A stretch of 64,000 nucleotides of DNA from Squalus acanthias. Taxonomy: Eukaryota. Under the pieces are notes generated by a model. That model was not told the origin of the DNA. It did not search any database and saw only the letters and a program-made list of their open reading frames with translations. Each line of letters opens with the position of its first letter. Position 1 is the stretch's first letter. This document shows positions 1-64,000 of this stretch, in pieces. Made by a program: the position numbers and the translations under genes. The DNA lies in contig CM059434.1 in the NCBI GenBank assembly GCA_030390025.1, positions 45,136,001 to 45,200,000 on the forward strand, given 5' to 3'.

Positions 1-555
1 CATTTGCAGTGAGTATAATGCAGTCCGGAGCTTCCAGGGCTGCTAATGTTGGAAATGCAGCGAATAGCATAAATGAATGAATGAAAGGGTAGGAAACGAG
101 CACAGAGTCAGATTGAATGTGAGTGATTGCCAAACTAAATGTATGCCATTTAGTAGTGGGTCAAGTGTGGAGGAGAATGAAATGAGGTTTGCGCTCTCTC
201 GTGGCCGCGGCGAGCATAATTGTGTAAAGTGGAGATTTTGTCAGTGCAGTGGCTGCAGTGAGCAGCAGGGAGCAGTAAGAGTGAGTTGAATGTGACGGAG
301 ACAAAGTGTGGAATATGGTAGTTGAATGCTGTGATGATGATGGGGAGACTGTGTGCATGTGCGTGGTGGGCTGCTGAAGATTTCGGTGTTGTAAAGTGTG
401 AGGCTTTGTTGTGGCGATGATATTGGATGTGAGAGGGGAAATGATTGCGGGTCTCAAGATTAGTGTGGTGAGAAAAGGCAGCGAGTTTGATTGCAGTGTT
501 GGCGATGGACACGTGTGGAGGTTTTTTGTTTGTTTGTTGTAAAGCAAAGAGTGGG

Positions 556-559
556 AAAA
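556..559 (-). terminator. Pol III T4 terminator of 7SL (repeated in every unit)
   Basis: AAAA on plus = TTTT on minus, immediately after the 3' strand of helix 5. Confidence 0.8.
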
Positions 560-853
560 GGATGCGTCTCACTGTATTGGCCAGGCTGCACTGCAGCCTC
601 TATTCACAAGTGCGACCCGACTACTGAGCAGCACGGGGGCTTTGACCTGCTCCGTTTCCGACCTGGGCCGGTTCACCCCGCTTTATCCGACCTGGTGAGC
701 CCAGGCTATCCTAGGACCACCATGTGGATACTGGTCTTAGTGCGGACACCCGATCGGCACAGAAGACAGCAGTCCAGAACTCCTGACCTCAAGCAATCCT
801 GCAGCCTCAGCCTCCCAGCAGCGGGATCACAGGTACGCGCCACCGCACCCGGC
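556..853 (-). ncRNA. RN7SL: 7SL / SRP RNA gene, copy 1
   Basis: Minus strand reads GCCGGGTGCGGTGGCGCGTACCTGTGATCCC...GCCGATCGGGTGTCCGCACTAAG...GGTGAACCGGCCCAGGTCGGAAACGGAGCAGGTCAAA...CCTTTT. It is collinear with vertebrate 7SL, with Alu and S domains, ~298 nt and a T4 Pol III terminator at 556-559. Confidence 0.97.
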
Positions 854-883
854 GAGTTTTGCTCTTGTTTCAGCAGCCTTCAG

Positions 884-911
884 TTAAAAACGGCAGCAGC
901 TGCTCTGCTGC
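884..911 (-). promoter_or_regulatory. Putative upstream 7SL promoter elements (repeated in every unit): TATA-like TTTTTAA at -37..-31 and palindrome GCAGCAG-N5-CTGCTGC containing E-box CAGCTG at -49..-44
   Basis: Positions counted from +1 at 853. An internal B-box-like GAGTTCTGGAC lies at 772-782. Function is inferred from position only. Confidence 0.4.
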
Positions 912-1976
912 ACTGAGCAATACAGGTTTGATGCTGTGCTTCATTTACTCATCTGGTGTCATTGCATGCTGCTGTGACTCTAAGTAAGAGCATCAAGACA
1001 ACATCAGTGATTGCACATTTCTCGGTCAAGACAACATTCCGAATCTATCCGGCTATACTAGCCTTCAGCGCAAGTATCAGTGCCTTGCAAAATGAGGCGT
1101 TGTGACAAGCAGCGTGTCGGTTGGCTGTCGTTCAGATTCCCGTTTGCTGCGAGGATGGCAGCACGGAAGAGCAGAGTCATTTCTGATGGATAAATGCCTC
1201 ACTGACGCACAGTTCTTACTAAGTGAAGCGGCCAAGGCACACAATCAGTGAGCATTGCTGGTTTCCTCGGTCCCTGTTTTCTGCCCTGGCCTTCTCCTTC
1301 AGGTTACGTTAAGTAGCGACGACGTTGAACAATGGGGTTTCGGTGATCTCACAATGTGGCTTGGAGATAACTTGAGTCAGTGGAATTTAGAATGTAACTT
1401 TTGCTGTGTCTCGTTCAATTGCATTTGCAGTGAGTATAATGCAGTCCGGAGCTTCCAGGGCTGCTAATGTTGGAAATGCAGCGAATAGCATAAATGAATG
1501 AATGAAAGGGTAGGAAACGAGCACAGAGTCAGATTGAATGTGAGTGATTGCCAAACTAAATGTATGCCATTTAGTAGTGGGTCAAGTGTGGAGGAGAATG
1601 AAATGAGGTTTGCGCTCTCTCGTGGCCGCGGCGAGCATAATTGTGTAAAGTGGAGATTTTGTCAGTGCAGTGGCTGCAGTGAGCAGCAGGGAGCAGTAAG
1701 AGTGAGTTGAATGTGACGGAGACAAAGTGTGGAATATGGTAGTTGAATGCTGTGATGATGATGGGGAGACTGTGTGCATGTGCGTGGTGGGCTGCTGAAG
1801 ATTTCGGTGTTGTAAAGTGTGAGGCTTTGTTGTGGCGATGATATTGGATGTGAGAGGGGAAATGATTGCGGGTCTCAAGATTAGTGTGGTGAGAAAAGGC
1901 AGCGAGTTTGATTGCAGTGTTGGCGATGGACACGTGTGGAGGTTTTTTGTTTGTTTGTTGTAAAGCAAAGAGTGGG

Positions 1977-2274
1977 AAAAGGATGCGTCTCACTGTATTG
2001 GCCAGGCTGCACTGCAGCCTCTATTCACAAGTGCGACCCGACTACTGAGCAGCACGGGGGCTTTGACCTGCTCCGTTTCCGACCTGGGCCGGTTCACCCC
2101 GCTTTATCCGACCTGGTGAGCCCAGGCTATCCTAGGACCACCATGTGGATACTGGTCTTAGTGCGGACACCCGATCGGCACAGAAGACAGCAGTCCAGAA
2201 CTCCTGACCTCAAGCAATCCTGCAGCCTCAGCCTCCCAGCAGCGGGATCACAGGTACGCGCCACCGCACCCGGC
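1977..2274 (-). ncRNA. RN7SL: 7SL / SRP RNA gene, copy 2
   Basis: Same sequence as copy 1, offset 1421. Confidence 0.97.
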
Positions 2275-3397
2275 GAGTTTTGCTCTTGTTTCAGCAGCCT
2301 TCAGTTAAAAACGGCAGCAGCTGCTCTGCTGCACTGAGCAATACAGGTTTGATGCTGTGCTTCATTTACTCATCTGGTGTCATTGCATGCTGCTGTGACT
2401 CTAAGTAAGAGCATCAAGACAATATCAGTGATTGCACATTTCTCGGTCAAGACAACATTCCGAATCTATCCGGCTATACTAGCCTTCAGCGCAAGTATCA
2501 GTGCCTTGCAAAATGAGGCGTTGTGACAAGCAGCGTGTCGGTTGGCTGTCGTTCAGATTCCCGTTTGCTGCGAGGATGGCAGCACGGAAGAGCAGAGTCA
2601 TTTCTGATGGATAAATGCCTCACTGACGCACAGTTCTTACTAAGTGAAGCGGCCAAGGCACACAATCAGTGAGCATTGCTGGTTTCCTCGGTCCCTGTTT
2701 TCTGCCCTGGCCTTCTCCTTCAGGTTACGTTAAGTAGCGACGACGTTGAACAATGGGGTTTCGGTGATCTCACAATGTGGCTTGGAGATAACTTGAGTCA
2801 GTGGAATTTAGAATGTAACTTTTGCTGTGTCTCGTTCAATTGCATTTGCAGTGAGTATAATGCAGTCCGGAGCTTCCAGGGCTGCTAATGTTGGAAATGC
2901 AGCGAATAGCATAAATGAATGAATGAAAGGGTAGGAAACGAGCACAGAGTCAGATTGAATGTGAGTGATTGCCAAACTAAATGTATGCCATTTAGTAGTG
3001 GGTCAAGTGTGGAGGAGAATGAAATGAGGTTTGCGCTCTCTCGTGGCCGCGGCGAGCATAATTGTGTAAAGTGGAGATTTTGTCAGTGCAGTGGCTGCAG
3101 TGAGCAGCAGGGAGCAGTAAGAGTGAGTTGAATGTGACGGAGACAAAGTGTGGAATATGGTAGTTGAATGCTGTGATGATGATGGGGAGACTGTGTGCAT
3201 GTGCGTGGTGGGCTGCTGAAGATTTCGGTGTTGTAAAGTGTGAGGCTTTGTTGTGGCGATGATATTGGATGTGAGAGGGGAAATGATTGCGGGTCTCAAG
3301 ATTAGTGTGGTGAGAAAAGGCAGCGAGTTTGATTGCAGTGTTGGCGATGGACACGTGTGGAGGTTTTTTGTTTGTTTGTTGTAAAGCAAAGAGTGGG

Positions 3398-3695
3398 AAA
3401 AGGATGCGTCTCACTGTATTGGCCAGGCTGCACTGCAGCCTCTATTCACAAGTGCGACCCGACTACTGAGCAGCACGGGGGCTTTGACCTGCTCCGTTTC
3501 CGACCTGGGCCGGTTCACCCCGCTTTATCCGACCTGGTGAGCCCAGGCTATCCTAGGACCACCATGTGGATACTGGTCTTAGTGCGGACACCCGATCGGC
3601 ACAGAAGACAGCAGTCCAGAACTCCTGACCTCAAGCAATCCTGCAGCCTCAGCCTCCCAGCAGCGGGATCACAGGTACGCGCCACCGCACCCGGC
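3398..3695 (-). ncRNA. RN7SL: 7SL / SRP RNA gene, copy 3
   Basis: Same sequence as copy 1. Confidence 0.97.
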
Positions 3696-4818
3696 GAGTT
3701 TTGCTCTTGTTTCAGCAGCCTTCAGTTAAAAACGGCAGCAGCTGCTCTGCTGCACTGAGCAATACAGGTTTGATGCTGTGCTTCATTTACTCATCTGGTG
3801 TCATTGCATGCTGCTGTGACTCTAAGTAAGAGCATCAAGACAACATCAGTGATTGCACATTTCTCGGTCAAGACAACATTCCGAATCTATCCGGCTATAC
3901 TAGCCTTCAGCGCAAGTATCAGTGCCTTGCAAAATGAGGCGTTGTGACAAGCAGCGTGTCGGTTGGCTGTCGTTCAGATTCCCGTTTGCTGCGAGGATGG
4001 CAGCACGGAAGAGCAGAGTCATTTCTGATGGATAAATGCCTCACTGACGCACAGTTCTTACTAAGTGAAGCGGCCAAGGCACACAATCAGTGAGCATTGC
4101 TGGTTTCCTCGGTCCCTGTTTTCTGCCCTGGCCTTCTCCTTCAGGTTACGTTAAGTAGCGACGACGTTGAACAATGGGGTTTCGGTGATCTCACAATGTG
4201 GCTTGGAGATAACTTGAGTCAGTGGAATTTAGAATGAAACTTTTGCTGTGTCTCGTTCAATTGCATTTGCAGTGAGTATAATGCAGTCCGGAGCTTCCAG
4301 GGCTGCTAATGTTGGAAATGCAGCGAATAGCATAAATGAATGAATGAAAGGGTAGGAAACGAGCACAGAGTCAGATTGAATGTGAGTGATTGCCAAACTA
4401 AATGTATGCCATTTAGTAGTGGGTCAAGTGTGGAGGAGAATGAAATGAGGTTTGCGCTCTCTCGTGGCCGCGGCGAGCATAATTGTGTAAAGTGGAGATT
4501 TTGTCAGTGCAGTGGCTGCAGTGAGCAGCAGGGAGCAGTAAGAGTGAGTTGAATGTGACGGAGACAAAGTGTGGAATATGGTAGTTGAATGCTGTGATGA
4601 TGATGGGGAGACTGTGTGCATGTGCGTGGTGGGCTGCTGAAGATTTCGGTGTTGTAAAGTGTGAGGCTTTGTTGTGGCGATGATATTGGATGTGAGAGGG
4701 GAAATGATTGCGGGTCTCAAGATTAGTGTGGTGAGAAAAGGCAGCGAGTTTGATTGCAGTGTTGGCGATGGACACGTGTGGAGGTTTTTTGTTTGTTTGT
4801 TGTAAAGCAAAGAGTGGG

Positions 4819-5116
4819 AAAAGGATGCGTCTCACTGTATTGGCCAGGCTGCACTGCAGCCTCTATTCACAAGTGCGACCCGACTACTGAGCAGCACGGG
4901 GGCTTTGACCTGCTCCGTTTCCGACCTGGGCCGGTTCACCCCGCTTTATCCGACCTGGTGAGCCCAGGCTATCCTAGGACCACCATGTGGATACTGGTCT
5001 TAGTGCGGACACCCGATCGGCACAGAAGACAGCAGTCCAGAACTCCTGACCTCAAGCAATCCTGCAGCCTCAGCCTCCCAGCAGCGGGATCACAGGTACG
5101 CGCCACCGCACCCGGC
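4819..5116 (-). ncRNA. RN7SL: 7SL / SRP RNA gene, copy 4
   Basis: Same sequence as copy 1. Confidence 0.97.
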
Positions 5117-6239
5117 GAGTTTTGCTCTTGTTTCAGCAGCCTTCAGTTAAAAACGGCAGCAGCTGCTCTGCTGCACTGAGCAATACAGGTTTGATGCTGT
5201 GCTTCATTTACTCATCTGGTGTCATTGCATGCTGCTGTGACTCTAAGTAAGAGCATCAAGACAACATCAGTGATTGCACATTTCTCGGTCAAGACAACAT
5301 TCCGAATCTATCCGGCTATACTAGCCTTCAGCGCAAGTATCAGTGCCTTGCAAAATGAGGCGTTGTGACAAGCAGCGTGTCGGTTGGCTGTCGTTCAGAT
5401 TCCCGTTTGCTGCGAGGATGGCAGCACGGAAGAGCAGAGTCATTTCTGATGGATAAATGCCTCACTGACGCACAGTTCTTACTAAGTGAAGCGGCCAAGG
5501 CACACAATCAGTGAGCATTGCTGGTTTCCTCGGTCCCTGTTTTCTGCCCTGGCCTTCTCCTTCAGGTTACGTTAAGTAGCGACGACGTTGAACAATGGGG
5601 TTTCGGTGATCTCACAATGTGGCTTGGAGATAACTTGAGTCAGTGGAATTTAGAATGAAACTTTTGCTGTGTCTCGTTCAATTGCATTTGCAGTGAGTAT
5701 AATGCAGTCCGGAGCTTCCAGGGCTGCTAATGTTGGAAATGCAGCGAATAGCATAAATGAATGAATGAAAGGGTAGGAAACGAGCACAGAGTCAGATTGA
5801 ATGTGAGTGATTGCCAAACTAAATGTATGCCATTTAGTAGTGGGTCAAGTGTGGAGGAGAATGAAATGAGGTTTGCGCTCTCTCGTGGCCGCGGCGAGCA
5901 TAATTGTGTAAAGTGGAGATTTTGTCAGTGCAGTGGCTGCAGTGAGCAGCAGGGAGCAGTAAGAGTGAGTTGAATGTGACGGAGACAAAGTGTGGAATAT
6001 GGTAGTTGAATGCTGTGATGATGATGGGGAGACTGTGTGCATGTGCGTGGTGGGCTGCTGAAGATTTCGGTGTTGTAAAGTGTGAGGCTTTGTTGTGGCG
6101 ATGATATTGGATGTGAGAGGGGAAATGATTGCGGGTCTCAAGATTAGTGTGGTGAGAAAAGGCAGCGAGTTTGATTGCAGTGTTGGCGATGGACACGTGT
6201 GGAGGTTTTTTGTTTGTTTGTTGTAAAGCAAAGAGTGGG

Positions 6240-6537
6240 AAAAGGATGCGTCTCACTGTATTGGCCAGGCTGCACTGCAGCCTCTATTCACAAGTGCGAC
6301 CCGACTACTGAGCAGCACGGGGGCTTTGACCTGCTCCGTTTCCGACCTGGGCCGGTTCACCCCGCTTTATCCGACCTGGTGAGCCCAGGCTATCCTAGGA
6401 CCACCATGTGGATACTGGTCTTAGTGCGGACACCCGATCGGCACAGAAGACAGCAGTCCAGAACTCCTGACCTCAAGCAATCCTGCAGCCTCAGCCTCCC
6501 AGCAGCGGGATCACAGGTACGCGCCACCGCACCCGGC
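6240..6537 (-). ncRNA. RN7SL: 7SL / SRP RNA gene, copy 5
   Basis: Same sequence as copy 1. Confidence 0.97.
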
Positions 6538-7660
6538 GAGTTTTGCTCTTGTTTCAGCAGCCTTCAGTTAAAAACGGCAGCAGCTGCTCTGCTGCACTGA
6601 GCAATACAGGTTTGATGCTGTGCTTCATTTACTCATCTGGTGTCATTGCATGCTGCTGTGACTCTAAGTAAGAGCATCAAGACAACATCAGTGATTGCAC
6701 ATTTCTCGGTCAAGACAACATTCCGAATCTATCCGGCTATACTAGCCTTCAGCGCAAGTATCAGTGCCTTGCAAAATGAGGCGTTGTGACAAGCAGCGTG
6801 TCGGTTGGCTGTCGTTCAGATTCCCGTTTGCTGCGAGGATGGCAGCACGGAAGAGCAGAGTCATTTCTGATGGATAAATGCCTCACTGACGCACAGTTCT
6901 TACTAAGTGAAGCGGCCAAGGCACACAATCAGTGAGCATTGCTGGTTTCCTCGGTCCCTGTTTTCTGCCCTGGCCTTCTCCTTCAGGTTACGTTAAGTAG
7001 CGACGACGTTGAACAATGGGGTTTCGGTGATCTCACAATGTGGCTTGGAGATAACTTGAGTCAGTGGAATTTAGAATGAAACTTTTGCTGTGTCTCGTTC
7101 AATTGCATTTGCAGTGAGTATAATGCAGTCCGGAGCTTCCAGGGCTGCTAATGTTGGAAATGCAGCGAATAGCATAAATGAATGAATGAAAGGGTAGGAA
7201 ACGAGCACAGAGTCAGATTGAATGTGAGTGATTGCCAAACTAAATGTATGCCATTTAGTAGTGGGTCAAGTGTGGAGGAGAATGAAATGAGGTTTGCGCT
7301 CTCTCGTGGCCGCGGCGAGCATAATTGTGTAAAGTGGAGATTTTGTCAGTGCAGTGGCTGCAGTGAGCAGCAGGGAGCAGTAAGAGTGAGTTGAATGTGA
7401 CGGAGACAAAGTGTGGAATATGGTAGTTGAATGCTGTGATGATGATGGGGAGACTGTGTGCATGTGCGTGGTGGGCTGCTGAAGATTTCGGTGTTGTAAA
7501 GTGTGAGGCTTTGTTGTGGCGATGATATTGGATGTGAGAGGGGAAATGATTGCGGGTCTCAAGATTAGTGTGGTGAGAAAAGGCAGCGAGTTTGATTGCA
7601 GTGTTGGCGATGGACACGTGTGGAGGTTTTTTGTTTGTTTGTTGTAAAGCAAAGAGTGGG

Positions 7661-7958
7661 AAAAGGATGCGTCTCACTGTATTGGCCAGGCTGCACTGCA
7701 GCCTCTATTCACAAGTGCGACCCGACTACTGAGCAGCACGGGGGCTTTGACCTGCTCCGTTTCCGACCTGGGCCGGTTCACCCCGCTTTATCCGACCTGG
7801 TGAGCCCAGGCTATCCTAGGACCACCATGTGGATACTGGTCTTAGTGCGGACACCCGATCGGCACAGAAGACAGCAGTCCAGAACTCCTGACCTCAAGCA
7901 ATCCTGCAGCCTCAGCCTCCCAGCAGCGGGATCACAGGTACGCGCCACCGCACCCGGC
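7661..7958 (-). ncRNA. RN7SL: 7SL / SRP RNA gene, copy 6
   Basis: Same sequence as copy 1. Confidence 0.97.
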
Positions 7959-9081
7959 GAGTTTTGCTCTTGTTTCAGCAGCCTTCAGTTAAAAACGGCA
8001 GCAGCTGCTCTGCTGCACTGAGCAATACAGGTTTGATGCTGTGCTTCATTTACTCATCTGGTGTCATTGCATGCTGCTGTGACTCTAAGTAAGAGCATCA
8101 AGACAATATCAGTGATTGCACATTTCTCGGTCAAGACAACATTCCGAATCTATCCGGCTATACTAGCCTTCAGCGCAAGTATCAGTGCCTTGCAAAATGA
8201 GGCGTTGTGACAAGCAGCGTGTCGGTTGGCTGTCGTTCAGATTCCCGTTTGCTGCGAGGATGGCAGCACGGAAGAGCAGAGTCATTTCTGATGGATAAAT
8301 GCCTCACTGACGCACAGTTCTTACTAAGTGAAGCGGCCAAGGCACACAATCAGTGAGCATTGCTGGTTTCCTCGGTCCCTGTTTTCTGCCCTGGCCTTCT
8401 CCTTCAGGTTACGTTAAGTAGCGACGACGTTGAACAATGGGGTTTCGGTGATCTCACAATGTGGCTTGGAGATAACTTGAGTCAGTGGAATTTAGAATGA
8501 AACTTTTGCTGTGTCTCGTTCAATTGCATTTGCAGTGAGTATAATGCAGTCCGGAGCTTCCAGGGCTGCTAATGTTGGAAATGCAGCGAATAGCATAAAT
8601 GAATGAATGAAAGGGTAGGAAACGAGCACAGAGTCAGATTGAATGTGAGTGATTGCCAAACTAAATGTATGCCATTTAGTAGTGGGTCAAGTGTGGAGGA
8701 GAATGAAATGAGGTTTGCGCTCTCTCGTGGCCGCGGCGAGCATAATTGTGTAAAGTGGAGATTTTGTCAGTGCAGTGGCTGCAGTGAGCAGCAGGGAGCA
8801 GTAAGAGTGAGTTGAATGTGACGGAGACAAAGTGTGGAATATGGTAGTTGAATGCTGTGATGATGATGGGGAGACTGTGTGCATGTGCGTGGTGGGCTGC
8901 TGAAGATTTCGGTGTTGTAAAGTGTGAGGCTTTGTTGTGGCGATGATATTGGATGTGAGAGGGGAAATGATTGCGGGTCTCAAGATTAGTGTGGTGAGAA
9001 AAGGCAGCGAGTTTGATTGCAGTGTTGGCGATGGACACGTGTGGAGGTTTTTTGTTTGTTTGTTGTAAAGCAAAGAGTGGG

Positions 9082-9379
9082 AAAAGGATGCGTCTCACTG
9101 TATTGGCCAGGCTGCACTGCAGCCTCTATTCACAAGTGCGACCCGACTACTGAGCAGCACGGGGGCTTTGACCTGCTCCGTTTCCGACCTGGGCCGGTTC
9201 ACCCCGCTTTATCCGACCTGGTGAGCCCAGGCTATCCTAGGACCACCATGTGGATACTGGTCTTAGTGCGGACACCCGATCGGCACAGAAGACAGCAGTC
9301 CAGAACTCCTGACCTCAAGCAATCCTGCAGCCTCAGCCTCCCAGCAGCGGGATCACAGGTACGCGCCACCGCACCCGGC
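9082..9379 (-). ncRNA. RN7SL: 7SL / SRP RNA gene, copy 7
   Basis: Same sequence as copy 1. Confidence 0.97.
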
Positions 9380-10502
9380 GAGTTTTGCTCTTGTTTCAGC
9401 AGCCTTCAGTTAAAAACGGCAGCAGCTGCTCTGCTGCACTGAGCAATACAGGTTTGATGCTGTGCTTCATTTACTCATCTGGTGTCATTGCATGCTGCTG
9501 TGACTCTAAGTAAGAGCATCAAGACAACATCAGTGATTGCACATTTCTCGGTCAAGACAACATTCCGAATCTATCCGGCTATACTAGCCTTCAGCGCAAG
9601 TATCAGTGCCTTGCAAAATGAGGCGTTGTGACAAGCAGCGTGTCGGTTGGCTGTCGTTCAGATTCCCGTTTGCTGCGAGGATGGCAGCACGGAAGAGCAG
9701 AGTCATTTCTGATGGATAAATGCCTCACTGACGCACAGTTCTTACTAAGTGAAGCGGCCAAGGCACACAATCAGTGAGCATTGCTGGTTTCCTCGGTCCC
9801 TGTTTTCTGCCCTGGCCTTCTCCTTCAGGTTACGTTAAGTAGCGACGACGTTGAACAATGGGGTTTCGGTGATCTCACAATGTGGCTTGGAGATAACTTG
9901 AGTCAGTGGAATTTAGAATGAAACTTTTGCTGTGTCTCGTTCAATTGCATTTGCAGTGAGTATAATGCAGTCCGGAGCTTCCAGGGCTGCTAATGTTGGA
10001 AATGCAGCGAATAGCATAAATGAATGAATGAAAGGGTAGGAAACGAGCACAGAGTCAGATTGAATGTGAGTGATTGCCAAACTAAATGTATGCCATTTAG
10101 TAGTGGGTCAAGTGTGGAGGAGAATGAAATGAGGTTTGCGCTCTCTCGTGGCCGCGGCGAGCATAATTGTGTAAAGTGGAGATTTTGTCAGTGCAGTGGC
10201 TGCAGTGAGCAGCAGGGAGCAGTAAGAGTGAGTTGAATGTGACGGAGACAAAGTGTGGAATATGGTAGTTGAATGCTGTGATGATGATGGGGAGACTGTG
10301 TGCATGTGCGTGGTGGGCTGCTGAAGATTTCGGTGTTGTAAAGTGTGAGGCTTTGTTGTGGCGATGATATTGGATGTGAGAGGGGAAATGATTGCGGGTC
10401 TCAAGATTAGTGTGGTGAGAAAAGGCAGCGAGTTTGATTGCAGTGTTGGCGATGGACACGTGTGGAGGTTTTTTGTTTGTTTGTTGTAAAGCAAAGAGTG
10501 GG

Positions 10503-10800
10503 AAAAGGATGCGTCTCACTGTATTGGCCAGGCTGCACTGCAGCCTCTATTCACAAGTGCGACCCGACTACTGAGCAGCACGGGGGCTTTGACCTGCTCC
10601 GTTTCCGACCTGGGCCGGTTCACCCCGCTTTATCCGACCTGGTGAGCCCAGGCTATCCTAGGACCACCATGTGGATACTGGTCTTAGTGCGGACACCCGA
10701 TCGGCACAGAAGACAGCAGTCCAGAACTCCTGACCTCAAGCAATCCTGCAGCCTCAGCCTCCCAGCAGCGGGATCACAGGTACGCGCCACCGCACCCGGC
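10503..10800 (-). ncRNA. RN7SL: 7SL / SRP RNA gene, copy 8
   Basis: Same sequence as copy 1. Confidence 0.97.
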
Positions 10801-11923
10801 GAGTTTTGCTCTTGTTTCAGCAGCCTTCAGTTAAAAACGGCAGCAGCTGCTCTGCTGCACTGAGCAATACAGGTTTGATGCTGTGCTTCATTTACTCATC
10901 TGGTGTCATTGCATGCTGCTGTGACTCTAAGTAAGAGCATCAAGACAACATCAGTGATTGCACATTTCTCGGTCAAGACAACATTCCGAATCTATCCGGC
11001 TATACTAGCCTTCAGCGCAAGTATCAGTGCCTTGCAAAATGAGGCGTTGTGACAAGCAGCGTGTCGGTTGGCTGTCGTTCAGATTCCCGTTTGCTGCGAG
11101 GATGGCAGCACGGAAGAGCAGAGTCATTTCTGATGGATAAATGCCTCACTGACGCACAGTTCTTACTAAGTGAAGCGGCCAAGGCACACAATCAGTGAGC
11201 ATTGCTGGTTTCCTCGGTCCCTGTTTTCTGCCCTGGCCTTCTCCTTCAGGTTACGTTAAGTAGCGACGACGTTGAACAATGGGGTTTCGGTGATCTCACA
11301 ATGTGGCTTGGAGATAACTTGAGTCAGTGGAATTTAGAATGAAACTTTTGCTGTGTCTCGTTCAATTGCATTTGCAGTGAGTATAATGCAGTCCGGAGCT
11401 TCCAGGGCTGCTAATGTTGGAAATGCAGCGAATAGCATAAATGAATGAATGAAAGGGTAGGAAACGAGCACAGAGTCAGATTGAATGTGAGTGATTGCCA
11501 AACTAAATGTATGCCATTTAGTAGTGGGTCAAGTGTGGAGGAGAATGAAATGAGGTTTGCGCTCTCTCGTGGCCGCGGCGAGCATAATTGTGTAAAGTGG
11601 AGATTTTGTCAGTGCAGTGGCTGCAGTGAGCAGCAGGGAGCAGTAAGAGTGAGTTGAATGTGACGGAGACAAAGTGTGGAATATGGTAGTTGAATGCTGT
11701 GATGATGATGGGGAGACTGTGTGCATGTGCGTGGTGGGCTGCTGAAGATTTCGGTGTTGTAAAGTGTGAGGCTTTGTTGTGGCGATGATATTGGATGTGA
11801 GAGGGGAAATGATTGCGGGTCTCAAGATTAGTGTGGTGAGAAAAGGCAGCGAGTTTGATTGCAGTGTTGGCGATGGACACGTGTGGAGGTTTTTTGTTTG
11901 TTTGTTGTAAAGCAAAGAGTGGG

Positions 11924-12221
11924 AAAAGGATGCGTCTCACTGTATTGGCCAGGCTGCACTGCAGCCTCTATTCACAAGTGCGACCCGACTACTGAGCAGC
12001 ACGGGGGCTTTGACCTGCTCCGTTTCCGACCTGGGCCGGTTCACCCCGCTTTATCCGACCTGGTGAGCCCAGGCTATCCTAGGACCACCATGTGGATACT
12101 GGTCTTAGTGCGGACACCCGATCGGCACAGAAGACAGCAGTCCAGAACTCCTGACCTCAAGCAATCCTGCAGCCTCAGCCTCCCAGCAGCGGGATCACAG
12201 GTACGCGCCACCGCACCCGGC
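11924..12221 (-). ncRNA. RN7SL: 7SL / SRP RNA gene, copy 9
   Basis: Same sequence as copy 1. Confidence 0.97.
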
Positions 12222-13344
12222 GAGTTTTGCTCTTGTTTCAGCAGCCTTCAGTTAAAAACGGCAGCAGCTGCTCTGCTGCACTGAGCAATACAGGTTTGAT
12301 GCTGTGCTTCATTTACTCATCTGGTGTCATTGCATGCTGCTGTGACTCTAAGTAAGAGCATCAAGACAACATCAGTGATTGCACATTTCTCGGTCAAGAC
12401 AACATTCCGAATCTATCCGGCTATACTAGCCTTCAGCGCAAGTATCAGTGCCTTGCAAAATGAGGCGTTGTGACAAGCAGCGTGTCGGTTGGCTGTCGTT
12501 CAGATTCCCGTTTGCTGCGAGGATGGCAGCACGGAAGAGCAGAGTCATTTCTGATGGATAAATGCCTCACTGACGCACAGTTCTTACTAAGTGAAGCGGC
12601 CAAGGCACACAATCAGTGAGCATTGCTGGTTTCCTCGGTCCCTGTTTTCTGCCCTGGCCTTCTCCTTCAGGTTACGTTAAGTAGCGACGACGTTGAACAA
12701 TGGGGTTTCGGTGATCTCACAATGTGGCTTGGAGATAACTTGAGTCAGTGGAATTTAGAATGTAACTTTTGCTGTGTCTCGTTCAATTGCATTTGCAGTG
12801 AGTATAATGCAGTCCGGAGCTTCCAGGGCTGCTAATGTTGGAAATGCAGCGAATAGCATAAATGAATGAATGAAAGGGTAGGAAACGAGCACAGAGTCAG
12901 ATTGAATGTGAGTGATTGCCAAACTAAATGTATGCCATTTAGTAGTGGGTCAAGTGTGGAGGAGAAGGAAATGAGGTTTGCGCTCTCTCGTGGCCGCGGC
13001 GAGCATAATTGTGTAAAGTGGAGATTTTGTCAGTGCAGTGGCTGCAGTGAGCAGCAGGGAGCAGTAAGAGTGAGTTGAATGTGACGGAGACAAAGTGTGG
13101 AATATGGTAGTTGAATGCTGTGATGATGATGGGGAGACTGTGTGCATGTGCGTGGTGGGCTGCTGAAGATTTCGGTGTTGTAAAGTGTGAGGCTTTGTTG
13201 TGGCGATGATATTGGATGTGAGAGGGGAAATGATTGCGGGTCTCAAGATTAGTGTGGTGAGAAAAGGCAGCGAGTTTGATTGCAGTGTTGGCGATGGACA
13301 CGTGTGGAGGTTTTTTGTTTGTTTGTTGTAAAGCAAAGAGTGGG

Positions 13345-13642
13345 AAAAGGATGCGTCTCACTGTATTGGCCAGGCTGCACTGCAGCCTCTATTCACAAGT
13401 GCGACCCGACTACTGAGCAGCACGGGGGCTTTGACCTGCTCCGTTTCCGACCTGGGCCGGTTCACCCCGCTTTATCCGACCTGGTGAGCCCAGGCTATCC
13501 TAGGACCACCATGTGGATACTGGTCTTAGTGCGGACACCCGATCGGCACAGAAGACAGCAGTCCAGAACTCCTGACCTCAAGCAATCCTGCAGCCTCAGC
13601 CTCCCAGCAGCGGGATCACAGGTACGCGCCACCGCACCCGGC
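13345..13642 (-). ncRNA. RN7SL: 7SL / SRP RNA gene, copy 10
   Basis: Same sequence as copy 1. Confidence 0.97.
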
Positions 13643-14765
13643 GAGTTTTGCTCTTGTTTCAGCAGCCTTCAGTTAAAAACGGCAGCAGCTGCTCTGCTGC
13701 ACTGAGCAATACAGGTTTGATGCTGTGCTTCATTTACTCATCTGGTGTCATTGCATGCTGCTGTGACTCTAAGTAAGAGCATCAAGACAACATCAGTGAT
13801 TGCACATTTCTCGGTCAAGACAACATTCCGAATCTATCCGGCTATACTAGCCTTCAGCGCAAGTATCAGTGCCTTGCAAAATGAGGCGTTGTGACAAGCA
13901 GCGTGTCGGTTGGCTGTCGTTCAGATTCCCGTTTGCTGCGAGGATGGCAGCACGGAAGAGCAGAGTCATTTCTGATGGATAAATGCCTCACTGACGCACA
14001 GTTCTTACTAAGTGAAGCGGCCAAGGCACACAATCAGTGAGCATTGCTGGTTTCCTCGGTCCCTGTTTTCTGCCCTGGCCTTCTCCTTCAGGTTACGTTA
14101 AGTAGCGACGACGTTGAACAATGGGGTTTCGGTGATCTCACAATGTGGCTTGGAGATAACTTGAGTCAGTGGAATTTAGAATGAAACTTTTGCTGTGTCT
14201 CGTTCAATTGCATTTGCAGTGAGTATAATGCAGTCCGGAGCTTCCAGGGCTGCTAATGTTGGAAATGCAGCGAATAGCATAAATGAATGAATGAAAGGGT
14301 AGGAAACGAGCACAGAGTCAGATTGAATGTGAGTGATTGCCAAACTAAATGTATGCCATTTAGTAGTGGGTCAAGTGTGGAGGAGAATGAAATGAGGTTT
14401 GCGCTCTCTCGTGGCCGCGGCGAGCATAATTGTGTAAAGTGGAGATTTTGTCAGTGCAGTGGCTGCAGTGAGCAGCAGGGAGCAGTAAGAGTGAGTTGAA
14501 TGTGACGGAGACAAAGTGTGGAATATGGTAGTTGAATGCTGTGATGATGATGGGGAGACTGTGTGCATGTGCGTGGTGGGCTGCTGAAGATTTCGGTGTT
14601 GTAAAGTGTGAGGCTTTGTTGTGGCGATGATATTGGATGTGAGAGGGGAAATGATTGCGGGTCTCAAGATTAGTGTGGTGAGAAAAGGCAGCGAGTTTGA
14701 TTGCAGTGTTGGCGATGGACACGTGTGGAGGTTTTTTGTTTGTTTGTTGTAAAGCAAAGAGTGGG

Positions 14766-15063
14766 AAAAGGATGCGTCTCACTGTATTGGCCAGGCTGCA
14801 CTGCAGCCTCTATTCACAAGTGCGACCCGACTACTGAGCAGCACGGGGGCTTTGACCTGCTCCGTTTCCGACCTGGGCCGGTTCACCCCGCTTTATCCGA
14901 CCTGGTGAGCCCAGGCTATCCTAGGACCACCATGTGGATACTGGTCTTAGTGCGGACACCCGATCGGCACAGAAGACAGCAGTCCAGAACTCCTGACCTC
15001 AAGCAATCCTGCAGCCTCAGCCTCCCAGCAGCGGGATCACAGGTACGCGCCACCGCACCCGGC
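14766..15063 (-). ncRNA. RN7SL: 7SL / SRP RNA gene, copy 11
   Basis: Same sequence as copy 1. Confidence 0.97.
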
Positions 15064-16186
15064 GAGTTTTGCTCTTGTTTCAGCAGCCTTCAGTTAAAAA
15101 CGGCAGCAGCTGCTCTGCTGCACTGAGCAATACAGGTTTGATGCTGTGCTTCATTTACTCATCTGGTGTCATTGCATGCTGCTGTGACTCTAAGTAAGAG
15201 CATCAAGACAATATCAGTGATTGCACATTTCTCGGTCAAGACAACATTCCGAATCTATCCGGCTATACTAGCCTTCAGCGCAAGTATCAGTGCCTTGCAA
15301 AATGAGGCGTTGTGACAAGCAGCGTGTCGGTTGGCTGTCGTTCAGATTCCCGTTTGCTGCGAGGATGGCAGCACGGAAGAGCAGAGTCATTTCTGATGGA
15401 TAAATGCCTCACTGACGCACAGTTCTTACTAAGTGAAGCGGCCAAGGCACACAATCAGTGAGCATTGCTGGTTTCCTCGGTCCCTGTTTTCTGCCCTGGC
15501 CTTCTCCTTCAGGTTACGTTAAGTAGCGACGACGTTGAACAATGGGGTTTCGGTGATCTCACAATGTGGCTTGGAGATAACTTGAGTCAGTGGAATTTAG
15601 AATGTAACTTTTGCTGTGTCTCGTTCAATTGCATTTGCAGTGAGTATAATGCAGTCCGGAGCTTCCAGGGCTGCTAATGTTGGAAATGCAGCGAATAGCA
15701 TAAATGAATGAATGAAAGGGTAGGAAACGAGCACAGAGTCAGATTGAATGTGAGTGATTGCCAAACTAAATGTATGCCATTTAGTAGTGGGTCAAGTGTG
15801 GAGGAGAATGAAATGAGGTTTGCGCTCTCTCGTGGCCGCGGCGAGCATAATTGTGTAAAGTGGAGATTTTGTCAGTGCAGTGGCTGCAGTGAGCAGCAGG
15901 GAGCAGTAAGAGTGAGTTGAATGTGACGGAGACAAAGTGTGGAATATGGTAGTTGAATGCTGTGATGATGATGGGGAGACTGTGTGCATGTGCGTGGTGG
16001 GCTGCTGAAGATTTCGGTGTTGTAAAGTGTGAGGCTTTGTTGTGGCGATGATATTGGATGTGAGAGGGGAAATGATTGCGGGTCTCAAGATTAGTGTGGT
16101 GAGAAAAGGCAGCGAGTTTGATTGCAGTGTTGGCGATGGACACGTGTGGAGGTTTTTTGTTTGTTTGTTGTAAAGCAAAGAGTGGG

Positions 16187-16484
16187 AAAAGGATGCGTCT
16201 CACTGTATTGGCCAGGCTGCACTGCAGCCTCTATTCACAAGTGCGACCCGACTACTGAGCAGCACGGGGGCTTTGACCTGCTCCGTTTCCGACCTGGGCC
16301 GGTTCACCCCGCTTTATCCGACCTGGTGAGCCCAGGCTATCCTAGGACCACCATGTGGATACTGGTCTTAGTGCGGACACCCGATCGGCACAGAAGACAG
16401 CAGTCCAGAACTCCTGACCTCAAGCAATCCTGCAGCCTCAGCCTCCCAGCAGCGGGATCACAGGTACGCGCCACCGCACCCGGC
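16187..16484 (-). ncRNA. RN7SL: 7SL / SRP RNA gene, copy 12
   Basis: Same sequence as copy 1. Confidence 0.97.
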
Positions 16485-17607
16485 GAGTTTTGCTCTTGTT
16501 TCAGCAGCCTTCAGTTAAAAACGGCAGCAGCTGCTCTGCTGCACTGAGCAATACAGGTTTGATGCTGTGCTTCATTTACTCATCTGGTGTCATTGCATGC
16601 TGCTGTGACTCTAAGTAAGAGCATCAAGACAACATCAGTGATTGCACATTTCTCGGTCAAGACAACATTCCGAATCTATCCGGCTATACTAGCCTTCAGC
16701 GCAAGTATCAGTGCCTTGCAAAATGAGGCGTTGTGACAAGCAGCGTGTCGGTTGGCTGTCGTTCAGATTCCCGTTTGCTGCGAGGATGGCAGCACGGAAG
16801 AGCAGAGTCATTTCTGATGGATAAATGCCTCACTGACGCACAGTTCTTACTAAGTGAAGCGGCCAAGGCACACAATCAGTGAGCATTGCTGGTTTCCTCG
16901 GTCCCTGTTTTCTGCCCTGGCCTTCTCCTTCAGGTTACGTTAAGTAGCGACGACGTTGAACAATGGGGTTTCGGTGATCTCACAATGTGGCTTGGAGATA
17001 ACTTGAGTCAGTGGAATTTAGAATGTAACTTTTGCTGTGTCTCGTTCAATTGCATTTGCAGTGAGTATAATGCAGTCCGGAGCTTCCAGGGCTGCTAATG
17101 TTGGAAATGCAGCGAATAGCATAAATGAATGAATGAAAGGGTAGGAAAAGAGCACAGAGTCAGATTGAATGTGAGTGATTGCCAAACTAAATGTATGCCA
17201 TTTAGTAGTGGGTCAAGTGTGGAGGAGAATGAAATGAGGTTTGCGCTCTCTCGTGGCCGCGGCGAGCATAATTGTGTAAAGTGGAGATTTTGTCAGTGCA
17301 GTGGCTGCAGTGAGCAGCAGGGAGCAGTAAGAGTGAGTTGAATGTGACGGAGACAAAGTGTGGAATATGGTAGTTGAATGCTGTGATGATGATGGGGAGA
17401 CTGTGTGCATGTGCGTGGTGGGCTGCTGAAGATTTCGGTGTTGTAAAGTGTGAGGCTTTGTTGTGGCGATGATATTGGATGTGAGAGGGGAAATGATTGC
17501 GGGTCTCAAGATTAGTGTGGTGAGAAAAGGCAGCGAGTTTGATTGCAGTGTTGGCGATGGACACGTGTGGAGGTTTTTTGTTTGTTTGTTGTAAAGCAAA
17601 GAGTGGG

Positions 17608-17905
17608 AAAAGGATGCGTCTCACTGTATTGGCCAGGCTGCACTGCAGCCTCTATTCACAAGTGCGACCCGACTACTGAGCAGCACGGGGGCTTTGACCT
17701 GCTCCGTTTCCGACCTGGGCCGGTTCACCCCGCTTTATCCGACCTGGTGAGCCCAGGCTATCCTAGGACCACCATGTGGATACTGGTCTTAGTGCGGACA
17801 CCCGATCGGCACAGAAGACAGCAGTCCAGAACTCCTGACCTCAAGCAATCCTGCAGCCTCAGCCTCCCAGCAGCGGGATCACAGGTACGCGCCACCGCAC
17901 CCGGC
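17608..17905 (-). ncRNA. RN7SL: 7SL / SRP RNA gene, copy 13
   Basis: Same sequence as copy 1. Confidence 0.97.
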
Positions 17906-19028
17906 GAGTTTTGCTCTTGTTTCAGCAGCCTTCAGTTAAAAACGGCAGCAGCTGCTCTGCTGCACTGAGCAATACAGGTTTGATGCTGTGCTTCATTTAC
18001 TCATCTGGTGTCATTGCATGCTGCTGTGACTCTAAGTAAGAGCATCAAGACAACATCAGTGATTGCACATTTCTCGGTCAAGACAACATTCCGAATCTAT
18101 CCGGCTATACTAGCCTTCAGCGCAAGTATCAGTGCCTTGCAAAATGAGGCGTTGTGACAAGCAGCGTGTCGGTTGGCTGTCGTTCAGATTCCCGTTTGCT
18201 GCGAGGATGGCAGCACGGAAGAGCAGAGTCATTTCTGATGGATAAATGCCTCACTGACGCACAGTTCTTACTAAGTGAAGCGGCCAAGGCACACAATCAG
18301 TGAGCATTGCTGGTTTCCTCGGTCCCTGTTTTCTGCCCTGGCCTTCTCCTTCAGGTTACGTTAAGTAGCGACGACGTTGAACAATGGGGTTTCGGTGATC
18401 TCACAATGTGGCTTGGAGATAACTTGAGTCAGTGGAATTTAGAATGAAACTTTTGCTGTGTCTCGTTCAATTGCATTTGCAGTGAGTATAATGCAGTCCG
18501 GAGCTTCCAGGGCTGCTAATGTTGGAAATGCAGCGAATAGCATAAATGAATGAATGAAAGGGTAGGAAACGAGCACAGAGTCAGATTGAATGTGAGTGAT
18601 TGCCAAACTAAATGTATGCCATTTAGTAGTGGGTCAAGTGTGGAGGAGAATGAAATGAGGTTTGCGCTCTCTCGTGGCCGCGGCGAGCATAATTGTGTAA
18701 AGTGGAGATTTTGTCAGTGCAGTGGCTGCAGTGAGCAGCAGGGAGCAGTAAGAGTGAGTTGAATGTGACGGAGACAAAGTGTGGAATATGGTAGTTGAAT
18801 GCTGTGATGATGATGGGGAGACTGTGTGCATGTGCGTGGTGGGCTGCTGAAGATTTCGGTGTTGTAAAGTGTGAGGCTTTGTTGTGGCGATGATATTGGA
18901 TGTGAGAGGGGAAATGATTGCGGGTCTCAAGATTAGTGTGGTGAGAAAAGGCAGCGAGTTTGATTGCAGTGTTGGCGATGGACACGTGTGGAGGTTTTTT
19001 GTTTGTTTGTTGTAAAGCAAAGAGTGGG

Positions 19029-19326
19029 AAAAGGATGCGTCTCACTGTATTGGCCAGGCTGCACTGCAGCCTCTATTCACAAGTGCGACCCGACTACTGA
19101 GCAGCACGGGGGCTTTGACCTGCTCCGTTTCCGACCTGGGCCGGTTCACCCCGCTTTATCCGACCTGGTGAGCCCAGGCTATCCTAGGACCACCATGTGG
19201 ATACTGGTCTTAGTGCGGACACCCGATCGGCACAGAAGACAGCAGTCCAGAACTCCTGACCTCAAGCAATCCTGCAGCCTCAGCCTCCCAGCAGCGGGAT
19301 CACAGGTACGCGCCACCGCACCCGGC
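19029..19326 (-). ncRNA. RN7SL: 7SL / SRP RNA gene, copy 14
   Basis: Same sequence as copy 1. Confidence 0.97.
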
Positions 19327-20449
19327 GAGTTTTGCTCTTGTTTCAGCAGCCTTCAGTTAAAAACGGCAGCAGCTGCTCTGCTGCACTGAGCAATACAGGT
19401 TTGATGCTGTGCTTCATTTACTCATCTGGTGTCATTGCATGCTGCTGTGACTCTAAGTAAGAGCATCAAGACAACATCAGTGATTGCACATTTCTCGGTC
19501 AAGACAACATTCCGAATCTATCCGGCTATACTAGCCTTCAGCGCAAGTATCAGTGCCTTGCAAAATGAGGCGTTGTGACAAGCAGCGTGTCGGTTGGCTG
19601 TCGTTCAGATTCCCGTTTGCTGCGAGGATGGCAGCACGGAAGAGCAGAGTCATTTCTGATGGATAAATGCCTCACTGACGCACAGTTCTTACTAAGTGAA
19701 GCGGCCAAGGCACACAATCAGTGAGCATTGCTGGTTTCCTCGGTCCCTGTTTTCTGCCCTGGCCTTCTCCTTCAGGTTACGTTAAGTAGCGACGACGTTG
19801 AACAATGGGGTTTCGGTGATCTCACAATGTGGCTTGGAGATAACTTGAGTCAGTGGAATTTAGAATGAAACTTTTGCTGTGTCTCGTTCAATTGCATTTG
19901 CAGTGAGTATAATGCAGTCCGGAGCTTCCAGGGCTGCTAATGTTGGAAATGCAGCGAATAGCATAAATGAATGAATGAAAGGGTAGGAAACGAGCACAGA
20001 GTCAGATTGAATGTGAGTGATTGCCAAACTAAATGTATGCCATTTAGTAGTGGGTCAAGTGTGGAGGAGAATGAAATGAGGTTTGCGCTCTCTCGTGGCC
20101 GCGGCGAGCATAATTGTGTAAAGTGGAGATTTTGTCAGTGCAGTGGCTGCAGTGAGCAGCAGGGAGCAGTAAGAGTGAGTTGAATGTGACGGAGACAAAG
20201 TGTGGAATATGGTAGTTGAATGCTGTGATGATGATGGGGAGACTGTGTGCATGTGCGTGGTGGGCTGCTGAAGATTTCGGTGTTGTAAAGTGTGAGGCTT
20301 TGTTGTGGCGATGATATTGGATGTGAGAGGGGAAATGATTGCGGGTCTCAAGATTAGTGTGGTGAGAAAAGGCAGCGAGTTTGATTGCAGTGTTGGCGAT
20401 GGACACGTGTGGAGGTTTTTTGTTTGTTTGTTGTAAAGCAAAGAGTGGG

Positions 20450-20747
20450 AAAAGGATGCGTCTCACTGTATTGGCCAGGCTGCACTGCAGCCTCTATTCA
20501 CAAGTGCGACCCGACTACTGAGCAGCACGGGGGCTTTGACCTGCTCCGTTTCCGACCTGGGCCGGTTCACCCCGCTTTATCCGACCTGGTGAGCCCAGGC
20601 TATCCTAGGACCACCATGTGGATACTGGTCTTAGTGCGGACACCCGATCGGCACAGAAGACAGCAGTCCAGAACTCCTGACCTCAAGCAATCCTGCAGCC
20701 TCAGCCTCCCAGCAGCGGGATCACAGGTACGCGCCACCGCACCCGGC
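20450..20747 (-). ncRNA. RN7SL: 7SL / SRP RNA gene, copy 15
   Basis: Same sequence as copy 1. Confidence 0.97.
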
Positions 20748-21869
20748 GAGTTTTGCTCTTGTTTCAGCAGCCTTCAGTTAAAAACGGCAGCAGCTGCTCT
20801 GCTGCACTGAGCAATACAGGTTTGATGCTGTGCTTCATTTACTCATCTGGTGTCATTGCATGCTGCTGTGACTCTAAGTAAGAGCATCAAGACAACATCA
20901 GTGATTGCACATTTCTCGGTCAAGACAACATTCCGAATCTATCCGGCTATACTAGCCTTCAGCGCAAGTATCAGTGCCTTGCAAAATGAGGCGTTGTGAC
21001 AAGCAGCGTGTCGGTTGGCTGTCGTTCAGATTCCCGTTTGCTGCGAGGATGGCAGCACGGAAGAGCAGAGTCATTTCTGATGGATAAATGCCTCACTGAC
21101 GCACAGTTCTTACTAAGTGAAGCGGCCAAGGCACACAATCAGTGAGCATTGCTGGTTTCCTCGGTCCCTGTTTTCTGCCCTGGCCTTCTCCTTCAGGTTA
21201 CGTTAAGTAGCGACGACGTTGAACAATGGGGTTTCGGTGATCTCACAATGTGGCTTGGAGATAACTTGAGTCAGTGGAATTTAGAATGAAACTTTTGCTG
21301 TGTCTCGTTCAATTGCATTTGCAGTGAGTATAATGCAGTCCGGAGCTTCCAGGGCTGCTAATGTTGGAAATGCAGCGAATAGCATAAATGAATGAATGAA
21401 AGGGTAGGAAACGAGCACAGAGTCAGATTGAATGTGAGTGATTGCCAAACTAAATGTATGCCATTTAGTAGTGGGTCAAGTGTGGAGGAGAATGAAATGA
21501 GGTTTGCGCTCTCTCGTGGCCGCGGCGAGCATAATTGTGTAAAGTGGAGATTTTGTCAGTGCAGTGGCTGCAGTGAGCAGCAGGGAGCAGTAAGAGTGAG
21601 TTGAATGTGACGGAGACAAAGTGTGGAATATGGTAGTTGAATGCTGTGATGATGATGGGGAGACTGTGTGCATGTGCGTGGTGGGCTGCTGAGATTTCGG
21701 TGTTGTAAAGTGTGAGGCTTTGTTGTGGCGATGATATTGGATGTGAGAGGGGAAATGATTGCGGGTCTCAAGATTAGTGTGGTGAGAAAAGGCAGCGAGT
21801 TTGATTGCAGTGTTGGCGATGGACACGTGTGGAGGTTTTTTGTTTGTTTGTTGTAAAGCAAAGAGTGGG

Positions 21870-22167
21870 AAAAGGATGCGTCTCACTGTATTGGCCAGGC
21901 TGCACTGCAGCCTCTATTCACAAGTGCGACCCGACTACTGAGCAGCACGGGGGCTTTGACCTGCTCCGTTTCCGACCTGGGCCGGTTCACCCCGCTTTAT
22001 CCGACCTGGTGAGCCCAGGCTATCCTAGGACCACCATGTGGATACTGGTCTTAGTGCGGACACCCGATCGGCACAGAAGACAGCAGTCCAGAACTCCTGA
22101 CCTCAAGCAATCCTGCAGCCTCAGCCTCCCAGCAGCGGGATCACAGGTACGCGCCACCGCACCCGGC
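21870..22167 (-). ncRNA. RN7SL: 7SL / SRP RNA gene, copy 16
   Basis: Same sequence as copy 1; register shifted by a 1-bp spacer deletion near 21692. Confidence 0.97.
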
Positions 22168-23288
22168 GAGTTTTGCTCTTGTTTCAGCAGCCTTCAGTTA
22201 AAAACGGCAGCAGCTGCTCTGCTGCACTGAGCAATACAGGTTTGATGCTGTGCTTCATTTACTCATCTGGTGTCATTGCATGCTGCTGTGACTCTAAGTA
22301 AGAGCATCAAGACAACATCAGTGATTGCACATTTCTCGGTCAAGACAACATTCCGAATCTATCCGGCTATACTAGCCTTCAGCGCAAGTATCAGTGCCTT
22401 GCAAAATGAGGCGCTGTGACAAGCAGCGTGTCGGTTGGCTGTCGTTCAGATTCCCGTTTGCTGCGAGGATGGCAGCACGGAAGAGCAGAGTCATTTCTGA
22501 TGGAAAAATGCCTCACTGACGCACAGTTCTTACTAAGTGAAGCGGCCAAGGCACAATCAGTGAGCATTGCTGGTTTCCTCGGTCCCTGTTTTCTGCCCTG
22601 GCCTTCTCCTTCAGGTTACGTTAAGTAGCGACGACGTTGAACAATGGGGTTTCGGTGATCTCACAATGTGGCTTGGAGATAACTTGAGTCAGTGGAATTT
22701 AGAATGAAACTTTTGCTGTGTCTCGTTCAATTGCATTTGCAGTGAGTATAATGCAGTCCGGAGCTTCCAGGGCTGCTAATGTTGGAAATGCAGCGAATAG
22801 CATAAATGAATGAATGAAAGGGTAGGAAACGAGCACAGAGTCAGATTGAATGTGAGTGATTGCCAAACTAAATGTATGCCATTTAGTAGTGGGTCAAGTG
22901 TGGAGGAGAAGGAAATGAGGTTTGCGCTCTCTCGTGGCCGCGGCGAGCATAATTGTGTAAAGTGGAGATTTTGTCAGTGCAGTGGCTGCAGTGAGCAGCA
23001 GGGAGCAGTAAGAGTGAGTTGAATGTGACGGAGACAAAGTGTGGAATATGGTAGTTGAATGCTGTGATGATGATGGGGAGACTGTGTGCATGTGCGTGGT
23101 GGGCTGCTGAAGATTTCGGTGTTGTAAAGTGTGAGGCTTTGTTGTGGCGATGATATTGGATGTGAGAGGGGAAATGATTGCGGGTCTCAAGATTAGTGTG
23201 GTGAGAAAAGGCAGCGAGTTTGATTGCAGTGTTGGCGATGGACACGTGTGGAGGTTTTTTGTTTGTTTGTTGTAAAGCAAAGAGTGGG

Positions 23289-23586
23289 AAAAGGATGCGT
23301 CTCACTGTATTGGCCAGGCTGCACTGCAGCCTCTATTCACAAGTGCGACCCGACTACTGAGCAGCACGGGGGCTTTGACCTGCTCCGTTTCCGACCTGGG
23401 CCGGTTCACCCCGCTTTATCCGACCTGGTGAGCCCAGGCTATCCTAGGACCACCATGTGGATACTGGTCTTAGTGCGGACACCCGATCGGCACAGAAGAC
23501 AGCAGTCCAGAACTCCTGACCTCAAGCAATCCTGCAGCCTCAGCCTCCCAGCAGCGGGATCACAGGTACGCGCCACCGCACCCGGC
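23289..23586 (-). ncRNA. RN7SL: 7SL / SRP RNA gene, copy 17 (array-terminal, most upstream)
   Basis: Same sequence as copy 1; register shifted by a further 2-bp spacer deletion near 22552. Confidence 0.97.
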
Positions 23587-24480
23587 GAGTTTTGCTCTTG
23601 TTTCAGCAGCCTTCAGTTAAAAACGGCAGCAGCTGCTCTGCTGCACTGAGCAATACAGGTTTGATGCTGTGCTTCATTTACTCATCTGGTGTCATTGCAT
23701 GCTGCTGTGACTCTAAGTAAGAGCATCAAGACAACATCAGTGATTGCACATTTCTCGGTCAAGACAACATTCCGAATCTATCCGGCTATACTAGCCTTCA
23801 GCGCAAGTATCAGTGCCTTGCAAAATGAGGCGCTGTGACAAGCAGCGTGTCGGTTGGCTGTCGTTCAGATTCCCGTTTGCTGCGAGGATGGCAGCACGGA
23901 AGAGCAGAGTCATTTCTGATGGAAAAATGCCTCACTGACGCACAGTTCTTACTAAGTGAAGCGGCCAAGGCACAATCAGTGAGCATTGCTGGTTTCCTCG
24001 GTCCCTGTTTTCTGCCCTGGCCTTCTCCTTCAGGTTACGTTAAGTAGCGACGACGTTGAACAATGGGGTTTCGGTGATCTCACAATGTGGCTTGGAGATA
24101 ACTTGAGTCAGTGGAATTTAGAATGAAACTTTTGCTGTGTCTCGTTCAATTGCATTTGCAGTGAGTATAATGCAGTCCGGAGCTTCCAGGGCTGCTAATG
24201 TTGGAAATGCAGCGAATAGCATAAATGAATGAATGAAAGGGTAGGAAACGAGCACAGAGTCAGATTGAATGTGAGTGATTGCCAAACTAAATGTATGCCA
24301 TTTAGTAGTGGGTCAAGTGTGGAGGAGAAGGAAATGAGGTTTGCGCTCTCTGGTGAGAGCAGGGGAAGTCGTTACGGTAGCTCGAGCCTGCTCCGACTGT
24401 CGCCCTCGTAGGTGGACCGCTCACTCTGACTCCCAGGCCTCTGCTGCACGCTGCCTTAATTGCCGGTCTCCGACTCCGTG

Positions 24481-24530
24481 CCTCCCGCCCGTCCCCTCAC
24501 TTCGACTGTACTGCTGCCCTGTGACGTCAC
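24481..24530. promoter_or_regulatory. GC box plus perfect palindromic CRE/ATF site in CpG-rich array flank
   Basis: CCTCCCGCCC at 24481-24490; GTGACGTCAC at 24521-24530. Confidence 0.4.
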
Positions 24531-24565
24531 ACATTTTTTTTGGAAATCTTGTGAGGTCCCACTGT

Positions 24566-25230
24566 GTGTTGCAAAGTGTGAGGCTTTGTTGTCATATAGT
24601 TTGTTTGAATTGTGGCAATGATATTGGTTGTTGGACGGAACAGAAGTGCAGGACTTTTAGTTGTGAAAATGAGAACATTTATTTTGATTAGAATTGTGTA
24701 ACTTATCTTGGGACTCCTCAGATGCCTAGCAGGATTCCTTCGTAAATGGAATTCCTATAAGCATATGAGGAATTCTTCTTTCTGAAAGGAGTATCTGGCC
24801 CCCGTTTTCCCAGGGACGATTCTGAACCTTGCACGTCTCTATACTTTTATGCAGGCGTGCATCCCTGCGGCTTTACGCAGACCTACACCTGTAAGCCCAG
24901 GGCTGGAAGTCTCTTAAGCCCCGGAGCCAGCAGGTAGGTTCATATTTTTTTTCGGGTCGGAGACATACTCCGTACCTCCAGAGGTACGCCTTGGGCTGCA
25001 AATTCAGGCCCATTTTTTCCAGCTGTTCTAACCTCCAGCGCAAGTTTCAGTGCCTAGGGAAGGTAAAGAATCGCAGGAAGCACTTTGTTGTATCCAAAGC
25101 ACTTAGTCGGAAAAGAAAGTGAAATGTATGTCGTCGTGCCTCAAGTGGAGGAGGACGACGACACAGGGTTTGGACTCCTGTGACCGTGGCGAGCATAATT
25201 ATTTGTGCTGTTGATTTTCTAAGTGCAGTG
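24566..25230 (+). repeat. Degenerate relics of the array spacer (no 7SL gene)
   Basis: 24566-24631 resembles unit 385-430, 25018-25055 resembles unit 1048-1085, and 25121-25230 resembles unit 137-251; same order and orientation as the array. Confidence 0.75.
24700..25011. mobile_element. Truncated MITE-like element
   Basis: Ends in AAATTCAGGCCC, similar to the TIR of the 25562-26294 element, and has internal palindromes. Left end not identified. Confidence 0.4.
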
Positions 25231-25289
25231 TCATGAAAATTCTAAGTGATCCAGCACAGCCTTTTGTTGGCAGGAACTCCACATATCCA

Positions 25290-26470
25290 CTACTCTTTGT
25301 AGGATTTCATTCCTGAATTACCAAGCTCCAATTTTAAGTTTGTGCCCCCTTAGTTTTGGATTTGCCTACCCGAGGAACTAGCTACTTTGTACCTACTCTG
25401 GAATAATTTTGTCAGTTTAAGCACCTCAATTAGATCACGCTTTAACAGTCTAAACTGAAGGGAATACAAGCCCCGTTTGTGCAACCTGTCCTCATAATTG
25501 AATCTTTTAAGCCGGTTGTCATTTGGATAAATCTGCACTGTGTACCCCCTTTGAGGCTAATGGCCCAGAAATTAAACACTGAGTGTTCACGCGGGGGTAA
25601 GGCTTCCCCGCGATATCTCACTCCGCGCCTACCTTTTTCCTCCGGGCCCACACGAACTTTCGTTTCAAGGCTGCAGCTGTGCAGTGCTTGCGTGACCCAG
25701 AGACGCAATTAGTTCGTGCGAGCTCTGGGATTACGTGATTCAGTTAGAGCCAATGGCAGCACACCATCTTTCATTCATAGTTTTGACAGCAAGGGCTGTC
25801 AAAGCTATGAATACTATACCCCCCCAAAAGAACAGCTAAACCTTAATTAAATTTAAAAAAAGCCATCACATTAATAAAATTAGTTAAATAAATTAACCAC
25901 TTTAAACAAAAAATTAAATTTTTGGAAAAATTTAAAATCTTTTTAAAAGTTATAAAAATAAACTTACCTTTCTTTAAAGTCTCTAAAAAAGATAAACCTG
26001 TTGAAAAAAATTTAAAATACTTAATTAACTACTTACCTCGTTAAAAGAGGGTCTTACGCCTCCTTTCTTTGTGTAAAATCTTCCATGCTTACCTGCGCGT
26101 TCAAAGCACTAAGTGCACTGCGTGCGCGCAGCCTGTAGCGCGCACACGGTTCACTTAGGAACCGCCCCCTTTTGAATTCACGAAGTGCCGGTTTCCCGTG
26201 CATGCGCAGTGCATGCTGGAAACCGGCAAATGGAGACCTAAAACGCGAGAGTACACAGTGCGTACTCTCGCGTATTAGGTCTAATTTTCGGGCCAATGTA
26301 TCCTTCCTTAAGTGCGGTGCCCAAAGCTGAACACAATTTCCAGATGGGGTCTGAACAATGCTCTGTAGAACTGAAGCATAACTTCTTCCCTTTTATATTC
26401 CAACCCCATTGAGATAAAGGCAAACATTCCATTAACCATTTTGAATTCTTTTTGTACCTAGGTGCTAGCG
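25290..26470 (-). mobile_element. CR1 LINE 3' fragment, split by a MITE
   Basis: Minus-strand translation resembles the CR1 ORF2 C-terminus (LKRFNYEDRLHKRGLYSLQFRLLKRDLIEVLK); sequence resumes after 26297. Confidence 0.75.
25562..26294. mobile_element. Non-autonomous DNA transposon (PIF/Harbinger-like MITE), 733 bp
   Basis: TIRs GGCCCAGAAATTA / TAATTTTCGGGCC; 3-bp TSD AAT at 25559-25561 and 26295-26297; removing it restores the CR1 sequence. Confidence 0.8.
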
Positions 26471-26699
26471 GTTATCCTTTTCTTGTGCAACAAAGGAAAT
26501 GCTGAGAGTTAAAAATTAAAGGAGACATTTCTTTGAAAGGAAGGATTTTACTCTTTCTCCTTCTCCCTCCCCCCACCCCTTACATTTGCTGAATAAATCA
26601 ATTTAAATTACTCCTTGAATGGAACGGACTTCCACGTATCTACCCAATATCCACTGGACTTTTTAACAGCACAACCCAAATAAGAAGATACATGAACAT

Positions 26700-29600
26700 T
26701 TGATTTTGAAACTGACTTTATTAAAAACAAGTTACATATTTAACAGTTATGGAGTCACATTTAGTCCATTAGGATGTGGACAGGATTTGGATAGAAATAC
26801 TGTACATCTTCACTAAGTAAAAAGATAAACATGATCTGGACATACATTTGGTTCTTAGAGCTAAAGGCAATGTAGATCAGTCAAGGCAACATTTTTGCTC
26901 CCCAGTGTGCTTCTTGGTCTGCTAACATTCACACTTAACAGTCACAGCATCAAGTAGTGACAACATAAAACATCACAAAATTACCACAATAGTGTGACCT
27001 CCCATCCCCATCACAAGTTATTTGCAACGTCACTGTCCCCCACTTAAAAACTAATTTGCAAAGATTTTTATCGGACCATCTTTGCAAATATTAATTTTCA
27101 ATGATAGCATGATTAATACAGAAAGGCAGTTTGTTATACGTTTTAAGGCTAAAATTTAGTTTCTCCGAGCCCTAAATTCAACCTATTGTAGTGAAAATAA
27201 AGTCTTCAATTTCACCGTTCAGCTCCGCTGAAGGGGTTTCTGTTGAAACCATCCCATTTGAAACTTTTGTCACCTGGGAGACATCTTGAAACAGTCAACT
27301 ATTAATTGTATTGGAGGTTATTTTCTCAGCCTCGAATGAGGGTGAAGATTTAGAATTTTAAAATACAAGGACAAAATATGAAGTATTTACATTAAAGACA
27401 AGAGCAGCAACATTTCATTTTTGCCATACAAAAGTGAAGTGTAATCAAGAATTACTTGTACATGTGTTCAGTTGGAAAGGTTGAGCAAGGCACATGAATG
27501 ATTTTTTTTTTTTAAACAGGTGGGACTAGTAGAAATGGTGTACCATTTCTTCTATTGAAGGAGAATGCTTTTGCTTGAATCAAACCTTCAGCTTGTCAAA
27601 TTAAACCTACATTTTTTCAGCTCAGTCATCTTAAAAGTTCAAGGTAGTGTACTTCCAATGGAACGTATGCAATTTTTTTTCAAAAAAAGTTAGGAAACTT
27701 AAGCTGATTTTTAAACACACAGGAGACAAATGTACCACAAATGTAGATCTGAATTTGGATGGGTAGAGACCACAGCCTGAAGAACCTCACAAATAGAGAC
27801 ATCTATTTAAATAAATGACAACTGACACATGGTGTTTTCATAATGCTGATTAAGCTGCAATATATGCAACATCTCAATATTTAGCTAGAGGGGAAAAAGC
27901 AGCAAAAGAGCGGTGGACTTCTAACATCAGCACAGTTGAAGAGGCATTTTACATAAATTGTTTTGCTGTTGATTAGGTCAACCCCAGCTAAGGGAGACAT
28001 TTTAAAGAAACAAAACACTACATGGTCAGTCTGTGCAAATTGGTCTTATTCGGAGGTACCCATGGTTACACAGGGCAACTGCAAGCTTGCAGCAACTATG
28101 CTATTGCAGAATAATTTACAGGTTGGAGGGAAGGCCCCCACCTGCCAGTATTGTATAACATTTGAACTCTACTGCAGAGGAAGACATGTTGATATGAATA
28201 AATACAAAGCCCTTCCAGTTTTCTATCATGAACAATTCTGCATTTCCACAGTGAGCTGCAAGTCTTGCACATGGAGCAGCAGCAAGTGTAAATGTTGCCA
28301 AGGATTACTGCCCACCTTTGTGAACTGAGCATCTTGTGCAGGGCTGTGGCAGAAGGGCAGATTTTAAAGAAAATAAGATACAACTAACCATTCGAGTGCA
28401 GCAGAAAAGACATCTTTACTGACTCATGGAAACAAATGCACACATACCCATCAGTTAAAACTCATAATACTGAGTATTTCAATTGCACTTCTGGAGCTGG
28501 CTAATTGTCCTGCAGCTTCTTTTGGGGGTGGCCTGTGAGGAATTCAACCAACTGCAATGTGTAAATATTAGTGGAAAAAGGAATCTGTAGTTTTCTATGA
28601 AATTGCCAATCACTCGGTGCTTCTTTGCAAATGAAGAATTTCAGCAAAAAATATAGCATACCCACCAGGTGAGACCCAATTGAATTCATCTTTGTTGTGC
28701 CTTTTCAATTATAATGGTTTGCCTTTATATTTAAAACCTTTGAATACTTAATTTTTGATTAGTTACATTTTACTTTTCTACACTCGAGACAGTGCCTTTA
28801 CTCTAACATAGAAATGGCTGAAAGTAACTTTGGGGAAAAAAAACATGTGAAATCCACATTTCAAATAGCCGAAACCTTTTAAATTTTGCTAGCAGTAATA
28901 CTTCAATATGTGACTGCAAAGTCACAGAATCCCTCAGCTCAGATATTGGACCTTTATTAAAAAGTACAAGAGTACAGGAGCTGCAATTGAATTCATAATT
29001 TCACCCCAACACTTTGCCGTTCACCATCTACGTACGGGCAGCATCACCTATCACACAGAATTGTGATTTAATGACCCACGTGTGAAATGTTGAGCGGTTG
29101 TGCAAGCCTTTCTATGCACTCATTTTGTCGGTTTGCCTGAACTTGTATGGAATTATGTCTGCCAGCAGTGGTCATTAGTTCTGGATCTTCTCCAATGGCA
29201 TTAACCACAGTAACCCCAGAGACTGCACTACCACAAATGAACAGTCTCCTTCACAGATCGCAGCAAACAGCAGTGTGGCTGCGTACAAAACTGAAGCTCC
29301 AATTGGGAAAATAAAATTATTGTAACTTCTGGATCAGAATTTGAAATACAGAGTTAGTGTTTACGGAAATAGTATTTTCAAAATTTGAACCTTCATTCTA
29401 CACGTGTACTATACAAAAAACCAAGGGGCACTTTCACCCTTTTCCATTCAGTTCCACTTAAAGCAGCCCAGTAACGTGCAATTACAGCAATCAATACCCT
29501 CGTGGCTAATCTGATTTGTGCTGTTCCCCAGGAAATGTTGTGCCTCTGAGCAAGTCAGTGAACTTAGCACCTTTAATTTAATTGAGAGCTTGCAGCCGCA

Positions 29601-29918
29601 ACAGAGAAAGGCACCATTTTGAGCTTACAAGCAGTGAAGTGCTTCAGTATTTTCTTTTGGCACACGATTTCCCACCATCCTTTAATCTGAGATATTCAAA
29701 AATAGATATAAAATGAAGGTGACACTAAGTGCATGCAACCAATTTTGTTTTGTGATTTCATCAAATTGATTGGTCCACTGGTGATGTGCATCAGCTGGAA
29801 TTTGCTGTTTGTCCACAGTTAATTTCTTCTTTCAAGTAAAAATAAATTGCAGGAGTCCGGGTTAGGCTTTTCTTTGCAACTTGTTCCACTTCCCACCCTT
29901 TTTGCGAGGCGTGGGGGG
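26700..29918 (-). other. PIK3C2A: Probable ~3.2-kb 3' UTR of PIK3C2A
   Basis: AT-rich, repeat-poor stretch between the stop codon and the distal AATAAA. Confidence 0.55.
26717..26722 (-). promoter_or_regulatory. Probable PIK3C2A polyadenylation signal AATAAA
   Basis: TTTATT on plus, followed on minus by a GU/U-rich downstream tract. An alternative AATAAA lies at 28953-28958. Confidence 0.55.
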
Positions 29919-30101
29919 TTACGCATTGGACGCAGCAGTCAGTTTGTACCAGTTAACGGTTTCCTTGCTCAAGTCAAACTCTTTCAGAGTTAACGTAACG
30001 CCACCCAGGTAAACGTTTTCTCGTAACGACTCTGCGCTTAACACACTCAGCTGCAACTCCCTCTGTTTGAGTGATTCTTTACTGTATCCACTGTATACCA
30101 A
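29919..30101 (-). CDS. PIK3C2A: PI3K-C2alpha last coding exon (C-terminal C2 domain, stop TAA)
   Basis: [37 protein letters not shown]...[10 protein letters not shown]; AG acceptor at 30102-30103. Confidence 0.96.
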
Positions 30102-31129
30102 CTAAAGGGGAGGAAAAAATATTTATAAAACTAGAATTCCACATTTCAAGTACTCCTTCATGTATCCATCTTCCATGCCCATCAGCTAGCTCCAGATTTG
30201 CTGTTTGGGAACCTTACAAGTGAACTGAAGAATGTTTCTCAAAAAAGGAATATGTTGCAAGATGTCCCGAGGAACTTTCATTACGTGCGCAGCTCTTTCC
30301 TATGCAAGACATTTATTAGGATAGCTCATTCAAATGACCCTGGTACAGCTGTAGGCCGATATGTATGCAAGGTGTAACGTTATTTTGCAGAGGCTATTAT
30401 TACGGGAGTCCAGCCCATAGCTAGACACACCAATCACAGTCTATTAGTTTTGTTGCAACTGACCAGTGCTGGGCCTGATTAATGTTGAGCAATCAAATAG
30501 AGTTTACAGGCCAGAGACCATTATTTTAGGTACACTTTTCAAAAAGTTCACTTAGAATGGGACAACAATTTCATTTACCTAATGCCCTTAGTGTAAAAAG
30601 TATCTCAAGGCATTCTACAAGTGAGGGGGAGGAATAGACATAAAAGCTCAGGCCCAAACTCTGATACAAGAGTGACGGAGTGGAACCCACGGCTGCCCAA
30701 ATGGAAGCGAATGGACCCTGTCTCAAATTGTGGGGACAGGGTAACTAACCTGTTCAGGTGGATGGCCCATGTCTGTAAAGCGGCAGAGGTGCCTGCTGTC
30801 TTCCACTTGCAAATGTCTCGCCCCCCCCCCCCACCCCACACAACACACCTCGCCACACCAGAGGCCCTTTCTGGGCTCAAGAAATAGGAGCACTAATGGA
30901 TTTTCAGTTGCAATGAGCGCTGTAACTGACAGTATAAGGTCATGAATCCCCTCTGGGATTGATCAACTTACTTCTGTTAAGGTCTGGGGCATATCCAAGG
31001 CATCACTGGAGCTGAGAGCCGCCAAGATTTCTTAAGGGCATAAAGAGTTTATGAAGATTCATGCTAAATCATTTATTTGCGAGTGAATTATTTTAACCAC
31101 TTCAGCAATTGGTATAAAAAAAAAATCTA

Positions 31130-31415
31130 GAAATAAATAACTGGTACCAGTAAAAGTGACCCTGAAGCTGTGTGATTGTAAAAACCCAATTGGTTCACTA
31201 ATGCCATTAAGGGAAGGAAACCTGCCACCCTTACCCAGTCTGGTCTATGGCACTCCAGTCCTACACCAATATGGTTGACTATTAACTGCCCTCTGACGTG
31301 GCCTCGGAAGTCACTCAGTTATATCAAAACCCCACCACCTTCTCAAAGGGCAACTAAAGATGGGGAATAAATGCCAGCTTTCTTGCAATACTCAAATCCC
31401 GAGAATGAAAAAGAA
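31130..31415 (+). mobile_element. SINE or LINE 3'-end-like fragment
   Basis: Ends in GGGCAACTAAAGATGGGGAATAAATGCCAGC...GAATGAAAAAG, a tail resembling chondrichthyan CR1-related retroposons (recognised from memory). Confidence 0.45.
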
Positions 31416-31959
31416 AAAATAGTTTTTGAAATGGGATGCTACAGATGTGCCAGTGTAAAAGAGCTGGCTGGACCTAAATCTGTAGAACAAGCTGGTACAA
31501 ATCAATAAGTTCAAACCAAGAATGGAACTGCAGATGGACTAAGACTGAACAGGGATGCGCCATTAAGTTGGACAAAGGCATAAAAAGCAATAAACAGCAC
31601 ACTAGCTGCAGAGAGAAGCCTTGTCTAATATGCAAGGGAGTGGGAAACCAGCCAGCAAATGTAATTTTTAGGGAAGTGATTTGTTCCGGCAAAGGATTTC
31701 CAATTGCTGAGAAGCCAGCATTTTCACCCCCTGCAGACATCATATTCAAAACTGCTGACCTCGGACAGCAAATCACACTACTTGCAGTAAGTGCAGTTAT
31801 CCACAAGGTGTCACCTCACACCAAGTCACTTGCCTGGATTATGTGAAATTCTCAGGTCCCTGCACAGATAGATCCAAGATTCTGAACTTGGCACTCTTAG
31901 AAATAGCATTATAATTACTGTCCTTCAGAGCCTGCAGGCTTTACCCACTCATTTGTTCA

Positions 31960-32181
<222 letters not shown>

Positions 32182-32612
32182 CTATAGTCAAAAATATAAA
32201 ATATACTAACCAAAAAAAGGCACCAAGCAAAATACCAGATGTTGCATCAGTTAAACGCTTGTATAAAACTGCATGCAGAATGCTTACAATGACATTACAC
32301 AGTGCATTCCTGATAAGCTACTTTGCTGTTGGAAAAAAATGCATGTTAAGTGACCAAGGTTTTCATTTCAAAAATATTTTAAAAGGCAGGAATACAGAAA
32401 AACCAAGAACTATTTTGTGTCCAATGGAGGGAGGGGGGAATAAAGAGAACTAAAGAGGGAGAAAACACAAATGAAAGAGGGCAAGAGAATGAAAGAGGGA
32501 GCGCCAATGCGCACGTGAGCTGAGTGAATGGAGAGAGCGCACACGAGTGTTCGTATGAGGAAAGAGACATTAAAGGTGTGCATCAGGAGTAGAAAGGGCG
32601 TGGGTGAGCACC

Positions 32613-33079
32613 AGAAAGTGAAAGACTTGCATTTATATAGCGCCTTTCACAACCACCAGACGTCTCAAAGCGCTTTACAGCCAATGAAGTACTTTTGAAG
32701 TGGAGTCACTGTTGTAATGTGGGAAACGCAGCAGCCAATTTGAGCACAGCAAGCTCCCACAAACAGCAATGTGAAAATGACCAGATAATCTGTTTTTATG
32801 ATGTTGGTTCAGGGAGAAATATTGGCCAGGACACCAGGGATAACTCCCCTGCTCCTCTTCGAAATAGTGCTATGGGATCTTTTACATCCACCCGAGATAG
32901 CAGACGGGGCCTCGGTTTAACATCTCATCCGAAAGAAGGCACCTCCGACAGCGCAGCACTCACTGAGCACTGAACTGGAGGGTCAGCCTAGATTTTTGTG
33001 CTCAAGTCCCTGGAGTGGGACTTGAACCCACAACCTGACTCAGAGGAGAGAGTGCTACCCACAGAGCTCCAGCTGACAC
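32613..33079 (-). mobile_element. tRNA-derived DeuSINE (SacSINE1-like), full length
   Basis: Reverse-complement relative of 52890-53344; Deu-domain core AGACGGGGCCTCGGTTTAACATCTCATCCGAAAG; L2-like tail. Confidence 0.85.
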
Positions 33080-33230
33080 TTAAATAGAGAGCACAATCCA
33101 ATATTATTTGATTGCCCCCAAGGGACACAAGGGCAAAATCCATGTGATTACACCACATGTACCAAGGAAACAGGTGAGAGGGCCCTTGCTGGGAGGCTAG
33201 GGCACAGCTCTGAGCATGACTGTCACTTAC

Positions 33231-33340
33231 CAGATCTCTGATGTGCATTACCATGATGAATAGTGTACTGTTTCTGTATGAAATAGACAGCTTAACTTCT
33301 CCCCCCACTTGACCTGTGCTGGGACTTGGTCGAACAATTT
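33231..33340 (-). CDS. PIK3C2A: PI3K-C2alpha exon (start of C-terminal C2)
   Basis: [36 protein letters not shown]; 110 nt. Confidence 0.95.
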
Positions 33341-33544
33341 CTATGGAGATATAAATTTTAAAGAAATGGAAATTACACATGGGAAAGACACCGCACTGTA
33401 TATACATACAATCACGAACATCTTCAATCAGGATTGGCGACGCACAACCAAAGCATCTGGTCAAGTTTTGTTGATAAAAGATCATTTTCTGTTTTGATTC
33501 AGAACAAAATTCTCCTTTGACTTAAAGATATTTTAATGGGGCTT

Positions 33545-33950
33545 TTCTCAATGACTCAAACTGAGCCACACAGAGACTTGGAAAGCTCCAAGTTATATCC
33601 CTAACCTGTGCTCAGCTACCTGATCTCAGCTGGGGAGGCAGGAGAGCCAAATATGGTGTCTGCATCCTGCGTAAGTGGAGGGAGAAAGGGAGAAAAAAGC
33701 AGTAAGAGGAGGAAAGAAAAAAAAAAGTCAGCTATGGATCTTGATCCTGATCACTCGAGTAACCTGTCCTGGATTGTGCTTGGGTCGATATTGGACAAGG
33801 ATATGACTGGGTAGCAATGCTGCTCAGGTCGAATAGGTTGTTAACACTCACTGTTTGGGCTTAAAGAGTTTTGCCAGTTCAGTGAAGTGCTAGAGGACCA
33901 TTAGTGCTCAGTGAAATGCACCCCAGGCTTGGGCTATTGCCTGCAGGAGC
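33545..33950 (+). mobile_element. Degenerate tRNA-derived SINE (second family)
   Basis: Shares a CTGTGCTNAG...CTGATCTCAGCTGG core, in reverse complement, with copies near 42070, 54090 and 56770. Confidence 0.5.
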
Positions 33951-35534
33951 AAGTGGTGAATATTGCTAAAAGAAAAATGGTATATGCTGCAGTGAAGTGT
34001 GATTACGCTGAAGTACCGAAAGGGGAAAAAATCAATCCTTCATTCAGCATGGAAATCAAGATCTGGGTTATGAAAAAAAGTGAATAAAGTCCCAAAAACT
34101 AAAAAAAAAAAACTGGATAAACCTCGATACTTTTTCTCATTCCCAATTCTCCTCCTCTTCCTCCCTATCCTTTTCTGAACAGCAGAAAATCTCCCGGGGG
34201 TGATGGGAGCCTTCCAGGTACAGTACTTCACACTAGCCAGCATGCTTTCCACTTCAGCACTGCAAGTAAGAGTGCCTGAATTTGGAGTGGGGAGGAGGGG
34301 GATGAGAAGTAGGGTCAGGATTTCAGACGCTGACTTAAAACCACGCTGGGCAATGAGAGCAATTAGGGCAACCCGTTGCTTAGGTTATCGAAGCAATCGC
34401 CACTGTTCAGGATCCACCATTTTGCCTCCCTTCCTTAGGTTGTACAACAGAAAAGCAGCCAGAATTGCCCTTGAAATAAAATAGAAACAAGTCAAAGGTT
34501 AAATAGCTCCCTTAAGTTTAAAAGAAAAACAACTTTCCCTGAACAATTTTGTTTTACTTTTTGTTCCCTATCTCTAGAGAGTAAGGGCTTTGTGCCCCTT
34601 TACTTCTAGCAACCCAGTCTCCAATGGCTTGCAGGTTTCTGACAACATACAAAGACCTAAAAACAGAGGAGATGACAAATCGCCCTGGGAGATGGTTCAT
34701 GAACTGAGTAATGCGGGAGATTTAGAGTCAATTCGAAGATTCCTTTGCAGGCTGCTCATGTGCCTAGTGATGAGAGATTCTCACAGAAATTCTGTGGAAC
34801 AGAGTCTAAAATGCTGTCATCAACCAATCATCTGGATCAAAAGGTTACAGGAATGTTAATGCCCAAGACCAACTTTGCAATTTAACCTTGCATGCAAGAG
34901 TAGGCCTTAATCCAACTGCAGAATTATTGACCTACATTTTTGTAGGTCTATCACGCTGTGGGTTCCTTGGAAGTCCAATTTTTTTGTACTTGGGAAGGCA
35001 GCTCGACAGCAGAAGACTACATTTCTGAGGATACTGATCTGCGAGATCGGATAATGCTGCCCATAGATTTCGGAACTGAAGCCATTATGAAGCAGTCATG
35101 TTACTAAGAACACTGCTGCCTGAAGCAATTTCTAGACGTGTACAGAATAAGGTTAGAAAACCACAGCACATGATGCCTGATCAGCAACCTGAATGAGTTA
35201 CCCAGGATGGCAACGGTTTAACAGTGTTTTTGTCATGCTTCAGTTATAGGAATCTTGCAAACTTGCATTCTTTCATGCCCCTGTAAGATATCAAGTGGTA
35301 TTTCTAAATACATCAGAAACTGTTTTAACAGGTTGTAACACATTAGGGGATATGATGGCAATTTGTATGCAACTCTTTTTTTAAAAATGCAGCAAATTTG
35401 CATGTTGAGGCAAGTTATGATATAACTTGTTAAACATTGCATCACCAAATCTTGATAGGTGGCACAACCACAAGGGAACAGAAACAACAAGAAACACTTG
35501 TCCTGTCAGCAAATTAAAACTACTTTTGCATTAC

Positions 35535-35616
35535 CTGCGGGTTTGACTATTCCATCAATTCCTTCAGCCTTCTCATCCCGGCCCAGTGGGCGGAAAAAGG
35601 TGTAGATGAGATCACA
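35535..35616 (-). CDS. PIK3C2A: PI3K-C2alpha exon (end of PX domain)
   Basis: CDLIYTFFRPLGRDEKAEGIDGIVKPA; 82 nt. Confidence 0.93.
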
Positions 35617-36145
35617 CTGAGGACAGTAAAGAAAAGTCAGTTTTTACATTTCAGCTAAAAACTTTATAGTGCACAGTTCCAGAGAAAAAAAAAGGCAGAG
35701 CGAGAGGGAGACACAGAGCGAGAGACAGACACAGAGAGTGAGAGACAGAGTACATTTTACAATAATGCAGTTGTTTAATTTAAATTGTGGACAGAGTTAT
35801 GATTCTCTGTTTCTAACCACCCCTTCCCTGATATGTTGGGTGTTTATCTTTCTGTTCCTTGGGTTTATTGCACGATCCTCAGTCATCCAGCCATGTTCTT
35901 TAATCAACTATCAGTAAATACACAAGAACAGCAGGACTGACTTATTTCAGAGATGGTTCAGCAATGTCATGCAGAAAATTGTGGGAGGGAACCCACATCC
36001 TACCATTTCATTGCACCAGCTGAGTTTATAACGGAGTTCGATAAAGAAAACAGTTTGAGTGCCTATTGTATACAGGCTCAAACACAGGACAAGCTGTGTG
36101 AGCTTAATAGACTTAATTTTGTTCCTAAGTCCACTCAATTCTTAC

Positions 36146-36263
36146 CTCAGCTACTTCAGTTGAGCCATTCATCAGACACTGCACGTAATTGTTCAGCTCC
36201 ACCTTGCGCTTGGAGGCCACATCCTTAATGTGCGTTCGCCCAAGGACCACTTTGTTGGGGAAG
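36146..36263 (-). CDS. PIK3C2A: PI3K-C2alpha exon (PX domain)
   Basis: [39 protein letters not shown]; 118 nt. Confidence 0.96.
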
Positions 36264-36355
36264 CTGGAAAAACAAAGCCTTATTGTCTAAATCACCATAA
36301 ACAAAAAGGAGTTCTTCATAAATTAAAGAGCATTTCTTTCTTTAAAAAAACCTAC

Positions 36356-36480
36356 CCTGGAAGTTTCCACAGGGGGAAGAGGATGCCCAGTTTGTTGTGC
36401 AGCTCCTGGAATTCATCAAATGTTCTGAAGATAAATGTTGGAGCGATCTGTCCTTCCCGTAATACCCTCACCACATATAT
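36356..36480 (-). CDS. PIK3C2A: PI3K-C2alpha exon (PX domain)
   Basis: [41 protein letters not shown]; 125 nt, followed by a 92-bp intron. Confidence 0.96.
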
Positions 36481-38428
36481 CTGTACAGTTGAAATGGCAG
36501 CCATTAAACATTTCAAAGGCTCAACCTATGCAACACAATTTCTTGTCTGGTCCATCATCTCCTAAAAGGTAGTGACTTATACTGGATACAGCTCCTAGGA
36601 TTGTAAACATGCAGCACTCAGCCAAATAGCAATCCTTGTGTGTGCACCTGGATAATATAAAACTATGAAAAGGACCCAGCACCAGAATCAAATCTGATCG
36701 TCTCTTAACCCAACATCCACACAACTGCACTTCCACAGGCAAGTCACTAGAAAGCAAAGAGTACCTCGAGTCCATGTCAACCTTTCCGTTCCTTAGACTG
36801 GAGAAACTTTAGCTGTTCAGTCGTTGTACCCTCACTGCCACTCTAGCAGGTCAGCACACATCAAGAGTTGAAACGGAGCCTTTTCTGTTTTGTGTGGCTC
36901 GACACAACATGATGCATTTACTTAAAAAAAACCATGAGCTCCTTGAGCCACTTTCAGTTAAACCTACAGGACATAACATCTGCAGCATTCTGCAAATAAT
37001 TTAATCTGTAGCGGTGAAAAACACCCCAAAAAACTGTTTTTAAATAAAATACAAATAATCTATCACCTGATGAGATTACAGACACAGCATGTCTTTACTG
37101 GTTCCCTGCTGAAGGAATACTCCAGAGTTTGGGCCCCATCCATCAATAGGCCAACGCAGCAGTGCAAATTAAACTCGTAAGTTAAACTCATTAACTGTTT
37201 GAAAATTTACTATCGATGTGGCTGCCTCCCTGCTCCCGCTCAATCCCCCACGTCAGGACCGTAATCTTCAGACTACATTTAGAAACATGAAGTGAAATTT
37301 CTTAATGGCTCCAATCACCCCCACTATTTCAATGAAAACAAGCAGTTGGCAGGGGGTGGGAATGTTGAAAGCAGAGGCTAAATGTTCAGCTTCAAAAGTG
37401 GAAAATGTGGGGATCCTGATCAGGCTGGACACTTCAGGAGTTGAGTTTTTAGAAATTTTTTGAACTTCTCTCATCAAAATTAGTTATGGGATGTATTTTC
37501 TTGCCAAATTTGAAGGCAAGGTCAATGTGGGGTTTTATCCCTTTAAATATTCTGAACTGAACCTAAAAGGGAGCAAGCAAAGAAATACTTCATCAGTGAC
37601 CACCTTGACGAGCATCAGCTTTAGGTCAATTGGGATTATTCTGTGAAAAAATCTTCAATAAAAAAAAACTATTAACTTCAAGATTCTTATTCACCCTATA
37701 TAGACTTTTCAAGCGATACAAATCATTTCAGCAGGAATTACTTTTCAACTGCTATTGTGCTGGTTCCAATACATAATTCTGGAGAAAGAATACAAGTACT
37801 ATTTCCTTGAAAGCTTGCTGTGGTGCTCTGGTCCTCTGAACCAGTTATATGTATCCAGATACTTTTGCCTGTGTCTCCCTACTCCCCTGCCTGACAGCTT
37901 GTATTAGTGCACTCGGTTTCAACAGTTTTTAAGCTGCACATTTGAATGCATAAACACGCAAGTGTTTTCCCTTCTGTGGTCCTTGACCAATATGGCAGAC
38001 AAATAACCTGTTACTACCCTCTACAGAAACTGTTCTTTAAAATGGCCTTGGATGTGTGGCACCCAAAGCAATCCATTGTCTCCCTGAGGAATGCCTTTCC
38101 TTCGCCGGCTGTCTCCCTGCAGTGTCACATCAGTTGTTGTAAACTATGTGGGGAAATTCCAGTGACAAATCTTGCTTCTATCACTCAAGTCTAGACCTGC
38201 CCTTAAGATACAAGATTACAAAATTATGTGTTTCACAGAAATGAAAAACCGTGCGGCACCTGAATGTCCAAGATGGAACAACTGCGACTTTGACCAGCAC
38301 GACATTAAGTGCGTGAGACACTCACTACATGCATGCTATTTCCCACTGCTTGGACTGGACACCTGGGTGTATTGGCAAGTGAAAGCTATGGGTCATCTAT
38401 AGCACTGCAGAAGCTGTCTTATACTTAC

Positions 38429-38636
38429 ATAGTATTTGTCAGGGTTGTATCTCTTCTGGTAGGTGTAAACAGTCACTTCTTTGATTCGCCCATCTTGTTT
38501 TAGAGAATAGGTTTTAGGGCAGAATGAAAGGATAGCTTGTTCATTGGACGGTAACCCTGAAAACCGTAGCTGTGCCAAGTTGTGAATGAGAAAGTTAAAC
38601 TTAGTAGCCATACTGCCTAAGCTGGATTCTATCAAC
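38429..38636 (-). CDS. PIK3C2A: PI3K-C2alpha exon (kinase C-terminus / PX start)
   Basis: [69 protein letters not shown]; 208 nt. Confidence 0.96.
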
Positions 38637-39684
38637 CTGGAGTAGAAAAGATAAAAAAAAAGCTGCATCATATTGCATTCAAGTCGAGACAGCTGTTCAC
38701 ATCTGTAGCGCTTACTATATTCCAGAGATATTCACTTTGTGCTGAGCGCCACAACTCCAAGAAGTGACCTGCTGGAGGCTCACTCCTACCAACATAAAGT
38801 AGCAGTAGGAGCAGCACCAAGACCGGTTGCTCGTGCGAGACCAAACTATTGCTGCTACTCTCTGCCACGTCCACAACAGGATTGGAGCAGAAATCATATC
38901 GACATACATCGTGCAAAAAAAGTCACACTCCCAACTCCAGACAGCTTTCCACAGCCACACCTCCCATGGCGCCTGGCGACTGCAACTCCATTTGTAACAA
39001 TACCAACTCCAAAAAAAATAACCCCTCTCCCAACATTCTTCTCGATAGAGCAGCCTGTAATTCCTTTAAAAGTCCTCAAGCGCTCCTTCAAATAGCAACC
39101 CTAATTCAAAAAAATAATGCCCATCCAATCCACTTCTTGGTCGATGCAATTGCGCATCAACTGGTCTAAACTGGGGCAATTCCAGGAGTTCTACCCATCA
39201 ATTGAAAATTGCATTGACCCTAAACTTCCACTGCTGTTTACTGTCCCACAACCGGCTCATCCAATTGCGACGGGGACTCACAAAACACAATACAAATGGT
39301 AGCAGTCCGTGCATGTCTAGAGAAACATGCTGATACATACACCAACAATCGTGGAACGGGTGATGAAATTGGGGGAAGGAAATGCAGGATTCTCTGAGGC
39401 CCACTCAATGGAGCGCACGTGCCATATACAATTACAAGGCAGGTCAGACAACACTAAAATAGCCCATTTAAATTTACTTTTGACAAACAGATCTGATGCA
39501 TATTCAGCACAGAAGTTTCAGTTTCATTCTTGTTCAAAATGAGTTTTTTTTTTGATATTGCACAGAAATCCAAACCTCGTGATTAAACGCGGAGAATTAA
39601 CCCATACTGCCCCAGCTCAGAGGGTAAGAGGCCAGAAGGAAAGAGGCCAGAGGGAGGGTCCAGGTGGAACGAGAATTCTGAAGA

Positions 39685-40187
39685 CTGTTCTAATGAAGCT
39701 CAACAGAATCTCGAAGAACAGCATCTCATCTTTCTATTAGGCACTTTACAACCTTCTGGACTCAACACGGAGTTCAACAATTTCAGATCAAAACCACTGC
39801 CCCCATTTTTTGGGGCAGCAGCTGCTGGGAATAACTCTACTATTGCCATTTACACCTCCTCTAGACCCATCTTTTGTTTCTTTACTTGTCCCATTACCAT
39901 CCCCTTTGGCCTTGCACCATCATCCCCCTTTTGTCATTTAATCTCTCCTGCCTTCCAACCTATCACAGACCTTCCCTTTTCTTCTTTCCTCCCCTCCCCA
40001 CTTTCCCTGCCTCTGTATTTGCTTAAATACCTGTTACATCTCTAACTTTTTCCAGTTCTGATGAAAAGGTCAACAGCCTGAAATATTAACTGTTTCTCTC
40101 TCCACATATGCTGCCTGACCTGCTGAGCCTTTCCAGCATGTTCAGTTTTTATTTCAGATTTCCAGCATCCACAGTATTTTGCTTTTG
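39685..40187 (+). mobile_element. Penelope-like element 3' fragment (GIY-YIG C-terminus + pLTR)
   Basis: Translates SNEAQQNLEEQHLIFLLGTLQPSGLNTEFNNFR, followed by a pyrimidine-rich 3' region and the CTGATGA...GAAA / TGCTGCCTGACCTGCTGAG pLTR. Confidence 0.75.
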
Positions 40188-40552
40188 TTTTCCTTAATGT
40201 GAAGTTGCTTCATTCAAATTTTATCATTTACTTGTTTCCCTATATATTTTTTTTTATACAAAAGCACCAAATTCTCACTCTGCTGTTCGTAACATTAATT
40301 AGTTCAAATTACTGCATAAATTGGAAGTTTTTAAGCAATAAAAAAAATGACTGAATTATCAGGAGTAGACTGTAGAAACACCAGACCACTAATGACCAAA
40401 CTGAAGTTATGGAGTATAAACAGAAAACGCTGGAAATACTCAGGTCAGACAGCATCTGTGGAGAGAGAAACAGCCAGGAGATCAACACAGAAGCTGGTCA
40501 CTTATGCTTCATTGTACTTTAATTTGGAGAGTTCATTTTCAGTTTACTTTAC

Positions 40553-40662
40553 CTGGTGAAAAAGATGGTGGCTTCAGCATCAGTCGTCTGGGGCTGCAGA
40601 GCATCTTGGACATATTTCAGATCCTGCACATTAGTGAGCTCTGGTAATCCGGAAGACAGCAT
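40553..40662 (-). CDS. PIK3C2A: PI3K-C2alpha exon (kinase)
   Basis: [36 protein letters not shown]; 110 nt. Confidence 0.96.
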
Positions 40663-40949
40663 CTGAAAAAGGTCAGAAGTAACAGATGATAAACAGTAGT
40701 GGGAATGCTGACTACTTTATCACTAAAGTAAAAAAAAAAAACACAAACCACCAGGACATCAACGTGGAAGTTGGTCTACAAAAGCTATGAAACCATAGAG
40801 GCATATCAAAACCTTACACAAACTACCAGGAAAAGAAATGACTGTAGTTATATATCAATACAGAAAGGTAAAAAGAGGTGTAGATTTTTTCAGGTTTTTA
40901 AATTTTGAAACATTTTTCCTTCAACCGTATAATTTCCTGGTGTCGCTTG

Positions 40950-41284
40950 AAACGCTTCAAGGACACCCTCAAAGCCTCCTTGAAAAAGTGCAACATCCCC
41001 ACCGACACCTGGGAATCCCTGGCCCAAGACTGCACAAAGTGGAGGAGAAGCATCCGGGAAGGCGCTGAACACCTCGAGTTTCTTCGCCGGGAGCAAGCGG
41101 AAGCCAAGCGCAAACAGCACGCCAACCCAAGCACCCCGCCCACCCGCCCCTTCAACCACTGTCTGCCCCACCTGTGACAGAGACTGTAGGTTCCGCATTT
41201 GACTCATCAGTCACCCGAGAACTCATTTTTAGTGTGGAAGTAAGTCATCCTCGGTTCCGAGGGACTGCCTAAGAAGTAGTAGTA
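40950..41284 (+). mobile_element. RTE-clade LINE 3' end
   Basis: KRFKDTLKASLKKCNIPTDTWESLAQDCTKWRRSIREG, a frameshifted CxxC...H...H finger and a short (TAG)n-like tail. Confidence 0.8.
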
Positions 41285-41643
41285 TTTCCTGGTACTACAG
41301 TAAAGTCTCAACACAGAATTCAGGTAACCGATCTTTAAAAGAAGGTGCAGTAAGAACCACATGCTGTAGGTTCTATAGATGTCAAAAAGGCAACGTACTC
41401 ATTGTTTTAACCATCTCATTTCTTCTTCAATCCCATTAAGGAGCCAGCTTATCTTTGTTTTGATGTAGAGCCTACACCCAAAACAAGAACCAGTCTGTTC
41501 TCTTTTCCGATACGGACGGATCTGCTGTGCTTCTCCAGTATTTTGTTTTAATTGCTGAACTTAAGCTAGCTGCTCTATTTCACTAATTTCTTGGGCAGCG
41601 CTTGCAGAGTTAATGAAGGACAACCATTCAAAGTATGCGTTAC

Positions 41644-41800
41644 CAGTGACAGGAGATTCAGGAAGTGGTTGGCATGCTTGCGGATGAGATTGTACGACTG
41701 ACAGCACAAGTCTACAAACAACTGAAAGCGGCTGGTTGGCTTCTCCCCACCGTTAATCACATAAGCCATGTCGGAGGTCAGCACAAATGGAGCTCGATCT
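41644..41800 (-). CDS. PIK3C2A: PI3K-C2alpha exon (kinase)
   Basis: [52 protein letters not shown]; 157 nt. Confidence 0.97.
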
Positions 41801-41929
41801 CTGAAGGAAAGAAGAGAAGAATGTGTCCCCACTCACAAAATGCTACAACTTTGTATTTTTGTGCAACACTGTCCCACTGAATATACCGACAGCGAAAATC
41901 GCCAAGCCAGATCTTACCTTAAATAGTCA

Positions 41930-42155
41930 CACAAGTGCACTTTCTAGCAATAATCACTGGCTGTTGATCAGGAGTGGGAACCCGGGCTGATTTGTTCTCC
42001 CACCCCCCTCGCCCGCTCTCTATCAGATGTCAACAAAATGAATTGTACCAACTCTATCCAGTGTCCCAGCTGACTTTAGCTAACTCAGCCCAAACCACGG
42101 ATTGAGCCACAGACCTTACTCATCTGCATCACAACATGCACTCTCAATGAGCCAC
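41930..42155 (-). mobile_element. Degenerate tRNA-derived SINE
   Basis: CCCAGCTGACTTTAGCTAACTCAGC core shared with the 54090 and 56770 copies. Confidence 0.5.
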
Positions 42156-42637
42156 AACTGCAGCTTGATACCAGACCAAGTAGTGCTTGATGCTGGCACT
42201 GGGTGCTTGAAATAGATAAATTCTTCATCCCAAACATTCCTTAAATCAAAGAAAATAACCAATACTAAACCTTCAACAAAAGTGCCTGTACTTGATTTAT
42301 TTGACCTCCAGAGGGTGCAAAACTTAATCCAATCTTACAAACTGCAACTTGTGCTTATTCATTGGTTTTTCTCACTATGCAAAAGATTTTAGTGGAAATA
42401 TAGTTACAATGGGAATTGCTAGAAACAGATTACATTCTCAGTATAAACTAAAAACCGAGGATAGCAAAGCTTCTTTAAAGAGTAAATGTATTCTGTGGCG
42501 CAATGGCTTCTGCACAAGTCTCATTTTAGTTTTTAATCCCTTTGCAGGTACTCATGCAAGACAACAATGGCCTTTGTAAAACTAACAAAATTCTGAGCTG
42601 GAAAATATATTTAAGATTAAAATTTTGAAAAAATTCA

Positions 42638-42919
<282 letters not shown>

Positions 42920-43309
42920 CTATGCAGTGAGGCACACATCATCATGGTAACAATGCTTACAGATCTGGGTGGTGGTGCAAGGCAAGGCCAGAACCCATTC
43001 CACTCTTGTCCACACTTTGAACGTTCTATTCCCTGCCAGTTATCAGGGTTTTACATGAAATGACTTGCAGCAGTCTCAAGCCTGCTCCTCATGGCTTTGG
43101 ATGCACAATATAAAGTGATCATAAGTCAGCACAGATATGCCATCTCACTCAGCAGCCATTCACAATTTCTGCTTGGGGCAATAATGGTACAGTAGAAGAG
43201 TTAAGGCACAATGCTGGGACAGAATAGAAAGAACGCCACTCTGCCATCTGGCAGATAACTCTACCCAACTTGGGTGCGTTCAACTGAGAAGTCAAAAGAA
43301 GGCTAAACA

Positions 43310-43610
43310 TTGCTCATTACTGAGCGCTGCATTGACAGAAGTGCTGTGCTTCAGATCAGAGGCTAAACAGAGGTGTCATCTGTCAAAGTCTCATGGCACT
43401 ATCCAAACAATAGCAGAAGTTTTCCTTCAACCAATACCATCAGAAGCAGATTAACTGGTTATTCACCTCATTGCTGCTTGGGGAATTTGTCATGATACAA
43501 AATGGCTGCTGCCTTTGCCGACACCTACATAAACCACTAGGATGGAAGTCATTAATTGTATATGAAACAACATTTCCGAGAGAAATGTGGAGCACTACAC
43601 AAAAATGAAA
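43310..43610 (+). mobile_element. Degenerate DeuSINE fragment
   Basis: Collinear with the body of 52890-53344. Confidence 0.6.
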
Positions 43611-43660
43611 AAATAAACCAGGTGAAAATAGGCAGCTCTCTACTAAAAGCAGTACTTCAC

Positions 43661-43797
43661 CTTCTCATATTCTTCTTCAGTGGCATTGTACTTCCTGAGC
43701 CATTCAGCTAGTGGTTTGTCCTTGAACGAGCCAGTCACTCCATACTCAACTTGGATTTTTCTAAGTGTTTCTGAAGCTGGTACAAGTTCAACCATAC
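43661..43797 (-). CDS. PIK3C2A: PI3K-C2alpha exon (kinase)
   Basis: [45 protein letters not shown]; 137 nt. Confidence 0.97.
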
Positions 43798-44696
43798 CTA
43801 CACAGAGAATAAAAAGGAAATGAACAGAAGGTAAAAGTCAGGATGAGAAACGGTCCCTCAGTCCATCACATCTTATCCCTCTCATTAACTCTATCTTGCC
43901 ATTTAATAGAATCATGAAAAACCTCAATTTGTATCTGTACTTCATTAGTTATAAATGTTGGGAATAATTTAGCAACCAAAGAAGTTTTTCCTCCAATATC
44001 TGTTTGGAATTTACTTTTTGTGACTGTCCATTTACATCCTCTAATTGCAACATCTGGCCAACTTTTAGCATTTTACATACTTCAGCAAAGCCCCACTTAA
44101 CCATCCTTCCATTTAAATGGGGAAGCTTAAGCTTCTCTAATCTACAAAACGAGGAAGCTGTGCAAGTCTCCAGTTCAGGGGAAGTAAGCCATTCAGACAA
44201 TGCTTTAAAAAGGGACAAAGTCTTCATTAAAAAAAAAAGCACAATTTTGTTTTAATTTAATTTCAATGAGGCCTCCACAATGTTTCAGGGAGTTTATCCA
44301 GTGAGTGGCTGAACTATACAGACCAGGAAAGTCCCGCGTTTAATCTAGTCTGCTAAATCTGCACCCAACCAAAGAATGCGCAATTCTATAAGCAGATTGG
44401 CGTGCATACAGCGTCACACATCAACTGTCTGAAGTGAACAGTAACTTCATGATATAGAATTTACATGCAAAATCTGCACTATATTTTTCTAATCGCATAT
44501 GTTTTACTAGGATTTAAGTTTGTCCAAGTTTAATTTCCTTCTACAACTGGGCTAGGGGAAAGGTTTGGTCACAGAATCTCAACTGTAATTAGGTGTAAAG
44601 AAATATTGTGAGTTGCAGTTTTATACAATTTGACGCAAGAAATATGCAACCTGCTTGCAAATCAATGTTAACTGCACACACTCAAATACGACATAC

Positions 44697-44826
44697 CTCT
44701 GTCCTTCCCTGTGGAGATGCATTTGAAGATGACCATGCGCAAGTCCAACCCTTCCTGAAGCCAGATTTTGTCCATAATCTTGATCATTTGTAGTGCCAGC
44801 ATGTCCTGTCGCAAATCTTCCCCAAT
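44697..44826 (-). CDS. PIK3C2A: PI3K-C2alpha exon (kinase)
   Basis: [43 protein letters not shown]; 130 nt. Confidence 0.97.
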
Positions 44827-45343
44827 CTGTGTGCGAGGAAAACATTGGGTCAATGCATTCTTCATTTACAGAGGAAAATTGCAAGCCTATAGATCAGCAT
44901 TATTCAATTACTGTACGACTGATATTTATAGATGTGTGTTGGATTAAGCAGAAAGCTGGTATTGAAGCCATAGCATATAAAACCTGATAATGAGCACTGA
45001 CTGAAATAAAAATGGAGCAGAGATACAGCTTCATAATGCTTTCATACCAAGGCCACAAAACTATTTGTGTAAATGGGATAGAGATCGGAAGGTTATGGAG
45101 GTACACCAGCAACAAGAAACAAGCTTCTAGTACCATGGCACTTAAAATATGGAAGCAAGAATAATTTAAGAACAGTTGGGAACTGCAACTAATGACCTTG
45201 GTTAGTGAAGGGTGAAACAGCAGCAATCTTATTGGTGCATTGGTTTCAGCGGACTTGCTATCCAAACCACAATATCTCTCAACTTCCTTTTTCCTTCCAT
45301 TAAGAATTTCATTCAGAATGTCCCATTGTAAACATCAACATAC

Positions 45344-45436
45344 CTTAAACATGACATTGATTTCATCCCCCAGGGGGTCAGCATTCACCAGTGTTACCTT
45401 CAGTGGAACTGCATTGGAACTGAAGAAGGAACAAGC
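45344..45436 (-). CDS. PIK3C2A: PI3K-C2alpha exon (kinase N-lobe)
   Basis: [31 protein letters not shown]; 93 nt. Confidence 0.96.
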
Positions 45437-45552
45437 CTATAAACAAAAAGGAGGCACACAATCAGAAAAGAGGAATTCATATTAATAACCAAAAGCTTTA
45501 GAGGCGAGACTCTGACTTTGCAGAACACAAAGCTAATGCCACATGAATTAAA

Positions 45553-45685
45553 GGACTCATCTGAAAGGCAGCATCTTGAACAAGGCAGGACCCGATCAGT
45601 ACTGGACTGAAGCGAGAGCAGAGATTGTGGCTTGAACCCACAACTTATGGACTCAAGACGAGATTGCTACCAACTGAGCCAAGCA
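45553..45685 (-). mobile_element. DeuSINE 5' fragment
   Basis: CTCATCTGAAAGGCAGCATC...CTTGAACCCACAAC...GCTACCAACTGAGCC matches the head of 32613-33079. Confidence 0.6.
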
Positions 45686-46483
45686 ACAGGTCCTCTTCAG
45701 GTTGAGGAATGGCATGTGGTGTAGATTAGTTAAAGACAAAGGGGAAAAATGATCTTGTGGACAGGTAGGTAGAAAGTTACGGAACAGACACAAACTGTGT
45801 TGCAGCATACACAGTGTTGAGAATCAGCACTAAATGCTGCAAATTTTAAAAGATGGCGAGCTACATTCAAGTTTGGTTTTGTACATTGCAGTGCACAATG
45901 TGTAACTACAAGTTAAACATCTACTGTAAAAGCCTATGCATTAGTTGCAGAAGACTTGTACCAAATGCCTACAAAACAGCACACGAGTGCGTATCATGTT
46001 ATGCATGTGCAGATCAGTGGGATCCATGTCAAGGTGTAGTTTGAATGTAGGATTTTAACTGTGGTTGACTTTGGTAAGATATCACTTAAGGAGCTGTTGA
46101 TTCCCACAGTACCATTGAATTAAAATAAAAACTTAGTTTTTCCAAATATGACAAATTTAGAATTTTTATTTCATACAATCTTAAAAATTCTGCTTTACAA
46201 TGCTTTAAAATTTAACAGTAAATCAAAATGCCAATACCTGACTACAATTAAAAAGTTGAAAGCAATTCAGTAGCTTCCAACTCTGATAAGATTACAGATC
46301 AAAAGCAAACTTATAGTAATTGAACGACTAAGTGCCAGAGAATGTAATTGAGACTAAAAATAAACTTCAAATTCCAGGCAAGTATTTCTGTGCAGCTACC
46401 AGAATCATCGCAAATAGTCCATAAGGAGAACACAAAACAATGTTTAAATTGCATTACAAGGAAGTTTTGGGATGTCTGCATAC

Positions 46484-46585
46484 CTTAATATTCAATTCTT
46501 TTGCCACCAGGCTTGGATTGAGGGGGAGGCGACACTTATTTTTGAAGAATGACTGGACACGATCCATGCCCTCCTGAAGGACAAC
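46484..46585 (-). CDS. PIK3C2A: PI3K-C2alpha exon
   Basis: [34 protein letters not shown]; 102 nt. Confidence 0.95.
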
Positions 46586-47349
46586 CTTAAAAAGAAATGA
46601 AAACCATTGGTATTTTAGTAATGATGTGCAGTTACTTCACCCTTTGCTGTTTACAGGGATTAATATTGCTGCAGAGCACGGAATGAATGTAATACCATCA
46701 CTGGCTTTGTGCATTTTGTTGTTGCAGGAGCATGGGCTAGAAAAGAATGAATAATGTGTAGTTCATTCGTTCCAAGACAGCTATATATTTTCCTCCATTT
46801 GCTCGCAAAAGGCACAAGCGTAAAGCAGATTTCCCCATTTCGTACACACATCAGTAGTCGTGCATTTTGCTAAACAAATCAGTGTTGCTGAATATCGGTC
46901 AAATTTAACACAACACCAACAGTCTCTGGGGCCTGGAGGGAGGGTACAGATGGTCAAGACGAGGACTAGCAGCAAAAAGAAAAAGGGAGGTTTCCAAGTG
47001 CAGGAAGGATACACTTTTACAGCCCAAATGTAAATAAGAGCTAAAGAGCTTTGGGTGAGGGAAAGTGTTTTTTCCTCATTGAAAGGGCCAGCTCATACAG
47101 TATAACAATGCATAAAAGCCAACTGTTTCTCCTGCAGCACAGCACTTATTGGCTCAAATCAGGGTTGTGAACTTGTAGCATATGATCAGTCTAACATAAG
47201 GCTTAAGGAAAAAATATTGGCCCGTAATTTGCTATAGCAGCCTTACAGCTCACCTTTGCAATAACCTGGGCTGCTGGTGAACCCAACACAATACACCTGC
47301 AGAGACAGTATTTTGAATTTTTGTTGATCTGTTGATATTGATGCCGTAC

Positions 47350-47530
47350 CTGCCTTGCTGATCCACTGGCTTGGCGCACTTTTTCTGCTACCACTCCCAG
47401 CTTCCGTACTAGTCTGGTCTGCTTTTCAAACTCCTGTCGCAAGCCTTTCCCACATACACACAGCAGGGCACCCAAAAGGAGTTCATAGCGCACCCCAAAA
47501 TATGGGTCATGAAGTGCATCTTTCAATAGC
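47350..47530 (-). CDS. PIK3C2A: PI3K-C2alpha exon (helical/kinase linker)
   Basis: [60 protein letters not shown]; 181 nt. Confidence 0.96.
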
Positions 47531-47829
47531 CTATAAAATTAGAGTGGAATCAAATAAGGGCCTTTTGAGATACAATAATGCAAAGCCTCCAAGAAGGTAA
47601 CGTTACTGCAAGCCCCAAGCAGCTCGTTAGCACGGTTGATCTGCTAAGTTACAGCAGAGAGTCTGTATTGCTCAGCTACTTGCTGAATAAACTTGCAAAG
47701 CCACAGGCTAATCACGGACCTCAAAAATGATCACCTGTTCAGTGTTGTATTTCAAATTTTACAAATGATAAATGCAATCACAAAGAACATATATTTAACA
47801 GCTTGCTGGCAGCTAGGATTGTTCCCATG

Positions 47830-49070
47830 GACTGGAGGGTGACAAGCCAGAAGTAGGAAATTACAGGCCCATTAGCTTGATGTCAGTTATAGGCAAGTTG
47901 TTAGAAGGAATTAGAGGTGCACTGTACAGCCATCTTGACAGATGGGGTTATTAGAGACTCTCAAAATAACTTCAGTAAAAGGTCATGTCTGATCAACCTA
48001 ACAAAGTTGCTAGGGTGGTGGATGTAGCTAGCCCAGTTGACATCATATACCTGGATTTTTAAAAAGGCTATAGTAGGCTATTGAATTAGATAAGAATCTT
48101 GTGGGATTGACAGGGAGTTCCTGGAGTGCATAAGGAATTGATTGCATTCGCATAGGCAGTAGTGCAAGATATAATTTGCTGTTCGTTGTGACTTAGCTGA
48201 ATTTAATGTACCAGCATGCTTCGAGAGTTCTGCAAACAAACCTTTAAAACAGATTTAGTTAACTTCTGTAACCCTTTTAGACATGGCATAAGCGGCCCAT
48301 TGTCTACGGATTTAGTTAACTTCTGCAACCTCATCAGACAGGACCTCGAGAGTTCTGCAAAAAAAAACTTTAATCTGATTGAACAATGAGGAACTTCTGC
48401 AACACCTTCAGACGTGGCGCAAGCAGCCTTGAGGCCCATTGATTACAGATAAGAGAAACCCATGATTGAACAATCGTCAACGTGGTCTGGGATGCGTACA
48501 CATTGGGAGGCCTGCCAAGTTTTGGGTATAAAGGAAACAGTTCGGGAACGCTTGGGACTGCTGCAATGAGTCAGGCACCTTGACCGATCGCACAGAAAGA
48601 AGGGCCTACTAGTCACTCACTGGTGTTGGTACGTATGTATGCTTACTCGTAAACTTCATTTTATACTTGCTTGTAAACTTGACTGATTTTAAGTAAAGAA
48701 GTAGTTACCCTGCAATCTTTGTCTCATTGTCTTCATTCTGGTTCAGGTCCGAACTCTAAGTAACTGTCAGACCGAGATACCGTAAAGGGCCTAGTCTTAC
48801 AGTAGGTTGTTATTAATGGTAGCGTTTCTACATGAATCTCTTAAAGTTCACAACCACTCCATGAGGCTCTAGTAAAAGAGTATTTGGATGTATTGCTAGG
48901 ACAATCCAATACAAAAAAAACTATACTGTCCTTGTACAAGACCTTGATTAGGTCTCATCTAGAATGTTGTGTCTTGCTTTGGTCCCCTTAGACGGTGGGT
49001 GAATGAGACACTGGAAAAAGTTCAGAGGAGTGCCACTGCATTGATAACTAGGTTAAAGGCCCTTAGTTAC
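47830..49070 (+). mobile_element. CR1 LINE ORF2 fragments, interrupted by a solo LTR
   Basis: GNYRPISLMSVIGKLLE, VDIIYLDF and LEKVQRSATALI motifs, with stops and frameshifts. Confidence 0.75.
48163..48801 (+). mobile_element. Solo LTR, 639 bp
   Basis: TGCAAGA...TCTTACA termini; 4-bp TSD GTAG (48159-48162, 48802-48805); TATAAA at 48527-48532; AGTAAA at 48692-48697; internal direct repeats. Confidence 0.8.
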
Positions 49071-49316
49071 CATCGCAAATTTTGCTGCTATCTGAACTTC
49101 CTTATTTTCACATCCCTTTTTTTTTCCCTCTTCCTATTGATCACTGCAACCACCAACAGGTGGGGAGGAGCAGCAGCACATCAGGAATCAAATTGGTGGG
49201 GAGTGCCAGCAACATTGGGTCTCAGATGGGCTTTAAATTGCTCTTACAGTATTTTCTTTTCCTTCTGAGAATTTTCAGATTTGACAAATGGCCAACACCA
49301 TCAAGTTTCAGTTAAG

Positions 49317-49555
49317 CTCCTTTTATATTGCGGCTATCTTAATTAGGATTCCAGGAGCCTGGTATCCATGAGCCAGCTCCTGGCTTTTATACCACTTATT
49401 CCAGCTTCCTTATCCTGGTAGAAGTCTTGGCTTTTGTGAGGTTACAAGTCTGCTGCTGGGATAAGGAAGCTGGATTTAGCAGTGTAAACAACAGGCGCTG
49501 GCTATTGGATTCACAACTTCAAGAATCCAAAACAATAGCGCCAGTATAAAAGCAG
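49317..49555. repeat. ~240-bp imperfect palindrome (MITE-like)
   Basis: Perfect 16-bp inverted pair 49400-49415 / 49459-49474, with imperfect pairing extending to both ends. Confidence 0.7.
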
Positions 49556-50559
49556 ATATAGACTGTTGGAAAATAACAGTCTTTGCTTTGTGGACTCTGC
49601 AATTGTGAAATTAAACCTATTTATATGCTACAGATTATTGGTTCTGTAACTCTTATTTTGTTTCAGCACAAGAGAATTTCACAGCTCAGTCTCATGGTGA
49701 AACAACAGACTATGATTCAAGGTACAGTGCACTTAATCCAAATCAACACATGCGAGCCCCACTGATCATTAAAGCGGTTTTAATATTGGGCTTAGCAGGT
49801 TTTGGTGCTGCCAGTCCTGATGCATGGGTTTTGCGCAGATTGTAGCAACCTCAAATTAAACTTTCCAGATCCACTTAATGGGTCACTGGGAAGAACCGGT
49901 TAAAAATTAAAAAACATATCTTCGCAGTGGCCAGATTTAGCAAATCCCACAAGATTACATTGAAGTTGCTAATGAGTGTGCAAAACCCACTCGTCAGGAA
50001 CTGGCGACACTGACAGTGAGCTCCAAGCTCAGTATAAAAGCAACTTGAGTGAACATACAGCTACATATGGGGTTTCGCAAGGATGAATCAATTATTACAA
50101 ACAAATCACTAGAAGTATGGATTATGACGAGCAAATTCGACTGTAGCTCTTCGATATCAGGCCAGTAGGCAATTTTGGCTATTGCCCATGAAAGCAACTC
50201 AATTGGTTATGTTGGTGCTCAATAAGTAACAGATCTCCTTGTGCAGTTTACAGCTTTTCTGGCATTGGGCCAGTTTCTAAAAGCGCTGCAGTGTGTTTAT
50301 TGCTGGCCCATAATTGGAATTCATCTGGAAAGACAATTGCTCACACTTAAGTGATGAGTGACGATGGTATGAATTCAAGTCTGGAGCAATGTGTACCAAC
50401 AGGAGATTAATTTCAGGAAGCTGACCAGAAGCCACTCCACTCAATACCAGGTTTAGTTATACAGCCATGGAAGTTTGAGTGTTGCATTGTTCCAAGTTAT
50501 TCAAAAGGGGCAGTTAAGGTAAATCAAAGCTTCAAATAATAAAAAAACGATATCAATGC

Positions 50560-51000
50560 AAGTTGTTGAACATTGTAAAATATTCCAAGGAACTTCACAG
50601 GAGTGTAATTGGACCATTGAATCAGAAGTTTATGTCACAGAAGGAGGCCATTCGACTCATTGTGACTGCGCCAGATCAAAACTGACATCAAGCCAAAGGA
50701 GGAGATATTAAGAGGGGTGATTAAAAGCTTGATCAAAAAGGAGGGGGCCAAGGATAGATCTTTCGGGGACTCGAGATAACTGCGCAGGGCAGTCCCACTC
50801 AGCTGGACAACAGATAGGTGTTAGAGCAGGATGGCTTGGTTGACTGTCAAAGGCTGCAGAGAGGTAGAGAAGGATGGTCGGTGACAAAGGATGTCATTTG
50901 TGACTTTGATTAGGGCCATTTAAGTGCTGTAGCAGGGACTAAAGCCTGATTGGAGAGGTTCAAACATTGGAATTGTGGGGAAAATGGGCACAGATTTGGG
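50560..51000 (-). mobile_element. L2 LINE fragment
   Basis: Partly the reverse complement of the 58245-59164 L2 (e.g. AGCCAAAGGAGGAGATATT vs AATATCTCCTTCTTTGGCT). Confidence 0.6.
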
Positions 51001-51561
51001 AGTAACTATCCTCAACATCAAGACAGCATTTGACCTAGTATAACACCAACACTTACAAAACTATGTGCATGAAATCATATAATTTAGAGTCACACCACAC
51101 ACATCGAGAATTGTGCATGCATGCCAAGGCAAAAGCAAAATGGGTGCAAGATTTTACCATTATGCATCTGCATTCCTATGTGAGAGGTATTTGTTTTTAG
51201 ATGCTGGCCTCGATATCTTCTTTCATTCCTGCTGTGTTGCGAGTCATTCCTGCTTTAGTAGATGCTAACTGATCTTGGTGGCATTAATAGCCCTTCAGAG
51301 AAGCTAGTCATTGCAATTAAAAAATATATTTTTGTATTTCCAATTAATACTCAACACAGTAGAATTAATTTAAGAGGTTGATGCCAGTACATTGCTTCGC
51401 TATTTATTTAGCTACAGCTGGAGAAAAAAATCACTGGTGGAAAATGGAAAATAAAGTACCCCAGTACCAGAGCTTCAACGTGCACTTATTCCAAGTAAGT
51501 CAGCCAAGAAAGTAACACTTACTTCATGCATAAAGTCGACAGTTAAAAGTTATCTTCTTAC

Positions 51562-51656
51562 CAGTACAAGTGGTGTGCCACACAAACATTTCCCAGAGCT
51601 CGAGACAAAAGGAATTTCACTAAGGCATTGTCTAGGTAACACTCGTGCTTCACAGC
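51562..51656 (-). CDS. PIK3C2A: PI3K-C2alpha exon (PIK helical domain)
   Basis: [31 protein letters not shown]; 95 nt. Confidence 0.95.
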
Positions 51657-52889
51657 CTATAAATAAAACAGGTAGCAACAATGTAAATCCCACTGTATTC
51701 ACAAACACAAATTCCTAACCTCTTTAAAAAAAAATTAAACAGCATGAGCCCTATTGAGAGCGGCAGGATTTCCATAATTCAAAAATGTCCATCATTTAAA
51801 AATAAATTATTCTACAAACGGTGGGTCATTTGTGTGAGGTGTTTTGCCCTATTCTACTTTAAATGAGAAATAAATACAAGATAACATTTTTTGAGCTGAC
51901 AGAATTTGAATGTAATAATAAAAGCCCAAAGGTACTGTACATCAAATCAAGAAAAGCAAATGGTTAGATAATTGGTAGCAGCAGAATAGACCCAGAGTTC
52001 AGATCTACCTCGACCAGTAACTGGACAGCATCACCACTTACACAGATCAATTAACCCAAGTTCTGCCTTTTGCTGTGGTTCAAAGAATAGACACACAGAT
52101 AAATGAAAGCTAAAAATGTACCTTTAATTATTTGAGGGTTTAAAAACTAGTTTAACTATTGTTTGTCAAATCCCCTTGTATACACAAAATTGTTCTTGCT
52201 CACAAATGTGCACAAGAGTGACATCTGTGCTCTTTGCCCAATACTTTATGGATTTCAATGCATTTGCTGAAAAATATGAATTCCAATATAGCAATTCGTA
52301 CAGGAAAAATTGTAAAGTGCATTTTCTTCATATATATGTGTTTTTGAGAATAGATCCATTTAATTGGACTTAATACTTAAAGCTAAATAAATTCAATGTG
52401 TTGCTGTCTGTTTAAAAAATCTGTTTGGAAAATTAAATACATATGAACATTCATTTTTTTTTTTTAAATACTGAAAAATTCACTGCCTAATAGGAGAAGC
52501 CAAGTTTGATCCCTGGTCTATTTTTGTTACTTAGGCTCACACATAAGAATTGCCACTTGGACTAGGTATTACAGCGCTGGCGTCACCTGTGGAACCATAC
52601 CCTAAGGCCAATGCCTTTCAACAGAGACCAAGCGAAAAAGAAAAATGTGTGGTGGTGGGGGGGGAATACTAATTCAAAGCAAATACTTCTAACAGTTAAT
52701 TTTAAATAAGTCAGTCCAAGATTCTTTCAAGGAGCTCTACAAGTAATCCCGTTCCTCAGTGAGCAAATTTAAGTTGTGCCAGCCAGGGGATCACATTATT
52801 ATCACTGCTGAGAATTGTGTTTTAATTCAGGCTAATTGCAAGTTGGTGCCATCTCCTCTGAAGTTTTGTAAAGCTCCACAAAGCCTCGA

Positions 52890-53344
52890 GTGTCAGCTGT
52901 GGCTCAATGGGTAGCACACGCGCCTCAGAGTCAGAAGGTTGTGGGTTCAAGTCCCACTCCAGGGACTTGCGCACATAAATCTAGGCCGACACTCCAGTGC
53001 AGCGCTGAGTGTGTGCTGCACTGTCGGAGGTGCCGTCTTTCAGATGAGACGTTAAACCGAGGCCCCGTCTGCTCTCAGGTGGACGTAAAAGATCCCATGG
53101 CACTATTTTGAAGAGAGCAAGGGAGTTATCCCCAGTGTCCTGGCCAATATTTATCCCTCAATCAACACAACAAAAACCAGATTATCTGGTCATTACCACA
53201 TTGCTGTTTGTGGGAGCTTGCTGTGCACAAATTGGCTGCCGCATTTCCCACATTACAACAGTGACTACACTTCAAAAGTAAAGCACTTTGAGACGTCCGG
53301 TGGTCGTGAAAAGCGCTATATAAGTGCAAGTCTTTCTTTCTTTC
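52890..53344 (+). mobile_element. tRNA-derived DeuSINE (SacSINE1-like), full length
   Basis: A box TGGCTCAATGGG (52900-52911), B box GGTTCAAGTCC (52944-52954), Deu domain, L2-like tail ending (TCTT)n. Confidence 0.88.
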
Positions 53345-53457
53345 AGATTAACCTGCATACAACAGGATGTGCATTAGGAAACAGAAGGTTGTTCAATACA
53401 CAATAGTTTGCACTGTGGAGGGTCCAAATGTTTCAGATTACAAACAAACCAACATAC

Positions 53458-53551
53458 CTCTACAAATTGAGGCAGATAATCAACCAGTTCATCGTCAGTC
53501 ATTATTTCAATCCAGTTCATTGCCGTACTTCGTACTTCCTGATCTGCAAAC
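53458..53551 (-). CDS. PIK3C2A: PI3K-C2alpha exon (PIK helical domain)
   Basis: [31 protein letters not shown]; 94 nt. Confidence 0.96.
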
Positions 53552-53789
53552 CTACAAAGAACCACCATGGTTAAAAGCTCCAAACGTGCTGTTTTAAAAT
53601 ACAGTAGAGACTTTGCAACATCTTTCATTTACAATTCCAATTCAAATTATATTCTTCAAACTTCCAGTACCATTGAAACTCGCAGATACCACATAGAACC
53701 AACTATAAACAACTGCGATTATAAGTTTAGGAAGTCACTAGATGGGACTCAAGCACTTTAATCCCATGAATTAAATGCTACAAAAGTGC

Positions 53790-54170
53790 ATTTCATGTGC
53801 CTTTTCTTTTTCCTCCCCTGCCAGTTTTCTTTTCCCCTTCTATTAAGGATGTCCACTCCTTTGAATGGTACTGTTCCATGCAGAACAGTCACCATCCAGT
53901 ATCTTGCACAAGTGCTCATTGCTCATGGGTGAACCATTAAAAGGCCATCACAGGTGAGCCAGATTCTGCCCTCACTAAATGCTCACACTTCCAACCATGG
54001 GTTGTGAATAGCATTCAGGAATAGCTGTCCTGGCCTGTCCTTAACATAAGGGCGTGGATACCAACTGTAGCACTCCTACTGCTGCACCAGCTGAGATCAG
54101 CTAACTCAGCACAGAGAGCACGGATCAAACCTGGGACCTTCTTGGTCTGTATTGTTCCGTCACTCAGTGA
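53790..54170 (-). mobile_element. Degenerate tRNA-derived SINE
   Basis: CCAGCTGAGATCAGCTAACTCAGCACAG...GGATCAAACCTGGGACC (B-box-like on minus). Confidence 0.55.
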
Positions 54171-54661
54171 AAACTTGCCGAGTGATGAAGGAAGTTCTAT
54201 TATCTTGCGGAAGAGACACAATTTGAGAAGGGGAAAGGATCACTTTGACAGTAGGCATATTATAATACCATATATTTTTTTTAAAAATACCATCTTTTCA
54301 ATCTACTGTTAAGATATGGGTCATTCTGGGATAGAGTTCTATGGGGAACCTCTAGTACCTTGACCACATTGTCTAGGCTCACACCAGAGTAGCAGCAATT
54401 GCCGGCAGATGACTTCACCAGCGAGGGCTTCACAACCGAGCCCAGTCATATTCTCAGCCAATGTCCACACTGATTAAAGGGAGAAAAGATCTCGGATAGT
54501 GTATTTCAGTTGCACACTTCTGACTGGGAAGCATTGCACAGTCACCAGAAGCAGGACCTCTGGCTGTTGTTCACCAGCAGCAGGCCAGAGAAAAAACTAG
54601 GCTACACTGCAGTTATGTTTTTAAAAACAACTTCAATTCAGTCATTAGTCAGAAAGCTTAC

Positions 54662-54850
54662 TTAGAATCCAGTAGTTCCAGGGCAGAGACAGGAGAGAGT
54701 GGTGTCCATTGATGGAGCAGAGAGTAGACCTCTGGTAGCGTATCCCAGTCCCAACTTGGCACACTAGCAAGTATCTTAGGAAGGCTGTTATTATGGGAAA
54801 AACAGTAACGTCTCTTATCCCACAAAAGTTCTTTATCTGCCTTGGAAAGT
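54662..54850 (-). CDS. PIK3C2A: PI3K-C2alpha exon (PIK helical domain)
   Basis: [62 protein letters not shown]; 189 nt. Confidence 0.96.
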
Positions 54851-56939
54851 CTGCAGATTTAAAAAAGTGAGTTTGTTAGAATTATTACTTGCATTATTCT
54901 CTTATTTTAGCTTGATACTACTATAAACAATACCCCCCTCCAAATGTTATCCTCTTTACTCTCAAAGGTGTCAGCATGCTGCATTACATCCCTCAGTCAT
55001 TAAACACTCTCTGGTATCTCTCCCAGGTGGCCTTTATCCATACAAGAGTTAAGACAGCAACTATCAGGAGGCTACTGGATCGTGGAGGCCATCACAACCC
55101 ACCCTGTTCCTGTCCTCAATTAATGTCCACACACATGCACTTTCCAGCAGGGGTCTCTACATAACATTTAGGAGCAAGATTATATCAAGCTTCAGATTCT
55201 CACCCGAGCCCAGCTGGAAAGCCTTGGCATTTATAACTCGGGAAATCTGACTCCAAAAAACACTTCAGCTTCAAAACAAAGACATGATTTATTCCAGACA
55301 CAGTGATTAAGAAGTTCCTCATACACTTTCAATTTGCATCAGCAGAAATGCCCCAAATATCCTATTACAGGTAAAATATAATGGAATGTACACACTTGTT
55401 TGCTGCTGTAACTGATTGAAGGGTTGAGGGAAAGAAGAGAAAAGCAATTAATTTCACAGGTTTTTGCAAATATGTTTTGCATTTCTGTTCAGATGCTCAT
55501 TCCCAAAAGTATTGCTAATTTCACAAGAAATCAAATGCTCTTGAACCACCTGTTGCACATCAAAATTGCAGTCAGTTAAACAAGTACACCAGTACACCAA
55601 GGACTTGCAGTTAAAGGACCAAATTGCAAGTAACCATACCTAGCACTCAAAGGTTAATGCATAATGCATATCTCTGTAATAGAGACTAGAATCTTAAGTG
55701 ACGCCTTGCCATTGATAAAGTTTTGTAAATGTTTAAATAGTCAAATATACAAATGATTTCATACATTGGCATTTGATGACTACTGGTACGTTTCATAGAA
55801 GCATTACACTGACTATTTTGCAATTCAGCAAGTGGATGTAACCAAATACTGCATGAAGTGTCTAATGTAAGTGTGCCAGCAACTCCTCTGCCAATGTATA
55901 CTTCAGCTCTACTGTCTGGGTGCTGGTTAAAGAGAGAGGCTGGCAATATAACTCCACAATGGCCTGGTGGGAAAGGGCACTGTTTGATGCAGCACTAAGT
56001 CATATGGACCAAATGATGCAGGTTTGATTCCTGGCCGGCATAGAATTAGATTACACAGCCAGAGCTGAGGAGCTACGGTCTTACATAAGTGAGAGGGGAC
56101 ATGGTGAGGTTCAGCTGTGATATTCCCCCATGGCCAAATAGACACATACACACTTAAATCTAGGCGCATGCATGAAGAATTGCTACTCAAGAAAGTTACT
56201 GGAGGGCTGCTGGCACCCCAGGCTATGCAACTATTCTGCAGGCACAACAGAAATTTAGGCAACATATTATTTGGAGCTACATTGTAAGCATCTAACTCAT
56301 ATTTAAAATTTAAAATAATCGTTATAATCTTCTTTTAATCTTCTAACAAGTTTTTAATCTCAACCTGCAGTCGCTGATTGCAAGATGGAGCATTAAATCA
56401 ATACAATGCAGAGCAGAAATCCTAACCAAAGTCATGCAGGAACCTGTGCAGATTTAAAGCCAGTTTAAATAACCACGTACATTTCCTTCACATTAGAATT
56501 TCCATATATGGTGGTGGTAAAGAACAGAAATGACACCCAATCATTGGCACCATTTTGATTAGAAAAATCTACCAACATCCACACATGATGGCAGCAACTG
56601 GCAAAGATGCAGGAAGGAAGGAAGGAAATAGATATGCAGTAGCTCTGCTACAAGCAGCTGGCCTCCGCAATGGAAAATGATGCACTGAATTTATCCCCGG
56701 CTCCACCTACTTTTCCTCCCTCTCGCTCAGGAGTCGGTTTTTGTTCTACAACTAATCCAGTTTGGAGCAGCTAACTCAGCAGACCAGGAGAATTGAACTC
56801 GGGTCATTCTGGCCTGTATGGTTTAATGATACGTCGCTTTTACCAACAGCCTTCTGGGGAGCGACCCACTTTTCTCGGTCTTTGAGGAATGCCTTTAACA
56901 TACATTCTGCCTTTTACAAGCAGGATTAATCTTTTCAGG

Positions 56940-57168
56940 AATAAAAACAGAAAATGCTGGAAATACTCAGCAGGTCAGGCAGCATCTGTGGAGAGAGAAA
57001 CAGAGTTAACATTTCAGGTCGATGACCCTTCGTTAGAACAGTTCTGATGAAGGGTCATTGACCTGAAACGTTAACTTCTCTCCACAGATGCTGCCTGACC
57101 TGCTGAGTATTTCCAGCATTTTCTGTTTTTATTTCAGATTTCCAGCATCCGCAGTACTTTGCTTTTGT
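56940..57168. mobile_element. Penelope-derived inverted-pLTR hairpin element with 15-bp TSD
   Basis: ~100-bp inverted arms centred near 57040; TSD ATTAATCTTTTCAGG at 56925-56939 and 57169-57183. Confidence 0.8.
57040..57076 (+). ncRNA. Minimal type I hammerhead ribozyme motif
   Basis: AGTT-CTGATGA-AGGGTC att GACCT-GAAAC-GTT-AACT: conserved core, stem I AGTT/AACT, stem II GGTC/GACC, palindromic ACGT stem III. Confidence 0.65.
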
Positions 57169-57517
57169 ATTAATCTTTTCAGGGTCAGGGAAAAAAAAAG
57201 TTGCCCTTTTCCTCATTAAGTGAACTGGAGACCATCAGCCAAGTAAAACTATGAAAGAATTCATTTTGGAAACTTGAGCCATTACATCTGGATACCATTT
57301 CACCTCTATTTAATCAACTGATAGCTTCCAGCTTAAGTGATATACCAGATGAAGATCACTTATTTGTAGCACTTCATTTATTCAAAACACGAGATTGCAT
57401 ATCTAAATTAACACGACCTTTGTAAACTAAACTTCTAAACGTGTTGCCTTGAATGGGGGCCTACATATGGTAACAAAATCAAAATGAAACTGAAACATGT
57501 CCACAGGAAGAACCTAC

Positions 57518-57657
57518 TCAAATGTCAAATCTTTGGCAAACACGTCAAGAAGCTGTTCCTGGAAACCTTGATCTAGTGTTTCAAACCCAAGCTCGACCAT
57601 TCGGCTGGACTGCGGAGGACAGTAGACAATATCAAAGGTGAAGGATGGAAAGTCCAC
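57518..57657 (-). CDS. PIK3C2A: PI3K-C2alpha exon
   Basis: VDFPSFTFDIVYCPPQSSRMVELGFETLDQGFQEQLLDVFAKDLTF; 140 nt. Confidence 0.93.
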
Positions 57658-58244
57658 CTAAATTAAAAATTAAGCAAAAATGTTAGAATCTGCTTCCTAG
57701 TGTTACCTGTTGTACACAAAACAGACATACAGTAGCATATTTAAAAAAAAACAGTTGTGGATGTTTAGCTGGTCCAAAGTCAGAGATTCAATACCTAGAA
57801 TGCATCTTGCCCAGGATTCCTAGAGGCCCACCATGAAAACCACCAAATGAAGACAGTGCATGCTCTCCAGCACTTTTGTCCAAAGTATAATTAAACATGA
57901 AAAAATGCTTTAATTAGGAGAGTTCTCTTAAATTAACATCCTGTTAAATACTGATAACGACTGAGGCAACTCGGGCAGCTACCACTATATTCTGTGCCGA
58001 GTGTATGAAGGTCTGAAAGATAATTGTGCGCGCAAAAGGCCAAATGCAAAACCTTGCTACATGTGCACAATAAATGCAAAATATACAAGCAACTTTCTGA
58101 AACTCTATGTTGCAATTTAAAAAGTCAATTACCAAAATCTAAGGGCAACCATGTCAAGTTAAAATTTGACCCTGGCTACAGTGCGGTCATCTGGTTTAAT
58201 GCAGTTATCATGACAATCATGACCAAAGTCTAATCTAGCTGTGA

Positions 58245-59164
58245 TTGTGACCATGGTACACTAGCCTTCATCATTCTCAACCTCTGCAGCCTTTGACACG
58301 GTCGACCATGTTATCCTCCTCCAACACCTTTCCTCCATTGTCCAACTGAGGGGGACTGCCCTCACCTGGTCCTACTCCTGCCTATCCATTCATAGCCAGA
58401 GAATCTCCTGCAATGGCTTCTCTTCCCACCTCCAGAGTGCTTCAAGGATCTATGCTTGGTCCTCTTCTATTTCCCATCTACTTGCTGCCCCTCAGGTGAT
58501 GATATCAGAAGGCACGATTTCAGGCTCCACATGTACCCAGCCCTACCTCACTACAACTCCCCCTCCACTGCTTCTGGCTTGTCCAACATCCATTCCTGGA
58601 TCAGCTGCAATTTCCTCCAAGAACTAAGCCACTATCGTCGGGCCCTGCCACAAAATTCATTTCCTTCGCCTGAGTCCATCCCCCTCCCCGGCCCCCTGAA
58701 TTAGACTGTTTGCAACACGACATCCCATGTATCCCTTTAGACCCCGAGCTGAGCTTCCAACCCCATATCCTCTACATCATCAAGGCTGCCTACTTCCACC
58801 TCCGTAATATCGCCATCTCCGCCCCTGCTGCAATCCATCTACTGCCGAAACCCTCATCTATGCTTTTGTAACCTCCAGACTCAACTATTCCAATGCTCTC
58901 TGCATTGCTCCAACTCTGGCCTCTTGCACAACCCCAGTCCCTCACCCCACCAATGGCTGCTGTGCCCTCAACCGTCTAGGCCCTAAGCTCTGAAATTCCC
59001 TCCTTGAAACTCTCCTCCTCCAAGTCCCTTCTTAAAACGTCTCTCTTTGACTAATCTTTTAGCCACCCCTCCCAATATCTCCTTCTTTGGCTCTGTGACA
59101 ATTTTGATCCGATTACATTCCTGTAAAGTTTCCTATGTTAGAGGCACTATATAAATGCAAGTTG
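58245..59164 (+). mobile_element. L2 LINE 3' portion (degenerate RT)
   Basis: AAFDTVDHVILLQHL RT motif; 3' tail GGCACTATATAAATGCAAGTTG shared with the DeuSINE tail. Confidence 0.8.
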
Positions 59165-59234
59165 CACATCCCTAATTTGGATGATAGATGTTAAATATTG
59201 CCAATCTTAAATACTAAGCATCATGTACTGAATA

Positions 59235-59880
59235 ATAGAATCATAGTATTTAAAGCATAGAAAGAAGCTTTTTAGGCATCTGCAGGTGCTAGCTGTTCAA
59301 CTAGAGCCATCTACAATTCCCAGAATCCTTTTCATATTCTTCCTTTTTCAAATATTTATCCAGTTCCCCAAGATCTTTGCCTCAATAGCCACTTGTGGTA
59401 AGGCATTCCATGGTCTAATACCCCTCTATTTGGGGGGGGGGGGGGTGCAATAAAAGGAACTTCCCCTTTGCCCTTCCAGCAATAATCCTCAATATGTGTC
59501 TCCTCGTTACTGATTCGTGAAGTGGAAACAATCTTTCACTATTTACTCTCAAAACACTTCAATTTTGAAAACCTCTATTAGACCCCCTCCCAGATCTCCT
59601 CTCATGAAGAAAAGCCCCATTTTTGAGCCTTCCTTGCTAACTATAAATTCCTCATTCCTGGCATTATTAGAGTGAATAGTCACTATATCCTTTCCAGAGC
59701 AAAATATCCTTGCAATAATGGGACACCCAGAACTACACACAATAGTCCAAATATGGCTTAACCAATGTCTCATACAAATTGAGCATCACTTTGTTGCTCT
59801 TATAGATACCCATGTGCAAAACCCAGAATACCATTTGCCTCAGAACCTTTTCTACCTTTACTGCTCTTTAATGATTTATG
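59235..59880 (-). mobile_element. CR1 LINE 3' fragment
   Basis: Similar to 25290-26470 (CCCAGAACTACACACAATAGTCC; minus-strand GLIEVFKI). Confidence 0.65.
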
Positions 59881-60009
59881 TATCTAATGTCTGATCATTA
59901 TAAACATTTAAGCCATCACTATTAAAAAAATCAATTAAATTCACCCATTGCAATCTTTTTTCAATGCACCCTTTTATTGAAAAATGAAGCTGCACCCAAT
60001 AGGTTATTG

Positions 60010-60055
60010 CAGCTGAATCTATAGTGGTTCACCAGCTGAATCTATAGTGGTTCAC
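60010..60055. repeat. Perfect 23-bp tandem duplication
   Basis: CAGCTGAATCTATAGTGGTTCAC x2. Confidence 0.95.
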
Positions 60056-60654
60056 AAAGTCATCCTGTCCAAGGAAAACATACAAAAGGCACATATAATA
60101 AAAATCAATTCATTAGCTAAATTCAGAAAAAGAAAACAAATTAGATTCAACAGTAAAAGCACTCAACAGTAAAAAAGCTGTTTTGAGCAGAAAAAGCCTG
60201 GGCCAAGTTGACCAACTTTTGTTCAAATATGCTAGCCCATGAATGCAGTGAGAACCATCATTTATTGTGATGGGAAATCTGTGACTTGTTGATTGGTGCC
60301 CAGTACAATTTCTCAGTCTTTCAGCAATGACTCGGGTCAGCTGAGATATTTGTCCTCATAATTGGTCTCATCCATATCCAGTTTTGGTCATTCTATAGTC
60401 AGAAAACTAGGCTTAGTTACAATAATTCATTCTTTTAAACAGTTAAACTTGTCTTTGAACAAATCTTGCTCCCTATGATAACTGGAAAAGTTAATTGTAC
60501 GTTATCACTCTCAATTTGAATTTGCAAGTAGAAACAGAATTACATAGAAAAGTCCTTTTTTGAGCAGAAAATGACAAAACACAGCTTTAGAGGTTAAATC
60601 TCTTGCAGAATGAACCTTCTAATAGGAATTAACTGACCAGAGAGCTAAACTCAC

Positions 60655-60766
60655 TTGCAACACAATTCTCTCCATCGAGTTCCCTTTTTTGTTGATGGTC
60701 CCACCACTTGGATTCACAAGGATAGATGTCCAGAGACTAAGCAGTTTTGTTTCACTTGTCAACACA
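60655..60766 (-). CDS. PIK3C2A: PI3K-C2alpha exon (PI3K-type C2)
   Basis: VLTSETKLLSLWTSILVNPSGGTINKKGNSMERIVLQ; 112 nt. Confidence 0.94.
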
Positions 60767-60890
60767 CTAGTAAGACAAAAGGAAAAAATGACATGGGAGG
60801 GAAAATGCTGAAGTGTTAAATATACACCTAGAGAAATGGGGTACTTCCCCAAATTGTCACACACTGGACCACAATCTAGCATATTCTTAC

Positions 60891-61058
60891 CGATTAAAGT
60901 CAAAGAGAGGCATAGCAACTCGACCAAGGTACTCTGGTCCCTTCCGTTGCTTGTTAGAATCTGGTGATCCAGCTGCTGAGGGATTCAGAACTCCGTACAA
61001 ACTAAGACTTAGTATTGATTCAAGGGGCAATTGTGCAATCTGAACGGGGAAGCTGATT
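60891..61058 (-). CDS. PIK3C2A: PI3K-C2alpha exon (PI3K-type C2)
   Basis: [55 protein letters not shown]; 168 nt. Confidence 0.96.
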
Positions 61059-62865
61059 CTGGAAGGTGGAAACAAAAATAAAAGGTTGGTACTGCACTAC
61101 AAACACTGCAGACAATACTTATTTAAACACTGCAAACCTATTGGATTGGTCAAGTTGGAAGCTGGAGATAAACTTACAATGATAATTATCTCATAAGGTT
61201 TTCAGTATTGTCTCTACTGATTAATTCCAATCAGGAAAGTATTTTAAAATCAAATAACTTAAAAATACTTGATCGGTGGATGAGATTTTTGTTCCGTCCC
61301 CTAAGAAAATGAGGCATAGAACAGTTTCATAGGGAGACTTAAGCTACTGTTATATGACCATTTTAGTGTTGATGTGAAGCAGTTTCAGAAGCATCAACAT
61401 GAAAGTTGAGCCAACTCAAGTGCAGTAAAGACTACAAACCCTTTCTAGTCAATAGTCTTGCACTGCTTGGACTTTTTGTCAGGTGCAGTCTAACTTCAGC
61501 CTGGTGCCAAACCATGTTTTTTTTTCCCAGGGAATCTACCAGACCTTTCAGGAATTTTATAAATTTACTTTTGCCTCTTTATTGTTGAGAGAAATAGCAC
61601 TTCTGCCCTTCTCCAACATTAAAATTAACGATCATGGAGCGCAACTCTGCATTCTTTGCGAAGCATGAATGGTAGTAACTCCTTTGTCATTGAACTCACT
61701 GATGGCTGCACCTCCCTGCAATTTGCCCTGACCTGCAGGGAGATGAAACCCGCAAGATGACTAATCAATTCAAAAGGAAACAGCTGAACTGTTACTCACT
61801 GAAGACGTGGGTGGAAACTCACACTACCAGTAACACTGAGATCAAAAGAAAACCCACAAACATCTCCATTTGCAGCTCTTTCTAACCTTTCGTCTGTTCA
61901 AAATCTGGACATTATTTCAACACAAAAAAGTAGAAAGCCATGGGTAGCAGGCCAAAATATCGCAAAGGGACTAGAGAATATCCTCTATTAACTCATAAGT
62001 GAACAATTTGAATGGATCCCAATGATAGCATTGTAATGCACTAGGTCTGCACCAAACTTGAGTGAACTCATTTCTATGTCACAGGGAATATCGCATTTTC
62101 CTTTTTTCCCCCACTCATTTTCCTTTTAAAGTTATCGCTTCCAATAAGCTGTTCTCTTGCCTTCCTTTCCCACCTCTCCTTTTATCACCCAAAAGCAGAC
62201 ATCAGCAATCAAGCTGCACTGACATTTCATAATGATTTAATGAAAGCGTTAGAAAATCTCATTTAAACATGCGTAAACCTGATATTAGGAGTTAAAACTA
62301 CACAAATAGTAAAATAATAGTCTCCTTTGCAGGCATGTTTGCAATTCAAGAGTTCTATTACATTTTTGAGCAAATGTGGAAACGGTCAGTAAATAATGAA
62401 TACCTGTTTGGAATATTGAAATATAGGTAGCAAGTTGAAGCCTAAAATGGATAGTAAAGAATATACTATTGCAGCTTTGATACCGATGACACCACCCTGC
62501 AACCATTTGAGCCTTTAGACCAAAGCAAAACTAAAGTTGCTGTTAAAGTAGCATTTCAGTTGTCTTAAACAAGATTCAGGATTTATCTAAACCTCTGAAG
62601 ATACCGTTGGGTTCCAAGTCACCTCTTACCCAACAAGCCATCAACAGAACTAAACTGGAATCATTTTTTCTTTGTTTTTTTTCCTCTCCCTCCCTATCCT
62701 GGGAGGTGCTGACTCATAGGAGCAACATGGTTCCATGGGTGCAACTTGAGGTTCTGGTGCCTTACCCAGCTGGTCATTCTTCATGAGTTAGCCTGCACGG
62801 TCAGCAACAGCAGACGATTCGACCACAGACAGCATTGCAGCCGAGCCCAAACCAGTACTCACCCA

Positions 62866-62897
62866 ACACACACACACACACGCACACACACACACAA
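62866..62897. repeat. (CA)n microsatellite
   Basis: Interrupted CA run. Confidence 0.9.
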
Positions 62898-63321
62898 ACA
62901 TGCACTTTCTAGCAAGAGGCTGGTGGATAGTGAACATGAACAGGAACCATTGCGAATTTCTTCTTCCCAAATTGCAAGGGCGCTGATGCCACCTGTAGCA
63001 CCCTAATTGAAATAAGACACCTCAGCACATAGCAACTGAACCTGCAATTTTCTGTTCTTTGTAGTTTGGCAGTACACCAGCCAATGTATTTACCTACCAA
63101 ACTATCAGGGGAATCCTGTGAGATTTCAGTAGTTAAAAATAAAGTTGCAAGCAATTCCAGAAGTGTTATGAAAACACTCAACAGGCGTGCACCTGTATTG
63201 TACCAGGGAGTCAAAGACAAACAGACTGACTAAAATAGCAAGTTCTTACTAACTTTTGATTCCAAGGTGAATTACTTGCAGGACCCCATTTAGTTCACAT
63301 AAAAGCAGAGAATATACTCAC

Positions 63322-63444
63322 AGTTCATCCCATTTGATGCGGTAGAAAAAGCTGCGATACGTCCCAACTTTCTTAGATTGCACTGGTTTAAAAAGATCCT
63401 TCCCATTGTGCGTCAATGAACACATCAGAAAGTATTTCTCAAAA
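63322..63444 (-). CDS. PIK3C2A: PI3K-C2alpha exon (PI3K-type C2); gene continues beyond right edge
   Basis: [40 protein letters not shown]; 123 nt. Confidence 0.96.
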
Positions 63445-64000
63445 CTGAGGAGAAAACAAGCACCAATCATCAGCAGAACTACATTTAAGTGAAGTACATT
63501 TCTGATAGTTATAGCTTTAGGGAAAAACAAAAATTTTCAGCAGGATTATAAATAAAAACTAGACAGTATTACATTCAATGTAGTGCATGCAAGAACAATT
63601 TACCAATTTCAGTACAACATAAATAAGAAAATTATAGATATGGTCAGTACATAAAATATTTGACTATTGTTCCAGTGTGAACAGCTAGTATGGGATACCT
63701 TGCAAGTCTTTAAAAAAAAAATCTAATTTCAAGTTCTCACCACATGACACCCATCCCCTCGTTAACACATATTGGGTACAATTCCCTAGACTGGAGGACA
63801 GGCAAGTGACCCACTCCCAGATCTCTGCATCGAGTAGCATGGAGATAGATATATAGAGGCAGCTGGGGGGAGGAGGGGTTGGGGAGGGAAATAAAACCTC
63901 TCCATCACATTTTTCCTGCCCTGCATCCACACCCCCAAAGTGCTTAGACCCCATCTTTTGTCGCAATTGTGCAATTTATTACTGAAATACATTTTGATCC

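Follow-up and report, generated by a model that had tools for sequence, protein, structure and literature searches.

SRP (7SL) RNA steers secreted proteins to the ER, and the genome of Squalus acanthias carries it in two types, present in 51 copies and in one, that differ in their upstream regions and share a conserved fold and a downstream flank. The 51 copies form a tandem array. We regard it as probable that this array encodes a functional second form of SRP RNA whose high dosage serves the germline, growing oocytes and early embryos being the likeliest users, and that the solitary gene, with its CpG island, supplies the soma.

Extent and homogeneity of the array

Within the window (the whole 64,000-nt stretch analysed), an Rfam covariance-model search returned 17 full-length Metazoa_SRP (RF00017) matches, all on the minus strand, the first at 556-853 and the last at 23289-23586, each spanning model positions 1-299 with 240.2 bits (E 7.8e-65; the gathering cut-off is 70 bits), and no other Rfam family matched there. 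Copy 1 (556-853, +1 at 853) is followed by copies 2 to 16 at 1977-2274, 3398-3695, 4819-5116, 6240-6537, 7661-7958, 9082-9379, 10503-10800, 11924-12221, 13345-13642, 14766-15063, 16187-16484, 17608-17905, 19029-19326, 20450-20747 and 21870-22167; copy 17 (23289-23586) is the first array gene in the direction of transcription. Each unit of ~1421 bp combines a 298-nt gene and a ~1123-bp spacer (854-1976 in unit 1), and every gene ends in a T4 run, the Pol III terminator (556-559 in copy 1); 80 nt beyond it lies another T4. The tandem array of 17 complete genes with terminators proposed in the preliminary description is therefore borne out by 17/17 full-length matches at this spacing. Fourteen of the 16 complete units measure 1421 bp, one 1420 bp and one 1419 bp; their nine variable columns all lie in the spacer, as had been noted, and the 17 coding copies are identical.

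Another 34 copies lie beyond the left end of the window (~48.5 kb), where the array had been expected to continue. The whole comprises 51 copies head-to-tail over ~73 kb between RPS13 and PIK3C2A (~45,087,500-45,160,355 on the contig; the window part, 1-24355, is its right portion). At this scale the earlier claim that coding copies show no differences holds for the 17 in the window and fails for the full set: 46 of 51 genes are identical, four internal ones show 1-3 differences, and the terminal gene at the far end shows 7. An edge does exist near 24351, where the array had been said to end, but unit homology reaches 24355 before it stops. Past it lie decayed spacer relics on the plus strand (24566-24592, 25018-25055 and 25122-25230, 71-96% identity) and, outside the array, the last coding exon of the neighbouring gene PIK3C2A (29922-30101, minus strand), which anchors the locus and, as a clade marker, places the genome among the elasmobranchs, in agreement with the chondrichthyan source proposed earlier. 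At the far edge nhmmer hinted at part of a 52nd gene, in decayed form, for which local alignment gave no support.

The 50 internal units comprise 21 distinct sequences, with variants in blocks along the array and a mean of 3.5 differences between units. By our count the gene holds 6 variable events in 298 bp against ~17 in 1123 bp of spacer, so that it is not poorer in variable sites, and each gene variant occurs in one or two copies only. The interior is homogenised and edge units are decayed on both sides; in the far-edge unit the gene differs at 7/298 positions and the spacer at 57/747 (P 0.0009), a contrast confounded by the edge gradient.

With so little difference between many of the units, the exact count may be too low through collapse or too high through inflation in the assembly. 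That the assembly built the array out of one or a few real genes nevertheless appears highly improbable: there is no N in 264 kb, each end is anchored in unique sequence, the distinct units with their blocks of variants and the decayed units at both edges argue against it, and at least half of the unit's words recur in at least 11 sequencing runs from five studies (one possibly the source of the assembly). Where the preliminary description had named one or two real copies as the mark of an artefact, the gap-free locus holds 51 in the assembly.

Motifs counted across the genome, with 59 and 54 occurrences, indicate no second array. The spacer was considered as a dispersed repeat and rejected, as all 40 of the 40 scored among 54 genome-wide candidates fall inside the array; the 1421-bp period is out of reach of Tandem Repeats Finder. 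A search for orthologous arrays with a type-neutral 7SL pattern covered metagenome contigs and gave 0 matches, and among the matches listed for the array unit none was an RNA dataset.

The solitary gene and the proposed origin of the array

The separate canonical 7SL gene that had been predicted was found as one solitary copy, 38 kb from the array and 180 bp from the RPS13 start codon (ATG). The array type is indeed a variant, differing from it at 42 of 298 bases (14%), 24 of them within positions 101-250 and 18 outside, i.e. in both the S and Alu domains (limits after the accessible parts of PMC4615810 and PMC2905702); these diagnostic sites are densest at positions 81-156. Upstream, the solitary gene has a CRE (TGACGTCA) at -51, within a CpG island; the array genes have no CRE core (TGACG/CGTCA) nearer than -354 and no CpG-island promoter, only a TATA-like element (T5-AA at about -37 to -31; 884-890, minus strand, in copy 1). 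The known 7SL arrangement, according to the accessible text of PMC8362101, is a hybrid Pol III promoter with an ATF/CRE upstream of a TATA-like box; this feature of canonical somatic 7SL is present at the solitary gene and absent from the array genes. A CRE-like word near window position 24523 was tried as a relic of the solitary promoter and discarded, upstream homology being absent. The array spacer is not depleted in CpG (observed/expected 0.65 vs 0.32 in the flank), and the array gene retains 17 CpG.

About 180 bp of the spacer (265-443 nt downstream of the next gene) share homology with the solitary gene's own downstream flank, and this common flank points to local duplication. The solitary gene would have been duplicated and inverted locally, as DNA; the duplicate would then have lost the CRE/CpG-island promoter and come to rely on internal boxes and the TATA-like element, before amplification and homogenisation by unequal exchange with the fold under selection.

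Among 10 dispersed 7SL fragments, five are clearly of the solitary type, two are old and array-like and three are uninformative; the three youngest are solitary-type (95-98% identical), and none of the 10 closely matches the present array type. Given these youngest fragments, the housekeeping-type CpG island and the CRE, the solitary gene looks like the general supplier. One of the old array-like copies, L059, starts at +1, ends in a T-run joined to a dispersed repeat tail and is without array flank, as would be the case for an RNA-derived copy. Decayed tRNA-like sequences adjoin it, however, so it may be a DNA relic and not a retrocopy; no tRNA was found in L013-L018.

Fold and signs of selection in the array-type RNA

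The array type keeps 97 of 120 Rfam consensus pairs and the solitary gene 99 of 120 (counts on the Rfam structure, whose helix-5 register is approximate). Random placement of the differences keeps 85.9 +/- 3.1, with 2/10,000 reaching 97, and the four two-sided compensatory pairs between the types are matched by 48/10,000. A difference-free run of 51 nt covers helix 8 (positions 175-225, P 0.008). Minimum-energy folding did not separate the array type (-126.9) from random substitution sets (-122.1 +/- 5.2), and its unconstrained minimum-energy fold departs from the consensus. Of the 12 changes on the array branch after the split from L059, one breaks a pair; of the 18 that are private to L059 itself, a dead copy, 10 do (Fisher P 0.018; null 162/10,000); helix 8 has 5 changes in L059 and none between array type and solitary gene. 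The pairing and helix-8 results are signs, at the sequence level, that selection held the array-type fold.

The motifs are largely retained. The Alu-domain UGUNR motif reads UGUGA in the array type and UGUAA in the solitary gene, and helix 8 (629-679, minus strand, in copy 1) has a GAAA loop (GNRA) and an SRP54 site identical to that of the solitary gene. The helix-6 apical loop, the SRP19 site (gene positions 145-148; 706-709, minus strand, in copy 1), is AUAG in the array type and GGAA in the solitary gene. It departs from the GNAR tetraloop consensus, described with UGUNR in the accessible parts of PMC4615810 and PMC2905702, by an A for G at position 1, and keeps the third-position A and the fourth purine; the only comparable deviation in those portions is AAAG in Thermoplasmatales archaea. 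Because the third loop A is kept and helix 8 is unchanged, clamping of helices 6 and 8 and binding of SRP54 are expected to persist in the array RNA, and the ANAR loop may alter SRP19 affinity. Searched exon by exon, at low sensitivity, the genome gave one SRP19 locus (2 exon matches among 10 candidates) and no second one, so that no dedicated partner is evident.

Readings of the array and known systems

A germline or egg-type SRP RNA is supported by several features: the layout is that of zebrafish, with 51 clustered copies and one gene beside RPS13; the fold is kept, array-branch changes respect pairing and the promoters differ between types; L059 resembles an RNA-derived copy, spacer CpG is not depleted, and RNase P RNA in the same genome also has two types (~80% identity; one is a solitary gene, the other a cluster of three copies). 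For 7SK, at least 9 matches among 20 scored were found, none clustered. By analogy, Pol III would transcribe the 51 copies in oocytes, building an SRP stock for the egg, and the solitary type would take over during development. We counted against the germline reading that the gene is no less variable than the spacer, that GNAR is broken at position 1 and that L059 is possibly a DNA relic; dispersed fragments lacking a close match to the present array are likewise not the simplest prediction for a germline flooded with array RNA.

All the evidence for selection would fit equally well an array that is functional and not germline-specific, giving extra SRP RNA in all tissues, in somatic secretory tissue (liver, shell gland) or in red cells, its differences being tolerated drift. 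Elasmobranch 5S, with two classes and no reported oocyte/soma link, and the lack of an evident SRP19 partner lean the same way. We take this to be unlikely, because the solitary gene already looks like the general supplier and the only measured case of this layout, zebrafish, is stage-specific. A further alternative is a once-functional cluster, now a silent satellite homogenised by unequal crossing-over, with a fold inherited from its working past. The missing proximal CRE, the altered helix-6 loop and the absence of a young dispersed copy of the present type are in line with it, as are the intact unexpressed copies of zebrafish; variation within the array is no lower over the gene, and homogenisation alone gives identical copies. 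Yet the newest fixed changes respect pairing, helix 8 is untouched where the truly dead copy has changed, CpG is retained and, with the edge-gradient caveat given above, the far-edge gene has diverged less than its spacer; silence thus seems quite improbable.

We offer more tentatively, as a somewhat doubtful extension of the germline reading, that elasmobranchs evolved, separately from zebrafish, a group of Pol III translation RNAs for the germline, comprising a 51-copy array from an inverted duplication of the RPS13-linked gene, an ANAR SRP19 loop that would give the egg SRP a different assembly or storage, and a second RNase P RNA type. If so, zebrafish would be no oddity: jawed vertebrates with large eggs would have arrived at dual maternal/somatic SRP repeatedly.

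In the open-access literature we found no account of a 7SL array in sharks or rays, although genome annotations may already list the genes without comment, and the accessible portions of PMC12054243, PMC12046345 and PMC6004055 make no mention of 7SL gene arrays. The sole report of a maternal-type SRP RNA that we found is a zebrafish preprint that calls its own results preliminary (bioRxiv 10.1101/869651), and a 2024 preprint still names, besides Plasmodium and Xenopus 5S, no complete dual-ribosome system other than that of zebrafish. A clustered SRP RNA type beside a solitary one is therefore not new in kind, and the zebrafish SRP RNA precedent, which the preliminary description did not mention, makes the egg-type interpretation both likelier and less new. 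The shark would add a second case, this time in a cartilaginous fish: its two types are twice as divergent as those of zebrafish, they differ at 42 diagnostic sites and in the SRP19 loop, and the presumed parent gene lies close to its daughters. This makes it easier to ask how general egg-type SRP is, how many times it has arisen and whether the types differ by function or only by dosage.

In zebrafish, 67 maternal SRP RNA genes of the egg and early-embryo type lie in clusters, and the one somatic gene lies 448 bp from the start of a Pol II gene; some intact SRP RNA copies are unexpressed there, and the maternal and main RNase P RNAs of this fish share 80% identity (bioRxiv 10.1101/869651). 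Testis and primordial germ cells contain the "maternal" RNAs as well (bioRxiv 10.1101/869651; 2024 preprint), so "oocyte" may be too narrow a term. Both species thus have dozens of clustered copies and a solitary gene by a Pol II start (EMC10 in zebrafish, RPS13 here), type differences in both Alu and S domains, and a second RNase P RNA type of ~80% identity. They differ in divergence between types (14% here, ~7% there), in organisation (one unbroken, largely identical array against three clusters at 91% and up) and in linkage (38 kb and a common flank against different chromosomes); stage-specific expression is a measurement in zebrafish and a prediction in the shark. As the array flank is homologous to the solitary gene of its own genome, the array presumably arose independently of the zebrafish chromosome 11 clusters.

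Set against canonical vertebrate 7SL (accessible parts of PMC8362101, PMC4615810 and PMC2905702), the array type shares the full RF00017 match, UGUNR (UGUGA), the helix-8 GAAA, the helix-6 third A and the T-run terminator, and departs from it in the lack of a proximal ATF/CRE and CpG island, the ANAR (AUAG) loop and its 51-fold multiplication. The 5S gene classes, two of which are reported in elasmobranchs with no tie to oocyte or soma, are likewise tandem, homogenised classes of one housekeeping RNA, and the oocyte class is reported to have originated as a duplicate of the somatic type, as the array here would have. They concern a different RNA, and both 5S classes are arrays, whereas in the shark 7SL system one type is single-copy.

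Extent and surroundings of the 7SL array

On the minus strand of the window (C10:45,136,001-45,200,000), Rfam identifies 17 full-length Metazoa_SRP genes between 556 and 23586, each scoring 240.2 bits and all with identical coding sequences. Of the 16 complete units, 14 measure 1421 bp and the others 1420 bp and 1419 bp; all nine variable columns lie in the spacer, every gene ends in T4 with a second T4 80 nt further downstream, and unit homology stops at position 24355. The preliminary description had proposed such an array of identical genes in ~1421-bp units, continuing off the window, and both points hold: 264 kb of contiguous sequence with zero N carries 51 genes at C10:45,088,274-45,159,586 (~73 kb including spacers). 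Its statement that the coding copies do not differ is correct for the 17 copies in the window and fails for the whole array, where 46 of 51 match exactly, with 1-3 differences in each of four internal copies and 7 in the copy at the far end. An A-to-G change at gene position 197 (helix-8 loop region) is seen in two copies (C10:45,093,950 and 45,098,206, in loci L013 and L012) and in a dead dispersed copy, L059; one-base indels in three internal copies may be sequencing errors.

The right-hand neighbour is PIK3C2A, represented by its 3′ part (window 26700-47540, minus strand): exons occupy 29922-30101, about 32050-32181, about 33200-33290, about 42635-42810 and about 47350-47540. A candidate polyA signal at 26717 has the same direction as the array and is ~2.4 kb away from it. 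Among the best 120 of 493 matches for the last exon of this gene, named shark and ray proteins take the top ranks with 90-98% identity, chimaera reaches 86% and bony vertebrates no more than 88%, which places the animal among the elasmobranchs. The left neighbour is identified as RPS13 by peptide motifs in its exons and by three SNORD14 genes inside its introns (L018:5561-8714). Immediately past the array edge comes a GC-rich stretch (24356-24530) that contains, near 24523, a palindromic CRE word; the first array gene starts ~940 bp downstream of this word. A search of the stretch for homology to the solitary-gene promoter found none.

The ordinary 7SL gene and the origin of the unit

A separate canonical 7SL gene had been predicted, and an Infernal search across the 3.71-Gb assembly (25 candidates scored) located it as the top-ranked match, with 270 bits, at C10:45,050,284-581. 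It lies 38 kb away from the array, on the opposite (plus) strand and tail to tail with it. It stands head to head with RPS13, its start 180 bp from the ATG (L029:1290-1798, C10:45,050,104-581), in a CpG island (observed/expected 1.08, 68% GC); human RN7SL1 is placed likewise with RPS29, another ribosomal protein gene. A CRE motif, TGACGTCA, occurs at -51. Array genes have a TATA-like T5-AA near -35, and a search for the CRE core upstream of them found none nearer than -354. An ATF/CRE site above a TATA-like box is the known 7SL promoter layout (PMC8362101).

Two motifs common to both types, with up to 3 mismatches allowed, match 59 and 54 times genome-wide: each motif hits 50 array copies and the solitary gene, and the remaining 8 and 3 matches are scattered. 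The array spacer has 54 candidates; the assembly thus contains one array and one ordinary 7SL. Behind the array gene, the spacer at 265-443 nt downstream can be aligned colinearly with the solitary gene's flank at 308-479 nt downstream. The alignment scores 71, where 500 resampled controls reach at most 50 and 378 real flank windows at most 55, and we infer from it that the unit arose when the solitary locus was duplicated in inverted orientation at the DNA level. In addition, a 235-bp array-spacer piece, 87% identical, is found 0.76 kb downstream of the solitary gene (C10:45,051,339-572, in L029/L017). It has the array orientation, adjoins the older homologous flank of opposite orientation, and may be a trace left by the inversion or by a later conversion.

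Divergence of the two RNA types and their dispersed copies

Of 298 positions, aligned without gaps, 42 differ between the two types; the S domain (101-250) holds 24 of these and the rest of the RNA 18. Of the 120 pairs in the Rfam structure, 97 are retained in the array type and 99 in the solitary type; 42 substitutions placed at random leave 85.9 ± 3.1 pairs and reach 97 in 2 of 10,000 trials. Four pairs are altered on both sides yet still paired (48 of 10,000 random placements), and positions 175-225, helix 8 included, are the same in both types (P 0.008). Folding free energy alone did not separate the array type from random substitution sets. The notable change is in the helix-6 loop, GGAA in the solitary and AUAG in the array type, with the third-position A retained. 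According to PMC4615810, SRP19 binds primarily at this loop, which follows a GNAR consensus and pairs through its third-position A with the helix-8 loop; PMC2905702 gives AAAG as a natural deviation in Thermoplasmatales. The array belongs to RF00017 and departs from it in this one consensus feature; SRP19 was found at one locus in the genome.

Typing at the diagnostic sites assigned five of ten scattered 7SL fragments to the solitary type (20:1, 22:1, 16:0, 22:3, 21:5), classed two as array-like (L059 and L060) and left three uninformative. L059 (C3:184.17 Mb) is an old array-like match, full length from +1 to T run (147.5 bits). It has an 11-nt deletion and lacks array flank; its tail recurs many times within the 404 kb searched. 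Since it shares 24 array states and keeps 12 solitary ones, it split off from an earlier form of the array type. Those 12 sites, by parsimony, changed on the array line after that split and one breaks a pair, against 10 of the 18 changes private to L059 (P 0.018); selection on the array type thus continued past the split. The locus (L059:429-1323) carries on one strand a decayed tRNA-Val(AAC) (33.5 bits, 350 bp upstream of the 7SL), a repeat, a tRNA-like relic, the 7SL with its T run, and finally a tail of dispersed repeat. The relic, seen by eye only, has a B box, ends about 13 nt before +1 and to our eye resembles tRNA-Gly; neither Rfam nor ARAGORN calls it. The locus can be read as a serial RNA chimera or as a mixed Pol III cluster that is now dead and, because both tRNA remnants lie upstream, L059 is possibly a DNA relic; were it a retrocopy, the array type would once have been a germline RNA.

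By shared words, the unit or part of it also occurs in 20 of 21 listed sequencing runs: 11 runs contain at least half of its words (from 5 studies under organism labels A-C, of which one may be the source) and 6 contain 0.22-0.31 of them (5 studies, labels D-G). Since the solitary type could account for only ~21 of some 1550 unit words (arithmetic from identical runs), array-type sequence is present under other organism labels.

Proposed germline supply and comparison with known systems

The anatomy of the array, its origin and the selection on it are observed or closely inferred, and its tissue is proposed by analogy. We consider it fairly probable that the array is a germline SRP RNA type: at high gene dosage it would supply the germline, probably oocyte and early embryo, and the RPS13-linked gene would serve the soma. 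The three youngest dispersed fragments, all solitary-type, and the finding that none of the ten is close to the present array count against this reading, and caution also comes from elasmobranch 5S rDNA, whose two classes are said not to correspond to oocyte/somatic types (PMC3123226). An array that functions but is not germline-specific is a real, if unlikely, alternative.

A silent satellite is more doubtful still; within-array variability is not lower in genes than in spacers, which would fit it, and the retained pairs and the continued selection speak against it. That the copy number is an artefact is very improbable: the 50 units comprise 21 distinct sequences (mean 3.5 differences) with variants grouped in blocks along the array, the far-edge spacer is decayed (690 of 747 aligned bases match) and so is the near edge, with spacer relics past the array end. 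Variant blocks and decayed edges are the signature expected of a genuine array under concerted evolution.

Two RNase P RNA types, ~80% identical, also occur in this genome. One is solitary (322 nt, C6:125,607,111-432, L066); the other (296 nt) forms a three-copy cluster (C2:18,720,852-18,728,126, L076; first two copies 1448 bp apart) and has one further copy lacking the shared upstream region (C2417:318,284-579, L068). The solitary gene and two cluster copies carry PSE-like and TATA-like words.

For 7SL arrays in sharks or rays, open-access literature text yielded none. In zebrafish, 67 clustered SRP RNA genes are expressed in egg and early embryo and replaced by the product of one gene, 448 bp from EMC10 and ~7% different; a maternal, 80%-identical RNase P RNA type is reported, and maternal-type RNAs are also found in testis (Breit et al., bioRxiv 10.1101/869651). 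In layout the array resembles the zebrafish maternal cluster, whose defining stage-specific expression would extend here by analogy; the ordinary 7SL adjoins RPS13 where the zebrafish somatic gene adjoins EMC10, and the two RNase P RNA types mirror maternal rpph1. The new elements are its lineage, a divergence greater than in zebrafish, a parent gene next to the array and a changed SRP19 loop.
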